A stretch of DNA of 64,000 nt from Bordetella parapertussis. Its GTDB lineage: Bacteria; Pseudomonadota; Gammaproteobacteria; Burkholderiales; SG8-39. The stretch covers positions 3,754 to 67,753 of the forward strand of contig CAMAWC010000003.1 in the NCBI GenBank assembly GCA_945861875.1, in the 5' to 3' direction. This document shows, in pieces, positions 1 to 64,000 of the stretch. The notes under the pieces are model-generated. The model was not told the origin of the DNA. It saw only the letters and a program-made list of their open reading frames with translations, and ran no database searches. The first letter of the stretch is position 1. Each line of letters starts with the position of its first letter. The position numbers and the translations under genes are program-made.

Positions 1-351
1 CGGCAGCGGCAGTTTGCTGTCCATGGCCGAGGCAAAGGGGTAGACCCAGTCGGGCCAGCGCGGGTCGGCGACCCACAGCGCGCTGCCGCAATGGCTGCAA
101 AAGTGGCGGCGTCCGGTACTGGTGGTTTTGCCTTGACCTTTGCCGCTGCCGATACGCGCCCGGTAGACTGACAGGGCCGCCTTGCCCTTGACCTTGAGTG
201 TCGCCGCCTCACCCATGATATTGATGGCATAGCCGCCGCCGCCACCGGTCTTGCGGCAGATCGAGCAATAGCAGCGCATATACGGGTAGGGCGTGGTCGA
301 TTTGAGTGTAAAGGCAACCGCGCCGCAATGGCAGGATCCGCGCAACAACAT
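1..351 (-). CDS. GFA/CENP-V family Zn-binding protein (3' end outside window)
   Basis: Manual translation from ATG at 351: MLLRGSCHCGAVAF...RCYCSICRK...RHFCSHCGSALW, the CxC / CxCxxC / FCxxCG pattern of GFA proteins. Not in the ORF track. Confidence 0.85.
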   Translation of the reverse strand, partial: MLLRGSCHCGAVAFTLKSTTPYPYMRCYCSICRKTGGGGGYAINIMGEAATLKVKGKAALSVYRARIGSGKGQGKTTSTGRRHFCSHCGSALWVADPRWPDWVYPFASAMDSKLPLP

Positions 352-507
352 GGTTTGTCTCCGCGAGTGGACTCAGGCGCAATCCTAGCCTATTGCGCTG
401 CTGTCGTTGAGGGTCGTGTCGCAGTAAAATAGCGCCGCAGCGCACATTTTCCCGGTCCGGCCAAGATTCGCTCCGCCCGGACCAGATTCTTCCTGGAGAC
501 ACTTCCC

Positions 508-1479
508 ATGCATCGCCATACCGCCGCTTTGTTTTCGCTGGTCGCCGTCCTTGCCGCCTTGCCCGTGCAGGCCCAGACGCCGGCTTATCCCTCGCGACCA
601 ATCACCTTCCTGGTGCCCTTTACCCCCGGTACCGGGATGGACATGATCGCCCGCACTGTCGGTCCCAAGCTGTCGGAGCGCCTCGGCCAGCCGGTGGTGG
701 TGGAAAACAAGCCCGGCGCCAGCGGCAACATCGGCGCCGAACTGGTGGCGCGCGCCGCCCCCGACGGCTACACCGTGATGATAGGGGCCAACACCATGCT
801 GATCGCCGCCAGCCTTTACAAGAATGTCCCATTCGATCCGCTCAAGGACTTTGCGCCGGTTTCGCAGGCGGCTTATGGCACGCTGATGCTGGTGACCAAC
901 ACCAAGTCGGGCATAGAAAGCGTGCAGGACCTCATCGCCAAGTCCAAGGCCAAGCCGGGCAGCTTTACCTATGCATCGCCGGGCGTGGGCACGCCGCACC
1001 ACATGTCCATGGAATTGATGAAAGACCTTGTCGGCATCGACCTGCTGCATGTGCCCTACAAGGGAACGGCCGGCGCCATCACCGACACCCTGTCCGGCCA
1101 GATCAGCGTCATGTTCATGCCCATCCACGTCGCCATGCCGCACGTCAAGAGCGGACGGCTCAAGGCGCTGGCCGTGGGCAGTGCCAAGCGCAACGCCAGC
1201 GCGCCCGACGTGCCCACGCTCACCGAGTTGGGTATCAAGGGCGCCGATGTCGACATGTGGTATCCGGTGATGCTGCCCAAGGGCACACCCGCACCCATCG
1301 TCGCCAAGCTCAATGCCGAGATCCGCGCCATTCTCGCCATGCCCGACGTGAAGGCAAGCCTGAACGGGCAGGGCATGGATGCGACCTCCTCGACCCCCGA
1401 GGAATTGCAGGCCTTGATGCAGCGCGATTTTGCGCGCTGGGCCGCGGTGATAAAGAAAAACAATATTTCCGCCGAGTAA
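508..1479 (+). CDS. Bug/TctC tripartite tricarboxylate transporter substrate-binding protein
   Basis: Signal peptide; YPSRPITFLVPF, VENKPGASG, APDGYT, HVPYKG motifs; GGAG RBS. Confidence 0.95.
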   Translation: MHRHTAALFSLVAVLAALPVQAQTPAYPSRPITFLVPFTPGTGMDMIARTVGPKLSERLGQPVVVENKPGASGNIGAELVARAAPDGYTVMIGANTMLIAASLYKNVPFDPLKDFAPVSQAAYGTLMLVTNTKSGIESVQDLIAKSKAKPGSFTYASPGVGTPHHMSMELMKDLVGIDLLHVPYKGTAGAITDTLSGQISVMFMPIHVAMPHVKSGRLKALAVGSAKRNASAPDVPTLTELGIKGADVDMWYPVMLPKGTPAPIVAKLNAEIRAILAMPDVKASLNGQGMDATSSTPEELQALMQRDFARWAAVIKKNNISAE

Positions 1480-1502
1480 GCCAGGTAAAAAATCCTGAAT
1501 AA

Positions 1503-1590
1503 CGTCGTTCCCGCGTAAGCGGGAACCCATTTTGACTCACGTAATCGAAGCTTTAGATCAAGGTGGATTCCCGCTTACGCGGGAATGACG
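1503..1590. repeat. REP-like palindromic element, family A (GTCATTCCCGC..GCGGGAATCCA / inverted copy)
   Basis: Two inverted ~26-nt arms, each itself a hairpin; intergenic; eight related copies in the window. Confidence 0.85.
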
Positions 1591-1622
1591 ATCCTGGTCG
1601 AAGCGGCTAAAGAGGATTTTTG

Positions 1623-2837
1623 ATGTCTTTGCAATCCAAACTTCCGGTGGTTATCGCCGGTGCCGGGCCGACCGGGCTGATGGCCGCGCTGGCCCTCGCC
1701 AAACAGGGTGTCAGCGTCATCGTCTGCGAGACCGAACCGGGACTGACGCACGACTTGCGCGCCGGGTCTTTTCATCCGCCGACGCAGGAAATGATGGCGC
1801 CCTACGGCATTACCGCGCGCATGGAAAAAAGCGGCCTCAAGGTGAGCAACTGGCAGATCCGCCAGCGCCGCGGCGGCCTGGTGGCCAATTTCGACCTCGG
1901 CATGCTCGCCGATATCACGCCTTATCCGCATCGCCTGCACCTCGAGCAGCACCGCCTGACACCCATCCAGTTCGATTTGCTCAAGGAGCAGCCCACCGCA
2001 ACGGTACATTTCGGCCATGCCGTGACCGGTTTCGAGCAGCGCGGTGAAAGCGTCATGGTCTCAGTCCAGGCAAATGGAAAAAGCGAGACCATAGAAGCGG
2101 CCTGGCTGGTCGCCGCCGACGGCGGCAAGAGCGTGATTCGCAAGCAGACCGGCGTCGAGTTCGAGGGCTTTACCTGGCCGGAGCAGTTTCTGGTGGTCAG
2201 CACCGAGTACGATTTTGCGCAGCGCGGCTTTGCCATGAACGCCTATATATCCGACCCGGTGGAGTGGGCGGCGATTTTCAAGGTGCCCGACGACGGTCCG
2301 CCCGGCCTGTGGCGCATCGCCTTTCCCTGCGACACGGAAGTGCCGGACGAAGAACACCTCAAGGCCGCCAGCGTCGAGCGACGCATGCAGGGCTTTCTCG
2401 ATCGCGATGTGCCCTACGAAATACGCTACAAGAGCATCTATCGCGTGCACCAGCGCGTTGCCGACAACTGGCGCAAGGGGCGCGTGCTGCTTGCCGGTGA
2501 CGCCGCCCACCTGAACAACCCGCTCGGCGGCTTTGGCCTCAACAGCGGCATCCACGACGCCATCAACCTGGCGGAAAAACTCGGTCGGGTCTGGCGCGGC
2601 GAAGCCGACGAAACGCTGATGGACCGCTATGTGCGCCAGCGCCGCAACGCCACCATCGAGCAGGTGCAGGCGATGTCGATACGCAACAAGAAACTGCTCG
2701 AAGAGCGCGACCCTGCGGTGCAGCGCCAGCGCGTAGCCGAAATGGTGGAAATTTCGCAAGACCCGGTGCGCTGCCGCGAGCACCTGCTCAACACCTCCAT
2801 GATCAGCGGACTGCGGCGCAGCGAACAGGTGCAGTAA
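1623..2837 (+). CDS. FAD-dependent monooxygenase (MhpA/PheA-like aromatic hydroxylase family)
   Basis: GAGPTG Rossmann motif, AADGGKS (DG) motif and LAGDAAH..P.GG.GLNSGIHDA (GD) motif. Confidence 0.9.
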   Translation: MSLQSKLPVVIAGAGPTGLMAALALAKQGVSVIVCETEPGLTHDLRAGSFHPPTQEMMAPYGITARMEKSGLKVSNWQIRQRRGGLVANFDLGMLADITPYPHRLHLEQHRLTPIQFDLLKEQPTATVHFGHAVTGFEQRGESVMVSVQANGKSETIEAAWLVAADGGKSVIRKQTGVEFEGFTWPEQFLVVSTEYDFAQRGFAMNAYISDPVEWAAIFKVPDDGPPGLWRIAFPCDTEVPDEEHLKAASVERRMQGFLDRDVPYEIRYKSIYRVHQRVADNWRKGRVLLAGDAAHLNNPLGGFGLNSGIHDAINLAEKLGRVWRGEADETLMDRYVRQRRNATIEQVQAMSIRNKKLLEERDPAVQRQRVAEMVEISQDPVRCREHLLNTSMISGLRRSEQVQ

Positions 2838-2847
2838 TGAATGCCCT

Positions 2848-2922
2848 GTCATTGCGAGCGCAGCGAAGCAATCTCGTCGTAATGCTGCAAGATTGCTTCG
2901 TCGCTTCGCTCCTCGCAATGAC
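2848..2922. repeat. REP-like palindromic element, family B (GTCATTGCGAG..GAAGCAATC / inverted copy)
   Basis: Inverted arms GTCATTGCGAG...CTCGCAATGAC and GAAGCAATC/GATTGCTTC in an intergenic gap. Confidence 0.75.
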
Positions 2923-2962
2923 GGATACGTTTTTTAAGTAATCGAACTCAAGGACTTGAACC

Positions 2963-3817
2963 ATGCGCATCTGCCGCTTTAACGACAACCGCCTCGGCGT
3001 GGTAATGGACGACGGCATACACGACGTCAGCGCCGTGCTCGCCTCCATCCCGGCCGCGACCTATCCGTTCCCGAAGCACGACGCCTTGATCGCCAACCTG
3101 GCCACGCTGCGTCCATTGATGGAGGGGGCGGCCAAGGGTGCGCCGGCGATTAATCCGGATTCGGTAGAACTGCTCAGCCCGGTCGCCAATCCTGGCAAGA
3201 TTATTGCCGCGCCGGTGAACTACAAAAAACACCTTGAGGAGGCGCTCGCCGACAAGGGCATACACCACGGCAAGCTGGTGGACGAAATCCATCGCGCCGG
3301 CCTGTTTCTCAAGGCCACCAGTTCAGTGGTCGGTGCGGGGGCGGGCGTTGACCTGGTGCACACCGACCGGCGCAATGATCACGAGGTCGAACTGGCCGTG
3401 GTCATCGGCAAGACGGCAAAGAACACCAAGCTGGCCGAGGCGTTGTCGCATGTGGCGGGCTATTGCATCGGGTTGGATATCACCATACGCGGGCCTGAAG
3501 ACCGCAGTTTCCGCAAGTCGCCGGACAGCTATTGCGTGCTCGGTCCCTGGCTGGTGACTGGCGATGAGATCACCGATCCGTCGCACCTCGACCTGTCGAT
3601 CAAGGTCAACGACCAGGTCCGCCAGCAGTCCAACACGTCCGACCTGATACTCAACGTGCAGCAGCTGATCGTTTGGGCGTCGTCCTTTTACACGTTGCAT
3701 CCGGGTGACGTCATCATCACCGGCACGCCGCAAGGTGTCGGTCCGATCAAGGCCGGCGACGTGATGGATGCCCACATCCAGCGCATAGGCGCGATGCGCG
3801 TCGCGGTGCGCGGCTGA
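2963..3817 (+). CDS. Fumarylacetoacetate hydrolase family protein
   Basis: KIIAAPVNY, FLKA, DHEVELAVVIGK, LGPWLVT, TLHPGDVIITGTPQGVG motifs. Confidence 0.93.
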   Translation: MRICRFNDNRLGVVMDDGIHDVSAVLASIPAATYPFPKHDALIANLATLRPLMEGAAKGAPAINPDSVELLSPVANPGKIIAAPVNYKKHLEEALADKGIHHGKLVDEIHRAGLFLKATSSVVGAGAGVDLVHTDRRNDHEVELAVVIGKTAKNTKLAEALSHVAGYCIGLDITIRGPEDRSFRKSPDSYCVLGPWLVTGDEITDPSHLDLSIKVNDQVRQQSNTSDLILNVQQLIVWASSFYTLHPGDVIITGTPQGVGPIKAGDVMDAHIQRIGAMRVAVRG

Positions 3818-4194
3818 TCGACAAACTTCGCATCGACAAGTGGCTGTGGGCGGCGCGCTTTTACAAGACGCGCAGCCTCGCCGTGCAGGCCATAGAAGGC
3901 GGCAAGGCGCGGGTCAACGGCGAGCGCGTCAAGCCGGCGCGCGAGGTGAAGGCCGGTGACACCGTCAGCGTGCGCGTGGGCGAGCTCGAGTGGACAGTCG
4001 CGGTCCTGGGTGTGTCCGAGCGGCGCGGGCCGGCCAGCGAAGCGGCGCTGTTATATGCCGAGGGCGAGGAGAGCCGCAAAAAACGCGAACTGATGATCGC
4101 CATGCGCCGCGCCGGGCCGCAACCGGACCCCGACGCCAAGGGCAGGCCGACCAAGCGAGATCGTCGTTTGATTCATCGGTTTACCGATACCTGA
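3814..4194 (+). CDS. hslR: RNA-binding S4 domain protein, ribosome-associated heat shock protein Hsp15
   Basis: In-frame LRIDKWLWAARFYKTRS upstream of the ORF-track start; C-terminal GRPTKRDRR. Start uncertain (CTG 3814 overlapping the upstream stop). Confidence 0.85.
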   Translation: MIDKLRIDKWLWAARFYKTRSLAVQAIEGGKARVNGERVKPAREVKAGDTVSVRVGELEWTVAVLGVSERRGPASEAALLYAEGEESRKKRELMIAMRRAGPQPDPDAKGRPTKRDRRLIHRFTDT

Positions 4195-4214
4195 CGCTTC
4201 GCATTTAAGCTGTT

Positions 4215-4337
4215 GTTCACCTATGAAACGGATCGAACGGTCTCATATATAAAACGGCCCAACGGTGTTGTTGACATGCCCGGTCATCTTTGAAACACTG
4301 GCCGTTCATATAAAAACCAACGTTTTATATATAAGAC
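4215..4337 (+). promoter_or_regulatory. Putative sigma70 promoter flanked by repeated AT-rich operator boxes
   Basis: TTGACA at 4271-4276. GTCTCATATATAAAAC (4240-4255) and GTTTTATATATAAGAC (4322-4337) are reverse complements at 15/16 positions; related boxes at 4215 and 4304. Confidence 0.5.
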
Positions 4338-4435
4338 AGCGCTTGTCGAGTGATGCGTAAAGCAGTTGCCGGTTCGCGAAACCGCCCCATGCAGTAACGC
4401 CGCAATCACTCTGTTTGCGAACTATGGAGCAAGGC

Positions 4436-6805
4436 ATGGCGGACAACCCGACCGGTTCATCGCTGATAGGCAAGCCGATTCGTCGCGTCGAGGACGACCG
4501 GCTGTTGCGCGGCATGGGACAGTACCTTGCCGACCTCAGCCCGGCAGGGACCTTGCACGCGGTGTTCGTGCGCAGCCCGCATGCCCACGCAAAGATAAGC
4601 CGCATTGATACCGCCGCGGCGCGCGCGCTGCCTGGCGTGGTGGCGGTGTTCACTTCTGCCGATACTGCGGACAGGACGGAACCGATTTGCGTTTCCGGCG
4701 AAGTACATACGCCGGAGCGCCTGCAGCGCGAGTTAAAGCCGCTGGACCGCCTGCAGCCCATTCCGCTGTTCCCGCCAGAACGCGTTACTTATGTCGGGCA
4801 TCCGGTGGCGATGATCGTTGCCGAAAGCCGCATCACGGCCCTCGATGCGTTGGAACTGGTGGAGGTCGATTACGACAACCTGCCGGTGGTGACCGACCCG
4901 GTCGAGGCGCTCAAGCCCGATGCGCCGTTGATCGAACCGTCGTGGAAGTCCAATCTCGCCTTGTCGGTGGCCACCGGCAAGGGTGATCCGGATGCGGCGT
5001 TTGCCGCTGCAGCGGTGGTGGTGGAGGAGGAGTTTCGCACCCACCGCTATGTTGCCTCGCCGCTGGAAACGCGCGGCATCCTCACGGTGGTCGAGCCGTT
5101 CAGCGGCGCGCTGACGGTGTGGGCGAGCACGCAGACGCCGCATGTGCTGCAGACCATCCTGGCAAGCACGCTGCGCATGCCCACCGAGCGCATTCGCGTG
5201 GTCGCCTGCGACGTCGGCGGCGGCTTCGGACAAAAAGGCATACAGACCGTGGAGGACGCGCTGGTGCCGTTCGCGGCGCGCGAACTCGGCCGTCCGGTGC
5301 GCTGGGTCGAGGAACGCGGCGAGAACCTCACCGCGGCGGCGCATGCGCGCGATCAAGTGCATCGCATTTCCATGGCCGCCGACAAGGACGGCAACATCCT
5401 CGCGCTGCGCGACGATGTGATTGTCAATTTCGGCGCCTATAACGTCATCGGGCTGGTGGTGCCCTACAACACGCTGTCGCACCTGCTCGGCGCCTACCAT
5501 GTGCCCAACGCGCACATCTCGGTACGGGCGGTGCTGACCAACACCTGCTTTACCACACCGTATCGCGGCGCCGGCCGGCCCGAAGCGGTGTTTGCGATGG
5601 AACGCATCATCGACCGCCTGGCCGCGAAGCTGGACATGGATCCGGCCGATGTGCGTGCGCGCAACCTGGTGCCGGCGGAGGCCATGCCTTACGACACCGG
5701 CTTGCTCTACCGCGACGGCAACCCGCAGGTCTATGACTCGGGTAATTTCCCCGAACTGCTGCGCCGCGCGCGCGCACTGGTCAAGCTCGACGATATCCGC
5801 GCCCGGCAAAAAACCGCGAACAAGTCCGGGCCGTTGATAGGCGTGGGTTTCGCCTTGTATGTCGAGGGTTCGGGCATGGGGCCGTTCGAGGGCGCGGTGG
5901 TGCGCGTGCTGCCCTCCGGAAGGGTACAGGTGGCCACCGGCGCCTGCAGCCAGGGGCAGGGCCATCGCACCGTGTACGCGCAAATCACCGCCGATGCGCT
6001 GGGCGTGCCGTTTGAATCGGTTGATGTCATCGGCGGCGATACCGCGACCATCGCTTACGGCATCGGCACCATCGCCAGCCGCAGCACTGTTACTGCGGGC
6101 AACGCCATCCACCAAGCGTCACTAAAGGTGAAAGATCGCGCCTTGTCGATTGCCTCCGGCCTGATGGAGACGGCTGTACCCGACCTGGAGATCGTCGGCG
6201 GACAGGTTCGCACCAAAGGGATTCCCGAACGCGCCATGTCCATGGCGCAGGTTTCGCAGGCGGCGCTAAAGGCCGTGCTCAAACAGGGCGCACCCGGCGA
6301 CGGGTTGTTGTCTGACACCGCCTACTTCGTGCCGCCGACAGTGACCTACTCGAGCGCCGCGCATGCGGTGGTCGTCAGCATCGATCCGGATACCGGCGTG
6401 GTGAAACTCGAACGTTACGTTGTCGTGCACGACTGCGGTCGCGTGGTCAATCCGCTGCTCGCCGATGCGCAGGTGGTCGGCGGCATCATGCAGGGCATAG
6501 GCGGCATTTTGCGCGAGGAACTTGTTTACGACGAAGCCGGCCAGCCGCTGACGGGCAGCTTCATGGATTACGCCATGCCTATCGCCTCGGACATGCCGCC
6601 GATTGAGCTTGACCACATCGAGAGCCTTTCGACGCGCAACCCGCTTGGCGTAAAAGGGCTGGGCGAGGGCGGTGCCATCGGCCCGCCTGCGGCGATTGCC
6701 AACGCCGTCGAGGATGCGCTAAAGCCTTTTGGCATCGTCATTCGCCGCGGGCCGCTCAGCTCGGCGCGCATCCACCGCCTGCTGTCCGAGGCGCGGCAAA
6801 CCTAA
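4436..6805 (+). CDS. Xanthine dehydrogenase family molybdopterin-binding subunit (CoxL/CutL-like, not form I CODH)
   Basis: RRVEDDRLLRG, VRSPHAHA, VGGGFGQK, PYRGAGRPE, SQGQGH, GVKGLGEGG motifs; GGAG RBS before ATG 4436. Confidence 0.92.
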   Translation: MADNPTGSSLIGKPIRRVEDDRLLRGMGQYLADLSPAGTLHAVFVRSPHAHAKISRIDTAAARALPGVVAVFTSADTADRTEPICVSGEVHTPERLQRELKPLDRLQPIPLFPPERVTYVGHPVAMIVAESRITALDALELVEVDYDNLPVVTDPVEALKPDAPLIEPSWKSNLALSVATGKGDPDAAFAAAAVVVEEEFRTHRYVASPLETRGILTVVEPFSGALTVWASTQTPHVLQTILASTLRMPTERIRVVACDVGGGFGQKGIQTVEDALVPFAARELGRPVRWVEERGENLTAAAHARDQVHRISMAADKDGNILALRDDVIVNFGAYNVIGLVVPYNTLSHLLGAYHVPNAHISVRAVLTNTCFTTPYRGAGRPEAVFAMERIIDRLAAKLDMDPADVRARNLVPAEAMPYDTGLLYRDGNPQVYDSGNFPELLRRARALVKLDDIRARQKTANKSGPLIGVGFALYVEGSGMGPFEGAVVRVLPSGRVQVATGACSQGQGHRTVYAQITADALGVPFESVDVIGGDTATIAYGIGTIASRSTVTAGNAIHQASLKVKDRALSIASGLMETAVPDLEIVGGQVRTKGIPERAMSMAQVSQAALKAVLKQGAPGDGLLSDTAYFVPPTVTYSSAAHAVVVSIDPDTGVVKLERYVVVHDCGRVVNPLLADAQVVGGIMQGIGGILREELVYDEAGQPLTGSFMDYAMPIASDMPPIELDHIESLSTRNPLGVKGLGEGGAIGPPAAIANAVEDALKPFGIVIRRGPLSSARIHRLLSEARQT

Positions 6806-6831
6806 TCTTGCAGTCCAACCAGGGAGTCATC

Positions 6832-7812
6832 ATGAAAAAACTTGCTTGTTCCGTAGTCGCCGTATTCGGTCTGCTGGCCTTGAGCCTGGGACCCGCCGTC
6901 GCGCAGCAGTGGCCGTCCAAGCCGGTCAGGATCATCGTGTCCTATCCGGCCGGCGGCCCGGTCGACCTCCTCGCCCGCAATCTGGCCGTCGGCCTGCAGC
7001 AATTGTGGAACGGCACGCCTGTACTGGTCGAGAACAAGCCGGGCGCCAATGCCATTATCGGCACCGACTACGTCGCCAAGCAGCCGGCCGACGGGTATAC
7101 GCTGCTGTTCGCCAATGATCCGTCGCTTTCGTCTAACCAGTACCTCTACAACAAGCTGCCCTACGACCCGGTCAAGGACCTCGTTCCGGTGGTCAACGTG
7201 GCGAGTACGACGCTGATCCTGGTGACCAACGCGTCGGTGCCGGCCAAGAACCTGACCGAACTGATTGCGCTGGCCAAGCAAAAGCCCGGGGTGCTCTCCT
7301 ACGGCAGCTTCGGTCCGGGCAGCGTAGTCCACCTGGACATGGAAGCCTTTGCATCGGCGGTCGGCATCAAGCTGCTGCACGTGCCTTTCAAGGGAACGGC
7401 GGATGTGATGCAGGCGCTTGCCGGCGGGCAGATCGACATGGCCTTCGCCGCCATCGGACCGGCGGTACCGCAGATCAAGGCCGGCAAGATGCGCGGCCTC
7501 GGCGTGGCAAGCCTGCAACGCCAGCCGCTGGTGCCCGATGTGCCGACGTTCAGCGAAGCCGGCGTGCCGAATTTTGAGGCGCGCTCCTGGTTCGGTATTG
7601 CCGCTCCGGCCGGCACTCCGCGTCCCATCATCGATCGCATCGCCGCCGACGTGTTGCGCGTCGTCCAGACGCCCGATTATCGCAAGCGCGTGGTGCTGGA
7701 TCTTGGTCTTGATCCCTTCGAAATGGGCCCGGACCAGTTTGCCGCCTTTCTCGTCAAGGATCGCGCCAAGTACGAGCAGCGCATCAAGAACGCCAACGTC
7801 AAGCTTGACTGA
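6832..7812 (+). CDS. Bug/TctC substrate-binding protein
   Basis: WPSKPVRIIV, ENKPGA, ADGYT, HVPFKG motifs; signal peptide. Confidence 0.95.
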   Translation: MKKLACSVVAVFGLLALSLGPAVAQQWPSKPVRIIVSYPAGGPVDLLARNLAVGLQQLWNGTPVLVENKPGANAIIGTDYVAKQPADGYTLLFANDPSLSSNQYLYNKLPYDPVKDLVPVVNVASTTLILVTNASVPAKNLTELIALAKQKPGVLSYGSFGPGSVVHLDMEAFASAVGIKLLHVPFKGTADVMQALAGGQIDMAFAAIGPAVPQIKAGKMRGLGVASLQRQPLVPDVPTFSEAGVPNFEARSWFGIAAPAGTPRPIIDRIAADVLRVVQTPDYRKRVVLDLGLDPFEMGPDQFAAFLVKDRAKYEQRIKNANVKLD

Positions 7813-7840
7813 ACTTTTCGCCGCGGCGGAGTTGCCAAAA

Positions 7841-7866
7841 AAATCGCCACCCGCAGGTGGCGATTT
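7841..7866. terminator. Hairpin between convergent genes, probable intrinsic terminator
   Basis: AAATCGCCACC-CGCA-GGTGGCGATTT perfect stem with an adjacent A tract. Confidence 0.6.
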
Positions 7867-7888
7867 GCATTGTGACACGCACCGCGGC

Positions 7889-8953
7889 TCAGGTGGCGCC
7901 GTGCGCCTCCACATACAGTGCGTACAGCGAGTGGCTGCTGGTCATGTACAAGCGGTTGTTTTTCGGGCCGCCAAAAGTGAGGTTGGCGCAGCGCTCGGGC
8001 AGGCGGATATGGCTTATGGCCTTGCCCTGCGGGTTGAACACCATCACGCCATCGAGCTCTTCGGCTTTGGCCGTCGGTGAGCCGTTGCTGCCCCAGCCGC
8101 ACCACAGGTTACCGTCGGTATCGACCCTGAAGCCATCAAGCGCCCCCGGGCCGTTGGCGTCTATGACCTTGGTCTTGCCCGACAGGCTGCCGTCGGCGGC
8201 GACGTCGTAGCCCCAGATGCTGCGGTTGGGCGTGCCGCGCCATTCGACGACGTAAAGCTTTTTCTCGTCTGGTGAGAAGGCGAGGCCGTTGGGGTTGAGC
8301 AGGTCGGTGATCATGGCGCTGATTTTGCCGTCGCTGCCGATGCGGTAGACGTTGGTGGTGGCCTGCTCAGGCTTGGCGCGCGAACCTTCCCATTCGCCGT
8401 TGATGCCGAAGATCGGGTCGGTGAACCAGATCGAGTCGTCTGACTTGACGACGATGTCGTTGGGCGCGTTAAGTTTTTTCCCCTCGAAGCTGTCGGCTAG
8501 TACGGTGATCTTGCCGTTGTGCTCGGTGCGTGTGACGCGGCGCGTCACCGAATGCTCGCAGGTAACGAGGCGCCCCTGGCGGTCGCGTGTATTGCCGTTG
8601 GCGTAGTTGGCATTCTCGCGAAACACGCTGAAGGCGCCGTTGGTCTCGTCGTATTTCATGATGCGGTTGTTCGGGATGTCGCTCATCAGCAGGTAACGCC
8701 CGGCGGGGAAGTACACCGGGCCCTCGGCCCAGCGCATGCCGCTGGCAAGCTGCTCGACGCTGCTGCTGTAGATGCGGTACTTTGCAAAGCTCGGGTCGAG
8801 GATTTGCACCGAGGCGTCGGGGTAGCGCTGGTTGGGTTTGAAGCTGAATGATTGCGCATTGGCGAGGCCGCTCGCGCCACCGAGCGCGGCGATGCTGCCG
8901 CCTGCGGCCAGCTTGATGAAATCACGCCTGCGTTTGATTGTGTCTTCCTGCAT
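7889..8953 (-). CDS. SMP-30/gluconolactonase family protein with Tat signal
   Basis: RRDFIK twin-arginine leader; WAEGPVY, SDIPNNRI, LNAPND, PNGLAFSPD, DGFRVD motifs; GGAGAG RBS before ATG 8953. Confidence 0.92.
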   Translation of the reverse strand: MQEDTIKRRRDFIKLAAGGSIAALGGASGLANAQSFSFKPNQRYPDASVQILDPSFAKYRIYSSSVEQLASGMRWAEGPVYFPAGRYLLMSDIPNNRIMKYDETNGAFSVFRENANYANGNTRDRQGRLVTCEHSVTRRVTRTEHNGKITVLADSFEGKKLNAPNDIVVKSDDSIWFTDPIFGINGEWEGSRAKPEQATTNVYRIGSDGKISAMITDLLNPNGLAFSPDEKKLYVVEWRGTPNRSIWGYDVAADGSLSGKTKVIDANGPGALDGFRVDTDGNLWCGWGSNGSPTAKAEELDGVMVFNPQGKAISHIRLPERCANLTFGGPKNNRLYMTSSHSLYALYVEAHGAT

Positions 8954-9186
8954 GTCTCTCTCCTTGGATGGATCGTCGTTTTGGTTTTTAGTTATGGGTA
9001 AGACCAGCTGACAGCCCGAATATTCTAATGGCCATTGCGCGCCCATGCGCTTGCGCCAGCGGTGTTTGCGAAAATTTATTTCGCTTTTGCCGCTGGAGAT
9101 GAGACGTCGTACGACTGCACAAGTCATCTCCGGCGCACGGAACTCGCGTTTGCGTCGCGCCGGATTACGCAAAGTTTGCGTGAAAG

Positions 9187-9344
9187 TCAGTTGACGGAAA
9201 CCGTATCGTCCTTGGGTTGTGGCGCCGGCGGCGCGCTCTGGGCGTGGGCATCGGGCAAGAGATGCTCGATCAGCGGTGAGGCAACGAGGCCTGCGCAACG
9301 GCCAGTGAGACGGCGAGGGTGACGGCGCTTGTGGAATGGCGCAT
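9187..9344 (-). pseudogene. Possible frameshifted small secreted protein or gene remnant
   Basis: ATG to TGA spans 158 nt, one base short of 53 codons. Restoring one base gives MRHSTSAVTLAVSLAV.AGLVASPLIEHLLPDAHAQSAPPAPQPKDDTVSVN, which resembles a signal peptide. Confidence 0.3.
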
Positions 9345-9495
9345 GCGGGGTCTTCGCTGTTTAGTGGATGGCGTTGGGTACGCGTCGTCTACGGCATGCG
9401 CGTGCTAAGCCGGGGCAGAGTGATTTGTGCAATCGCCTGGAAACGACCGACTGGTGCGGCTTTCCAGCGTATTGCCGCCTTTTTGCCGTGGCGAT

Positions 9496-9900
9496 TCAGG
9501 CGCTCTTCGGGTACTCGCACACCTCGACCAGGTTGCCGTCCGGATCGCGCAAGTAAATCGAGCGCATGGCGCCCAGCGCGCCGCGGCGTGACACCGGGCC
9601 GGTGTCTATGGCGATGTTCTCCTTCTTGAGGTGGGCGATCACGCCATCCAGCGGCACCGCGGCGATGAGGCAAAAGTCGCCGGCGCCCAGGGTGGGCACG
9701 CGCGCCTTGGTCGGCGTTTCGGTGGCGGCGTCCTGCAGGTTGAGTTTTTGTTTGCCGAACAAGAGCGCGTGGCGCGGCTGGCCTTCAGGGCCGCGAAAGA
9801 ATTCGCGCTGCATGCCCAGGGCGCGTTCGTAAAAGCGCGTGGTGGCCTCGATGTCACTCACCGTCAGCACCAGGTGGTCTACGCGGTCGACAAGGCTCAT
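9496..9900 (-). CDS. VOC/glyoxalase family protein
   Basis: DHLVLTV at the N-terminus; SIYLRDPDGNLVE at the C-terminus. Confidence 0.92.
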   Translation of the reverse strand: MSLVDRVDHLVLTVSDIEATTRFYERALGMQREFFRGPEGQPRHALLFGKQKLNLQDAATETPTKARVPTLGAGDFCLIAAVPLDGVIAHLKKENIAIDTGPVSRRGALGAMRSIYLRDPDGNLVEVCEYPKSA

Positions 9901-9918
9901 GTTGATCTTCTGCGACGA

Positions 9919-10725
9919 CTAAATCGGCGCGGCCGGGGCCACGGCGACGCCTTCGATCTTGTGCCGCTCCAGCGCCTGGGCGACAAAGCCCGAGGCTTTC
10001 ATCTCCTCGACAAAGCCGCGCATGTACTTGATGCCCTCGTCGCGGCCCTTGGAGGTGCCCATGGCCTGGTTGATATCCATGAAGCGGCCGGGGAGCATGC
10101 GCAGGTCGGGCACGCGTTTCATGTCCTTTTCCAGCTGCTGTTTCACGCCGGCGGCGACGTCGAGGTTTTGCGCGATAAAGAGGTCCACCACGCCGCCCGA
10201 GGTGGGGGTGCGCTCGAGTTTGGCCTGTTTCAGTTCGCGCGACAGGAACAAGTCGTAGGCGCTCTTGGCGGCAACGGCGACGCGCACGCCCGGCTTGTCC
10301 ACTTCGGCGTTGGCCTTGATCGGCGAATCCTTGCGCACGACGTAGGTACCCTCGATCATGACGTAGGCGGCGGTGTAGTCGGTGTCGGCGCCGCGCAGCG
10401 GGTCAATGGCGAAAAAAGCAATGTCGGCCTGCTTGTTCTTGATCGCCTCGACCGATTTGTTTGCCGCATCAAAGGGTACCAGCACGACTTCCACGCCCAG
10501 GCGCTTGGCCAGTTCGCGCGACAAGTCCACCGACACGCCGCTGACTTCGCCGCTGGCGGCATCGCGCTTGGCCAGCACGGCGTTGCCGTAGTTGATGGCG
10601 GCGCGCAGCTTGCCGGTAGGCGCGAGTTGCGAAACGGCGGTGGCAGAGGGGGCGGGTGTGGTGGGCGTCATTGAGCAGGCAGTCAAAAAAGAGAGTGAAA
10701 AAAGGACGCTGGCAAGTCTGGGCAT
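9919..10725 (-). CDS. ABC transporter substrate-binding lipoprotein (polar amino-acid type)
   Basis: Lipobox FLTAC; LAPTGKLRAAINYGN and GVSVDL motifs of SBP family 3. Confidence 0.85.
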   Translation of the reverse strand: MPRLASVLFSLSFLTACSMTPTTPAPSATAVSQLAPTGKLRAAINYGNAVLAKRDAASGEVSGVSVDLSRELAKRLGVEVVLVPFDAANKSVEAIKNKQADIAFFAIDPLRGADTDYTAAYVMIEGTYVVRKDSPIKANAEVDKPGVRVAVAAKSAYDLFLSRELKQAKLERTPTSGGVVDLFIAQNLDVAAGVKQQLEKDMKRVPDLRMLPGRFMDINQAMGTSKGRDEGIKYMRGFVEEMKASGFVAQALERHKIEGVAVAPAAPI

Positions 10726-10818
10726 GGCGGATCCTTCAAGGGTATTGCGCTGCCGGCCGTAGTCAGGGTGCGGGACAGGCACGACGGGAGAGCGAGTTTA
10801 GCAGAGCGGGGCGCCCGG

Positions 10819-11244
10819 TCAGGGCAGCGGCATGCTGTGCCACCACAGGCGGCACACCTGGCACAGTCCGGCAACGTTGAACTGTGCGCTGAGCACGCCG
10901 TCCAGTACCAGGCGCGGCAGCGGGTCGCCGGGTTTGCGCGCGATCAGGTTGGTGCCGGTGGAGGCGGCCCAGATCTTGAACAATTCCTCCGAGGCCACCT
11001 GGTAGGTGACATGCCAGTGCGCGATGCCCGAGTCCGAGGATGTCGACAAGACCTCGTAAGTGAGGGTGATGTCTTCCTGCAACTTGATGCGCTGCCAGTA
11101 GGCATCCAGTGCGCCGTGGCCGCGTTGCGTCGCAAAAGGCGTGTTGTGGTATTCGCCGTCGGCGGCGAACAGGGCGCAAAAGCGCGCCGGGTCGCGGCCC
11201 TCCCATGCCGACTTGTAGCCTTGCATGAATGTTTCGATGTTCAA
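10819..11244 (-). CDS. NTF2/SnoaL-like protein
   Basis: FMQGYKSAWEGRD..LFAADGEY...PF....GH..L..YW pattern; TTG start after a GAGGGG RBS. Confidence 0.75.
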   Translation of the reverse strand: MNIETFMQGYKSAWEGRDPARFCALFAADGEYHNTPFATQRGHGALDAYWQRIKLQEDITLTYEVLSTSSDSGIAHWHVTYQVASEELFKIWAASTGTNLIARKPGDPLPRLVLDGVLSAQFNVAGLCQVCRLWWHSMPLP

Positions 11245-11491
11245 GGAAGCCCCCTCGCAGAAATGACTTTTCGCATACTCGCCGTTCAGTGCTTTGGCCG
11301 TCAACACCCGCGGCAATGCGCGTTCTCGATTGCGGCAAAGTGCCGCATGGCGGCGATATGCGGGGAAAAACGGCCTGCGGCCTGATATTAGGCGTGTTTC
11401 CTCGTATTTAGACTGCCGGAATCGCTCTGGCAAAGCCTCTTTCCGGTAGAATGCCGGCCTTCGCAAGAATCACCAGTGCATTGGAAATCCC

Positions 11492-13120
<1,629 letters not shown>

Positions 13121-13130
13121 CAATGGCAGC

Positions 13131-13167
13131 CGGCTGGAAATCCGCGCCAGTGGCGGGTTTCCGGCCG
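13131..13167. terminator. Hairpin between convergent genes
   Basis: CGGCTGGAAATCCGC...GCGGGTTTCCGGCCG stem (with G-U pairs) just after the ybiT stop. Confidence 0.45.
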
Positions 13168-13214
13168 ATTGTGTGGCGCCGGTGCGGCCGTCGGAGTCCG
13201 GTTGATGTAAGCGT

Positions 13215-13766
13215 CTACGGCCGGCCGGCTGCCGTGATGACGATCTCGACGCGCCGGTTCTGGGCGCGCCCTTGCGCGGTGTTGTTGCCGGCCACCGGGC
13301 GCGACTCCCCGAAGCCTTGCGCCGACATAGTGTTCATTGGCACGCCCTTGGCCGCGAGGTAGCGCAAAACAGCACCGGCGCGCGCGGAAGAAAGTTCGAT
13401 GTTGGACGGAAAGCGCGACCTGAGACCGGGACCGATCGGTACGTTGTCGGTAAATCCCTCGATAATGATTTGCTGCCCCGGCAGTGAGGCCAGTGTCGGT
13501 GCAATTTTTGCAAGCGCCGCTTCACCCTTTGCGTGCAGCTCCCAGCCGCCTTCGGAAAAGAGAATTTCATCGACGATGGTGACTTTGAGCTGGTTCTGCA
13601 AATCCTGGATCTTTGCCGTATCGCTGCTCAGTTCCGCCGACAATTGCTGGTTGAGTTGTGCGTACGAGTCCGCCCTTTTCACTTCGGTGTTGTAGGTCTG
13701 CTGTGAAACGCAGGCTGCGGTGAGTAGCGTCACAGATAACGCCATGCTGAGTTTGATCGATTTCAT
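13215..13766 (-). CDS. OmpA/MotB C-terminal domain lipoprotein
   Basis: Lipobox LTAAC; IEGFTDNVP, N.ELSSARA, GRAQNRRVEI peptidoglycan-binding motifs; GGAG RBS. Confidence 0.88.
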   Translation of the reverse strand: MKSIKLSMALSVTLLTAACVSQQTYNTEVKRADSYAQLNQQLSAELSSDTAKIQDLQNQLKVTIVDEILFSEGGWELHAKGEAALAKIAPTLASLPGQQIIIEGFTDNVPIGPGLRSRFPSNIELSSARAGAVLRYLAAKGVPMNTMSAQGFGESRPVAGNNTAQGRAQNRRVEIVITAAGRP

Positions 13767-14016
13767 TTGATTCTCCAGTCTACGTATGCAATATGAGAAT
13801 CCGTCTGCGCCATCCAAGGTGATTTCATTCTGCACCGGATAAAATTGGCGTTGGCCGGGCGCTTGAAAGGGCGGCGGCGGCCAGGGCGAGCGTGGCATAC
13901 AGCGGACCGGCCATTCTACGAATGGATCCGGCGGTTTTAATTATTTTTTCGTTCCTTTTTGTCTTCAGCCGGCGTTCAATGCTGGTCGCCGGCCGCTTGG
14001 TTTTCGCTCGGGCGGG

Positions 14017-14748
14017 TCAAGGAGTCGCCACCACAACGTAGTGAACGCCGTTTGCGCCAAATGACGGCTTGAACCAGGTATTGCCGATTCGGTAGTAAGT
14101 GATGCCGTTTTTGGTGATCGCAAGCGCACCGGACGGCAGCACCGCGTAACTGACGCCCACCGGGTAGGGCCTGACGACGGGGTAGGGCGTGACGACGACC
14201 GTCGGTGTCGCGGCGGTCGCAGCAGCCACGCCGACAACTGCGCCGGCTGCGGCTGCGCAACCGACGCAAGTGGTGGCGTAGTAAGGCACGACGACCGGCG
14301 GGTGGTAGGCGGGGGGCACATAATACGCCGCGGGTGCGCCGTAATACGGGCTGTGATAAGCGGTGGCACCGGATGGCGCCGTATAGCTGGTGTAGCCCGA
14401 ACCCGTGGCATGGTAGGCGCTGCCGCCATCGGCGCCGGTCGCGGAGGTGCCCTGCCCGTAGGTGCGGGTGGCGGTGCCGCCGTTGGCGTTGGTTGCGGTC
14501 GTAGAACCCGATCCTTCGGCATGGTAGGCCGACCCGCCGTACTGGTTGGTCGCGGACGTGCCCTGGCCGGCGGTGTGGGTGGCACTGGATCCCCACGATG
14601 TGGTCGCGGTTGTGGACCCGGTGCTGTGCGTCGTGGTACCACCAGCGCGGTTTGCCGACGACCACGCCGCCGCAGGCCCCGAGGCGAGCGCGGTGCTCAG
14701 AATAATTACGATGCCAATCATGTTTTTTCTCATGGTTTGCCTCTTCAT
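14017..14748 (-). CDS. Secreted Gly/Thr/Ser-rich repeat protein
   Basis: Signal peptide, internal repeats (GQGTSAT...GGSAYH) and a Tyr/Pro-rich C-terminus; ATGA overlap with the upstream gene. Confidence 0.7.
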   Translation of the reverse strand: MKRQTMRKNMIGIVIILSTALASGPAAAWSSANRAGGTTTHSTGSTTATTSWGSSATHTAGQGTSATNQYGGSAYHAEGSGSTTATNANGGTATRTYGQGTSATGADGGSAYHATGSGYTSYTAPSGATAYHSPYYGAPAAYYVPPAYHPPVVVPYYATTCVGCAAAAGAVVGVAAATAATPTVVVTPYPVVRPYPVGVSYAVLPSGALAITKNGITYYRIGNTWFKPSFGANGVHYVVVATP

Positions 14749-15656
14749 TGGGTCTTGGGTTTTGCGGACTTGCCCAGTCCGATCGGTTTGAAGCCGGGCG
14801 GCAGTTTAGGCACCTCCGGCCGCGCAAATGCGATGGGTGTCGCGGATGCGATCTTTGCGGAACTGAACGCATCGGCGGGTACCGCCGGATCGAGCTGCCA
14901 GTTCGACAGGTCAAGCTGGTGGCGCAAGCGCAGCGGGTCGGCGCGGAAGACGGCGTTCATCTTGCGCGGCAGTTTGTCTTCGGCGCCGATCCAGACTTGC
15001 ACGAACACATCGTTGGTTGCGAATGCGAGCATCTCTGTGGTCGTGCCGCCCACCACCTTGGACTGGCCGATGTAGAAGGCGAGCGTCACCCCGTCCGCAA
15101 TCACTGCGTAAGGATCGGTGAGAATCAGGTCGGTGAAAGGATAGTAGATGGCGGCAGAGTTGTACGCCGTCTTCAGCGTCGCCTCTATCGTCGGCGGCGC
15201 GTCGGCCACCGCCACAAAGTTCTCCGCCGGGGCAAAGGCCATCATTTTTTTGCCGTCGTAGTAAAACTCGGTCGCGGGACCGTCGCCGAGGGTGAGGACC
15301 CGCAGCTTGTCGGGGCGTTGGACGAGGACCTCGGAGCGGGTGGTGAAGGCGAGCGCCGGGCCGAGCAGGCTCGGATGCTCGTAGGTCACGACCGAGGTAA
15401 AGCTCATCGACTTGGCCGCGGCGAGGCGCTCACTCATGCCCTTGAGCAAGGCGAGGGCGCGCGGTTCGCGCACCATCTCGGGCGCCTTCGCCTGTGCTTT
15501 GGCCGCCGGCTTGGCGGCCTTGGCAGGTTTTGCAGCCGGGGTCGCCGGCTTGGCGTCGGCCGCCGGTGCCTGCGCCTGCGCGGCCGCGCCGGTGGCGGCA
15601 AAGATCCCGACGGCCAGCGCCACGGACGCAATGGAAAGTGCGGTCAATTTTTTCAA
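14745..15656 (-). CDS. DUF2092-like periplasmic protein
   Basis: Signal peptide and Ala/Pro/Lys linker; LKGMSERLAAAKSMSF, VQRPDKLRV, FYYDGK, QVWIG..DKLPRK; TTG start after an AGGAG RBS. Confidence 0.75.
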   Translation of the reverse strand: MKKLTALSIASVALAVGIFAATGAAAQAQAPAADAKPATPAAKPAKAAKPAAKAQAKAPEMVREPRALALLKGMSERLAAAKSMSFTSVVTYEHPSLLGPALAFTTRSEVLVQRPDKLRVLTLGDGPATEFYYDGKKMMAFAPAENFVAVADAPPTIEATLKTAYNSAAIYYPFTDLILTDPYAVIADGVTLAFYIGQSKVVGGTTTEMLAFATNDVFVQVWIGAEDKLPRKMNAVFRADPLRLRHQLDLSNWQLDPAVPADAFSSAKIASATPIAFARPEVPKLPPGFKPIGLGKSAKPKTQ

Positions 15657-15699
15657 AATCTGGCTCCTGTTAACGAAGTGGCAAAACGTTTGCAGCAAT

Positions 15700-16190
15700 G
15701 GCGGTCAGGGTACGCGCGTGACCGGCGGCAGCTTGTATGTTCCCCATCCAGCAACTCCTTTTTCGGCGGGTAGATACGCGCGGTCAGGTTAAACGGCCCG
15801 CTAGGCGGGGTTGGTAGAAGCCAGTTCGACTCATTGTACGCGCCCGGAGAGGTCACCTGCACGTAAAGATCGAACGATTCGTCGGCATTCTGCGTGAAAG
15901 GCATGGACGACAGAACACAGTAGGGGTTGATTGAATTGCGGATGTAAAAGTTCTCGCGATACGGTGAGATCGACCAGACGGTGGAACCCGAGGGTGGCAG
16001 TTGCACCTTGGGGAAGCGGATGGCCTACCTGCAGGCGGCGTCGAGAGCCTGGCCCTTGCCGTCGGCAAATGCCCTGGGGTAGAGGGAATCGTCCGGGGTC
16101 AGCGCACCCAGTCCGGCATGGGCGATGAAGGCGCGGGTGTTGTAATCGGTACCGTGGCGGCCGAGGTTGGTCGGCATTTGCAGCCGATTG
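15700..16190 (-). pseudogene. DUF1254/DUF1214 family pseudogene (C-terminal fragment)
   Basis: Fragments GTDYNTRAFIAHAGLGA, DGKGQALD and WSISPY...NADESFDLYVQ...SNWLLP..GPFNLTARIY, broken by a frameshift and an in-frame TAG. Boundaries approximate. Confidence 0.7.
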
Positions 16191-16227
16191 TGTCGGGCGG
16201 ACGCGGCGCGGACGCCTCGGCGTGGTG

Positions 16228-16401
16228 CTAGACGGCGGGCTTGACCTCGGCGTTGGCGGGCGGTGGGGCATCGCCGGCCTGGGCGTCACCGGCGAGCGGA
16301 TCTTCGGCGGCTCCTTGTTTTTTGCGCAGCTTTTCTTCCTTCTTGGCCTTCTTGGCCATTTCTCTCTGGCGTTTGGCGAAATCGTAGTTGGGCTTGGCCA
16401 A
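16228..16401 (-). CDS. Small Lys-rich hypothetical protein (57 aa)
   Basis: TTG start after an AAGGA RBS: MAKPNYDFAKRQREMAKKAKKEEKLRKKQG...VKPAV*. Below the ORF-track size cutoff. Confidence 0.65.
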   Translation of the reverse strand: MAKPNYDFAKRQREMAKKAKKEEKLRKKQGAAEDPLAGDAQAGDAPPPANAEVKPAV

Positions 16402-16501
16402 TTTGTGTGTCCTTTTGTCGAGTGGCAGGGGTAACAGGCCTAGGGTAACCGCTTTTGCCCCTTAGCGCACCCGACCGGGGCAAAAAGGGCGCTGATTTGC
16501 G

Positions 16502-17131
16502 CTAGTTGCGCATCAGCGGGTTGGGCGTGGGCTCCTCGAGCTTGCGCAGGGTGTTTTTGTCGGTGTGGTGGAACAACGCGTCCTTGCCGGCGATCTTGAG
16601 CACGGTGTCCTGGTCGTAGCTCCAACTGCCGTCCTTGTGCACATCAACCTGGATGCGAAACGACTCGGTGCGAAAAGCATGGTCGAGAAAAGGGTTGGAC
16701 AGCGTGCCGTAGTGCGGCGAACCGAATTCGCAGGTCAGCTCAAAACTGCTGGCGTCGGCGGCGGCACGACCGGCGGCCATCGCCACCTGGCCGCGCGGGA
16801 TGGCCAGGGTGTGGATGATGGTTTGCGTCGCCGGCTCCCACAGCCAGTAGCCGACCTGGTCGTGAAAGGTCTTGACCTCGTTCGGCTTGGTGATATGCAG
16901 GTGGTAGCGCAGGCCGTAAAACAGCTGCGGGCCGTTGGTCTGCGGGTCTATGGGTTGCAACTCGTAGCGCTCGACGTAGGCTTGTTTTTCCGGACCGAAG
17001 GATTCCGGATGCACGTCAAGGCCGCGTGTGCTCTGCCACACGCCGGCGAGGGCGCGCAGCGGGCCGAGATTTTTGAGCGTATCGGGATCGATCTCGGGTT
17101 CAGTGTAAATGTCGGCGGGAAAATCGGACAT
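16502..17131 (-). CDS. Nitrobindin/FABP-like heme-binding beta-barrel protein (DUF1794)
   Basis: NLGPLRALAGVW, YGLRYH, FHDQVGYWLWEP, FHHTDKNTL motifs. Confidence 0.85.
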   Translation of the reverse strand: MSDFPADIYTEPEIDPDTLKNLGPLRALAGVWQSTRGLDVHPESFGPEKQAYVERYELQPIDPQTNGPQLFYGLRYHLHITKPNEVKTFHDQVGYWLWEPATQTIIHTLAIPRGQVAMAAGRAAADASSFELTCEFGSPHYGTLSNPFLDHAFRTESFRIQVDVHKDGSWSYDQDTVLKIAGKDALFHHTDKNTLRKLEEPTPNPLMRN

Positions 17132-17263
17132 GCGGGGCTCCAGCTTATTGACGGGTGGAAGGGGTCGCTCATTGTAAATCCGTAATTTGTGCGTCGGTGC
17201 GCGCAAAAGAGGTGGCCGGCAAGGCGTGCCAGATACCAATGGCACTTCCTTAAGCAAGCGGCT

Positions 17264-17360
17264 GTCATTCCGGGGCCGCAAAGCGGAACCCCGAATCCAT
17301 GGGGTTCGTCGCTCAGGTACAAATCCAACCCCATCGATCCCCGCTTTCGCGGGGATGACG
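17264..17360. repeat. REP-like palindromic element, family A
   Basis: GTCATTCCGGGG...GAATCCATGGGGTT and AACCCCATCGATCCCCGCTTTCGCGGGGATGAC arms. Confidence 0.8.
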
Positions 17361-17431
17361 ATAAACCGGAGGGGCGAAAAATATCAAGCAAGTGCCAATT
17401 CCGCCAGGTGAGACCTTCCAGCTTATGGAGT

Positions 17432-18847
17432 TCAGGCTGCGAGGGGCGGCAGGCGCTTATGCCAGTCGGTGACACGCTGGTAGGCGTCACCGGCGCGCAG
17501 CAGCAGGGCTTCGGTAAAAGGCTTGCCGACGAGCTGGAAGCTCACCGGTAATGCATCGACAAAGCCACAGGGCACGGCCAGCGCCGGCAGGCCGAGGTAG
17601 TTGATGCCGCGCGTGCAGTGGGTTATGGCGCCGATCTTGGCCGCGATGGCAGCCGGGTCGCCGGCGGTGGTTTCTGCTATCGAGGGCACAGGTATGGATA
17701 GCGTCGGCAGGTGCAGCAGGTCGGCGCCTTGCATTGCGCTGGCGACATACTCGGCGGCGATTTTGGCGCGCAGCGACAAGGCCTCGGTGTAGCGCGTGGC
17801 CGGGTAGTAAAGTCCGGGCTCGATGCGGCTCCTGACCTGGTCGGCATAATCGTCCGGGCGTGTCGCCAGCCAGTTGCGGTGGATGCTCGCCGCCTCGACC
17901 GTCATCACCACGATCATCAGCGCGTTGATGAGGGCCATGTCCGGCACCCTGGTGGTGACGGTTTTGGCGCCCAGGTCGCGCAGTGCGGTGAGCGAGTCAT
18001 CCAGCGCTTTTTTTACCCCGGGCGTGACGTGCTCATAGTAGTAATTGCCGGGCACGGCGATGGTCAGGTTTTTCAGGTGGCCGTTGAGCTGGGAGGCATA
18101 GTCGGGCACCGGCATGTGCGAGGCGGTGGGATCGGCGATGTCCGCCCCGGCGATGACCTGCATGATACGGGCGCAGTCGCGCGCCGTTTGCGCCAGTGAC
18201 CCGATGCAGTCGAGTGACCAGGACAGCGGCATGGCATTGGCGCGGCTGACGCGCGACCAGGTCGGCTTGAGCCCGGTGAGTCCGCACATCGCCGCCGGGT
18301 GGCGGATTGAGCCGCCGGTATCCGAACCCAGTGAAGCGCTGATGAGCCGCGCGGCGACGGCGGCGCCCGATCCGCTGGAGGACCCGCCGGTGACGTGGGC
18401 GGTGTTCCACGGGTTGCGCGCGTGGCCGTAGGGCTCGTTGTAGCCGGTGGGCGAGAGCGCGAACTCGGCCATGTGCAGGGTGCCCAGGTCGAGCGCACCG
18501 GCGGCATCAAGGCGATTGAGTACCGTCGCGGTGGCCTGCGGCACGAAGCCCTGGCGAATTTTTGAACCGCCGGCGCAGGGGCGGCCCCTTCGGTAGAACA
18601 AATCCTTGTGCGCCAGCGGCACGCCGTGCAGCAGGCCGAGCGGCTTGCCGGCTTTACGCGCGGCGTCGGCCTTGTCGGCGGCGGTGAGGGCTTGTTCTTC
18701 CTCGATCAGGACCACGGCATTGAGTTTTGGTCCGATGGCCTTCAGGCGCGCGAGGCTGGCTTCGGTGGCGGCGCGCGAACTGATCTCGCCCCTGGCGATG
18801 GCCTCGGCCAGTTCGCTCAGCGACAACAGGTATGGCGCGGCGCTCAT
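17432..18847 (-). CDS. Amidase signature family protein (GatA/AtzE-like)
   Basis: GVPLAHKD, GGSSSGSG, LGSDTGGSIR (Lys-cisSer-Ser triad). Confidence 0.93.
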   Translation of the reverse strand: MSAAPYLLSLSELAEAIARGEISSRAATEASLARLKAIGPKLNAVVLIEEEQALTAADKADAARKAGKPLGLLHGVPLAHKDLFYRRGRPCAGGSKIRQGFVPQATATVLNRLDAAGALDLGTLHMAEFALSPTGYNEPYGHARNPWNTAHVTGGSSSGSGAAVAARLISASLGSDTGGSIRHPAAMCGLTGLKPTWSRVSRANAMPLSWSLDCIGSLAQTARDCARIMQVIAGADIADPTASHMPVPDYASQLNGHLKNLTIAVPGNYYYEHVTPGVKKALDDSLTALRDLGAKTVTTRVPDMALINALMIVVMTVEAASIHRNWLATRPDDYADQVRSRIEPGLYYPATRYTEALSLRAKIAAEYVASAMQGADLLHLPTLSIPVPSIAETTAGDPAAIAAKIGAITHCTRGINYLGLPALAVPCGFVDALPVSFQLVGKPFTEALLLRAGDAYQRVTDWHKRLPPLAA

Positions 18848-19047
18848 GGCTTGTGGCCTTCGAGCCAGGCGACAAAATCAGCGGGGCTGTCGTCCATGCG
18901 CAGTCGTTCGCGCGCGGCCTTGGCGATGATGGCGTTGTTGGCTTCGACCAGCGGCCGTGTGCGTGCGACGCGCTCTGGTGGCAGTTCCAGTTGTTGCAGC
19001 GCCGAGGCGATATCGCCGGGGGTGGCATCTTGTATGAGTTTGCTCAT
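18844..19047 (-). CDS. 67-aa protein, putative amidase small subunit (AtzG/GatC-like)
   Basis: MSKLIQDATPGDIASALQQLELPPERVART...; fills the gap between genes exactly and overlaps the amidase start (ATGA). Confidence 0.6.
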   Translation of the reverse strand: MSKLIQDATPGDIASALQQLELPPERVARTRPLVEANNAIIAKAARERLRMDDSPADFVAWLEGHKP

Positions 19048-19049
19048 GG

Positions 19050-19961
19050 TCAGCTTCCTGGAATGACGCCCGGCGGCAGCGCCAGGCAGTGGTTGGCAAT
19101 GTCGCCTGGTCTGGTCCACCACACGCGGCCGGCGAGCGGATGCTTCACGCAGTGTTGCAACGCGCGGCGCAAGGCCCGGATGCGAAAGGGCTGGCCGAAC
19201 ACATAGGGATGGACGGACACGTTCATGACCAGCGGATGGCGCGCGCTTTGTTCGACGATTTCATCGAATTGCGCAACGACCATGTCGTAGAACACTTCGG
19301 CGCTCCATTTGCGATGGATGATGGCCTGTGCGTCGTCGGTTTCTATCGGGTAGGGCACCACCAGGATCGGACCGGCGCGCGTGCGCATCCACACCGGCTG
19401 GTCGTCCATGGGCCAGTCCATCAGGTAGGTATAACCCAGTTCCTTGAGCAGGTCGGGCGTATGCGCGGTTTCGTAGGCGCCGGCGCCCATCCATCCCCTG
19501 GGCGGACTGCCTTCGTGCCGGGTAATGGTCTCGGTGACTTCGCGCAGCAGGTGTTCTTCGTCGGGCTGCCACAGGCCGCGCAGGTTCTCGGCATTGGTCC
19601 GGCCATGCGCTATGAGTTCGTCGCCGCGCCTGCGTATGGCATCGGTGATCTGCGGAGCGTAGTCGTAAATAAGGCTGTTGGTAGCGTGTCCGGCGGGCAG
19701 TTCCAGCTCGTCAAGGAGGTCAAACAACCGCCAGATGCCGATGCGGTTGCCGTAGTCGCGCCAGGAATAATTGCGATGCGTCTGCGGCTCGCCGGTCTTG
19801 GCCGGGTCATGGCCCATGCCGGCACCGAAGGCAAACCATTCGATGTTGGTGGTGACGGTGAACGCAAGGCGTTTGCCGTCCGGCCAGGAATAGTCTTGGC
19901 GCTCGGTCAGCGGAAGGAAATCGTAGCGATCGTGCCGGGGTAGGAGGGGTTTGTCGCTCAT
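19050..19961 (-). CDS. Polysaccharide deacetylase (CE4) family, PuuE/allantoinase-like
   Basis: WPDGKRLA, NIEWF, WRDYGNRIGIWR, AHG, GWMG, HPYVFGQPFR motifs. Confidence 0.88.
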   Translation of the reverse strand: MSDKPLLPRHDRYDFLPLTERQDYSWPDGKRLAFTVTTNIEWFAFGAGMGHDPAKTGEPQTHRNYSWRDYGNRIGIWRLFDLLDELELPAGHATNSLIYDYAPQITDAIRRRGDELIAHGRTNAENLRGLWQPDEEHLLREVTETITRHEGSPPRGWMGAGAYETAHTPDLLKELGYTYLMDWPMDDQPVWMRTRAGPILVVPYPIETDDAQAIIHRKWSAEVFYDMVVAQFDEIVEQSARHPLVMNVSVHPYVFGQPFRIRALRRALQHCVKHPLAGRVWWTRPGDIANHCLALPPGVIPGS

Positions 19962-21241
19962 TTGCCCGGAGCGCAACCCCAAAGATCCAGCAGCACGCTC
20001 GCCCCCGGCACAAACATCGTGTCGGCAACCCCGATTGCGCTAAAGGGCAGGCCGGCTTCGCGCAGGTCCGCGTCCCAGGCCATGTAAGCGCCGTGAAAGC
20101 CGGCGAGGTCGGTATGAAAGTGCAGCGCGCGCACGATTTGCGACAAATCGCTGCCGGCGGCGGCAAAGATGGTATTGGCCTTGGTGAGGATGTCTGTCAT
20201 CTGGGCGCGACTGCTGTGGTGGAAATACGGCGCGCCGGGCTGCACCTGCGCGGATGGCGCGAGGCCATTCTTGTCTATGGCCATCAGTCCGGCGACGAAC
20301 AACAGGCCGTCGAAGGTGCACGCGGGCAGCATGCCTTCAGCGATGAGTGCCACATCGCAGGTCACATCCTTCACGCGCGCGCTTGCCGATGCGTGCGCCG
20401 CGATGAGATTCACTTCGATGGTCGCATCGATGGTGCCGAAGGCCGGATGTGCGACCGGGACGATGGTGGTGGGCGGGATGCGCTTGCCAAAGCACTGCGC
20501 CCAGCTTAGCAAAAAGGCCGGCAGGTCTTCCGGGTGGCTCAGGTAGACCTGCGCCTTGAGCACCAAGTCCGGATGGCTGCCCGCGGCCTCGAGCGCGGGC
20601 AACAGGCGTTTCCTGAACAGGTATTCGGTCTCGAGTTTGATGCGTGTGCCGTTCCACTGCTGGCCGGCGGGCGGCTGCGCTTCGGCGGCGATGTTGCCCG
20701 CGACGTCGCGCGCCAGTTGCCCGGCGACGAACACCATGTCACCGACGCGTATGCAGGGCGCATAGCCCGAGCTCTGCGGCGCATTGAGGTCGGCCTTGAT
20801 GCGTTCGACGGTGTAGCCGCTGGCTGCGGTGGCGGCCATGACTTGCACATCCATGGCGGCGTCGCAATTGAGCAGGCCGCCGACAATAATGGATGTGCTG
20901 GGCGCGACCTGGCCGGCGAGTGCCTGCTTGCGCACGACATGGTAAGGGTCAACCGAACGCGGGTCGGGGTAATACTGGTCCAGGCGCGCGACGCGTGACA
21001 TTGCGCTGCCGGCCGTGTTGAGGTGCGCGGCCATGGCCTCGAATATGTGTTCCGCCTCGCGCTGCGCCTTGGGGGGCGCGTCAAGCGGACGGCCGGACTT
21101 GAGCACGGCCGGATCCATCAGGCCGTTGGCGAGAGTGGCGCGCAGGCCGCTGCCGAACACCCAGTTGCCGGCGCGCACAAAAGGCGCATGGACGATGTCG
21201 CCGTTGCCGTAACGGGTTTTTCCGAAGCGCTCTATGCTCAT
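19958..21241 (-). CDS. Triple-domain RidA/YjgF/UK114 family protein
   Basis: 427 aa with three tandem ~135-aa units: VRAGNWVFGSG, IRVGDMVFVAGQ, TFDGLLFVAGL, each followed by an AGS..S/D..V motif. Confidence 0.8.
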   Translation of the reverse strand: MSIERFGKTRYGNGDIVHAPFVRAGNWVFGSGLRATLANGLMDPAVLKSGRPLDAPPKAQREAEHIFEAMAAHLNTAGSAMSRVARLDQYYPDPRSVDPYHVVRKQALAGQVAPSTSIIVGGLLNCDAAMDVQVMAATAASGYTVERIKADLNAPQSSGYAPCIRVGDMVFVAGQLARDVAGNIAAEAQPPAGQQWNGTRIKLETEYLFRKRLLPALEAAGSHPDLVLKAQVYLSHPEDLPAFLLSWAQCFGKRIPPTTIVPVAHPAFGTIDATIEVNLIAAHASASARVKDVTCDVALIAEGMLPACTFDGLLFVAGLMAIDKNGLAPSAQVQPGAPYFHHSSRAQMTDILTKANTIFAAAGSDLSQIVRALHFHTDLAGFHGAYMAWDADLREAGLPFSAIGVADTMFVPGASVLLDLWGCAPGK

Positions 21242-21255
21242 GCCTGTTTCCTTGC

Positions 21256-22215
21256 TTAATCTATCTTGGCACCGGTTTCCTTGATCAGGCGCGCCCACAA
21301 ATCGCGGTCGCCGCGGAAAAAGGCGCCGAACTCCGCGGGCGTGGAGCCGATTTGCTCGATGGCGGCGTTGCTCATGTAGGACCTGACCGCGGGGGCCTTT
21401 AGCGCCGCGTTCAATTCGCGGTTGAGTTTGTCGATGATGGGGGCTGGTGTGCCCTTTGGCGCCAGGATGCCCATCCAGATGTAGGCTTCGTAGCCCTTGA
21501 AACCGGATTCAGCGAGGGTGGGCACCTCGGGCAGCAGCGGCGAGCGCGTCGCGCCGCTGACCGCCAGTGCGCGCAGTTTGCCTTCCTTGATATGGCTGAT
21601 CATCGCCGCGAGGCCGGGCATCGCCGTCTGGATTTGCCCGCCCAGCAGGTCGGTGGTGACGCCGCCGCTGCCCTTGTAAGGCACGTGCGTCATCTTCAGG
21701 TCACCGATGGAATTCATCAGCGCCATGAACAGGTGTTGCGCGCTGCCGTTGCCCGAGGACCCGTAATTGACCTTGCCCGGATTGGCTTTGACGTAGGCGA
21801 CGAACTCGCGGATGGTCTTGGCCGGCACCGACGGATGCACCAGCAGCACCGCCTGCTCGCGTCCGAGCAGCGAAATCGGCAGGAAGTCGTCGACCGGATT
21901 GTGCGTCAGGTTGTTGTACAGCGAGACGCTGATGGCGTTGGGATTGGATGCGAGCAGCAGTGTGTAGCCGTCGGCTGGGGCCTTGACCACTTCGGCACTG
22001 CCTATCATCGCGCCCTGTCCGGGCTTGTTCTCGACCACCATCTGGTGGCCGACCTGTTTGGAGAACTCCTGGGCGATGACGCGCATCGGTCCGTCGGAGG
22101 AGCCGCCTGCGCCGTAGGGAACAACGAGGCGTATGGGCCGGTTCGGATAGTCCTGGGCCTGTACGGTGGCGCTGAACAAGGCGAGGGTGAGCAATGTGAA
22201 GCCGAGGCGTTTCAT
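21256..22215 (-). CDS. Bug/TctC substrate-binding protein
   Basis: YPNRPIRLVVPY, ENKPG, ADGYT, HVPYKG motifs. Confidence 0.95.
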   Translation of the reverse strand: MKRLGFTLLTLALFSATVQAQDYPNRPIRLVVPYGAGGSSDGPMRVIAQEFSKQVGHQMVVENKPGQGAMIGSAEVVKAPADGYTLLLASNPNAISVSLYNNLTHNPVDDFLPISLLGREQAVLLVHPSVPAKTIREFVAYVKANPGKVNYGSSGNGSAQHLFMALMNSIGDLKMTHVPYKGSGGVTTDLLGGQIQTAMPGLAAMISHIKEGKLRALAVSGATRSPLLPEVPTLAESGFKGYEAYIWMGILAPKGTPAPIIDKLNRELNAALKAPAVRSYMSNAAIEQIGSTPAEFGAFFRGDRDLWARLIKETGAKID

Positions 22216-22228
22216 GGTGGTTCTCCTG

Positions 22229-23140
22229 TCAGCTTCCGGGAATGATGCCCGGGGGCAAGGTAAGGCAGTGATCGGCGATCTCGTGCGGTTTGCACCACCA
22301 GACGCGGCCGGCCTTGGCGTGCTCGACGCAATGCTGGAAGGCGCGGCGGATCATGCGCAGGCGAAAGGGCTGGCCGAACACATACGGATGGATGGACACG
22401 TTCAGCACCAGCGGATGGCGTTCCGATTGCTCGATCATTTCATCGAATTGCTCGGTAATCATGTCGCAAAAGCTCTCGGCGTCACCCTTGCGGTGGATAA
22501 CGTGCTGCGAATCATTGAGCTCGATCGGGTAGGGCACCGACAGGATGGGGCCGGCGCGCGTGCGCAACCACACCGGCTGGTCGTCCATGGGCCAGTCCAT
22601 GAGGTAGGTGTAGCCCAGTTCCTTCAACAGGTCGGGGGTGTTGCCGGTCTCGTAGGCGCCAGAGCCCATCCAGCCCTTGGGCGCCCTGCCTTCATGTTTG
22701 GTGATGGTATCGGTGACTTCGCCCAGGATGCGCTCCTCGTCCGGCTGCCACAGTCCCTTGAGGTTCTCGGCGTTGCTGCGGCCATGGGCGACGATTTCGT
22801 CACCGCGCTTGCGAATGAAGTCGGTGATTTGCGGCGCGTACTGGTAGATGAGGCTGTTGGTGTTGTGGCCGGCGGGCAGTTTCAGCTCGTCAAGGAGCTC
22901 AAACAGCCGCCAGATGCCGATGCGGTTGCCGTAATCACGCCAGGAATAGTTGCGATGCGTCTGCGGCTCACCGGTCTTGGCCGGGTCGTGCCCAAGGCCC
23001 GCGCCAAAGGCGAACCATTCGATATTGGTGGTGATGGTGAAGGCGAGGCGTTTTCCGCCCGGCCAGGAGTAGTCCTTGCGCTCCGGTAACGGGATGTAGT
23101 CGTAGCGCGTGTGCTGGGGGAGGAGGGGTTTGGTGCTCAT
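22229..23140 (-). CDS. Polysaccharide deacetylase (CE4) family, PuuE-like; close paralog of 19050-19961
   Basis: Same 912-nt length, collinear, long identical blocks such as GHDPAKTGEPQTHRNYSWRDYGNRIGIWRLF. Confidence 0.88.
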   Translation of the reverse strand: MSTKPLLPQHTRYDYIPLPERKDYSWPGGKRLAFTITTNIEWFAFGAGLGHDPAKTGEPQTHRNYSWRDYGNRIGIWRLFELLDELKLPAGHNTNSLIYQYAPQITDFIRKRGDEIVAHGRSNAENLKGLWQPDEERILGEVTDTITKHEGRAPKGWMGSGAYETGNTPDLLKELGYTYLMDWPMDDQPVWLRTRAGPILSVPYPIELNDSQHVIHRKGDAESFCDMITEQFDEMIEQSERHPLVLNVSIHPYVFGQPFRLRMIRRAFQHCVEHAKAGRVWWCKPHEIADHCLTLPPGIIPGS

Positions 23141-23192
23141 GGAATAGGTCTTCACTAAACGATAGTCGAATCTGGGCAAACCAAGAAACTAC

Positions 23193-23269
23193 CGTCATTC
23201 CCGCGAAAGCGGGAATCCATTTTTCTCTGCCAAAAGACCCCATGGATCCCCGCTTTCGCGGGGATGACG
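23193..23269. repeat. REP-like palindromic element, family A
   Basis: CGTCATTCCCGCGAAAGCGGGAATCCAT ... ATGGATCCCCGCTTTCGCGGGGATGACG. Confidence 0.88.
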
Positions 23270-23296
23270 AATTTCTCAGGGATGTACGTGTTGAGT

Positions 23297-24283
23297 TTAT
23301 TCCACCTTTGCGCCAGACGCCTTGACCACCGGCGCGAGCATGGAGATTTCCTTGCTCAGCATGGCTGCAAACGCCTCGGGTGTGGTGGCGATTGGGTCGG
23401 CGCCGAGGTTGTCGAAGACCCGCTTGATTTCCTCGCTGGCGATGACCTTGGCGAATTCGGCGTTAAGTTTGCGCACGATCGCCGGGTCCATGCCTTTGGG
23501 GCCGAGGATGCCGTTATAGAGCACCACCTCAAAATTAGCGACGCCCGCCTCGCCCATGGTCGGCACATCGGGTGCGGCGGCGACGCGCTTGGGCGTGGTT
23601 ACGGCGAGGGCGCGCAGCTTGCCGGCCTTGGCGTTGGACACCGCCGGCGGCATGGTGGAGAACACGAAGGCCACTTCATTGCCGAGGATGGCCTGGGTCG
23701 CCGGGTTGCTTCCTTTGTAAGGCACGTGCACAACGTCAATGCCCTGGCCGGCTTTGAACATCTCGCCCGCCAGGTGCAGGATGGTACCGTTGCCGGATGA
23801 ACCATAGGAGAACTTGCCCGGTTGCGATTTCATCAGCGCGGCGAGCTCCTTGACGGTTTTGGCCGATGAGGACGGATGCACCACCAGCATCAGCGGCGTC
23901 GAGGCGAACAGCGCAATGGGGGTGAAATCCTTGATCGAGTCGTAGGGCAGCTTGGGGTAGAGGCTGGCATTGATGGCGTGGGTGGTGATGTCCTGCAGCC
24001 AGATGGTGTAGCCGTCGGGGGCGGCCTTGGAAACAATATCCCCGGCGATGGTGGTGCCGGCGCCGGGCTTGTTCTCGACAAACACGCTTTGCCCGATCGT
24101 AGTGGACATCTTGGCGGCAATCGCACGCGCCAGCACGTCGGAAATGCCGCCGGCGGCAAAGCCGACAACCATTTTGATCGGCTGTTTCGGGTAGTCGGCC
24201 TGGGCCCGGGCGTGGCCGATGCAGGTGGCAAGTATTGCGCCTGACAGCAGGACCGAGGAAAGGACGCGTCGTTTGCGATTCAT
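23297..24283 (-). CDS. Bug/TctC substrate-binding protein
   Basis: YPKQPIKMVVGF, ENKPGAG, APDGYT, HVPYKG motifs. Confidence 0.95.
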   Translation of the reverse strand: MNRKRRVLSSVLLSGAILATCIGHARAQADYPKQPIKMVVGFAAGGISDVLARAIAAKMSTTIGQSVFVENKPGAGTTIAGDIVSKAAPDGYTIWLQDITTHAINASLYPKLPYDSIKDFTPIALFASTPLMLVVHPSSSAKTVKELAALMKSQPGKFSYGSSGNGTILHLAGEMFKAGQGIDVVHVPYKGSNPATQAILGNEVAFVFSTMPPAVSNAKAGKLRALAVTTPKRVAAAPDVPTMGEAGVANFEVVLYNGILGPKGMDPAIVRKLNAEFAKVIASEEIKRVFDNLGADPIATTPEAFAAMLSKEISMLAPVVKASGAKVE

Positions 24284-24360
24284 GGCGGGCTCCGAAAATG
24301 TAAGAAGTGGTAAAGAAGTACACCGGCGCGCCGTGCGCACCGCATCGAACCGGGTCGGTG

Positions 24361-25068
24361 CTATTTCACACCCAGAAAGCGCTGCATGGTGGCGCGGTCG
24401 TTGCGCAGTACGTCGGCGCCGCCGTGCCAGACAATGCCGCCTGTCTCAAGTATGTAGACCTCGTCGGCGACCGCCAGGGCGCTGTAGAGGTTTTGTTCCA
24501 CCAGCAGGATGGCAAGGCCGGTCTGCTTGAGTTGCGTGATGATGCCCTCGAGGTGCTGCACCATCACCGGGGCGAGGCCTTCCGAGGGCTCGTCCATCAG
24601 CAGCAGCGTCGGGTTGAGCATCAGCGCGCGTCCGACGGCAAGCATCTGGCGCTCGCCGCCCGAGAGCTGGTTGCCGCGATGGTGGCGCCGTTCGCCAAGG
24701 CGAGGGAACATGGCAAAAATGCGCTCCACCGTCCATTCGTGGCTGTCGGCGCCGCGCGATTCGACCATGGTCAGGTGCTCGGTGACGCTGAGCGAGGCGA
24801 ACAGCCGGCGGCCCTGCGGCACCAGGCCGATGCGCTCGCGCGCGATGGCATGCGGCGTGAGACCGCGCAACTCCTTGCCAAGGTACTTGACGCTGCCCTG
24901 GGTGACCTGCGGCGAGGTGAAATTCATGATCGAGCGGATCAGCGTGGTCTTGCCCATGCCGTTGCGGCCGAGCAGGGCGACGACGCGGCTGGCCGGCACG
25001 TCGAGCGACACGCCGTGCAGGATGTGCGCGTCGCCGTACTTGCTGTGCAGGTCGCGTATTTCAAGCAT
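24361..25068 (-). CDS. Branched-chain amino acid-type ABC ATP-binding protein (LivF-like)
   Basis: GRNGMGKTT, LSGGERQML, LMDEPSEGLAP. Confidence 0.93.
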   Translation of the reverse strand: MLEIRDLHSKYGDAHILHGVSLDVPASRVVALLGRNGMGKTTLIRSIMNFTSPQVTQGSVKYLGKELRGLTPHAIARERIGLVPQGRRLFASLSVTEHLTMVESRGADSHEWTVERIFAMFPRLGERRHHRGNQLSGGERQMLAVGRALMLNPTLLLMDEPSEGLAPVMVQHLEGIITQLKQTGLAILLVEQNLYSALAVADEVYILETGGIVWHGGADVLRNDRATMQRFLGVK

Positions 25069-25816
25069 GGTGGGGCTTTCCGAGATAGACCTCTTGCACC
25101 TTCTCGTTGCCGCGGATGGCGTCCGGCGTGTCCTCGACCAGAACCTGGCCGTGCTGCAGGCAGGTGACGTAATCCACGAGGCCGAGGGCAAGGTCCATGT
25201 CGTGCTCTATCAGCACCAGTGTCAACTCTCGCGGCAGGGCGCGGATAATCTCGGCCATGCGCACGCGTTCGGCCGCCGAAAGGCCGGCGGCCGGTTCGTC
25301 CAGCAGCAGCAGGCTGGGCTTGCCGGCGAGGGCAAGGGCGAGCTCAAGCTGGCGTTGCTCGCCGTAAGAGAGGTCGCGTATCGGCACGCCGCGGCGCGCG
25401 CTCATGCCGCTCTCGGACAGGGCCTCCTCGACCGCGGTGTGCTCGGCCGTGTTGAGCTTGCCCGAGCCAAACAGCGAAAACTTCCGCGGCGAGAGGCCGC
25501 GCACGGCAAGGCGCAGGTTGTCCTCGACTGACAGTGACGCAAACAGGTTGGTGATCTGGTAGGTGCGGCCTATGCCCAGGTGCGCCTTGGCGTGCGGTTT
25601 GAGCCGGGTGACGTCGTTGCCGCGAAAGCTCACGCTGCCGCCCGAGGGACGGATGTCGCCGGCGATGGCGTTGAACAGTGTCGTCTTGCCGGCACCGTTG
25701 GGGCCAATGATGGCGCGGCGTTCCCCCGCCTTGACCGACAGCGACACGCCGTCGACGGCGCGCAGCGCACCGAAGGTGACGCTGACGTTGTCGAGTTTGA
25801 GCAGGGGATCGGTCAT
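25061..25816 (-). CDS. Branched-chain amino acid-type ABC ATP-binding protein (LivG-like)
   Basis: GPNGAGKTT, LSYGEQRQLE, LLDEPAAG, VQEVYLG. Confidence 0.93.
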   Translation of the reverse strand: MTDPLLKLDNVSVTFGALRAVDGVSLSVKAGERRAIIGPNGAGKTTLFNAIAGDIRPSGGSVSFRGNDVTRLKPHAKAHLGIGRTYQITNLFASLSVEDNLRLAVRGLSPRKFSLFGSGKLNTAEHTAVEEALSESGMSARRGVPIRDLSYGEQRQLELALALAGKPSLLLLDEPAAGLSAAERVRMAEIIRALPRELTLVLIEHDMDLALGLVDYVTCLQHGQVLVEDTPDAIRGNEKVQEVYLGKPHHA

Positions 25817-25845
25817 CTTGATTGGTTGATGGGCGGTGCGTAAAT

Positions 25846-25944
25846 GCCGTCATACCCGCGCAAGCGGGAATCCATGGGGTTTGCATGCCGAACCCATGGA
25901 TTCCGGGTTGCGCCCAAGGTGACGGGCGCCCCCGGAATGACGGC
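25846..25944. repeat. REP-like palindromic element, family A (expanded right arm)
   Basis: GCCGTCATACCCGCGCAAGCGGGAATCCATGGG ... CCCATGGATTCCGGG[insert]CCCGGAATGACGGC. Confidence 0.8.
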
Positions 25945-25952
25945 GTTGTGGA

Positions 25953-27221
25953 TCAGGTTTTCTTGATGCCCTGGAAGGTGCGCGAATACGGCGGTTGCGC
26001 CATATAGGTTTCCGGGTTGTATTTCCAGAACTGGCTGACGTTGGGATACGAGGCGATGGGCACGTTCCAGAGTTTGCCGTCCGGGCGCTTGACGGTCTTC
26101 CTGATGTACATGTCGTAGACCGGGTTGCCGTAAGGATCGAGTTCGACGCTCCTCCCGAGGGGCGAGCCGGTGAGCTTGACCTGGCGCACTTCGTTGAGGA
26201 AGTTGACCTTGTCCTCGACCTTGCCGTTGACGCGCTTGATCGCCTCGGCGAGCCACATCGCGCCCGAGTAATGCGAAAAGCCGTAGATTGACGGCAGCTT
26301 GTTGTAGGCCTTGTTGTAGTCGGCGAGGAATTTATTGTTGGCGGCCTCGTCGCGGCCCTCGCAAAAGTGTGCGCCGGAAATCAGGCCCTCGGCTTCGGGG
26401 CCCATGGTGCGGATGACCGACTGGTCGGTGGCGTTCTGGCAATAGAGAACGGGAATCTTGTCTTTCAGGCCGAAGTTGTTCCATTGCTGGATAAAGCGCG
26501 AGGCGTCGGCGCCGGTCTCCATCGAAAACACCACATCGGGCTTGAGGTTCTGGATTTGCGCCAGGTAGGGACTGAAGTCGGCGGTGTTAAGCGGGTTCCA
26601 GAACTGCTGCATGATCGTTCCGCCGCCCTCGGTGAAGGTCTGGCAAAAGCCGCCGCACTGTTCGTGGCCGAAGGCGTAGTCCTGCGAAATGGTCACGGCT
26701 TTTTTGTAACCCTGCTTGAGGCCGTAATCAGCGATCGGCCGCGGCGTCTGGCTGGAACTGTAGCCGGCGATGCGCACGACGTTGTTAAGGCGCTTGCGCT
26801 GCGTCAGGTCGTCGGCGGCGATCACCGGGATGAAGTAGGGCACGCCGTTGCCCTTGACGTATTCGGCCACGGCAAGGCCGGTGTTGGCGAGGATGTTGCC
26901 CACCAGCCAGTGCACGTTGCGCTGCTCGACGAGGCGGCGCGCCTTTTGCAGCGAGGTATCCGGGTTGGCGCCGTCGTCCTCGACGATGACTTCGATTTCG
27001 CGCCCGGCGACTTTCTTGCCGACCTGGTCCCAGTAAAGGTTGAAACCCTCGACCACTTCACGGCCGCCGGCGGCGACCACGCCGGTGAGCGGGGCCATCA
27101 GGCCGATGCGGATCGGACCGGTCTGCGCCGAGGCGGTGTGCACCCACGGGCCGACCGAGGTCGCGGCGGTGGTGGCGGCGGCGGCGCCGGTGGCTTTGAG
27201 GAATTTGCGGCGGTTCATCAT
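25953..27221 (-). CDS. Liv-type ABC substrate-binding protein with Tat signal
   Basis: NRRKFLK leader; IRIGLMAPLTG, VEDDGANP, DYAFG, DFSPYL motifs. Confidence 0.9.
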   Translation of the reverse strand: MMNRRKFLKATGAAAATTAATSVGPWVHTASAQTGPIRIGLMAPLTGVVAAGGREVVEGFNLYWDQVGKKVAGREIEVIVEDDGANPDTSLQKARRLVEQRNVHWLVGNILANTGLAVAEYVKGNGVPYFIPVIAADDLTQRKRLNNVVRIAGYSSSQTPRPIADYGLKQGYKKAVTISQDYAFGHEQCGGFCQTFTEGGGTIMQQFWNPLNTADFSPYLAQIQNLKPDVVFSMETGADASRFIQQWNNFGLKDKIPVLYCQNATDQSVIRTMGPEAEGLISGAHFCEGRDEAANNKFLADYNKAYNKLPSIYGFSHYSGAMWLAEAIKRVNGKVEDKVNFLNEVRQVKLTGSPLGRSVELDPYGNPVYDMYIRKTVKRPDGKLWNVPIASYPNVSQFWKYNPETYMAQPPYSRTFQGIKKT

Positions 27222-27250
27222 GGTGACCTCCAGTTAACAAAAAAGGAAAT

Positions 27251-28183
27251 TCAGGAACTACGTTTGGAACGGCGCCGCGCGAGTATTTGTCGCGCCTTGC
27301 CGACAAGGCCTTCGGGGGCAAAAATCATGGTGAAAATGAACATGAAGCCGAGCACCATGGACCAGCGCTCGGTGTAAAGGCTGACCACGTTTTCCAGGCT
27401 GATGATAACAATGGAACCTATCAGCGAGCCGAACAGCGTGCCGACCCCTCCGACAATGGCCATCAGCAGGCCGGACACCGACTGCTTGAGTTCCACCGTG
27501 GATGGGCTGACAAAGCTGTTGTAAAAGGCGTAGAGGATGCCGGCGATTCCGGCGAAAAAACCGGATACGACAAAGCCGATGAACACGTGCAGCGGCACGT
27601 TGTAGCCCAGCGCCCGCATGCGCGATTCGCTCTCGCGAATGCCCTTGAGGGTGAGGCCGAAGGGTGAATTGACGAAACGCCACATCGCCAGGGCCATCAG
27701 CGAGGTGATGGCGAGGGTGAGGTAATACAGGTTGACGTGGTTGGCCAGCCATTCGGGCTTGATGTTGCCGCGAATGCCGTTCTCGCCGCCGGTGACCGAC
27801 GTCCAGCGCAGCGACACGCCCCAGACGATCATGCCCAGGGCAAGGGTGAGCAGCAGGAAATACACGCCGGAGGTGCGGATGGCGAGGGCGCCGAACACCA
27901 CGGCGGTGGCGGTGGCGGCAAGAATGCCCAGCACGATGCCGGCGGCGAGGGAGCCGTTGGCGGCGGTGACGTAATAGAGCACCACGTAGGTGGCGACGCC
28001 GAAAATCGCGCCGTGGCCCAGCGGCGTGCGCCCGGTATAGCCGGCGAGGATGTCGATGGACATGGCGAGCGCGGCGTAGATCAGGATTTGCGTCGCGATG
28101 CTGGTGTGGTAGCCGGTGATGGCCAGCGGCAGCAGCGCCAGGGCGGCCAGCACGATGGCGGTCCAGGCGTAGCGCTTGTTCAT
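27251..28183 (-). CDS. Liv-type ABC permease (LivM-like)
   Basis: Hydrophobic; GYTG..LGH, TGGENG, SPFG..LKGIRESE.R...LG motifs. Confidence 0.9.
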   Translation of the reverse strand: MNKRYAWTAIVLAALALLPLAITGYHTSIATQILIYAALAMSIDILAGYTGRTPLGHGAIFGVATYVVLYYVTAANGSLAAGIVLGILAATATAVVFGALAIRTSGVYFLLLTLALGMIVWGVSLRWTSVTGGENGIRGNIKPEWLANHVNLYYLTLAITSLMALAMWRFVNSPFGLTLKGIRESESRMRALGYNVPLHVFIGFVVSGFFAGIAGILYAFYNSFVSPSTVELKQSVSGLLMAIVGGVGTLFGSLIGSIVIISLENVVSLYTERWSMVLGFMFIFTMIFAPEGLVGKARQILARRRSKRSS

Positions 28184-28193
28184 ACCCGGCTGC

Positions 28194-29051
28194 TCATGTG
28201 GCCCGTCCGAACAGGCCGAGCGGGCGGAAGGCGAGCAGCACGGCCATCGGCCCGAAAATGACAAAGTAGGCGAGTTCCGGGAACCAGACCTGGCCGAAGG
28301 TGTTGAGCATGGCGACAAAGATCGCGCCCACTGCGGCGCCGGCAAGGCTGCCGCGGCCGCCGATGATCACCACCGCAAGGCTGAACACCAGGATTTCGGC
28401 GTCGGCGGTGGGGTAGAGCGACAGGAAGGCGCCGCCCAGCGAACCGCCGAGGCCGGCGAGGGCGGTGCCCAGCATCAGCGTGTAGATGAACACGCGGCGG
28501 ATGTTGACGCCCATGGCTTCGACCATTTCGGCATCGTCGACGCCGGCGCGAATCAGCGCGCCCAGGCGCGTCTTGTTGAGCAGCAGCCACAGGCCGATGA
28601 AAATCGCCACGCCCACGCCCAGCACGAACAGGCGGAACGCCGGGTAGGTGATGCCGGCGAACTGCACCGCCCCCTGCAGCCACTGCGGCACCGGCACGGT
28701 GAAGGTGTCGCCGCCCCAGATCACCAGCATCAGGTCGTTGAGCACCAGCGCGACCCCGACCGTGAGCAACACCTGGCGCAGTTCGTTGTTTTTGACAAAG
28801 CGCAGCAGCAGCGTGTCAATGAGAAAACCGGCAAAGGCCACCGCCAGTGCGGCGCAGCCTATGCCAATGGCAAAACTGCCGGATTTCATCGCCACGGTAA
28901 AGGCGATGTAGCCGCCCAGCAGGTAGAGCGCCCCGTGCGCCAGGTTGACGATGCGCATCAGCCCGAAAATCAGCGTAAAGCCGCTGCCGACCACGAACAG
29001 CAGCGCCGCGAAAGTCAGGCTGTTGAGCAGGTTGAAGGCGAGCATCGACAC
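28194..29051 (-). CDS. Liv-type ABC permease (LivH-like)
   Basis: GFTLIFGLMRIVNLAHG, TRLG..IRA, IIGGRGS motifs. Confidence 0.92.
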   Translation of the reverse strand: MSMLAFNLLNSLTFAALLFVVGSGFTLIFGLMRIVNLAHGALYLLGGYIAFTVAMKSGSFAIGIGCAALAVAFAGFLIDTLLLRFVKNNELRQVLLTVGVALVLNDLMLVIWGGDTFTVPVPQWLQGAVQFAGITYPAFRLFVLGVGVAIFIGLWLLLNKTRLGALIRAGVDDAEMVEAMGVNIRRVFIYTLMLGTALAGLGGSLGGAFLSLYPTADAEILVFSLAVVIIGGRGSLAGAAVGAIFVAMLNTFGQVWFPELAYFVIFGPMAVLLAFRPLGLFGRAT

Positions 29052-29064
29052 GGGGCAGTCGTCC

Positions 29065-29949
29065 TTACTTGGCTTGCGTGCGGGCCTTCTGGTACCAGTC
29101 GAGGATTTCCTCGCCGTTCCAGTGGATCACGCCGGGGAAGCGGCTCATGTAATCGTACACGGCTTCAAGGTACTTGATGCGGAAGGGCTGGCCGCTGACA
29201 TAGGGGTGGATGGCGATGGCCATGATGCGCGGCCGCTCGGCCCCTTCCATGTACAGGCGGTCGAAGGTGTCGGTGCATTTTGTCTGCCAGTAGGCCGCCT
29301 CGTGGTGCTGCACCAGCATCGCCGGGATGTCGTTGGTCTCGACCGAATAGGGCAGGGTGATGAGCGGGCCGTTGGTGGTCTTGATCTCCGTCGGCTCCTC
29401 GTCATAGACCCAGTCGCCGATGTATTTCACACCGGCGGCGGTGAGGTAATCGGGTGTGTCCAGCGTTTGCGTCAGGCCGGGTCCGAGCCAGCCGACCGGG
29501 CGTTTGCCGGTGAATTTTTCGATGGTGTCCATGGAGCGGCCGATCATGCCCGGCTGGTCTTCTTCCTTGTGTATCGGCCCCTGCTCCCAGCTGTGGCCCA
29601 TGAATTCCCAGCCCGAGTCCTTGCAAGCCTGCGCGACGCGCGGGTAATCGACACAGACGCGGGCGTTGATCGACAGGGTCGGCCGCAGGCCGAGCTTTTC
29701 GTACAAGGCATGAAAACGCCAGAAACCGACGCGCATGCCGTACTCGTGCCAGGACCAGTTGGGCACGTCCGGCAGCAGCATCGCGCCGGTGGGCGGCGGG
29801 ATGACCTGGCGCGCCATGGCCTTGGCGATGTCCCACACTTCAAGGTTGACGATGGTCCAGACGATGATGCGGCCGTCGCCCGGCAGCTTGAGCTTGGGGC
29901 GGTCGACAATGGCGCTGAAGGGAACGCGTTCGCGCGGAAGCATGGCCAT
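29065..29949 (-). CDS. Polysaccharide deacetylase (CE4) family, PuuE-like (divergent third copy)
   Basis: VNLEVW, WHEYGMRVGFWR, GWLGPGL, HPYVSGQPFR motifs. Confidence 0.88.
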   Translation of the reverse strand: MAMLPRERVPFSAIVDRPKLKLPGDGRIIVWTIVNLEVWDIAKAMARQVIPPPTGAMLLPDVPNWSWHEYGMRVGFWRFHALYEKLGLRPTLSINARVCVDYPRVAQACKDSGWEFMGHSWEQGPIHKEEDQPGMIGRSMDTIEKFTGKRPVGWLGPGLTQTLDTPDYLTAAGVKYIGDWVYDEEPTEIKTTNGPLITLPYSVETNDIPAMLVQHHEAAYWQTKCTDTFDRLYMEGAERPRIMAIAIHPYVSGQPFRIKYLEAVYDYMSRFPGVIHWNGEEILDWYQKARTQAK

Positions 29950-29971
29950 GATGGGGTCTCCTGTTGCGTTG

Positions 29972-30610
29972 TTAGGGGGTAAGAGGTGCTGCCATGATTT
30001 CGTCGGTACTCATGACAAAGCCAAAAGCGGTGCGCATGCACAGCAGTGCGGCGGCATGCAGTTCGGGCGCGTCCATGGTGTCGACACAATCTTCGGCAAT
30101 TATGACCGCATAATCCTTCGAGCAGGCGGCCAGGACGGTGGAGAGCACGCAGCTGTTGGTGTTGACACCGCTGACGATCAGGGTGTTCACGCCGTGCGAG
30201 CGCAGCACGAAATCGAGGTCGGTGCCGACAAAGCAGTCGTAACGCTTCTTGGTGTCGACCACCCAGTCGCGTTTGGCGTCGTGCAGCTCGGGGATGATGG
30301 TGCAGCCGGGCATGCCGGCGATGTTGTGCTTGAGCACGTTCTTGCGCGGGTTGTCCGGGTTCTCGGCGCGGGTGCGCCAGAACGGATTGACGCGGATCTC
30401 CTCGGCGTCACGGTAAGTCGTTACGAGGTGCACGATGGGAATCGCCTTGGTGCGGCACCAGTCAAACAGCCTTTTGTTGGCGGCGATGACGCGCCTCGCC
30501 TGCGCCTCGGTCGGCACCGGCATGGTCGCAACCGTGAGGTCGAGATGGCCGCGGTGCAGGTCGATGGCGACCACCGCGGCTTTGATTTTGTCTACGCCGA
30601 GATTCAGCAT
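29972..30610 (-). CDS. Cysteine hydrolase (isochorismatase / NicF / RutB family)
   Basis: Asp-Lys-Cys triad: AIDLH, KKRYDCF, GVNTNSCV. Confidence 0.9.
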   Translation of the reverse strand: MLNLGVDKIKAAVVAIDLHRGHLDLTVATMPVPTEAQARRVIAANKRLFDWCRTKAIPIVHLVTTYRDAEEIRVNPFWRTRAENPDNPRKNVLKHNIAGMPGCTIIPELHDAKRDWVVDTKKRYDCFVGTDLDFVLRSHGVNTLIVSGVNTNSCVLSTVLAACSKDYAVIIAEDCVDTMDAPELHAAALLCMRTAFGFVMSTDEIMAAPLTP

Positions 30611-30640
30611 CGGGGCCCCCGTGGCAGGTTCGGTAAATTA

Positions 30641-30735
30641 ACCGTCATACCGGGGCGCGCAGCGAACCCGGTATCCATGGGGTGCGCGGCATCGCGACGA
30701 ACCCCATGGATTCCCGCTTGCGCGGGAATGACGGT
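30641..30735. repeat. REP-like palindromic element, family A
   Basis: ACCGTCATACCGGG...CCCGGTATCCATGGGGT and ACCCCATGGATTCCCGCTTGCGCGGGAATGACGGT. Confidence 0.82.
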
Positions 30736-30789
30736 GTGTTTTTGAGAGCAGTCATTCATCTTTGGCAAAACAAATCTTCGCCGGCAAGC

Positions 30790-32028
30790 TCAGGCGGCGC
30801 TGAACTGCAATTGTCGCTGGTCGATGCCGAACTTGTCGGCGAGCCAGTCGTTCATCAATTCCTGGCCCAGCGTCGGGTTGTCATGCTGGCAGTGTTCGGC
30901 GCCGGTTTCCTCGGCCGAGGTGAGGCGCAGCGTGACGTCCTTGCCGCGTGCCTTGGCGTAATCATAGACCTTGGTGGCCTGCGACACGGTCAGCACGTCG
31001 TGGCCGCCGTGCAGCACCAGCAGCGGGCACTTGATATGGTCGAGGTGGCCTTCAAGCGTAAAAGCCTTTGCCTTGACCATGGACTCTTTCATCGACTTGC
31101 AGCCAAACACCCAGCGAATGTGCTCCGCCAGGCCGTGACTGTCGTCGGCATTGCCCCACAAGTCGGTGATGGCCCAGACCGCGCCATGGGCGATGACCGC
31201 GGCAAGGCGCGGTTCGTAGCAGCCGGCGCGCGCGGCGTAATAACCGCCAAGGCTGGACCCGCAGCAGGCGATGCGCTTGGCATCGACGTCATCGCGCTGT
31301 TCCAGCCAGTCTATGCATTTGCCCACCGGCACTTCGGTGTCGGCGCGGTTGGGGATCTTGTGCCGGCGCAGCGTGCCGCCCTGGCCGGGCAGGTCGACCA
31401 TCAGCACCGAGATACCGCGTTGCAGCGCGCCGTGCGCCTGCATGAACCACATCTCGTCCTTGATTGAGTCAAGGCCGCCAAAGCAGATCAGCACCGGGTG
31501 CTTGTTGCTGCGATTGTTCTCTCCATGCGGGGTGCGCACAAAATAGCCGCAAATCGTGACGCCGTTTTCGTAGGGGATCTCGACCTCCTCGCCCTTGGGC
31601 GTGAGGTGGCTGATGAATTTTTTCGAGCAGGCTTCCATTTTTTCGAAGGTCGGCAGGCGGCGCGGATCTTCGGGCGTGAGATGGAACTCGGCCTGGCGGT
31701 AGTAGTCGGCGGCGCGCAGGAAGCAGTTCATGGCACTGCGCACGTGGCCGAGTGTTTCCTCGGCAAGGCCGCGCTGCCAATTGTTGTCGGCGACGACCAT
31801 CCATTCGGTGTGCCAGGACTCCTTGTCACCGGGGATCATGCGGCTGGCGGCGAGGAAACACTCGCTTACCGCACCGCCGCCTTCCTGGGTTTCGCCGAGG
31901 GCGCGGCGGAACTGGTAGGTCAGCCAGGGGTGTTCGGGCCAGTGGTGCCAGCCGTAGGGTTCGTAGTGGGGCTGCCGGTTGGCGGTGATTTTTTCAATCA
32001 GGTTGTCTTCGGTGGCGTTGGAGGCCAT
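30790..32028 (-). CDS. Alpha/beta hydrolase, FrsA / 2,6-dihydroxypseudooxynicotine hydrolase-like
   Basis: RAADYYRQAEF, VEIPYE, GGLDSIKDE, DLPGQG, GSSLGGYYA nucleophile, GAEHC. Confidence 0.85.
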   Translation of the reverse strand: MASNATEDNLIEKITANRQPHYEPYGWHHWPEHPWLTYQFRRALGETQEGGGAVSECFLAASRMIPGDKESWHTEWMVVADNNWQRGLAEETLGHVRSAMNCFLRAADYYRQAEFHLTPEDPRRLPTFEKMEACSKKFISHLTPKGEEVEIPYENGVTICGYFVRTPHGENNRSNKHPVLICFGGLDSIKDEMWFMQAHGALQRGISVLMVDLPGQGGTLRRHKIPNRADTEVPVGKCIDWLEQRDDVDAKRIACCGSSLGGYYAARAGCYEPRLAAVIAHGAVWAITDLWGNADDSHGLAEHIRWVFGCKSMKESMVKAKAFTLEGHLDHIKCPLLVLHGGHDVLTVSQATKVYDYAKARGKDVTLRLTSAEETGAEHCQHDNPTLGQELMNDWLADKFGIDQRQLQFSAA

Positions 32029-32083
32029 GATTTCACTCGGCTTTCTGTATTGATTCCAGCGTAAGTCAATGCGGCGGAGTTTT

Positions 32084-32134
32084 GTTCAAGTCACTTGAAC
32101 GTGCGACTCTATGAACTCGTAGCAAGCCTGTCAA
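32084..32134 (-). promoter_or_regulatory. Sigma70 promoter plus palindromic operator for the hydrolase operon
   Basis: Minus strand TTGACA (32134-32129), 17-nt spacer, TAGAGT (32111-32106); perfect inverted repeat GTTCAAG-tca-CTTGAAC at 32084-32100 over the predicted +1. Confidence 0.7.
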
Positions 32135-32209
32135 GAAAGGTTTTTATTGGTGCATTACCGCACCAGCGAAGGGCGGCACATTGCGAGTTTTTATAGGGCA
32201 CGCAAGCGC

Positions 32210-32854
32210 TCAGAACGTCGGTGGTGTGCTGATCCAGATGATGCGCGCGTGTTTTTTCGCCGGGTTGCGGTAGCTATGGGGGATTTCCGAGCGAAAGCTG
32301 AATGAATCGCCGGCGGCGAGCAGATAGGTGCGGTCGCCCACCGTGAGTTCCAGTTCGCCGTCGATGACAAAGCCCACTTCCTCGCCCTCGTGCGAGAGCA
32401 TGCCTTCGCTGCCGCCGCCCGGCGCGAGAATGTGCAGGTTGCCCTCGAGCAGGTGGCTGCCTTCGGCCGGAATCAGCCGCTCCAGCTGCGAGCCGGCCTT
32501 GTCTATGGAAAACGCCGGGCGTTTGCCGCGGCGGGCGACGATGCCGCGGTCGGCGTGCTCGTCGGCAAACAGCGCCGCCATGTTGACGTTGAGCGCCGCG
32601 ACAATCTTGTGCAGTACCGTAACAGAAGGCAGGGCGACGCCGTTCTCGATCTTCGAAATAAGGCTCTCGGAACAGCCGACGCGCCCCGACAGGTCGCGCA
32701 GCTTGAGCCCCTTGATCATGCGCAGGGCCTTGATGTTGGCGCCGAGGCGGCTGTTCTGCTCGGTGGCGCGGCTGTTTGCCGCGGCGCTGCGCGCGGTTTT
32801 GCGCGCTGCCGGGCGTTTTGCCGGTTTGCGGGTGGTGCGGGGCGGACTGGTCAT
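32210..32854 (-). CDS. XRE-family HTH plus cupin transcriptional regulator (PuuR-like)
   Basis: LGANIKALR...SESLISKIENG HTH; HEGEEVGFVIDG...GDSFSF..EIPHSYRN cupin; ends in TPPTF. Confidence 0.92.
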   Translation of the reverse strand: MTSPPRTTRKPAKRPAARKTARSAAANSRATEQNSRLGANIKALRMIKGLKLRDLSGRVGCSESLISKIENGVALPSVTVLHKIVAALNVNMAALFADEHADRGIVARRGKRPAFSIDKAGSQLERLIPAEGSHLLEGNLHILAPGGGSEGMLSHEGEEVGFVIDGELELTVGDRTYLLAAGDSFSFRSEIPHSYRNPAKKHARIIWISTPPTF

Positions 32855-33056
32855 GACGCGAGTCTAGCCGCAGTAGGACCGGATGTCTCGCCTGTGGCCG
32901 TCGGGAACGGGCGAGTGGACGAACCGCCGCCGCAATGGACATCCGGCGTGGCCGCCGGGCAGGAAGCTGGAAACTGGCGCCAGATGCGGGTTTCCAGACG
33001 ATGGGCTCGTCCCTGCATTCAGGCGTTAAAATACAGGCAAATCCCAAGGAGGTCAG

Positions 33057-34076
33057 ATGAAAACAATTTTCGCCGCAGCCGGCGCTGTTCTGGTGTTGTC
33101 GGCCTGTTCGCAGGCGCCGATACAGTTGTCGCAAATGGGTTCCTTCCATGTTGGTGGTCGCGAAGTCGTCATCAGCGGCAAGCCGGTCAAGGAAGTGTTG
33201 TTCACCCCCGGTGGCGTGCCGGCCAAGGTCGATCCGAACGGCGTCTACCAGGTCGAGCAGATGTATGTGCAGTATTTCATCCCGAAAGACCCGCGCGGCC
33301 TGCCACTGCTGATGTGGCATGGCGGCGGCCTGTCCGGCGTGAGTTACGAGACGACGCCTGACGGCCGCGAGGGCTGGGTGAACTACTTTGTCAAAAAAGG
33401 CTGGCCGGTCTATAACTCCGACGCCGTTGAGCGCGGCCGCTCCGGCTGGGCAATGTATCCGGACATTTTCACCACCGACCCGGTGTTCCTGACCAAGGAA
33501 AACCCGTTCGAGCGTTTTCGCATCGGCCAGGGTGCCGGCTCCTATAACAAGGATGTTTCCAAAATGAAGCCCATGCCGGGCAGCCAGTTCCCGGTCGAAG
33601 GCTATGACAACTTCACCAAGCAGAATGTGCCGCGCTGGACCTCAACCGACGTGCCGACCATCGCCGCTTATACCGCGCTGGTTGACAAGGTCTGCCCGTG
33701 TATCGTGCTGGTGCATTCGCAGGCCGGCCTGTTCGGCATTCGCGTCGCCGAGGCGCGGCCGGACAAGGTCAAGGCGCTGGTGCTGGTCGAGCCGGCAGGC
33801 ACCGGTCCGGTCAGCGACGCGCCGAAAATGAAAAACGTGCCGGTGCTCGCCATTTATGGCGATTACATCGAGCAGGATTCGCGCTGGCCGACCATACGCG
33901 GCAACGGCATCAAGTTCTACGAAGCCTTGCGCGCCGCCGGCGGCAGCGCCGACGTGGTAGACCTGCCCAAGGCGGGTATCACCGGCAATTCGCACATGAT
34001 CATGATGGACAAGAACAGTGACGTGGTGGCCGGGGTGATACAGGACTGGCTGGTGAAGCGGGGTTTGTACAAGTAA
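33057..34076 (+). CDS. Alpha/beta hydrolase (esterase-like) lipoprotein
   Basis: Lipobox LSAC; WHGGG, TPDGREGW, VHSQAG nucleophile, GNSHMIM. Confidence 0.82.
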   Translation: MKTIFAAAGAVLVLSACSQAPIQLSQMGSFHVGGREVVISGKPVKEVLFTPGGVPAKVDPNGVYQVEQMYVQYFIPKDPRGLPLLMWHGGGLSGVSYETTPDGREGWVNYFVKKGWPVYNSDAVERGRSGWAMYPDIFTTDPVFLTKENPFERFRIGQGAGSYNKDVSKMKPMPGSQFPVEGYDNFTKQNVPRWTSTDVPTIAAYTALVDKVCPCIVLVHSQAGLFGIRVAEARPDKVKALVLVEPAGTGPVSDAPKMKNVPVLAIYGDYIEQDSRWPTIRGNGIKFYEALRAAGGSADVVDLPKAGITGNSHMIMMDKNSDVVAGVIQDWLVKRGLYK

Positions 34077-34092
34077 TGGTTTTCTCGTAGAC

Positions 34093-34178
34093 CCCTCACC
34101 CCAACCCTCTCCCCATGCGGGGGCGAGGGGGCTAAAAACTCCCTCTCCCGCTTGGGCGGGAGAGGGTTGGGGTGAGGG
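34093..34178. repeat. REP-like palindromic element, family C (CCCTCACCCCAACCCTCTCCC)
   Basis: Terminal inverted arms CCCTCACCCCAACCCTCTCCC / GGGAGAGGGTTGGGGTGAGGG with two internal hairpins. Confidence 0.8.
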
Positions 34179-34217
34179 AAGGGCGGTTCGCTTTGAGGCG
34201 GCATTCAACAGGAGTCA

Positions 34218-35306
34218 GTGGTGCAAAGAAAAATTCCCTGCGTGATCATGCGCGGCGGCACCTCGCGCGGGCCGTATTTTGTCGCCTCAGACCTGCCCGC
34301 CGACGTGGCCGGGCGCGATGCGGTGCTGCTCAATGTCATGGGTTCGCCGCATCCGCTGCAGGTGGACGGCATAGGCGGCACCAACACGCTCACCAGCAAG
34401 GTGGCGATCGTCAGCCCGTCGCGGCAAAAAGGCGCCGACGTCGATTACCTGTTTGCCCAGGTGTCGGTGAACGAGGCCAAGGTCGACACCAACCCCAACT
34501 GCGGCAACATGCTCTCGGGCGTCGGCCCGTTTGCCATCGAGGCGGGGATGGTCAAGGCAGGCCGCGGGGAAACCCTGGTGCGTATTTTCAACGTCAACAC
34601 GCAAAGTTTCATCGAGGCCATCATCCAGACGCCCGGCGGCCGCGTCGAGTACGAGGGCGACGCGCGTATCGACGGCGTGCCCGGCACCGGTGCGCCGATC
34701 AAGCTTAATTTTCTTGACGCCAAGGGTGCGGTCACCGGCAAGATGTTTCCTACCGGCAAGCCCATCGACATGATCCAGGGCATTGAAGTGACCTGCCTCG
34801 ACATGGCCATGCCGATGATGCTGGTCGCGGCGGGTTCAATGAGCAAGAGCGGCGCCGAGACCCCGGCAGAACTGGATGCCGACAAGGACTTTCTTGCGAA
34901 GCTCGAATCCATGCGCCTCGAAGCGGGCCGGCTGATGGGCATGGGCGATGTCACCGGCAAGGTGGTGCCCAAGGTGGGCCTTTTGTCGGCACCCGGTCAG
35001 GGCGGCAGCATACGCTCGCGCTATTTCACGCCGCTTGTCTGCCACAAGGCACATGCGGTGACCGGCGCAGTCTGCGTTGCCAGCGCCTGCGCGCTGCCCG
35101 GTACGGTGGCGCGCAAGCTGGTTGTGCCGGCGGATTTCAAGTCCGGCGTGGTGCGCATCGAGCACCCGTCGGGCGCAATAGAGGTCGACTTGCAGGTGAG
35201 CGGGCAGGGCGATGCAATGGACATTTCCCGTGCGTCGCTGTTGCGCACGGCAAGACGCATATTCGAGGGCAATGTGCTGGTGCCCGAGCGGCTTTACAGC
35301 AAGTAA
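34218..35306 (+). CDS. PrpF/AcnD-accessory family isomerase, 4-oxalomesaconate tautomerase-like (GalD/FldA)
   Basis: MRGGTSRG, QVDGIGG..LTSKVAIV, NCGNML, EHPSG, RTARRIFEG motifs. Confidence 0.88.
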   Translation: MVQRKIPCVIMRGGTSRGPYFVASDLPADVAGRDAVLLNVMGSPHPLQVDGIGGTNTLTSKVAIVSPSRQKGADVDYLFAQVSVNEAKVDTNPNCGNMLSGVGPFAIEAGMVKAGRGETLVRIFNVNTQSFIEAIIQTPGGRVEYEGDARIDGVPGTGAPIKLNFLDAKGAVTGKMFPTGKPIDMIQGIEVTCLDMAMPMMLVAAGSMSKSGAETPAELDADKDFLAKLESMRLEAGRLMGMGDVTGKVVPKVGLLSAPGQGGSIRSRYFTPLVCHKAHAVTGAVCVASACALPGTVARKLVVPADFKSGVVRIEHPSGAIEVDLQVSGQGDAMDISRASLLRTARRIFEGNVLVPERLYSK

Positions 35307-35323
35307 TCCCATCCGGAGAACAC

Positions 35324-36295
35324 ATGAATCGTAAATTTCCAAAACTCGTCCTGGGTTTCGCGCTTGCCGCGGCGTCCGCAGCAGCGTTCGCGCAGGTGCA
35401 GCCCTACCCGGCCAAATCCATTCGCGCCATCGTGGCCTTCGCCCCCGGCGGTATCGCCGACGGCATCGGGCGACTGGTCGGGCAAAAACTCACCGAACGC
35501 ATGGGCCAGTCGGTGGTGATTGAAAACCGCGACGGTGCGGCCGGCACCCTGGCAGCCAAGGCCGTCGCCGCTGCGGCGCCCGACGGTTACACCCTGCTGG
35601 TGCATACCGCGGCGGTGGCCATCAGCCCAAGCCTTAATGTCAGCAAGGAGGGCTTTGACCCACTGACCGAACTGGTACCGGTGGCGATGATCGCTTCGAC
35701 ACCAACCATTTTTGCCGTCAGTGCTTCGGTGCCGGCCAATAACCTGGCTGAATACATCAAACTGAAAGGCGGCAAGTTCAATTACTCGACCGCGGGCGTG
35801 GGCACGCCGCCGCACCTGACGGCCGAGTTCCTGTTCAAGACGATGAAGGGCGTCGATGCGGTGCATGTGCCGTTTCGCGGCGGCGCACCGGCTATCACCG
35901 CGGTGCTGGGCGGACAGGTGGACATGGTCTCGACTTCCATGCCGCCGGCGGTGCCGCATATCAAGCAGGGCAAGATGAAGGCGCTGGTGGTGACCAGCGC
36001 GAAGCGCTCGTCCATCCTGCCGGATGTGCCGACGGCGGCTGAATCGGGCTTTGCCGATTTCGAAGACGTGTCATGGGTGGCGTTTTTTGCGCCGGCCAGG
36101 ACGCCGCCGGCTGTGGTGCAGAAACTCAACGCCGAAATCAACGAGGTGTTGAAGCTGCCCGACGTCAAGGAGCGCCTCGCCGCGCTCGGTTTTGACCCGA
36201 CGCCAAGCAGCGCGCCCGAGTTCGCCGAGTACATGAAAAAAGAAGTCGCCAAGTGGGCGAAAATCGTCAAGACCATCGGCTTTGTCGCCAACTGA
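35324..36295 (+). CDS. Bug/TctC substrate-binding protein
   Basis: YPAKSIRAIVAF, APDGYT, HVPFRG motifs. Confidence 0.95.
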   Translation: MNRKFPKLVLGFALAAASAAAFAQVQPYPAKSIRAIVAFAPGGIADGIGRLVGQKLTERMGQSVVIENRDGAAGTLAAKAVAAAAPDGYTLLVHTAAVAISPSLNVSKEGFDPLTELVPVAMIASTPTIFAVSASVPANNLAEYIKLKGGKFNYSTAGVGTPPHLTAEFLFKTMKGVDAVHVPFRGGAPAITAVLGGQVDMVSTSMPPAVPHIKQGKMKALVVTSAKRSSILPDVPTAAESGFADFEDVSWVAFFAPARTPPAVVQKLNAEINEVLKLPDVKERLAALGFDPTPSSAPEFAEYMKKEVAKWAKIVKTIGFVAN

Positions 36296-36299
36296 CGCC

Positions 36300-37088
36300 A
36301 TGCTGGTCCGCGCCAACGAGATCGACATCAACTACACGGTACAGGGCAGCGGGCCCTGGCTGGTGTTCAGCCATTCGCTCGCCTGCGACCTGCACATGTG
36401 GGACGAGCAGGCGGATTTGTTTTCGAAACGCTTTCGCGTGCTGCGCTATGACACGCGCGGCCACGGCCTGTCTTCGGCTCCGGGCGCCGACTACACCCTC
36501 GACCAGCTCGCCGGCGACGCCAAGGGCTTGTTTGCCGCGCTGGGCATCGCCAACTGCCATTGGGTCGGCCTGTCCATGGGCGGCATGATAGGGCAGACCT
36601 TTGCGCTGAAGTATCCGGGTGTGTTCAGCAGCATTACCCTGGCTGACACCACCAGCCGCCGGCATGAGGGCGCGCGCGAAATGTGGGAGGCGCGCATCAA
36701 GGTCGCAAGCGAAAAAGGCATGGCGGCGCTGGTCGAGCCGACACTGCAGCGCTGGTTCACCGAGCCTTTTCGCAAGGCCAATCCGGCGGTGATGGCGCGC
36801 GTGGGCGCGATGATACGCGCGGTGCCCGCAGCAGGTTATGCCGGATGCGCGCGCGCCATATCGGAGATGAACCTGACGCAGCGCCTGAAGGAAATCACCT
36901 GTCCGGCGCTGGTCATGGCCGGCGCCGAGGACGCCGGCACACCGGTGGAGATGACCCACGAGATCCACGCCAACCTGCCGGGCTCGGAATTGGTGATCAT
37001 CCCTGATGCCTCGCACCTTTCGAATGTCGAACAGCCGGCGGCCTTCAATGCCGCGCTGGCGGCGTTTCTCGGCCGGCATGGTGGCTAG
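36300..37088 (+). CDS. pcaD: 3-oxoadipate enol-lactonase-like alpha/beta hydrolase
   Basis: FSHSL, MWDEQ, RYDTRGHG, GLSMGGMIG, RWFT, HLSNVEQP motifs. Confidence 0.8.
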   Translation: MLVRANEIDINYTVQGSGPWLVFSHSLACDLHMWDEQADLFSKRFRVLRYDTRGHGLSSAPGADYTLDQLAGDAKGLFAALGIANCHWVGLSMGGMIGQTFALKYPGVFSSITLADTTSRRHEGAREMWEARIKVASEKGMAALVEPTLQRWFTEPFRKANPAVMARVGAMIRAVPAAGYAGCARAISEMNLTQRLKEITCPALVMAGAEDAGTPVEMTHEIHANLPGSELVIIPDASHLSNVEQPAAFNAALAAFLGRHGG

Positions 37089-37113
37089 CGAAACGCTGAA
37101 TACATCCCACACC

Positions 37114-37199
37114 GTCATTCCCGCGAAAGCGGGAATCCATTTTATGCAGTTAAATTGACGGCCTAAATCAAGGTGGATTCCCGCTTTCGCGGGAATGAC
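37114..37199. repeat. REP-like palindromic element, family A
   Basis: Perfect arms GTCATTCCCGCGAAAGCGGGAATCCA / TGGATTCCCGCTTTCGCGGGAATGAC. Confidence 0.9.
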
Positions 37200-37274
37200 A
37201 AAATTATTAAGCCACGCCGTTAGCACCACTCCAAACACACTTACAATCACTTCTCCACATCAGGGATTCACGCA

Positions 37275-39590
37275 ATGACTGAACACGCATTCCACGGCCG
37301 CCGCGAAGACCAGCGCATGCTGACGGGCAAGGGCCGTTATACCTCTGACTTCAATTTTCCCGGCCAGCTCTACGCCGCATTTGTGCGCGCCGACCGCGCC
37401 AGCGCAAAACTGTTGTCGGTGGACGCCGCTGCGGCGCGCGAGGCGCCGGGCGTCGCCGCCGTCTATACCGGCGCCGACCTGGCGGCGCATCCTTTTGGCA
37501 CGCTCAAGTCCATGGTGAGTTACAAGGGCGTCGGCGGCGAGGCGATCAAGGTGCCGGCGCGTCCGGTGCTGGCGCGCGATTGCGTGCGTTTTGTCGGCGA
37601 GGAGATTGCATTGGTCGTGGCCACTTCTGTGTCGGCCGCGCAGGACGCGGCAGAGCTGGTGATGGTCGATTACGAGGATTTGCCGGCGGTGGCGCATCCG
37701 CATGACGCGGTGGTCCCGACGGCGCCGCTGGTGCACGCCGAAATCCCGGGCAATGTCTGTTTCGAGTTTGATTATGGCGATGCCGTGGCCACCGCGGCGG
37801 CGATTGCCGGTGCCAAGCATGTGACGCGCATTACCCTATCGAGCCAGCGCGTCGCCCCCAATCCGATGGAGCCGCGCGGTTTTGTCGTGTCCCATGACGC
37901 CGCCAGCGGTTGCTATGACTTGTACACCTCCAACCAGGGTGTGTACATGATGCGCGGCGGGTTGGCGCATATCACCGGAATCGACGAGGCCTTGCTGCGC
38001 GTGCATCCGCTGGATGTCGGCGGCGGCTTTGGCGCGCGCAGCGCGCCTTACCAGGAATATCCGGCGCTGATTTACGCCGCCAAGGCGCTGGGCAAACCGA
38101 TCAAGTGGACCGGTTCACGCTCGGAGAGCTTTGCCACCGACAACCACGGCCGCGCCCTTGAGCTCGAGGGTGAACTGGCGCTTGATGCCGACGGACGTTT
38201 TCTTGGCATTCGCACCGGCTGGATTTGCGACCAGGGCGCCTACCTCATTCCGTCCGGGCCGCTTACCAACACCATGAACGGCATGCTCACGGTGACCGGC
38301 TGCTATCGCATCCCGGTCGCCTACGGCCGCCATCGTTGCGTTGTCACCAACACCTCGCCGACCGGTCCTTATCGCGGCGCCGCCCGACCGGACATGGCCT
38401 ACCTGATGGAGCGCCTGGTCGACCAGGCGGCCGCCGAAACCGGCATCGACCGGATCGAACTGCGCCGCATCAACGCCATCCCCAAGGAAGCCTTTCCCTA
38501 TACCGGGCCGACCAAGTCGACTTACGACAGCGCCGATTTTCCCGGCATGATCGAGCGGGCGATAAAGGAATCGGACTGGCATGGGTTTGCCGCGCGACGC
38601 GAACAATCAAAGGCCAGGGGCAAGCTGCGCGGCCTCGGTTGTGCGCTGTTCCTCGAGCCCTCCGGAGGTGGCTCGATGCCGCAGGATCGCGTTTCGCTGC
38701 GCTGGGTCGGCGGCAGGCTTAACCTGTATGCGGTGACGCAGTCGCAGGGGCAGGGCCACGAGACGGTGTTCCCGGAAATCGTCGCCGATGTGCTGGGCAT
38801 CCCGGCCGCCGATATCGACCTGCTGGCCGGGGATATCGAGGGCATCGTCGGCCTGACCGGTTCGGGCGTGATCGGTTCGCGCTCGACCATGGCGCAGGGC
38901 AGCGCCTTCAAGCGCGCCGCCATTGCAGTGGTCGACAAGGGGCTGGAACTGGCCGCGGACAAGCTCGAGGCCGCACCTGCGGACATCGAATTCAAGGACG
39001 GTACCTACACCATCAAGGGCACCGACCGGCGCATTGCGCTGATCGACCTCGTGCGCGAGCACGATGGCAAGGACGGGGGCGACACACCCAATCCGCTTGA
39101 CGCCCTGGGCGAACAGGCCATGTCGCGCGCTTTTCCCAGCGGCATGCACGTGGCCGAAATCGAGATTGATCCGGACACCGGCGTCACCGAGGTAAAGAGT
39201 TATGTCGCCGTGGACGATTGCGGTGTCGTCATCAACCACACCCTGGTGCAGGCGCAGGTGCACGGTGGCGTGGCGCAGGGTGCCGGCCAGGTGTTCGGCG
39301 AGCACGCCCATTACGATCGTGCCACCGGGCAGTTGCTCAACGCCAGTTTCATGGACTACACCATGCCGCGCGCCGACCTGATTCCGGGAATCGCCGACCA
39401 TTACCACCTGACGCCCAGTCCGAGCAACTTCCTTGGCGCCAAGGGCGTGGGCGAGGCCGGCACCACCGGCTCCATCCCGACGCTGATGAACGCCATTGTC
39501 GACGCGCTGCGACCCCTGGGTGTTCACACCTTCGACATGCCGGCCAGTTCCGATCGGGTGTGGCAGGTGATGCGCGATGCGCGGCGGTGA
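37275..39590 (+). CDS. Xanthine dehydrogenase family molybdopterin-binding subunit (second CoxL/CutL-like)
   Basis: RREDQRMLTGKG, DVGGGFG, PYRGAARPD, QGQGHET, GAKGVGEAG motifs. Confidence 0.92.
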   Translation: MTEHAFHGRREDQRMLTGKGRYTSDFNFPGQLYAAFVRADRASAKLLSVDAAAAREAPGVAAVYTGADLAAHPFGTLKSMVSYKGVGGEAIKVPARPVLARDCVRFVGEEIALVVATSVSAAQDAAELVMVDYEDLPAVAHPHDAVVPTAPLVHAEIPGNVCFEFDYGDAVATAAAIAGAKHVTRITLSSQRVAPNPMEPRGFVVSHDAASGCYDLYTSNQGVYMMRGGLAHITGIDEALLRVHPLDVGGGFGARSAPYQEYPALIYAAKALGKPIKWTGSRSESFATDNHGRALELEGELALDADGRFLGIRTGWICDQGAYLIPSGPLTNTMNGMLTVTGCYRIPVAYGRHRCVVTNTSPTGPYRGAARPDMAYLMERLVDQAAAETGIDRIELRRINAIPKEAFPYTGPTKSTYDSADFPGMIERAIKESDWHGFAARREQSKARGKLRGLGCALFLEPSGGGSMPQDRVSLRWVGGRLNLYAVTQSQGQGHETVFPEIVADVLGIPAADIDLLAGDIEGIVGLTGSGVIGSRSTMAQGSAFKRAAIAVVDKGLELAADKLEAAPADIEFKDGTYTIKGTDRRIALIDLVREHDGKDGGDTPNPLDALGEQAMSRAFPSGMHVAEIEIDPDTGVTEVKSYVAVDDCGVVINHTLVQAQVHGGVAQGAGQVFGEHAHYDRATGQLLNASFMDYTMPRADLIPGIADHYHLTPSPSNFLGAKGVGEAGTTGSIPTLMNAIVDALRPLGVHTFDMPASSDRVWQVMRDARR

Positions 39591-39619
39591 TCGGGGCAAT
39601 ATTGAACGAGCATAACGCT

Positions 39620-39697
39620 GTCATTCCCGCGAATGCGGGAATCCATGGGGTTTGAGCCCGAGACAACCCCATGGGTCCCCGCGTTCGCGGGGACGAC
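39620..39697. repeat. REP-like palindromic element, family A
   Basis: GTCATTCCCGCGAATGCGGGAATCCATGGGGTT ... AACCCCATGGGTCCCCGCGTTCGCGGGGACGAC. Confidence 0.85.
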
Positions 39698-39755
39698 GAA
39701 GCTCCGGCCGGGTGCTTCAGCAGTACTTAATAAAGTTGAAAAAGGAGTGATACGC

Positions 39756-40736
39756 ATGAACCAGACCCTGCACCGCAGCCTCATCGCCGCCGGCATCGCA
39801 CTGACTGCGTTTGCCGGCGGGGCATTCGCGCAAGCCTTCCCGGCCGAGGGCAAGCCGATACGCATCATCGTCCCTACCGCGCCCTCGGGTGGCAACGACG
39901 TGATGGCGCGCATTGTCGCGCTCAAGCTCGGCGAGCGCATGAAGCGCACCGTCATTGTCGAAAACAAGGCCGGCGCCAACGGCGCCATCGCCTCCGAATA
40001 TGTCGCCAAGGCGGCGCCCGACGGCTACACCATCCTGTTTGGGTACATCGCCACACACGGCATCAACCCGGCGCTTTCCAAGCTGCCCTACGATGCGGTA
40101 AGGGATTTTGCGCCGATCAGCATGCTTGCCGAAGCCCAGGGTGTGCTGGTGGTCAATCCCAAGGTGCAGGCGAAAACGGTGAAGGAACTCATTACCCTTG
40201 CCAAGGCCAAGCCCGGCGCCATCGCCTACGCCTCGGCCGGCAACGGCACCGCGCCGCATATCTCGGCCGAAATGTTCAAACAAATGGCCGGCGTCGACAT
40301 GCTGCACGTACCCTACAAGGGATCGGCGCCGGCGGTCACCGATACCATCGCCGGACAGACGCAGGTGATGTTTCCCAGCCTGGTTGCCGCCAGCCAGCAC
40401 ATCAAGGCCGGGCAGTTGCGCGGCCTCGCGGTGACCGGAAAAAAGCGCTCGCCACTGTTCCCCGAACTGCCGACGGTGATCGAGTCCGGGCTGCCCGGTT
40501 TTGAAGTGACGCAGTGGTACGCGCTCTTCGCACCGGCGAAGACGCCCAAGGCCGTCATCGACAGGCTCAATACCGAGGTGGTGGCCGTGATGAACGACCC
40601 GGACACGGTGAAGCGCTTTGCCGAGCAGGGCGCCGACGCCGAAACCAGCTCCCCCGAGGCGCTGGGCAGGTATGTCGAGGCCGAAATCGCCAAGTGGAAA
40701 AAAGTCATCACGGCGGCGAAAATCACCGCAGACTGA
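39756..40736 (+). CDS. Bug/TctC substrate-binding protein
   Basis: KPIRIIVP, ENKAGANG, APDGYT, HVPYKG; AGGAG RBS. Confidence 0.95.
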   Translation: MNQTLHRSLIAAGIALTAFAGGAFAQAFPAEGKPIRIIVPTAPSGGNDVMARIVALKLGERMKRTVIVENKAGANGAIASEYVAKAAPDGYTILFGYIATHGINPALSKLPYDAVRDFAPISMLAEAQGVLVVNPKVQAKTVKELITLAKAKPGAIAYASAGNGTAPHISAEMFKQMAGVDMLHVPYKGSAPAVTDTIAGQTQVMFPSLVAASQHIKAGQLRGLAVTGKKRSPLFPELPTVIESGLPGFEVTQWYALFAPAKTPKAVIDRLNTEVVAVMNDPDTVKRFAEQGADAETSSPEALGRYVEAEIAKWKKVITAAKITAD

Positions 40737-40795
40737 AGGCAATACAAGAAAGGCAATGCGCTGGAAAACCGCGCCAGATAAGGCTTTCAAGCCAT

Positions 40796-40912
40796 CCGTC
40801 ATCCCCGCGAAAGCGGGGATCCATGGGGTTCGTCTCAGGCATCAAAACAAAAACCCATGGATTCCCGCTCCCCGATTAAAGCGTTCGAGGACAAGCTTCG
40901 CGGGAATGACGG
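40796..40912. repeat. REP-like palindromic element, family A, with an insert in the right-arm loop
   Basis: CCGTCATCCCCGCGAAAGCGGGGATCCATGGG ... CCCATGGATTCCCGC[TCCCCGATTAAAGCGTTCGAGGACAAGCTT]CGCGGGAATGACGG. Confidence 0.82.
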
Positions 40913-40959
40913 CTAAATACAATTGGCGGGAATCAGGTAATTTTTCAACCGGAACGAAT

Positions 40960-41922
40960 ATGAACCCGATTAAATGGCTGTTCGCAGCGGCGCTTTTCGC
41001 GCTCCCCATACTCGCCCATGCGCAGGCCTATCCGTCCAAGCCGGTGCGCATCCTGGTCGGGTTCTCTCCCGGCGGCGTGCCCGACATCGCCGCGCGCATC
41101 CTGGCGCAAAAACTCACCGAGGCCTGGAAGCAGCCGGTGCTGGTGGAAAACCGCCTTGGTGCCGGCAGCAATATCGCGGCGCAGGCGGTGGCGGGCGCGG
41201 CCCCCGACGGCTACACGCTGTTGTCGGTGTCCTCGGCCCACGCCATTGCGCCGGCGATTTATCCCAAGCTGGGATTTGACGTGCTCAAGGATTTTTCCGG
41301 TATCACGCTCACCGCGACCGGCCCCGCGCTGCTGGTGGTCTCGCCCAAGCTGGGCGTAAAGAATGTCGCCGAGCTGATTGCGCTGGCCAAGTCAAAACCG
41401 GGGCAACTCAATTATTCCTCGGCCGGTGTGGGTAGCGGCTCACACTTTGCCGTCGAGTTGCTCAAGGCGCAGACCGGTATCGACGTGGTGCACGTGCCCT
41501 TCAAGGGCATACCCGAGGCGCTGACCGAAACGGTTACCGGCCGCGTGGATTTTTTTGTTTCTCCCTTTGCCAGCGCCATCAACCTGGTGAAAGACGGCAG
41601 GGCCAAGGCCATCGCCGTGACCAGTGCAAAACGCATGGCCGAACTGCCCGACATGCCCACGGTCGCCGAATCGGGCGCGCCGGGCTACCTCTGGGTGTTC
41701 TGGTACGGACTGCTCGCGCCGGCCAAGACGCCGGCGGCGCTAATAAACCAGCTCAATGCCGATGTCACACGCATCCTCAAGGAGTCCGAAGTAAAGGCAC
41801 GCCTCGCGCCGCTGGGCACCGAGCCGGCGACCAGCACGCCCGAGGCCTTCGACAAAATGATCGCCGAAGAAGTGGCGAGCTTTACGCGCGTGGCCAGGGC
41901 GGCGAATATCAAGGTGGATTGA
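40960..41922 (+). CDS. Bug/TctC substrate-binding protein
   Basis: YPSKPVRILVGF, APDGYT, HVPFKG motifs. Confidence 0.95.
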   Translation: MNPIKWLFAAALFALPILAHAQAYPSKPVRILVGFSPGGVPDIAARILAQKLTEAWKQPVLVENRLGAGSNIAAQAVAGAAPDGYTLLSVSSAHAIAPAIYPKLGFDVLKDFSGITLTATGPALLVVSPKLGVKNVAELIALAKSKPGQLNYSSAGVGSGSHFAVELLKAQTGIDVVHVPFKGIPEALTETVTGRVDFFVSPFASAINLVKDGRAKAIAVTSAKRMAELPDMPTVAESGAPGYLWVFWYGLLAPAKTPAALINQLNADVTRILKESEVKARLAPLGTEPATSTPEAFDKMIAEEVASFTRVARAANIKVD

Positions 41923-41988
41923 CGGCTGCGCCGGTCTTTTTTGGTAATGGCGGGAAATGCTGTAGATTGGCGGCGAGGAGGAGTCAAC

Positions 41989-42969
41989 ATGAAAACATTA
42001 AAAATCGCCGCCGCAGCGCTGGCCCTGACCCTGGCCTGCGCATCCCAGGCGCTGGCCCAGGCCCAGGCCTACCCGAACAAACCCATCCGCCTGGTGGTGC
42101 CGTGGCCACCGGGGCAGGCCACCGATCTTGCCGCGCGCATCGTCGGCATCAAGATCAGCGAGTCGCTGGGACAGCCGGTGGTGGTGGACAATCGCGCCGG
42201 CGCCGGCGGCACACTTGGCACCGACATTGCCTCCAAGGCGGCGCCCGACGGCTACACGCTGCTTGCCGGATCGAGCGGGCCGGTGTCGATCAGCCCGCTG
42301 CTGCAAACGGTGCCCTACGACCCGGCGAAGGCTTTCGCGCCGGTCAGCCTGATCGCCACGGTGCCCTACATCCTGGTCACCCATCCGTCTTTTCCGGCCA
42401 ATAACGCACGCGAGCTGATAGGGCTCTTGAAGGCCAATCCGGGCAAGTACACCTTTTCTTCATCAGGCACCGGTGCGACCGGGCATCTGGTGGGCGAACT
42501 GTTCAACGCCACGGCCGGGGTGCAGGTCTTGCACATACCATACAAGGGCGCGACGCCTTCGCTCACGGACATCATGAACGGCAACGTCGGCTACAGCTTT
42601 GAAACCCTCGCCGCGGTGGTCGGACCGATCAAGTCCGGACGCTTGAAGGCGCTGGCCACTTCGGGGGCGCGGCGCAGTGCGGCGCTGCCCGATGTGCCGA
42701 CCGTTGCCGAGTCGGCCGGCATGCCCGATTTCGCCATGGCGGCATGGATAGGCTACCTGATGCCGGCCGGCACGCCGCCAGAGGTGCTTGCGCGCCTGAG
42801 CGCCGAGGTGCAAAAAGCCATGCAGGCGCCGGACCTGAAGGAGCGCTATCTTGCCCTGGGCATGGACCCGGTGGCCAACACACCCGAGGAACTGGGCGCG
42901 CTGATGGTGCGCGAGCGCGAACGCTACAGCACGATTATCAAGCGGGCCAACATCAAGCTGGAGCAATAA
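41989..42969 (+). CDS. Bug/TctC substrate-binding protein
   Basis: YPNKPIRLVVPW, APDGYT, HIPYKG; GAGGAG RBS. Confidence 0.95.
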   Translation: MKTLKIAAAALALTLACASQALAQAQAYPNKPIRLVVPWPPGQATDLAARIVGIKISESLGQPVVVDNRAGAGGTLGTDIASKAAPDGYTLLAGSSGPVSISPLLQTVPYDPAKAFAPVSLIATVPYILVTHPSFPANNARELIGLLKANPGKYTFSSSGTGATGHLVGELFNATAGVQVLHIPYKGATPSLTDIMNGNVGYSFETLAAVVGPIKSGRLKALATSGARRSAALPDVPTVAESAGMPDFAMAAWIGYLMPAGTPPEVLARLSAEVQKAMQAPDLKERYLALGMDPVANTPEELGALMVRERERYSTIIKRANIKLEQ

Positions 42970-43029
42970 GCGCGACTGCGCGCAATTCAAGCCAGGCGGA
43001 TCGGGCCTGGCCCGCCGGGGTCAGTGGCG

Positions 43030-44028
43030 TCAGTCGAGCTTGATGCCCAGTTCTTGAATGATGGGACGGAACTGCGCGACCTGTTTGCGCAGCATGGCGT
43101 CCTGCTCAGCCGGCGTTGAGCCGACCGCCTCGGCGGAGATTTCGTTGAGGCGTTTCATTACTTCCGGGTGACGCACGGCCGCCGCGGTTTCGCGCTGCAA
43201 GCGGTCGATGATGTCGCGCGGGGTTTTGGCCGGGGCGAACAGGCCGTTCCAGCCGTCGGCCTCGATTTTGGGCATGCCCATTTCGCGCACGGTCGGCACA
43301 TCGGGAAGCGCCGGGATGCGCGTCGCCGATACGGTTGCCAGTGCCTTCAGCGTGCCCTTTTTAATGTCACCGATGGACGAGGACAACTGGTCGCCGCCGA
43401 CTTGTATGCGCCCGGCGAGCAATTCTTGCTTCAGCGGGGCGGCGCCCTTGTACGGGATGTGGGTCATCTCGATTTTTTCCTCGCGTTTGATCACTTCGCC
43501 GACCACATGCATGAACGAGCCGGGTCCGGTGGAACCGTAGTTGTATTTCAGCGTGCTGTCTTTTTGCAACAGGGTTGCCAGTTCGCGCAGGTTGTTGGCC
43601 GGCACGCTGGGGTGCACCATGATTACCAGCGGCACGTTGGCGGCTATGGATATGCCGGCGAAGTCGGTGTCGATGTTGTAGGGCGCGCGATTGGCCAGGG
43701 CGAGGGCGACCGATGCGAGCGGGAAGGTGATGTTGTGCATCAGTATGGTGTAGCCGTCGGGGGCGGCCTTGGCGACCGCATCGGCGCCGATCGAGCCGCC
43801 GGCGCCGGCGCGGTTTTCCACCAGCACCGGCTGGCCCATGGTCTCGGTCATGCGCTGCGCCACCAGGCGCGCGATGATGTCGGTGGTGCCGCCCGCCGGG
43901 AAGGGCACGATGATCTTGATCGGCCGGCTCGGGTAGGCCTGTGCCAGCGCGCCGGTCGGTATCGCAGCGCTCAGGGTGAGCGCGAGGGCGCAGAGTGCGG
44001 CCCGCAGGACTGCTTTTGTTGAAACCAT
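43030..44028 (-). CDS. Bug/TctC substrate-binding protein
   Basis: YPSRPIKIIVPFPAGG, APDGYT, HIPYKG motifs. Confidence 0.95.
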   Translation of the reverse strand: MVSTKAVLRAALCALALTLSAAIPTGALAQAYPSRPIKIIVPFPAGGTTDIIARLVAQRMTETMGQPVLVENRAGAGGSIGADAVAKAAPDGYTILMHNITFPLASVALALANRAPYNIDTDFAGISIAANVPLVIMVHPSVPANNLRELATLLQKDSTLKYNYGSTGPGSFMHVVGEVIKREEKIEMTHIPYKGAAPLKQELLAGRIQVGGDQLSSSIGDIKKGTLKALATVSATRIPALPDVPTVREMGMPKIEADGWNGLFAPAKTPRDIIDRLQRETAAAVRHPEVMKRLNEISAEAVGSTPAEQDAMLRKQVAQFRPIIQELGIKLD

Positions 44029-44154
44029 GGTTTCCTCCCGGTATTTTTTTGTATGTATTCCGGAGTTAGATACTACGCCTGTCCGGAGCCTCGCACAGTG
44101 GGGCGTTCGCCGTGCAACTGCGCGCCCGGCGCAAGGTCGAAGTGGTCGAGGGAC

Positions 44155-45126
44155 CTAGTTGGCGACGATACCGGCCGCGCGTATCAGTTTGCCGTAGCGC
44201 GCCACGTCACTGCGTATCAGATTGCCGAATTCGACCGGGCCGTCGCCCGACAATTCAAAGCCCAGCGTCGAGAGCTTGGCACGCACCGACGGATTGGCGA
44301 TGGCCCTGGCAAACTCGGTATGCAGTTTGCGGATCACCTCGGGCGGCGTGCCCGCCGGTGCGACCACGCCGTTCCAGGCGGCGTAGCCGTAGCCGGGAAC
44401 ACCGGCTTCGGCGATCGTCGGCACATCGGGCATCGCGGCCGAGCGCCTGGGCGTGCTGATGCCAAGCGCGCGCAGCTTGCCGTCCTTGACCAGCGATATG
44501 ACATTGGACATGCCCGAGAACATCACCGGCACATGGCCGGCCAGCACGTCGGCCAGGGCCGGGCCCATGGACTTGTAGGGCACGTGCGTCATGCGCACAC
44601 CGCTCGCCTCCATGAAAAACTCCATCGCCAGGTGTTGCGCGGCGCCGGCGCCGGTGGAGGAAAAATTGATGCTGTCGGGCTTGCCCTTGGCCATTGCAAT
44701 CAGCTCGGCGAGATTCTTTGCCGGGAAGGCCGGATTGACCACCAGCACCAGCGGAACGGTGGAGAACAGCGTTACCGGCAGGAAATCTTTCAGCGGGTCG
44801 TAGGGCAGCTTGGCGTACATCGCCGGGTTGGCCGCCATGATGCCGTCGTTGGGCATGAACAGGGTGTAGCCGTCGGGCGCCGAGCGCGCCACCGCTTCGG
44901 CGGCGATGATGCCGTTGGCGCCGGTGCGGTTGTCTATGATCACCGCCTGGCCGACCTGCTCGGCCACCTGTGCGCCGACCACCCTGGCGATGGTATCGAC
45001 CGCGCTGCCGGTGCCAAAGGGCACGATGATGCGAACCGGCTTGTCGGGAAAAGTCTGGCCGGCGGCGAGGTTGGCGAAGCACAGTAGTGTGGCGGTCAAT
45101 AGCGTGGCAAGACGGCGCAAAATCAT
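44155..45126 (-). CDS. Bug/TctC substrate-binding protein
   Basis: FPDKPVRIIVPF, APDGYT, HVPYK motifs. Confidence 0.93.
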   Translation of the reverse strand: MILRRLATLLTATLLCFANLAAGQTFPDKPVRIIVPFGTGSAVDTIARVVGAQVAEQVGQAVIIDNRTGANGIIAAEAVARSAPDGYTLFMPNDGIMAANPAMYAKLPYDPLKDFLPVTLFSTVPLVLVVNPAFPAKNLAELIAMAKGKPDSINFSSTGAGAAQHLAMEFFMEASGVRMTHVPYKSMGPALADVLAGHVPVMFSGMSNVISLVKDGKLRALGISTPRRSAAMPDVPTIAEAGVPGYGYAAWNGVVAPAGTPPEVIRKLHTEFARAIANPSVRAKLSTLGFELSGDGPVEFGNLIRSDVARYGKLIRAAGIVAN

Positions 45127-45236
45127 GATGATTTCCGGTGAGTTGGGGGGGCGGGTCATTGTAGACTGTGCCGGAGGCAATTCACAATTCAAGGTTTGCA
45201 TTTTGCAATGGCAGCCGGATCGCAATGGAGCGAGGC

Positions 45237-46613
45237 ATGAGCAGCGACAATATGAGCAGCGACACGACGACCTATCTGGACCAGCTGGCTGAATTTGCCA
45301 ACCGCACGCAACTGGCCGACGTCTCGCCTGCAGCGCTCGCTTATCTGCGCGCCATCCTCGCGGACACGCTTGCCGCCTGCGCCGTTGGCAACCGCGAACC
45401 GGAAATGCGGGCCTTGCTGGCCAGGCAGTTACCGCAGGTGGCGCCCGGATTCGCCAGCGTGTTCGGCTCGGGGAAGCGTCTGAACCCCATGGACGCGGCG
45501 GCGCTCAACGCCGCCGCCGGCTGCTGGCTGGAGCTCGATGAGGGCAATCTGGCCACCAACGGCCATCCGGGCATACAGGTGATTCCCGCCGTGCTGGCGG
45601 CGGCGCAGCAGATGGGCAGCTCGGGTGAGCAATTGCTGCTCGCCTGCGCCCTTGGTTACGAAATCTGCGGCCGCATCGGGGCGGCCTGCGACATGCGCAT
45701 GGAAATCCACCCGCACGGCACCTATGGCGTGGTCGGTGCCGCCGTCGCCGTGGCCCGCCTGCAGGGGCTGGAGCCGGCACGCATGCGCGAACTGATCAGC
45801 CTCGCCGGCTCGTCGCCCATCGCCGGCAACCGCCGCAGCATGAAAGACGGCGCCACGCTGCGCAACTGGTACGCCGCGCACAGCGCGCTGATGGGGCAGA
45901 TGGCGGTGCGCCTGGTGGATGCGGGCTTTACCGGGCCGAGCGACGGCGTGGCGGCGACCTGCGACGAGGTGTTGTTCGACAATTTCCGCCCCGACGAGGT
46001 GGTGCGCGACCTGGGCAGGCGCTGGTTTCTCGCCGAGGGCTATATCAAGCTCTATCCCTGCGGCCGGCCCATCCACGCCGCCATAGACGCGTTGCGCATG
46101 GCGCTGGCCAGGGCGAAGTCACCGGTTCGTCCGGAGGACATCGAGCAGATCAGCGTACGCGGCTTCAAGTTCATCATTTTTCTCAATCGCAAGGATATCC
46201 GCAACGCTTTCGCAACGCGTTTTTCGACGCCTTTTGCCTTGGCTGCGGTGACGGTGAAGGGCAGCCACGGCCTGGAGTGCTTTACCGACGCTACGGCCGC
46301 CGATCCGGTCATCAACGCGCTGATGCAGCGCGTGGAAATGAGTGAAGTGCCCGCATACAGCGCGCAGTTTCCGGGCAAGCAGTTATGCGACGTGGCCATC
46401 CTGCTAAAGGACGGCACCCGGCTCGAAGGCCGTTGCGAGACCATACGCGGCGAAGCGGCCAACCCGGCCGAACCGGCGGAGTATCGCGACAAGTTTTTTG
46501 CCATCGCCAGACCGGTCTGGGGCGAGGCCTTGTCAGAGCGCGTTTATGCTGATGCGCTGAACATGGAAAAACTTGGCAATGTGCGCCAGCTGGCCGGGGG
46601 CGCGGATTTGTAA
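45237..46613 (+). CDS. MmgE/PrpD family protein
   Basis: AAALNAAAG..LELDE, GHP, HPHGT, KLYPCGR..H, AT.FS.PF motifs. Start could also be 45252. Confidence 0.88.
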   Translation: MSSDNMSSDTTTYLDQLAEFANRTQLADVSPAALAYLRAILADTLAACAVGNREPEMRALLARQLPQVAPGFASVFGSGKRLNPMDAAALNAAAGCWLELDEGNLATNGHPGIQVIPAVLAAAQQMGSSGEQLLLACALGYEICGRIGAACDMRMEIHPHGTYGVVGAAVAVARLQGLEPARMRELISLAGSSPIAGNRRSMKDGATLRNWYAAHSALMGQMAVRLVDAGFTGPSDGVAATCDEVLFDNFRPDEVVRDLGRRWFLAEGYIKLYPCGRPIHAAIDALRMALARAKSPVRPEDIEQISVRGFKFIIFLNRKDIRNAFATRFSTPFALAAVTVKGSHGLECFTDATAADPVINALMQRVEMSEVPAYSAQFPGKQLCDVAILLKDGTRLEGRCETIRGEAANPAEPAEYRDKFFAIARPVWGEALSERVYADALNMEKLGNVRQLAGGADL

Positions 46614-46673
46614 CCGTGCTGCGCCTGGACTTGGGTTGGCAGCTGAGATATCGCGGCTACGTTCAGCTTGAAG

Positions 46674-47966
46674 TCATGTCCAGGCGTGTCCAATGCGCTG
46701 CTCGACCCATAGCGCGACGGCGAGCAAGTGATCATCGCGGTGGAATCCACCGATGAATTTTGTGCCCACGGGCAGGCCCTTCGGCCCTTTGTGCGTCGGC
46801 AGTGATATTGCCGGTGCGTGCAGGAAAGTCCACATGCTCTGCCAGCGCTGATCTCCGGTTGCGGAAAGTCCCTCGGGTGCCTCGCCGGCGGCGCTTGGAA
46901 CCAGCAGCGCGTCGCAGTCACCGAGTACGGAGGGAAATGCCGCGCGGCACGCCGCCGCAGTGGCGAGGTCATCAAGATAGTCTTCGTAGCGGTGGTCGCG
47001 GCCGATCTCGAGGTATTGCTGGAGTTTCTCGCTCAACATTTCGCGGTGATTGTTCCATTCCCACGCCAATGCCCGGAAGAATTCATATGACAGCACCCTC
47101 CAGTGCGCCGCAGCCATGCTCGCAAAAAGCGGCGGTAATTCAATGCTTGTGACGCGCGCGCCCGCTGTGGCGAGTTTCGCCCCCATGTCATGGACCGCCT
47201 CGATCGATTCCGGGCTGGTTTCATTCCAGAGGTGCGTTCGGGCGATGGCAATGCGCGGCGGCCTTAGGAGGACGGTGGTGCCAACAGCCGGCCGGCCGTT
47301 GAGTACGGCATTGACCAGTGCAATGTCATTGACTGAGCGCGCCATGCACCCGATGGTGTCAAGCGATTCGGACTCGGACATCACCCCGGCGCGATTGACC
47401 AGCCCGTAGCTGGGTTTCCAGCCGACTACGCCGCAAAATGCCGCGGGACGGATCACCGAACCGGCGGTCTGGGTGCCGATGCCGGCCGGTACCATCAGGT
47501 CGGCCACCGCCGCGGCGGTACCGCTCGATGATCCCCCCGGCGTGTGCGCAGTATGGTGAGGGTTACGCGTCAGGTTCGGCTGCATGGCGGCAAATTCGGT
47601 CGTGACGGTTTTCCCGAGGATTACCGCACCGGCTGCCCGCAGCAGTCCTACCGAGGCGGCGTCGGCCCGCGGCTGGTTGCCGTCGTAGATGGGAGAGCCC
47701 ATGCCGGTGGGCATATCGGCGGTGTTGAAGATGTCTTTAACTGCGATGGGTACCCCATGCAGCAGACCGCTTCGCTCGGCAGAGTCGTCCCGCTCACGCG
47801 CCTGGAGGAGTGCCTTTTCCGCCGACAGGTACGCCCAAGCGTGCACCACGGGTTCACGCGTCGCGATGCGTTCGAGGCAATCCTGTACCAGGTCCACGGA
47901 GGAAATACCGCCAGAAGCTATGCGCCGTGCGGCGTCAGTGGCCGAGAGGTGGTTTAAGTTCGTCAT
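46674..47966 (-). CDS. Amidase signature family protein
   Basis: GVPIAVKD, GKTVTTEFA, PGGSSSG, GTQTAGSVIRPAAFCG. Confidence 0.93.
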   Translation of the reverse strand: MTNLNHLSATDAARRIASGGISSVDLVQDCLERIATREPVVHAWAYLSAEKALLQARERDDSAERSGLLHGVPIAVKDIFNTADMPTGMGSPIYDGNQPRADAASVGLLRAAGAVILGKTVTTEFAAMQPNLTRNPHHTAHTPGGSSSGTAAAVADLMVPAGIGTQTAGSVIRPAAFCGVVGWKPSYGLVNRAGVMSESESLDTIGCMARSVNDIALVNAVLNGRPAVGTTVLLRPPRIAIARTHLWNETSPESIEAVHDMGAKLATAGARVTSIELPPLFASMAAAHWRVLSYEFFRALAWEWNNHREMLSEKLQQYLEIGRDHRYEDYLDDLATAAACRAAFPSVLGDCDALLVPSAAGEAPEGLSATGDQRWQSMWTFLHAPAISLPTHKGPKGLPVGTKFIGGFHRDDHLLAVALWVEQRIGHAWT

Positions 47967-48021
47967 AGTTTGAATATATCAAATCCTGTTCCCAAAGTTC
48001 TGGTGATGAAAAATCGGAGAT

Positions 48022-48037
48022 TGGCGCGAAGCTTGCT
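48022..48037 (+). promoter_or_regulatory. Sigma54 -24/-12 consensus element
   Basis: TGGCGCG-AAGC-TTGCT fits TGGCACG-N4-TTGCW with exact spacing; points toward the glnT-like operon about 380 nt downstream. Confidence 0.5.
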
Positions 48038-48348
48038 CATGCAGGACTATGGTGCGGCGCGTCGCAAGCTTGAATCTGCTCGAAGTGTAGACGCAATTGG
48101 GGACCAGGCGGGAGGCGGCATACAGGTGTCCAGCGGTTGCACCGTGACCGCTTTGGCGCTGTCAACCCAGGCAATTGGTGCACTGCCAGCAGGCAGGGCG
48201 ACCAGGTTTTGCACCATTGATGGGCGGGAGCGGTGTTGCTTGGCGACGGGTACTCCTGAGCTTTTCTTATAGGTATTAGCGGTCTAGCTGCTCGTTGCCG
48301 GTTGAGGAAAAAAATTCGAGTTATAACTTGTTATGCCGTGTTAAAGAT

Positions 48349-48375
48349 GTTTAAATTAATCGGTTAGTTAAATTT
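48349..48375. promoter_or_regulatory. Putative TetR-type operator in an AT-rich promoter region
   Basis: Imperfect palindrome TTAATCG-GT-TAGTTAA about 50 nt upstream of the operon's first gene; the operon encodes a TetR. Confidence 0.4.
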
Positions 48376-48419
48376 GAATAAGTGCACGCAGCAGATTACC
48401 TAATCCGAGGGGAATACCA

Positions 48420-49805
48420 GTGAACGACCCGAGACTGATCGCCGAAACGAAACGCCAGTTGACCGCCAAGGGAGTGGAGTACTGCCTTGCGGCTTACGTT
48501 GATGGTCATGGCGTGCCGAAAACCAAGACCGTGCCTATGGCCTATTTTGAAAAAATGGCAAAAGGCTCCGAACTCTTCACCGTCGGTGCCCTCGAGGGCC
48601 TCGGCTTGATCGGTCCGCAAAAAGACGAATGTGCGGCGGTCCCCGATCTGTCCAATCCAGTCATTCTTCCTTGGGACAAGCGATTCGCCTGGTTTGCCAG
48701 CGACCTTTACTACCATGGTGAGCCGTACGTAAATTGCCCCAGGGTCGCGCTGAAGCGTGTTTTGGCGAAGACCGCTGCAGCCAAGCAGGTGTTCAACCTT
48801 GGTGTCGAGCCCGAGTTTTACGTGTTCCGCAAGTCTGCCGGCGGCTTTGAGCCCATGGCGACGAGCCGTTTTTTGGGGCCGACTCCCGCATACGATGCCG
48901 ACCAGACGATGCAGTCGTTCGCTTTCCTCGACCCGATCGTGAGGTACATGAACGAACTGGGCTGGGGCGTCTATTCGTTCGACCAGGAGGGGGGGCGCGG
49001 CCAGTATGAGCTGGATTTTGCCTATGCCGATGCGCTCAAGACCTGTGACAGGCTGATATTTTTGCGTTTTATGGCAAAGCAGGTGGCCCGCTCCATTGGA
49101 TGCGTTGCGAGCTTCATGCCCAAGCCGTTCAGCGATGATTTTCGTTCCGGCGCCCACTACAACATGTCTTTGGCCGACGCAAAGTCAAAGGTCAACCTGT
49201 TTGAGCCGAAACGTTCCGCGCCGGGCAAGCTGGCGAAGCGCTACGGTATCGAGATTGCCGACATCGCCCTCCACTTTTCAGCGGGACTGTTGGCGCATGC
49301 GCCGGCATTGACGGCGCTTTCCTGTCCGACCTTCAATTCCTACAAGGGGCTGGTTTCTCAGGGAGACATGGCAGACATGTCCTGGGCGCCGGTAATGCGG
49401 TGCTATGGCCGCAACAACCGTTCCGCGATGCTCCGATTGCCGATGAACCGCTATTGCATCGAGAACCGTTCCCCGGATATCAGCACGAACTATTACCTGA
49501 CGGCGGCGTTTTCCCTCGCGGCCGGCATGGAGGGCATGAAAAAACAGTCCGATCCGGGCGCGCCCTGGAACGAGAACCTGTACGAACTCGAAGGCGGGCG
49601 CACGACCCGCTCACAGCCCATGCCCGAGCGTCTGCCACGTACGCTCATCGAAGCCCTTGATGCGTTCGGGACGGACCCCTTGATCGTCGACACCTTTGGG
49701 GCGGAGTTCCGGGATATTTATTTGAAACAAAAGACAAAGGAATGGGAGCAGGCCTTCTACAAAATTTCCGATGAAGAGCGGCACAGCGCGATGGAATACA
49801 TTTGA
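48420..49805 (+). CDS. Glutamine synthetase-like gamma-glutamyl ligase (GlnT / gamma-glutamylmethylamide synthetase-like)
   Basis: LGVEPEFY, DQEGGRGQYE, FMPKPF, SGAHYNMS, YGRNNRSAMLR, IENRSPD; GTG start with a GAGGGG RBS. Confidence 0.88.
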   Translation: MNDPRLIAETKRQLTAKGVEYCLAAYVDGHGVPKTKTVPMAYFEKMAKGSELFTVGALEGLGLIGPQKDECAAVPDLSNPVILPWDKRFAWFASDLYYHGEPYVNCPRVALKRVLAKTAAAKQVFNLGVEPEFYVFRKSAGGFEPMATSRFLGPTPAYDADQTMQSFAFLDPIVRYMNELGWGVYSFDQEGGRGQYELDFAYADALKTCDRLIFLRFMAKQVARSIGCVASFMPKPFSDDFRSGAHYNMSLADAKSKVNLFEPKRSAPGKLAKRYGIEIADIALHFSAGLLAHAPALTALSCPTFNSYKGLVSQGDMADMSWAPVMRCYGRNNRSAMLRLPMNRYCIENRSPDISTNYYLTAAFSLAAGMEGMKKQSDPGAPWNENLYELEGGRTTRSQPMPERLPRTLIEALDAFGTDPLIVDTFGAEFRDIYLKQKTKEWEQAFYKISDEERHSAMEYI

Positions 49806-49818
49806 GGCGCAGAGGGGC

Positions 49819-50457
49819 ATGAACTCGCCCAATGCCAGTATCCAGCTCTACACGGCCGCTACCGGAAACGGCCGTCGGGCGACCATCATGCTCGAGGAGT
49901 GCGGGCTGCCGTATGTTGCCCACGTCATTCCCATCGGCAAGGCCGCGGTCAAGCCGTTCGAATTTTTGCGCATCAATCCGCACGGAACAGTGCCGCTGAT
50001 TGTCGATCCGGGGGGCGAACATGGACGGGACGTGGTGTTGCGCCAGTCAAGCGCCATCCTGCTGTATCTGGCGGAAAAGTCTGGAAAGCTGCTGCCGCGG
50101 GATCCGGCCGCGCGGGCCGTGATGTTCGAATGGATGATGTTCGCCGTGACCGACGTTGTCGGGTCAAACACGGCGATGTACCAGACAATGACCGAGTTTC
50201 CCGACAACGCGCCCGGCGTGGTCGAGTTTTTCCGGCGCCAATTGGTGGAATTCCTGCGTGTTTGCGACGCGAGACTGGCTCAATCAGAGTATCTGGCCGG
50301 AGCGGAAATGAGCATCGCCGACATCGCGCTTTTTCCGGTGTTCGTGAGCAGGGCAGCCTTGGTAGAGGAGTCGGACGGGCTGGACAATTTCAAGCGATGG
50401 GCGGCGGCAATCGGCGCCAGGGCGGGTGTACGGCGCGCACTTGCCGTGGGAACCTGA
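49819..50457 (+). CDS. Glutathione S-transferase (YfcG/Nu-class-like)
   Basis: TGNGRR..IMLEE, INPHGTVP, QSSAILLYLAEKSG, YLAG..SIADI motifs. Confidence 0.9.
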   Translation: MNSPNASIQLYTAATGNGRRATIMLEECGLPYVAHVIPIGKAAVKPFEFLRINPHGTVPLIVDPGGEHGRDVVLRQSSAILLYLAEKSGKLLPRDPAARAVMFEWMMFAVTDVVGSNTAMYQTMTEFPDNAPGVVEFFRRQLVEFLRVCDARLAQSEYLAGAEMSIADIALFPVFVSRAALVEESDGLDNFKRWAAAIGARAGVRRALAVGT

Positions 50458-50641
50458 AGGCCGTGCCTTTCATCAAAAGTGCGCGCAAGCGACGACGGTA
50501 TTGGGTTTTTTAAACTTCCGGGTATTGCATGGTTCGCATATACGAACGACGTGGAACAAGCAAACCGGGCGGGAAGCATGACTTTATGGCAGGCCTTTGT
50601 GGCAGACGGGTTCGACTCGACAACACCTCTGGGAGAATGAC

Positions 50642-51769
50642 ATGAATGACATGAATAAAAAAGGCAAGACAAGTTTTGCCACTCGGCGCAGGATTCTTGC
50701 GGGCGCCGCCGCCGGGACGGCATTGGCGGTCACCGGAATGTCAATGCCCGCCATCGGGCAGGGGCTGACCAAGGTCAAGCTGACGCTTCCCTGGTTGCCG
50801 CAGGGGTCTCAATTGTGGCCGTTTGTGGCGAAGGAACGCGGGTTTTGGCGCAAGCGGGGTCTTGATGTGGAAATCGTCCGCGGTTTCGGCTCCAACGCCG
50901 CCATCCAAACGCTGGTGCAGCGCCAGACCGATGTCGGCATCATTGCGGTCCCCTCGATCATGCTGTCCGCCGCACAAGGCGTACCCTTGCGCTCGTTCGG
51001 CATCGTCGGCTACGACCTCGGCATGGGCATCCTTACCCTTGAGGAAGGGCCGATTAAAACCCTCAAGGACCTCGAGGGTCGCAAACTCGGTACGACGCCC
51101 CCGTCGGCAGAGGCGCCGTATGTGGATGCTTTTCTGCAGGGCTCGAATGTTGACCTGAGCAAGGTATCGCGCGTTGCGTTACAGGGCAATGTGCTCGATT
51201 CATCCCTGCTCAATAAGCAGGTGGACGCCATTTCCGCGGTCGCAACGTCCAACCTGCCGAGTCTGCTGTCCCAGGGCATCAAGCTGCGCTTTTTTCCGAT
51301 GAACAGCGCCGGTATCAACACATACTCGCTCGGTTTGACGGTGGCGCCGGAGTATGCAAGCGCCAACCGGGCCGTCGTTGAAGGGTGGGTTGACGGAATG
51401 AATGAGGGCATCAAGTATTTCATGCTCAATTTCGAGGAATCGGTGGACCTGTTTGTGAATGCGGTACCGGAGGTGAAAATGTCCGCCACCGGAAAGGTGC
51501 ACACGCGCTACGGGGCAGGCCTTGCCCTTGCCACCATGATGGCGCCGGAGTTGCGCGATCATGGGCTGGGCTGGGCAGACATGGCGTCCTTGAACAAGCA
51601 AACCGATTTGGTGATGAAGTTCGGAGCGCCGCCAACGGCCAAGCGCCCGGACGTCGGCGCCATCTTCACCAACGAGTTCGCGGGCAGGATGAAGCTCACT
51701 GCGCAAGAAGACGCCAGTGTGCGCAAGACCGCCGCGGAGTTTGCCCGTCACCTGAACTTCAAGGTCTGA
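50642..51769 (+). CDS. ABC substrate-binding protein, NMT1/THI5/SsuA-like, with Tat signal
   Basis: TRRRIL leader; VKLTLPWLPQG, VAKERGF...GLDVEI..GFGS, IKTLKDLEGRKLG. Confidence 0.88.
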   Translation: MNDMNKKGKTSFATRRRILAGAAAGTALAVTGMSMPAIGQGLTKVKLTLPWLPQGSQLWPFVAKERGFWRKRGLDVEIVRGFGSNAAIQTLVQRQTDVGIIAVPSIMLSAAQGVPLRSFGIVGYDLGMGILTLEEGPIKTLKDLEGRKLGTTPPSAEAPYVDAFLQGSNVDLSKVSRVALQGNVLDSSLLNKQVDAISAVATSNLPSLLSQGIKLRFFPMNSAGINTYSLGLTVAPEYASANRAVVEGWVDGMNEGIKYFMLNFEESVDLFVNAVPEVKMSATGKVHTRYGAGLALATMMAPELRDHGLGWADMASLNKQTDLVMKFGAPPTAKRPDVGAIFTNEFAGRMKLTAQEDASVRKTAAEFARHLNFKV

Positions 51770-51781
51770 GGGGAAATCCGG

Positions 51782-52630
51782 ATGGCCGTCGCACCCGCCC
51801 AGCCTCCAAGGCCGCCCAGCGAGGAAGCCTTCATACGCGTCGCCGGGGTGGGCAAGACCTACGCCGGCAAAGGTGGGCGGGGGCTCAAAGCACTGCACGA
51901 TGTCAGCTTTGACGTGGGACGACGGCAGTTCATTTCCATTCTCGGTGCATCCGGCTGCGGGAAAAGCACGTTGTTGATGATGATTGCGGGGCTGGAGCAG
52001 ATCAGTGCGGGCCAGATCATCATTGCCGGGCAGGTCGCCGGCCGTCCGCGCCGCGATGTCGGCGTTATCTTCCAGGACGCGACTTTGCTGCCATGGAAGA
52101 CGGCCATCGAGAACGTGCTTCTCCCTATAGAAATATTCGGGCTTAAGAAGGAGCAGTACCGCGAGCGTGCGGAGGCCTTGCTTGGGCTGGTGGGGCTGGG
52201 CCACGCGATGGACAAGCGCCCACGCGAGTTATCCGGAGGCATGCGGCAAAGGGTGTCGATCTGCCGGGCGCTCATCCATGAGCCGTCGGTGCTGTTGATG
52301 GATGAACCGTTCTCGGCGCTTGATGCGATCACGCGTGATGACTTGAACGTCGAACTGCTGCGCATCTGGGACCGTTACCACCAAACGGCTTTGTTCGTCA
52401 CGCACTCGATAAGAGAGGCGGCATTCCTGTCCGATCGCGTCATTGTTCTGGGTGACCGTCCAGGGCGTGTTCTGGCGGACATGACCATGCCGTTTCCGCG
52501 GCCACGTGATCTTTCCATCGGCGAAACGATCGAGTTCAACCGCATTTGCGCCGAACTCCGGCACCACGTCGCCACGGGGCACGCCGAAGCGTCGGCAGCG
52601 GTATCTACCACGACCGGAGCGGCGACTTGA
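51782..52630 (+). CDS. ABC ATP-binding protein (TauB/SsuB/NitT-like)
   Basis: GASGCGKST, LSGGMRQR, LMDEPFSALD, VTHSIREA. Confidence 0.93.
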   Translation: MAVAPAQPPRPPSEEAFIRVAGVGKTYAGKGGRGLKALHDVSFDVGRRQFISILGASGCGKSTLLMMIAGLEQISAGQIIIAGQVAGRPRRDVGVIFQDATLLPWKTAIENVLLPIEIFGLKKEQYRERAEALLGLVGLGHAMDKRPRELSGGMRQRVSICRALIHEPSVLLMDEPFSALDAITRDDLNVELLRIWDRYHQTALFVTHSIREAAFLSDRVIVLGDRPGRVLADMTMPFPRPRDLSIGETIEFNRICAELRHHVATGHAEASAAVSTTTGAAT

Positions 52631-53451
52631 AGCCCGAATCATCGACTGTCGAAGTATTCGAAGCCGCTGGCGGACCGACGGCGTCCGAAGGCTCGGCCCT
52701 GGCGTACGTACTTCGCAAGATCGCACAACCGGTTGCCGCGGCGGCGGTATTCCTTCTGGCTTGGGAGATACTGGTCAGGGCCTACCAGATCAAACCGGCA
52801 TTCCTGCCCCCGCCCAGCGCTATTCTGCTTGCCATGGCGGCGCAGTGGGAAATCCTCCTGAAAAACGCCGTTCCCACGGCACTGGAGTCACTTGGCGGAT
52901 TTGTCCTGTCGGTGGTGGTCGGGGTAATGCTCGGGGCGTTGTTGACGTTTTCGAGGGCGTCGCGCGACTATCTTTACCCAAACGTCGTATTGTTCCAGCT
53001 TGTGCCCAAGGTCGCAGTGGCACCGCTGTTCATGCTTTGGCTCGGGATCGACTGGCAGTCACGGGTGGCCATCGCGTTTTTCATCGCGTTTTTCCCCATT
53101 GTCATTTCCACGGTATCGGGCCTGAATGCGGTCGATCCGACCCTGCTTCGCCTTTTCCGCAGCCTGACTGCGAACGAATGGCAGGTGTTTATGAAGGTGC
53201 GCGTTCCGATGTCACTGCCGTTTGTCTTCAACGGCATGAAGATCAGCATGACGCTGGCTATCATCGGCGTCATTGTCGGCGAGTTTGTCACTTCACAACG
53301 CGGCCTCGGTTACATCATTCTTTTTGCCGGATCACGCCTTGAAACGGCGTTGGTCCTGGCAGCCATACTCGTGCTTTGCATCGTGGGCCTCCTCCTGTAC
53401 GGCATTGTGGCGCTGGCCGAGCACCTGATCATGAAGAAATACGGCGCTTGA
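52627..53451 (+). CDS. ABC permease (TauC/SsuC-like)
   Basis: FLPPPS, PKVAVAPL..LWLG, FFPI, IGVIVGEFV..RGLG; TTG start overlapping the ATPase stop (start uncertain). Confidence 0.88.
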   Translation: MKPESSTVEVFEAAGGPTASEGSALAYVLRKIAQPVAAAAVFLLAWEILVRAYQIKPAFLPPPSAILLAMAAQWEILLKNAVPTALESLGGFVLSVVVGVMLGALLTFSRASRDYLYPNVVLFQLVPKVAVAPLFMLWLGIDWQSRVAIAFFIAFFPIVISTVSGLNAVDPTLLRLFRSLTANEWQVFMKVRVPMSLPFVFNGMKISMTLAIIGVIVGEFVTSQRGLGYIILFAGSRLETALVLAAILVLCIVGLLLYGIVALAEHLIMKKYGA

Positions 53452-53453
53452 GC

Positions 53454-54251
53454 ATGGTGCAAACCGGCTTTTCAAACCGGGTCGCCCTGATCACCGGCGG
53501 CGCCACGGGGATTGGGCTGGAACTGGCGAGGCAGCTGCGTTTGCGCAACAACGAGGTGGTGATTTGCGGGCGCCGGCAGGAGTTGGTCGAGAGTGCGCTG
53601 AGGTCGATACCAGGGTTGCGTGGCATCGCATGTGACCTGGGCGCGGACGAGGGCATCGACCGCCTGCTCGATTTTGTCCGCAGCGAGAAACTGACTATCG
53701 ACCTGCTGGTCAATAACGCGGGCATACAGGTGCAGACGGACCTGATGGTCGCCGATGATCGCATCACCGGGGCGCTGGAGTATGAGTTGCAGGTCAACCT
53801 GCTTGCACCGATGAAGCTGACAAAGCGCCTGCTGCCGTCGCTGCTGTCGCGGCCGGACGCGGTGATCCTCAATATGCTTTCCCTGCTCGCAATCATGCCC
53901 AAGGCAAATGCCCCCGGATATTGCGCCGCCAAGGCCGGGCTTTTTGCTTTTTCGAAGTCGCTTCGTGTTTTGCTCGCGCAACGCGACATCCGGGTTTTTG
54001 TGGCTTTCCCGCCGCTGGTCGACACGCCGATGATGCGGGGGCGGGGCAGCAACAAGATGCCGGTGGAGACATTTGTCCGGGAGATGCTTGAACAAATGTC
54101 GCGTGGGCGTCTGGATATTTGCGTCGGATCGGCGCGCACCCTTTATCGGCTGGAACGCCTCTCACCGGCGCTTGCCGGATGGTGGACCCGACGCATCTCG
54201 GCCGGCAGCACCCTTCCGGCCGAACAACCCAAGACACCCCCTATCCAATAA
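53454..54251 (+). CDS. Short-chain dehydrogenase (DltE-like SDR)
   Basis: TGGATGIG, VICGR, VNNAG, YCAAK, PPLVDT motifs. Confidence 0.9.
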   Translation: MVQTGFSNRVALITGGATGIGLELARQLRLRNNEVVICGRRQELVESALRSIPGLRGIACDLGADEGIDRLLDFVRSEKLTIDLLVNNAGIQVQTDLMVADDRITGALEYELQVNLLAPMKLTKRLLPSLLSRPDAVILNMLSLLAIMPKANAPGYCAAKAGLFAFSKSLRVLLAQRDIRVFVAFPPLVDTPMMRGRGSNKMPVETFVREMLEQMSRGRLDICVGSARTLYRLERLSPALAGWWTRRISAGSTLPAEQPKTPPIQ

Positions 54252-54275
54252 ACGGTATTGGCCGGAGATCCCGTT

Positions 54276-55418
54276 ATGCAAGGCAATATGTTTGACCCGA
54301 AACTCTACGATGCAGTCAGGCGCCCCCTGGGAGAGGCCAGCCACCTGCCGGCCTGGTGCTACACCTCGGAGGCGTTCTATCGCGCCGAAGTCGAGCGCAT
54401 TTTTATGCGGACGTGGAATTTCATTGGCCGCGCCGATCAGCTTAAAAAGCCGGGGGACTATTTCACCGTCGAGATGACCGGGATTCCGCTCATCGTCTTG
54501 CGCGGCGCGGATGGGAAATTGAGTGCATTCGTCAATTCCTGCCGCCATCGCGGCGCGCGCCTGCTCACCGGAGAGGGTTCGGGCCGCCGTACCATCGCCT
54601 GTCCGTATCATGCCTGGGTGTATGGAATGGACGGAAGCCTGCTTGCGGCGCAGGGCATGGATGGCATAGTGGATTTTCAACTTGGCGACCATGGTTTGCA
54701 ATCCGTGCGCCTTGAAACCTGGGATGGTTTCGTTTTTGTCAATTTCGATGCGGGGGCGGGCAGCCTTGACGAGTACCTCGGGGACCTGCCGCAGAGGATG
54801 GCCTCATACGATCTGGGCAGCATGGTGACGGTGCGGCGCAAGGAGTACCAGATAGACTGCAACTGGAAGCTGCTTACCGAGAACTCGATGGAGGAATATC
54901 ACACTTCGACGGTTCATCGTGGATCAATCGGGGCGCAGACGCTTACCTACGAAAAGGGGCGCGGGCAGTGGGAGGCCGGCCATTTGTTTTCGGAAAAATC
55001 CGTCGCGACCCTTCCCGGTGAAAAGGGCGGATTTCCGCATATCAAGTCCCTTACCGGGAACGCGGCGCAGGGAACCTACTTCGTTCTACTCAATCCCTGC
55101 ACGACGCTGGCCCTGGCACAGGATTCCCTGATGTGGCTGGAGCTATACCCCCTCGGGGCGGCACGAACAAAGCTGGTTGTCGGCTCCGCCTTCCCGCGTT
55201 CGACTGTCGAGCGCGCCGACTTTGAAGAGGTCGTCCAGATCTACTACCGCAGGTGGGACAAGTCGATTCCCGAGGATAACTGGATTTCCGAGGAGCAGCA
55301 GCGCGGTCTGGAGTCGCCGCTGAGCAAGACCGGCAGGGTATCCCGGTTCGAGCCGGTCGTTCACAGTATGGCCAACTGGATCCTTGACCGGGTGCTGGAG
55401 GTTCCAGGCAAAAAATGA
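54276..55418 (+). CDS. Rieske non-heme iron oxygenase alpha subunit 1 (choline monooxygenase/CntA-like)
   Basis: CRH...CPYH Rieske ligands; ENSMEEYHTSTVH and PEDN Fe-site residues. Confidence 0.92.
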   Translation: MQGNMFDPKLYDAVRRPLGEASHLPAWCYTSEAFYRAEVERIFMRTWNFIGRADQLKKPGDYFTVEMTGIPLIVLRGADGKLSAFVNSCRHRGARLLTGEGSGRRTIACPYHAWVYGMDGSLLAAQGMDGIVDFQLGDHGLQSVRLETWDGFVFVNFDAGAGSLDEYLGDLPQRMASYDLGSMVTVRRKEYQIDCNWKLLTENSMEEYHTSTVHRGSIGAQTLTYEKGRGQWEAGHLFSEKSVATLPGEKGGFPHIKSLTGNAAQGTYFVLLNPCTTLALAQDSLMWLELYPLGAARTKLVVGSAFPRSTVERADFEEVVQIYYRRWDKSIPEDNWISEEQQRGLESPLSKTGRVSRFEPVVHSMANWILDRVLEVPGKK

Positions 55419-55535
55419 GTTCCCGTACACGTACCAATCACAGCAAATACAAACCCAAACTGCCGGACCGCGCCACGGTTGCAGGTCAGACGGGTCTGCA
55501 TCGCTGCATTGAAACAGCTGCCAAGGGGAAGTGAT

Positions 55536-56531
55536 ATGACGGACAAGAAGCTTGTAACCTATGTAAAGAATGTTCGCTCCCTCGGAGCGGTATTCGATCT
55601 CGACAAAGAGGTTTTCGCAAAGGTGGCCGCGCGCTTCCCGGAAGTCGCGAAGAGGCTTGATTTACGGATCGGCTACGACGACGACGAAGTGGCGAAATGG
55701 CTGCCGGAGGCCGAAATCCTGTTTGCCTGGGAGTTCGATCGCAGCAATCTTGCCGTGGCGGCGCCCAAGCTGCAGTGGATACAGTTGATGGGCGCCGGCC
55801 TGGACCATCTGCTGCCGCTCGACTGGCTGCCTCCGAAAGTTCGCCTTGCCACCGCCGCCGGGGCTCATCATGACAAGGCGGGTGAGTTCCTGTCCACCGC
55901 CGTATTAATGCTGAACAACTGGATTCCGGCATTTGCCACGGAACAACGATCGGCAAAGTGGGCAACGCGGTACTCCGGCCCGGTGACCGGGAAAACCGTC
56001 CTTCTGGTCGGCGTCGGCGGAACCGGGGGCGCTTGCGCCGAACGCTGCAAGGCGCTGGGCATGCAGGTATTGGGCGTGCGGCCGAGCCGCAGGCCGCACC
56101 CGGCGGTCGATGAGATGTTTGGCAGCGACGAGTTGAAATCTGTCCTGCCGCGCGCCGATTTCGTCGTCGTCACGGTGCCGCTGACCGAGCGCAACCGCGG
56201 CACCATCGGCCGCGAGGAATTCGCCTGCATGAAGCAGGGCGCGGGACTGGTGAATATCGGTCGCCACGGCGTCGTGAATGAGGCGGCAATGATGGAGGCC
56301 CTGGAGAGCGGCAAACTCTCGGGTGCGGTACACGATCTGGAGGATCCGGCCGCCGTCCCTTGCGACAAGCGACTCTGGACAACGCCCAATTTGCTCATTA
56401 TCCCGCATTGCCTGACCAATGATCCGGCAACATTTCGCGAACATGTGCTTGAAGTATTTTTCAAGAATGTCGATGAATACCTGGCCGGCCGAGAGCTTAA
56501 AACGCTGGTCGATCGGAAGCTGGGGTACTGA
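55536..56531 (+). CDS. D-isomer specific 2-hydroxyacid dehydrogenase family protein
   Basis: LQWIQ..GAGLD, GVGGTG, ADFVV..PLT, VNIGR, IIPH motifs. Confidence 0.87.
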   Translation: MTDKKLVTYVKNVRSLGAVFDLDKEVFAKVAARFPEVAKRLDLRIGYDDDEVAKWLPEAEILFAWEFDRSNLAVAAPKLQWIQLMGAGLDHLLPLDWLPPKVRLATAAGAHHDKAGEFLSTAVLMLNNWIPAFATEQRSAKWATRYSGPVTGKTVLLVGVGGTGGACAERCKALGMQVLGVRPSRRPHPAVDEMFGSDELKSVLPRADFVVVTVPLTERNRGTIGREEFACMKQGAGLVNIGRHGVVNEAAMMEALESGKLSGAVHDLEDPAAVPCDKRLWTTPNLLIIPHCLTNDPATFREHVLEVFFKNVDEYLAGRELKTLVDRKLGY

Positions 56532-56651
56532 ACCCCAACTGGGCATCTAAAAGGATCCGGTGTCAGGTAAAGAGCGCCGGGGCTGATTAATTGATAGCGC
56601 AACGCGGTCGCCATACCGCGGCAATGACTTCACATAAAAAAGGATTTTTCC

Positions 56652-57725
56652 ATGAGCAACCCACGTTACAAGTACAACGCCCTGATGGATTTGGTGGCGG
56701 CCCTTGGCACAAAAGTCGGCTTGCCGGCCGATCGTGCCAGAACGCAGGCGGAGATCCTGCTCGAAGGGGACCTGATGGGACACACGACGCACGGCCTGGC
56801 GCTGTTGCCGGGCATGCTCTCCGGGCTGGAGTCCGGAGCGATCCGCGCTTCCGGCGACCAGATTCAGGTATCGGATCACGGATCGACCATCGTATGGGAT
56901 GCCGACCGCCTGCCGGGTACCTGGATGTTGACAGAGGCCATCTCCGAGGCCTGCCGCAGGATAGACAAACATCCGGTGATGACGGTTGTGCTCAAGCGCA
57001 TGTCCCATATCGCGGCTCTTGGCGCCTATCTTCGCCAAGCGACCGACAAGGGGCTGGTGATCTCGATCATGAATTCCGACCCTTCCATGCGCACCGTCGC
57101 GCCGGCCGGCGGGATGGAAGCGCAGTTGGCGGCAAACCCCATTGCGTTTGGCTATCCGACCGATACGGACCCGGTACTCATCGACGTCAGCACTTCCCCC
57201 GTTGCCAATGGCTGGGTTCGGCGCTGGGGCGCCGAAAAGAAAAAACTGCCGGGTAAATGGCTGCTCGACGCATCAGGAAATCCGACAGACGAGCCGGGTG
57301 CCTTGTTTGGTACGCCGAGTGGCGCGATGCTTCCGCTTGGCGGCCTGGAACTTGGGCACAAGGGCTTTGCCTGGGGGTTGATCGTCGAGGTGCTGACGGC
57401 GGGGCTATCGGGCCTCGGTCGAGCCGACAATGTCGCGCCTAACACCGGTACACCGGTTTTCCTGCAGATCATCGACCCGGATGCGTTTGCGGGAAAGACC
57501 GCATTGAAACGCGAGGCGGGTTGGCTGGCCAATGCCTGCCGCAATTCCAAACCGATTCGTCCCGGATCCACGGTGAGAATGCCGGGGGATTCGGCCCTGG
57601 CATCGCGCCGGCGCCAGCTTGCCGCCGGCGTGGAACTCTATCCGGCCATTCCGCCCGAGTTGTCAAAATGGGCCGACAAGCTGGGTGTCAAAATGCCCGC
57701 GGCGATGGCTGAAGGCGCAGCCTGA
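56652..57725 (+). CDS. Ldh_2 family oxidoreductase (AllD/ComC/DlgD-like)
   Basis: DLMGHTTHGL, SHIAAL, NPIAFG, GHKGF, VRMPG motifs. Confidence 0.9.
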   Translation: MSNPRYKYNALMDLVAALGTKVGLPADRARTQAEILLEGDLMGHTTHGLALLPGMLSGLESGAIRASGDQIQVSDHGSTIVWDADRLPGTWMLTEAISEACRRIDKHPVMTVVLKRMSHIAALGAYLRQATDKGLVISIMNSDPSMRTVAPAGGMEAQLAANPIAFGYPTDTDPVLIDVSTSPVANGWVRRWGAEKKKLPGKWLLDASGNPTDEPGALFGTPSGAMLPLGGLELGHKGFAWGLIVEVLTAGLSGLGRADNVAPNTGTPVFLQIIDPDAFAGKTALKREAGWLANACRNSKPIRPGSTVRMPGDSALASRRRQLAAGVELYPAIPPELSKWADKLGVKMPAAMAEGAA

Positions 57726-57736
57726 ATTTCCGCGCC

Positions 57737-58390
57737 GTGACGGCAGCAGCGCAGGAGCTTCGCCCAAACTGGCCCGACGGCCTTCCGCCCGAAAGGGCGA
57801 AGGACCTGATGGCGGCGGCGCTGGAGCTTTTTGCGCGGCATGACTATTCATCCGTGACGATCAAGGATATTGCGCGCAGCCTGGGGGTGAATACCGCGCT
57901 TATCTACTATTACTTTGACAGCAAGGAAGACCTGTTCCGGGTCACCCTCGAGTATTTCATCCAGAAAGCCCTGGAAACCTTTCGCGGCCTTGAGCGTGCC
58001 AACGAGGATCCGGTGAAAATGCTTTCGGCATGGTTTTCCACCCAGGCGCGCCTCGCCGGCGAGATCCGCCAGTTGGTCAAGATCATGCTCGATTACAGTA
58101 TCTCCGGAGGCCAGTCAAAAGTGGCGGACGCGGCGATTCATGTGTTCTACCAGCACGAGTTGAAGATACTCTCCAGTCGCATCCAGCTTGGTGTCAAAAA
58201 AGGAATCTTCCGTGCCGTCAATGTAAAAAGGGCGGCGCAACTCGCGTCGACCCATCTGGATGGAATCATGGTCGGTTCGCTGATGCATCCTGATTTTGAC
58301 GTTGCCTCGGCGATTCGTGATTTTGAAGAGGTTTTTTGGAACTATCTTGGCTACAGTCCTGCCCGGAAAGTTTTGCTAAAACGCAGATGA
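57737..58390 (+). CDS. TetR/AcrR family transcriptional regulator
   Basis: AALELFA...VTIKDIA..LGVN.ALIYYYFDSKEDLF HTH. Confidence 0.92.
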   Translation: MTAAAQELRPNWPDGLPPERAKDLMAAALELFARHDYSSVTIKDIARSLGVNTALIYYYFDSKEDLFRVTLEYFIQKALETFRGLERANEDPVKMLSAWFSTQARLAGEIRQLVKIMLDYSISGGQSKVADAAIHVFYQHELKILSSRIQLGVKKGIFRAVNVKRAAQLASTHLDGIMVGSLMHPDFDVASAIRDFEEVFWNYLGYSPARKVLLKRR

Positions 58391-58402
58391 AAGGATAGCC
58401 GA

Positions 58403-59551
58403 ATGACCGAGCTTTTCGAGTCCAAAACCTATCGCGCGCTTCGCAAACCGCTGCTTGATGCCGAGACCCTGCCGCCGGAGTGCTACACCTCGGCGGAGTT
58501 TCATCGCCGCGAGGTTGCCGAGATATTCCTGAAGAGCTGGAACCTCGTCGGTCGAACCGACTATGTGAAGAAAGCCGGTGACTATTTCACGCACACGGTG
58601 ACGGGCGTGTCCTTCATCGTAATTCGCGGCGACGACGGCCGCATCCGGGCCCTGGTCAACTCCTGCACGCATCGCGGGACAAAGTTGCTCGAAGGTGAGG
58701 GCAATTGCCGCACGATCCGCTGCCCCTATCACAGCTGGATGTTTGACCGGGACGGGGCGCTCAAAAGCGCGCCCTATATGCAGGACGTTCCGGGATTCTC
58801 CATGGGGGAAAATGGGCTCGTTGAAATCAGGCTGGAGGAGTGGTCGGGTTTCCTGTTCGTGAATTTTGACCCCGGGTGCGGCAAGCTGCGGGACTATCTT
58901 GGCGACCTGGATGCGTGGACGGAGTCCTACGAGTTTGGGCGCATGGTCACGGTCAAGCGCAAGGAGTTCGTGATCCGCGGAAACTGGAAAGGTTACGTGG
59001 AGAATTCCCTTGAGCACCTGCACCTGCCCACGGTGCATCAAAAGACCATCGGCGGCGTGCAGGCGATATGGGAGCCGGTTGATGGAACGCCGGGAAACTA
59101 TGTGATCCTGCGCTCGAAAACCGCCAATTCGCGTGCGACCCTTGGGAAGGATGTGGCATTTGACAGGATCGCCAGCCTGCGCGGACCGGCTGCTGAAGGG
59201 GCGCAGTACATATTGATTTATCCCTGCACCGTCATCGGGGCTGATCTGGATTGCATGTGGTTCAAGCAACTGCTGCCGGAAGGGCCCGATACGGTCCGGG
59301 TTGTCGCGGCGTTTTGCTTCACCCAGGAGGCGGTGGCAAGGCCGGATTTCGAACAGGTGGTGCAGAGTTATCACAAACGGTTCGATCTGGTGATGGGTGA
59401 GGACAACGATATCTCGGGCAAGCATCTGGCCGGGGTGGAAAATCCCCTGGCCCGCCCGGGACGCTTTTCCAGTCTGGAGCCGCTGGTCCACCGCATCGAT
59501 AACTGGATTGTCGACCGGGTGATCGGCCGCGGCGAAGGCGAAGCTAAGTAG
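58403..59551 (+). CDS. Rieske oxygenase alpha subunit 2
   Basis: CTH...CPYH; ENSLEHLHLPTVH; GEDN. Confidence 0.92.
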   Translation: MTELFESKTYRALRKPLLDAETLPPECYTSAEFHRREVAEIFLKSWNLVGRTDYVKKAGDYFTHTVTGVSFIVIRGDDGRIRALVNSCTHRGTKLLEGEGNCRTIRCPYHSWMFDRDGALKSAPYMQDVPGFSMGENGLVEIRLEEWSGFLFVNFDPGCGKLRDYLGDLDAWTESYEFGRMVTVKRKEFVIRGNWKGYVENSLEHLHLPTVHQKTIGGVQAIWEPVDGTPGNYVILRSKTANSRATLGKDVAFDRIASLRGPAAEGAQYILIYPCTVIGADLDCMWFKQLLPEGPDTVRVVAAFCFTQEAVARPDFEQVVQSYHKRFDLVMGEDNDISGKHLAGVENPLARPGRFSSLEPLVHRIDNWIVDRVIGRGEGEAK

Positions 59552-59612
59552 GCGAAGTAGCCGGGGTGCGCATCCGCGTGCCCGATGGCAATTGGCAGGA
59601 GGAAGCTAGGAT

Positions 59613-60905
59613 ATGGACAAGGGGCAAGGCACAAGTGGCAGTACCGCGCCGGGTGGCGCAGAGCAGCGCCGGCTTGAGGCGAACGCAGAGGCTTTCCGGC
59701 GGCTGTGCACCTCTGATCCGGTACTCCTGGATGTCAGGCCGGCCATTGAGGTTGTACCGGGATTTACCCGCGAAACAATTCTCACCTCCGGACCACTGCT
59801 GGCATGGGATGAATACACGGGGGGGCAGCGTTCGGCAATCATCGGCGGGGCATTGTTCGAGGGGCTGGCAAGCGATGCCCTGGATGCCGAGAAAAAGCTG
59901 GCGGCGGGGAGCATCCGGCTGCGTGGCTGCCAGGAACTGAAGTGCGTAGGCTCTCTTGCCGGGATCTACACCGCATCGATGCCGGTCTTTGTCGTCAGCA
60001 ACAAGGCTTTCGGCAATCTCGCCTACTGCAACATCTACGAGGGCACCAATCCGCGCAGGCTCAACTACGGCGTATATGACGATGGGGTGCGAGACCGGCT
60101 GCGTTACATCAGCGACATCATTGCTCCCGTTCTTGGCAGGGCGGTTCGTTCCGAGGGTGGCATACCGCTCAAATCCATCATGAGCCGCGCCCTGCACATG
60201 GGGGATGACCTGCACAGCAGGAATACCGCGGCTTCGCTGCTGTTTTCAAGGGAGATCTTTCCGGCGATGCTGGCGCTCGCGGTGACTGATTGCGATAGCG
60301 TCGACAAAGCCGTTCGCGCGATGACCGAGGATCACTATTTTTTCCTGCGCCTTTCCATGGCGGCGGCAAAGTCGATGGCGGACGCGGCGGCAGGAATCGA
60401 GGCATCAAGCATGGTTACCGCGATGGCATTCAATTGCCGCGGCTTCTCCATCCGGGTGAGCGGCCTGGGCGACGAGTGGTTTTCCGGTCCGCATGCGACG
60501 GTGCAGGCAACCTTATTCGCCGGACACACCCAGGACGAAATCACCTGGATGGGGGGCGAAAGCATCATTGCTGAAACGGTTGGCTTTGGCGGGTTTTCAC
60601 AGGCTGCCGCGTTCGCGCTGCAGAAGTACCAGGGCGGCTCTCCGGAAATGATGGTGGAGCGCAACCTCGCGCTTTACTCGATTACGATAGGCGAGAGTCC
60701 GGATTTCCAGATTCCATTCCTGCGTTATCGGGGCGCGCCGACGGGGATAGACATTTTCAAGGTTCTCGATACCGGCATATTGCCGGTGATGAACATCGGC
60801 GTCGCCGGGCGCGATGGCGGGCAGATTGGCGCCGGGATCGTGCAGGCGCCGAAGCCGTGTTTCGAGGCGGCGGCACAGGCTTACAGGAAACGATATGGAA
60901 CTTGA
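59613..60905 (+). CDS. DUF1116 family protein (YlbE/YahG, AllG-like)
   Basis: ILTSGP, AIIGGALFEG, ALHMGDDLHSRN.AA, HYFFL.LSMAAAK, G.SII.ET.GFGG, PTGID, GQIGAG motifs. Confidence 0.82.
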   Translation: MDKGQGTSGSTAPGGAEQRRLEANAEAFRRLCTSDPVLLDVRPAIEVVPGFTRETILTSGPLLAWDEYTGGQRSAIIGGALFEGLASDALDAEKKLAAGSIRLRGCQELKCVGSLAGIYTASMPVFVVSNKAFGNLAYCNIYEGTNPRRLNYGVYDDGVRDRLRYISDIIAPVLGRAVRSEGGIPLKSIMSRALHMGDDLHSRNTAASLLFSREIFPAMLALAVTDCDSVDKAVRAMTEDHYFFLRLSMAAAKSMADAAAGIEASSMVTAMAFNCRGFSIRVSGLGDEWFSGPHATVQATLFAGHTQDEITWMGGESIIAETVGFGGFSQAAAFALQKYQGGSPEMMVERNLALYSITIGESPDFQIPFLRYRGAPTGIDIFKVLDTGILPVMNIGVAGRDGGQIGAGIVQAPKPCFEAAAQAYRKRYGT

Positions 60906-61515
60906 GGGCAAGCGGGCGAGTTTGCTCAAGGAAATCATCGCCCCGGGCGGGACATGGGCCGGCGTGGTGAAACGCGGGCAGATCCTCAGGCTGACAGACC
61001 TTGAGGGAACGCAGGCGGTCGATTTTCTTTGCTATAACGCAAATGACACGCTGGAACGCTATTGCGCCGCCGATACCATCAAGATTGCGGGACAGATATT
61101 CATAGGCAAAGGATCTTTGCTGTATTCGGACATGGGGCGGGTACTGTTTACGGTGCTTGATGACACCTGCGGCAAACACGATTCCATCGGCGGTTGCTGC
61201 AGCCGCGAGAGCAACAAAGTCCGCTACGGCCTGGACGACGGGCCCAATTGCCGGGACAATTTCCTGCGTGCACTCAAGCCGTTCGGGCTTGGCAAACGCG
61301 ATATCGTCTCGAACCTGAATTTCTTCATGTATGTTCCCGTTGGGGACGCGGGTGAAATGGCGATCGTCGACGGACATTCCAGGGCCGGTGACTATGTTGA
61401 ATTGCGTGCGGAAATGGACGTCCTGTCGGTGCTGTCCAATTGCCCGCAAATGAACAATCCCGCGAACGGTTACAAGCTGACGCCGATATCGGTCGAGGTG
61501 CTTTACGCAGTTTGA
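60895..61515 (+). CDS. DUF1989 urea-carboxylase-associated protein (CgdB/UAAP2-like)
   Basis: LTDLEGTQAVD, HDSIGGCCS, NCRDNF, NLNFFMYVPV, AEMD...SNCPQMNNP; overlaps the DUF1116 stop. Confidence 0.87.
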   Translation: MELEGKRASLLKEIIAPGGTWAGVVKRGQILRLTDLEGTQAVDFLCYNANDTLERYCAADTIKIAGQIFIGKGSLLYSDMGRVLFTVLDDTCGKHDSIGGCCSRESNKVRYGLDDGPNCRDNFLRALKPFGLGKRDIVSNLNFFMYVPVGDAGEMAIVDGHSRAGDYVELRAEMDVLSVLSNCPQMNNPANGYKLTPISVEVLYAV

Positions 61516-61605
61516 TGGATAACAGACCCGATCCGCATGCCGCAACCAGCACGAACGGCCTTCAGGGCATCCGGCGGCGCCAATTCTTTGCCAAGGGGGT
61601 GTGAG

Positions 61606-62742
61606 ATGCTTACCGCAGCGCAATTTGATCCCGTAAGGAAGCCTCTGGATGAGGCCGAGACATTGCCGCCGTCGTGCTATCACTCGGAGGAGTTTTATGA
61701 CCTCGAGGTGCGCAATATTTTCCGCAAGCAGTGGATCCTCATGGGGCGTTCGGAAGAGTGGAAGGAGCAGGGCGCGTTCATCGCATATGAGCGGTTTGGC
61801 ATTCCGTTCTTTATCGTCAGGGACCAGTCCGGACGGCTGCGCGCATTTGCCAATAGTTGCAGGCATCGTGGTTCGCAGATAGTCAGCGGCTGTGGAAAAT
61901 TACAGACTTTTGTCTGTCCGTATCACAGCTGGGTTTATGGGCTCGACGGAAGCTTGCGCCGGGCGCCGGGCATGGAGGGCAATGCTGGGTTCGACTCATC
62001 CGAATACGGGCTTGCGGAGATCAGGCTCGAAACCTGGCTTGGTTTTGTGTTTGTAAACTTCAACCCTGACTGCGCACCGCTGTCGAACCAGCTCGGCGAT
62101 CTGGGCGACTACCTGAAACCCTACGATTTTGACAACGTGGTGACTGTTGGGCGTGACGAGTACGAAGTCAAGACAAACTGGAAGACCCTTGTCGAAAACT
62201 CGATGGAGTGGCTGCATCATCCGACGGTGCACAAGCAGTCGATTGCCGGCAAGGTGGCAACCATCCAGCGCAAGGTGGTTTATGGAAATCCGGGCGAATA
62301 CGTGATGATCCAGTCGCAGGCCAAGGGGGTGTCTCGGGCGACGCTCGACAACGAAAGCGGTTTCCCCCCTGTTTCCTCGCTGACCGGGGCAACCCGCGAC
62401 GGCTCACACTACGTTCTCATCCTCCCGTTCGCGATGCTCGGGTGCGACGTCGATTCTATTTGGTACAAGCAAATGATACCGGAGGGGCCGGGGCTTGTTC
62501 GAAACATCGCAACCTATTGCTTCCACAAGGAGACCATTGCGCGCCCGGATTTTGATCAGGTCTCTCCCAATTATTTCCGCCGGTTCCGCAAGGTCGTGAC
62601 CGAGGATAATGTGGCAATGGAGCGTCAGCAGGTCGGGCTGATGTCTCCCTTGGCAAAGCCCGGCCGTTATTCGGACCCGGAAATTCTGGTGCATCGTATC
62701 GACAACTGGGTTCTCGACAAGGTCTTTGCGCAAGATGGTTGA
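61606..62742 (+). CDS. Rieske oxygenase alpha subunit 3
   Basis: CRH...CPYH; ENSMEWLHHPTVH; TEDN. Confidence 0.92.
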   Translation: MLTAAQFDPVRKPLDEAETLPPSCYHSEEFYDLEVRNIFRKQWILMGRSEEWKEQGAFIAYERFGIPFFIVRDQSGRLRAFANSCRHRGSQIVSGCGKLQTFVCPYHSWVYGLDGSLRRAPGMEGNAGFDSSEYGLAEIRLETWLGFVFVNFNPDCAPLSNQLGDLGDYLKPYDFDNVVTVGRDEYEVKTNWKTLVENSMEWLHHPTVHKQSIAGKVATIQRKVVYGNPGEYVMIQSQAKGVSRATLDNESGFPPVSSLTGATRDGSHYVLILPFAMLGCDVDSIWYKQMIPEGPGLVRNIATYCFHKETIARPDFDQVSPNYFRRFRKVVTEDNVAMERQQVGLMSPLAKPGRYSDPEILVHRIDNWVLDKVFAQDG

Positions 62743-62910
62743 TCTGCCTTGCCCGGCACGGCTTGCGGGGATTGCCAATTGGCCGTTCCGGACCGCCCGG
62801 TGACGTGCGCGACAACAGCGTTGATGCAATGCGGATTTCGAGCAATGGACCTGCAGGAATATTTGAACTGATTCCAACCTACCCGGAAAAAACTACGGAG
62901 AATGATGATC

Positions 62911-63750
62911 ATGAAAAATGCAAAATCCCTGGTAAAGGCGCTCGTGGTTGCGCTTGCCCTGTTCGTCGCGCCGGGCGCGGCATTCTCACAGTCTGGTGAT
63001 ACATTCGAGAGGATTCTTCGCGACAAGAAAATAAAATTTGGCTATATCGTTTCGCCGCCCAGCGCCATCCGCGACCCGGCCAGCGGTGCGGTCTCCGGCT
63101 TTTACATCGATGCTGCGCGGGCACTGGCCGAGTTGATGCAGGTTGAAGCGGAATTTGTCGAAACCAGTTGGGCCAATTTTGCCTCGGCGCTGCAGGCGGG
63201 CCAATTCGACATTTCAATAGCGGCGACATTTGCAACTATACCGCGGGCGATGGCGGTGTCGTTTACGAATCCCATCAATTACCAGAGTTTCAGCGGGGTG
63301 GCGCGACGGGGCGACCAGCGATTCAAGAAGATGGCCGACCTCAACAAGGCGGAGGTGAAGGTGGCGGTGGTGCAGGGGAGCGCCGGTCATGAGTTTGCGC
63401 GTCAAAATCTGAAGCTGGCCAACATCATCGCGTTGGGAACCAGCAACCTTCAGCAACCGTTCCTTGAGGTAAGCGCAGGGCGGGCCGATGTCGCAATCCA
63501 GGACGAATCGCAAGTGCGCCGATATGTCCCCACGCACAAGGAGGTCGTGCCGCTTTTCGGGGGGACGGCTTTCAACACCCTGCCTCTGGCGTGGGCTGTC
63601 CGGCGCGGAGATCAAGCGCTGCTCGGTTTCCTTAACACGTCCATCACGTACATGATGACCTCCGGGCGCTGGGACGAGATTGCCGCGAAGTACGGGCCGA
63701 CCGGGCGGTACAAGGACGCACCGCAACTCGTTCCATTCGGCACGTTCTGA
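62911..63750 (+). CDS. Polar amino-acid ABC substrate-binding protein (family 3)
   Basis: Signal peptide; SGFYID, LQAGQFDI, T..RA..VSFT.P, GRAD, WAVRRGD motifs. Start may be 62902 or 62905. Confidence 0.88.
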   Translation: MKNAKSLVKALVVALALFVAPGAAFSQSGDTFERILRDKKIKFGYIVSPPSAIRDPASGAVSGFYIDAARALAELMQVEAEFVETSWANFASALQAGQFDISIAATFATIPRAMAVSFTNPINYQSFSGVARRGDQRFKKMADLNKAEVKVAVVQGSAGHEFARQNLKLANIIALGTSNLQQPFLEVSAGRADVAIQDESQVRRYVPTHKEVVPLFGGTAFNTLPLAWAVRRGDQALLGFLNTSITYMMTSGRWDEIAAKYGPTGRYKDAPQLVPFGTF

Positions 63751-63823
63751 GCATCAAAATGGCCGGGACGTTGCGGTATCTGCTTAGCCGGGCAATTCGG
63801 TCCGGTCATGGGAAGGGCGCCAA

Positions 63824-64000
63824 ATGAAGCTTATCAAGAGGGGTCTCATTCCGGCGCGCAAGGGTGCGGCGGCGGACTTGCGCAAGGGGCAGTCGATCCG
63901 TGTCATCAATACGCATGGGGCGCAGGTGGTTGACACGTGGGCTTTCTCCAGCGCGGACCCGCAGGAATTCATGTCAATGGAGCATAGTCGTGCGGGGATG
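63824..64000 (+). CDS. Second DUF1989 family protein (runs off the window)
   Basis: Manual translation MKLIKRGLIPARKGAAADLRKGQSIRVINTHGAQVVDTWAF...EFMSMEHSR. Not in the ORF track. Confidence 0.8.
   Translation, partial: MKLIKRGLIPARKGAAADLRKGQSIRVINTHGAQVVDTWAFSSADPQEFMSMEHSRAGM

Follow-up and report, generated by a model that had tools for sequence, protein, structure and literature searches.

Which compounds would a lake bacterium break down with a run of Rieske oxygenase, amine-ligase-like, dehydrogenase, AllG-like and DUF1989 genes, and do these genes serve a single pathway? The run lies in a 64,000-nucleotide stretch of DNA (the window), whose host is a freshwater, lake-dwelling Alcaligenaceae-like bacterium. 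A preliminary description of the window knew of no pathway on record that uses these genes together, and none was found in the literature that we searched; the island matches no described pathway and is a patchwork of modules. In our favoured reading, which we hold at a probability of about 40%, it would be modular and serve the catabolism of organic nitrogen compounds resembling amino acids, combining oxidative C-N cleavage or hydroxylation by Rieske enzymes, processing by dehydrogenases and trapping of amines.

Gene content and reality of the island

ORF listing and Pfam scans placed 15 complete and one partial co-oriented ORFs on the plus strand between 48420 and 64000 (coordinates are those of maximal ORFs), in agreement with the 16 co-oriented genes described previously, and every gene family named at that time was confirmed by Pfam. 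Adjacent genes are spaced by -97 to +159 nt, which suggests co-transcription. Relatives keep the gene order and the protein sequences (62-98% amino-acid identity), and RNA-library contigs from four lake metatranscriptome runs extend at 95-99% identity across 46.6-61.0 kb, with the amidase at one end and the AllG-like gene at the other. The ORFs of the island are therefore real genes rather than chance ORFs. The RNA evidence consists of assembled contigs of a related strain, for which DNA carry-over is possible; these contigs gave zero cover in the flanking bin 46000-46600, and, of the 38 listed positions checked, their variant letters agree with those of the nearest relative (genome G001) in only 18 cases.

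The island is built from three putative evolutionary units. Module A (46.7-60.9 kb) begins with the divergent amidase noted earlier, an amidase-signature protein on the minus strand (46674-47966; Pfam Amidase, 265.7 bits) that is conserved in G001 (93% nucleotide identity over 46920-51307). At 248.9 bits, its best NCBIfam match, indoleacetamide hydrolase, falls short of the cut-off (532 bits), so the amidase is not an equivalog. On the plus strand follow a glutamine synthetase-like ligase of the GlnT/GMAS family (GS1, 48420-49805; Gln-synt_C, 253 bits), a glutathione S-transferase (49771-50457; GST_N_2, GST_C_2 and related models) and a NitT/TauT-type ABC importer identified by Pfam (50597-53451), which comprises an NMT1-type binding protein (50597-51769; 119.9 bits), an ATPase (51782-52630; ABC_tran) and a permease (52546-53451; BPD_transp_1). 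Next come the short-chain dehydrogenase SDR1 (53376-54251; adh_short, 129.8 bits), the oxygenase alpha subunit Rieske1 (54258-55418; Rieske and Ring_hydroxyl_A), a D-isomer 2-hydroxyacid dehydrogenase (55479-56531; 2-Hacid_dh_C, 141.4 bits), an Ldh_2 family dehydrogenase (56652-57725; 260.2 bits), a TetR-family regulator (57737-58390; TetR_N, 63.4 bits) whose best NCBIfam match is weak (BetI, 50 bits), a second alpha subunit, Rieske2 (58403-59551; Pfam), and a stand-alone AllG/DUF1116-like protein (59613-60905; PF06545, 251.2 bits).

Module B (60.9-65.9 kb), a strain-specific insertion, holds DUF1989a (ORF 60814-61515, likely start ATG at 60895; 230.3 bits), the alpha subunit Rieske3 (61537-62742; Pfam), an SBP_bac_3 binding protein of the polar-amino-acid type (62902-63750; 86.3 bits) and the 5' part of DUF1989b (63824-64000), whose ORF is open at the window end. 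The sequence past that end (contig C3, locus L001) completes DUF1989b (L001:1578-2183; 163 bits) and continues with the permease (2087-2875) and ABC ATPase (2854-3672) of this second importer. It then adds module C (66.0-69.1 kb) on the opposite strand, three convergent genes encoding SDR2 (3809-4555), a second 2-hydroxyacid dehydrogenase (4649-5674), which shares 40% identity with the first, and Rieske4 (5719-6891, minus strand), and thus a fourth oxygenase beside the three described before.

Oxygenases, GMAS-like ligase and the proposed order of steps

All four Rieske proteins carry intact metal-binding motifs (in Rieske1, CxH..CxxH and HxxxxH). The best PDB match of Rieske1 is the carnitine monooxygenase CntA, aligned over residues 30-231 only (E 5.5e-38). 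In NCBIfam, GbcA is the top model for each of the four proteins; Rieske1 scores 165 bits against it (cut-off 670). Since the similarity to CntA and GbcA is restricted to the N-terminal Rieske half, it leaves the chemistry of the catalytic domain open; the earlier assignment to the CntA/CMO/GbcA type thus stands as far as best matches go, but it covers half of each protein and, for GbcA, falls below the cut-off. The four are mutual paralogues (39-46% identity; Rieske2 to the other three, 40-46%), each other's closest in the genome and distinct from its other 11 Ring_hydroxyl_A matches. Pfam detected no beta-subunit family among the cluster genes scanned, which makes these oxygenases alpha-only. 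There is no reductase gene in the cluster either, and the whole assembly has only two FNR-type NAD_binding_1 matches, neither on the cluster's contig; the electron-transfer reductase would necessarily be encoded elsewhere. An analogy to caffeine demethylation by Ndm enzymes, raised in the preliminary description, fails on this absence and on the glutathione S-transferase, which best matches YghU/YfcG-type disulfide reductases in NCBIfam (101 and 92 bits, far below the cut-offs).

Every Rieske gene in the window has a dehydrogenase neighbour, and distant Rieske relatives in cultured strains likewise stand alongside a 2-hydroxyacid-dehydrogenase-type oxidoreductase. On a plasmid of Roseovarius pelagicus, the relative is accompanied by RidA and a D-2-hydroxyacid dehydrogenase, and on pNK83 of Caballeronia NK8 also by a gamma-glutamyltransferase, RidA and an arginase-family gene. 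Judged by gene content, these neighbourhoods would fit products that are imines or oxo acids, and intermediates in gamma-glutamyl form. Among the cluster genes scanned, Pfam detected none of the C1/formaldehyde or tetrahydrofolate type, which favours the release of larger oxo acids over simple N-demethylation.

In the favoured reading, each of the alpha-only Rieske proteins would be a monooxygenase of broadly CntA/GbcA-like type that hydroxylates the carbon next to the nitrogen of an imported substrate, and collapse of the carbinolamine would yield an amine and an oxo acid or aldehyde. The dehydrogenase next to the oxygenase (2-hydroxyacid dehydrogenase, Ldh_2 or SDR) would interconvert oxo and hydroxy acids, the released primary amine would be trapped by the GMAS-like ligase as a gamma-glutamyl amide, and the amidase and DUF1989 proteins would free ammonia from the remainder. 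The conserved AllG-like protein would not act in oxamate carbamoyl transfer but in some different step. The presence of four oxygenase paralogues and of two importers implies that there are several related substrates or that the steps follow one another. For the ligase, the earlier assignment to the GMAS type was borne out: its best PDB match is a glutamate-methylamine ligase (9qur, E 2.8e-79), it scores 420.9 bits against TIGR03105 (cut-off 469.6), and its orthologue in G001 is 97% identical. This scheme does not account for what becomes of the gamma-glutamyl amide, since the assembly, which is 93% complete, yielded no GXGXG-domain protein (N-methylglutamate synthase subunit B).

The steps may also run in the opposite order, with glutamylation first as in the catabolism of aniline, isopropylamine or putrescine. 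The ligase would then join glutamate to a primary amine that has been taken up, the Rieske enzymes would hydroxylate the gamma-glutamyl amide, the 2-hydroxyacid dehydrogenase, Ldh_2 or SDR proteins would oxidise the alcohol, and the AllG-like protein or the amidase would free glutamate. Besides the ligase's kinship to an amine ligase, its company argues for this order: a GS-like gene is the most constant partner both of the AllG-like gene (within 5 kb in 23 of the 34 AllG-like loci with enough flank) and of Rieske4 (a GMAS-family ligase in 13 of 16 orthologue loci). The gamma-glutamyltransferase of Caballeronia NK8 adjoins a Rieske gene encoding a 42%-identical protein, and the known systems with GS-like and Rieske enzymes (aniline, 1-naphthylamine) are described as using the ligase before the oxygenase. 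However, the cluster genes scanned include no class-I glutamine amidotransferase-type hydrolase, Rieske beta subunit or ring-cleavage gene, the ligase lies 4 to 12 genes from the oxygenases in the window, and we know of no hydrolase activity of an AllG-like protein. We consider glutamylation as the first step unlikely, yet a serious competitor.

Distribution of the modules

Both DUF1989 genes, together with Rieske3 and the genes of the second transporter, form a 5.15-kb insertion that is missing from the nearest relative, G001 (95.7% nucleotide identity); the 16 genes hence do not travel as one unit. Conversely, G001 has an additional AllG2-TetR2-GS2 unit that is not in the window genome. The three modules differ in distribution and may serve different substrates. 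The full gene set was recovered only in two loci (L003 and L004) and a short contig (L056), all from Burkholderiales or Bordetella-labelled MAGs. Relatives of the AllG-like gene (60 loci, 55-98% identity) occur in Alphaproteobacteria, Burkholderiales, Gammaproteobacteria and one Actinomadura isolate, with a TetR gene nearby in 18 of the 34 loci with enough flank. In all 16 loci with a Rieske4 orthologue (at least 52% identity), mostly from MAGs and several from closely related lineages, an orthologue of the 2-hydroxyacid dehydrogenase comes next. Only three loci related to Rieske3 were found among the genome contigs searched; in locus L149, the DUF1989a-Rieske3 pair recurs at 73% identity, as part of a triad with Ldh_2 that stands alone beside housekeeping genes. 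Of the co-occurrence that had been expected elsewhere, a sub-core is thus common, across many MAGs, but the whole 16-gene set is not.

The insertion, the extra unit of G001, the isolated triad and the rarity of the full set would all suit a mosaic of unrelated operons, brought together by chance rearrangement, with unrelated substrates and no single pathway. Against this speak the mutual closeness of the four oxygenases, the recurrence of the same partner types (dehydrogenase, ligase, AllG-like protein, TetR) around oxygenases in distant lineages and the spacing suggestive of co-transcription, and we regard a chance assembly as improbable.

Less probable readings: ureide, guanidine and sulfonate substrates

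A still less probable scheme has a Rieske enzyme acting on an N-carbamoyl- or N-amidino-glycine-like compound by hydroxylation at its alpha-carbon, Ldh_2 oxidising the product as AllD does ureidoglycolate, the AllG-like protein cleaving an N-acyl-oxamate and the DUF1989 proteins deiminating a carboxyguanidine-like intermediate. The AllG, Ldh_2 and DUF1989 families are indeed all present, and DUF1989a is the only cluster protein to reach an equivalog cut-off, that of the hypothetical UAAP1 model (TIGR03425; 214.8 against 205.95; UAAP2, 259.5, below 284.7). Moreover, in 20 of 53 loci the AllG-like gene has an arginase-family gene in its vicinity, the Caballeronia locus also contains one, and a creatinase/M24-like gene adjoins Rieske1-like genes in 10 of 39. 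The SBP_bac_3 protein was counted as nearest to Arg/Lys-type binders; its nearest PDB entries are cyclohexadienyl dehydratase and AncCDT-1, then Lys/Arg/Orn binders.

However, the AllG-like gene has neither AllF nor AllH in the cluster; the genome's only AllH match, on contig C39, adjoins an AllG paralogue of 40% identity. The AllG-like protein itself matches no NCBIfam model and resembles an uncharacterised protein (PDB 3clq, E 6.7e-81). An AllD-like role of Ldh_2, proposed previously, did not hold (TIGR03175, 85.3 bits against 496.2). No urea or guanidine carboxylase scored above its cut-off anywhere in the assembly, and Rfam found no riboswitch, the guanidine riboswitch included. The DUF1989 genes sit in the insertion missing from G001, and DUF1989 and Ldh_2 accompany the AllG-like gene in only 2 and 1 of the 34 loci, respectively. 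A single pathway that degrades a ureide or guanidine core at its end, as proposed, is not supported by these findings.

Methanesulfonate monooxygenase belongs to the Rieske enzymes, and in a catabolism of taurine-like aminosulfonates the oxygenases would, like it, hydroxylate the carbon that bears the sulfonate group and thereby remove that group, with SsuA/TauA-like uptake and a sulfolactate-dehydrogenase-like Ldh_2. This is highly improbable, for a sulfite exporter, a sulfite dehydrogenase and a small oxygenase subunit are all missing among the cluster genes scanned, and although the NMT1 protein's sole NCBIfam match is SsuA_fam (51 bits) and the second-best match of Ldh_2 is L-sulfolactate dehydrogenase (123.8 bits), both scores lie far under their cut-offs (163.5 and 500). 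The PDB matches of Ldh_2 are distant (2x06, E 1.7e-28), and those of the NMT1 protein, likewise weak, are 4nmy, 3qsl and the ThiY-like 3ix1.

Gene organisation and recurrence in relatives

The ORF list and Pfam scans bore out, almost gene for gene, the preliminary description of the cluster. An amidase gene (46674-47966; ORF list, Pfam) is divergent from a plus-strand series of 15 complete co-oriented ORFs, and a sixteenth is interrupted by the window end. The plus strand carries, in order, a glutamine synthetase (GS)-like ligase (48420-49805), a GST, the binding protein (50597-51769), ATPase and permease of an NMT1-type ABC importer, an SDR, the oxygenase Rieske1, a D-2-hydroxyacid dehydrogenase (2-Hacid_dh), an Ldh_2 protein, a TetR protein (57737-58390), Rieske2, a stand-alone AllG/DUF1116 protein (AllG-like), DUF1989a, Rieske3 and an SBP_bac_3 binding protein (SBP3, 62902-63750), with intergenic distances from -97 to +159 nt across the cluster. 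The window spans 3754-67753 of contig C3, and in the 20 kb past it (L001) the interrupted ORF proves to be a second DUF1989 protein (DUF1989b), followed by a permease and an ABC ATPase, which brings the co-oriented genes to 18. Three convergent genes come after them: first that of an SDR, then that of another D-2-hydroxyacid dehydrogenase (the second of the locus) and lastly that of Rieske4, the fourth Rieske oxygenase. Two ORFs upstream of Rieske4, of 120 aa (L001:6892-7254) and 135 aa (L001:7308-7715), are family-less and of odd composition and were treated as non-genes, and a 100-aa ORF at 47970-48272 gave no Pfam match. Upstream of the cluster, window 34218-46613 holds other catabolic genes with no evident tie to it: PrpF, four TctC (Bug-family) receptors, an alpha/beta hydrolase, the large subunit of a molybdenum hydroxylase (37275-39590) and MmgE/PrpD (45168-46613). 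Past the cluster, L001:7636-11374 encodes cytochrome b561 and an IorB-like subunit that binds molybdopterin.

As for regulatory signals, the promoter/terminator scan found 2 promoter-like sites, fewer than the average of 5.6 in shuffled sequence, and its terminator-like sites were uninformative. Rfam returned zero matches, and hence no riboswitch, at the gathering threshold for the window and L001 or at E <= 1 for 46000-64000. The intergenic regions yield short palindromes only. One of these, AT-rich and with overlapping arms of 12 nt (83% complementary), sits at 48364-48381 between the divergent amidase and ligase genes, some 40 nt ahead of the ligase start, and is a possible operator.

The nearest relative, genome G001 (95.7% nucleotide identity), is colinear with the window over 46920-60902. 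It lacks a 5.15-kb block (60903-66054 in window numbering) that holds DUF1989a, Rieske3, SBP3, DUF1989b, the permease and the ATPase, and instead has an extra AllG2-TetR2-GS2 unit, which is absent from the window genome. In one Burkholderiales MAG, the DUF1989a-Rieske3 pair occurs again, joined by an Ldh_2 gene and next to housekeeping genes, and the GST is retained only in two close Burkholderiales relatives (loci L003, of G001, and L004).

Relatives of the AllG-like protein occur at 60 loci, mostly in MAGs of Alphaproteobacteria, Burkholderiales and Gammaproteobacteria; two isolates are among them, Methyloceanibacter marginalis R-67177 (L043) and Actinomadura vinacea JCM 3325 (L055). Where at least 5 kb of flank was available on each side (34 loci), a GS-like ligase lay within 5 kb at 23, TetR at 18 and 2-Hacid_dh at 10, while a cluster-type Rieske gene was near at 7, DUF1989 at 2 and Ldh_2 at a single locus. 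Rieske4 orthologues of at least 52% identity adjoin a 2-Hacid_dh orthologue at 16/16 loci and have the ligase at 13/16, these loci not being independent because several share contigs with AllG-like loci and come from related lineages. In alphaproteobacterial MAGs, Rieske1-like genes adjoin a creatinase/M24-family gene at 10 of 39 loci, and on two Alphaproteobacteria-type MAG contigs (L098 and L100) paralogues of the Rieske clade are arrayed in tandem, 5 and 6 copies within 15-20 kb. Several freshwater MAGs have at least four loci of this clade, a marked lineage-specific expansion.

The M. marginalis locus (L043:368-13655) contains an AllG-like gene, TetR, and a GMAS-family ligase with an APC permease, two alpha/beta hydrolases (one of which matches the MetX-like model NF005757), an FMN reductase, EamA, LysR and an agmatinase-like arginase-family gene; at 12-23 of 53 loci, portions of the set were found again. 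In cultured strains, the closest Rieske relatives are 34-42% identical and again accompanied by an oxidoreductase of the 2-hydroxyacid dehydrogenase type, with RidA, gamma-glutamyltransferase and arginase-family genes also nearby; Caballeronia sp. NK8 is a strain that has such a distant Rieske/2-Hacid_dh/gamma-glutamyltransferase set.

Rieske oxygenases and the amine ligase

Rieske1-4 all carry the CxH...CxxH ligands of a [2Fe-2S] cluster and the HxxxxH mononuclear-iron motif (with a slightly longer spacer in Rieske4), and all score above the Pfam cut-offs for both Rieske and Ring_hydroxyl_A; the cluster ORFs scanned gave no match to a beta-subunit family. They are 39-46% identical among themselves and at most ~31% identical to the genome's other Rieske genes. 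In being alpha-only, with both domains and intact metal ligands, they resemble CntAB, GbcAB and the stachydrine demethylase Stc2. The best NCBIfam model of all four is GbcA, with 165, 115, 160 and 149 bits over the N-terminal half only, whereas the GbcA equivalog NF058607 demands 670 bits over the whole protein, a cut-off that none of the four reaches; the best PDB match of Rieske1, CntA (E 5.5e-38), is likewise aligned over the N-terminal half only. Unlike the known systems, moreover, no dedicated CntB/GbcB-type reductase gene lies beside the cluster, PF00175 matches being absent from contig C3, and there are four paralogues, each adjoining a dehydrogenase rather than C1-handling genes. The assembly as a whole contains two FNR-type NAD_binding_1 (PF00175) matches (contigs C43 and C87) versus 15 Ring_hydroxyl_A matches.

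The caffeine N-demethylase system NdmABCDE includes a reductase, NdmD, and a GST-type protein, NdmE, that binds NdmC. An analogy to this system had been drawn from sequence alone, and at the level of gene families it can be seen, multiple Rieske paralogues and a GST-family gene sharing one cluster. The partners do not support it: contig C3 has no NdmD-like, FNR-type reductase, and the GST best matches YfcG/YghU-type proteins.

The ligase belongs to the GlnT/GMAS family, like GMAS of the N-methylglutamate pathway, PuuA, IpuC and AtdA1/TdnQ. The proposed kinship to GMAS and PuuA held in so far as its best solved relative is the glutamate-methylamine ligase 9qur (E 2.8e-79), yet its 420.9 bits stay under the 469.6-bit cut-off of TIGR03105 (GlnT/GMAS type III glutamate-amine ligase). 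The two paralogous copies tested that adjoin an AllG-like gene, in L003 and L043, exceed this cut-off with 534 and 517 bits. The GXGXG subunit of NMG synthase (PF01493) had no match in the whole 93%-complete assembly, which is weak evidence because gltB is also missing from it. Liganded relatives of the two binding proteins are distant: those of the first are ThiY-like, those of SBP3 are Arg/Lys-type or cyclohexadienyl-dehydratase-like.

Based on the observed families, motifs, paralogy, synteny and modular structure, we favour, with a probability of roughly 0.4, a route in which N-substituted amino-acid-like compounds undergo oxidative C-N cleavage and the amine is then trapped through glutamylation. 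Alpha-only Rieske monooxygenases of the broad CntA/GbcA type would hydroxylate the carbon adjacent to nitrogen. The constant neighbourhood of 2-Hacid_dh, Ldh_2 or SDR genes, together with RidA in distant relatives, points to oxo-acid or imine products, and plain N-demethylation is made less likely by the lack of C1 genes among the cluster ORFs scanned. The amine ligase as a constant neighbour, in turn, suggests a primary amine that is either released or incoming. Were it incoming, glutamylation would precede oxidation, a route that is on the unlikely side. An aniline-dioxygenase-type system combines a GS-like protein with an amidotransferase, an alpha/beta Rieske enzyme and a reductase; among the cluster ORFs scanned, we found no Rieske beta subunit, class-I amidotransferase or reductase of this kind, and, unlike PuuD/TdnT-containing systems, the cluster has no gamma-glutamyl hydrolase of the PuuD/TdnT type. 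That the locus is a mosaic of unrelated operons we regard as unlikely; the block missing from G001 speaks for this reading, and the recurrence of the dehydrogenase and ligase with the Rieske4 orthologues speaks against it.

The AllG-like and DUF1989 proteins

The AllG-like protein scores 251.2 bits against the AllG/DUF1116 domain (PF06545); its only structural match is the uncharacterised protein 3clq, and the ESM Atlas returns for it AllG/DUF1116 clusters and FdrA fusions only. In a report on E. coli oxamate carbamoyltransferase, AllF, AllG and AllH are described as all three required for activity (PMC11326118). The cluster protein shares the AllG (DUF1116) domain with that system, but AllF and AllH are missing from the cluster, and this subfamily is instead accompanied by the GMAS-like ligase and TetR. 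Ligase_CoA or CoA_binding proteins were likewise not found among the cluster ORFs scanned. The genome's only AllH-family match lies on contig C39, directly beside a 40%-identical AllG paralogue; this place, C39:2781-4584 (L063), probably represents the canonical allGH-type locus for oxamate carbamoyltransferase. Contig C87 carries a third AllG paralogue (28% identical). Complex prediction for the GMAS-like ligase with the AllG-like protein (the L004 pair, alignments A1 and A2) gave 0.02 against a mark of 0.32, which speaks neither for nor against their association.

The two DUF1989 proteins, the only ones in the genome, are 29% identical to each other and separated by Rieske3 and a binding-protein gene. 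DUF1989a scores 214.8 bits with the UAAP1 model (cut-off 205.95) and 259.5 bits with UAAP2 (cut-off 284.7), while DUF1989b, at 104 and 59 bits, falls under both cut-offs. With this hypothetical-equivalog UAAP1 model, DUF1989a is the one cluster protein to reach an NCBIfam equivalog cut-off. Both also match the TMAO demethylase Tdm (NCBIfam, 98 bits each; DUF1989a also PDB 9q59, E 9e-22), from which they differ in having no GcvT domain.

CgdAB/UAAP1-UAAP2 proteins are associated with urea/guanidine carboxylase, often alongside a guanidine riboswitch. Together with the allantoin-type families, this likeness had suggested the breakdown of a ureide or guanidine compound, a route that we now consider quite improbable. 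In its favour, the cluster has two DUF1989 proteins, as does the carboxyguanidine deiminase CgdAB, one of them above the UAAP1 cut-off. Against it, the two genes are non-adjacent, no riboswitch was detected, and the urea/guanidine carboxylase model TIGR02712 yielded only partial matches to its biotin-carboxylase domain, none above cut-off in the 93%-complete assembly. The AllG-like protein stands without AllF and AllH, and the supposed link of Ldh_2 to the ureidoglycolate dehydrogenase AllD (TIGR03175) fell away at 85.3 bits versus a cut-off of 496.2. An aminosulfonate route is very improbable.

The preliminary interpretation as a whole is partly supported. Its statement that no described pathway has this gene set agrees with our literature searches, which found none combining these families (supplementary files aside): searches on DUF1116 or DUF1989 returned no comparable pathway, those on Rieske proteins with glutamine synthetase-like proteins or gmaS returned aromatic-amine systems only, and those on Rieske proteins with carboxyguanidine deiminase or guanidino compounds returned nothing relevant. 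To our knowledge, DUF1116, DUF1989 and GS-like ligases are all missing from the clusters for rhizopine (moc), stachydrine (stc), hydroxyproline betaine (hpb) and trigonelline (tgn), and identity with these was dropped on that ground.

What is new is the way in which the cluster combines uncharacterised subfamilies inside known superfamilies. More tentatively, the AllG/DUF1116 paralogue might, together with its constant neighbour, the GMAS-like ligase, constitute a new two-enzyme step other than oxamate carbamoyl transfer, within a widespread aquatic pathway for a common dissolved organic nitrogen compound. Rieske oxygenases of a new, C-N-cleaving clade, every one with a 2-hydroxyacid dehydrogenase as its partner, would open this pathway, which in some strains would be extended by DUF1989 enzymes acting on the Rieske products without a carboxylase. 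The turnover of dissolved organic nitrogen in lakes and oceans relies on pathways that are still unassigned, and the locus offers three testable leads: many uncultured Alpha-, Beta- and Gammaproteobacteria have a DUF1116/AllG subfamily without AllF/AllH that is accompanied by an amine ligase; one Rieske oxygenase clade always has a D-2-hydroxyacid dehydrogenase as its partner and, in some freshwater MAGs, reaches up to 6 copies in a single 14.8-kb locus; and DUF1989 proteins occur in the absence of the carboxylase, the enzyme by which the one catabolic role known for them is defined. Identification of the substrate would give functions to several orphan families together.

Presence in lake DNA and RNA

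Fourteen DNA runs, all labelled as lake water or freshwater metagenome, contain half or more of the words sampled from the stretch (shares 0.89-1.00). Contigs from four lake metatranscriptome libraries cover 46.6-61.0 kb, from the amidase to the AllG-like gene, at 95-99% identity, leaving the flanking bin 46000-46600 uncovered. They also leave 61.0-64.0 kb uncovered, a gap in assembled-contig cover that proves nothing; the RNA and the window come from different strains. Among the listed RNA variant letters that fall within the G001 alignment, 18/38 agree with G001, and the RNA therefore stems from a third related strain. As assembled contigs, these data report presence rather than levels, with DNA carry-over possible; the metatranscriptome matches to the core module are consistent with its use in nature.
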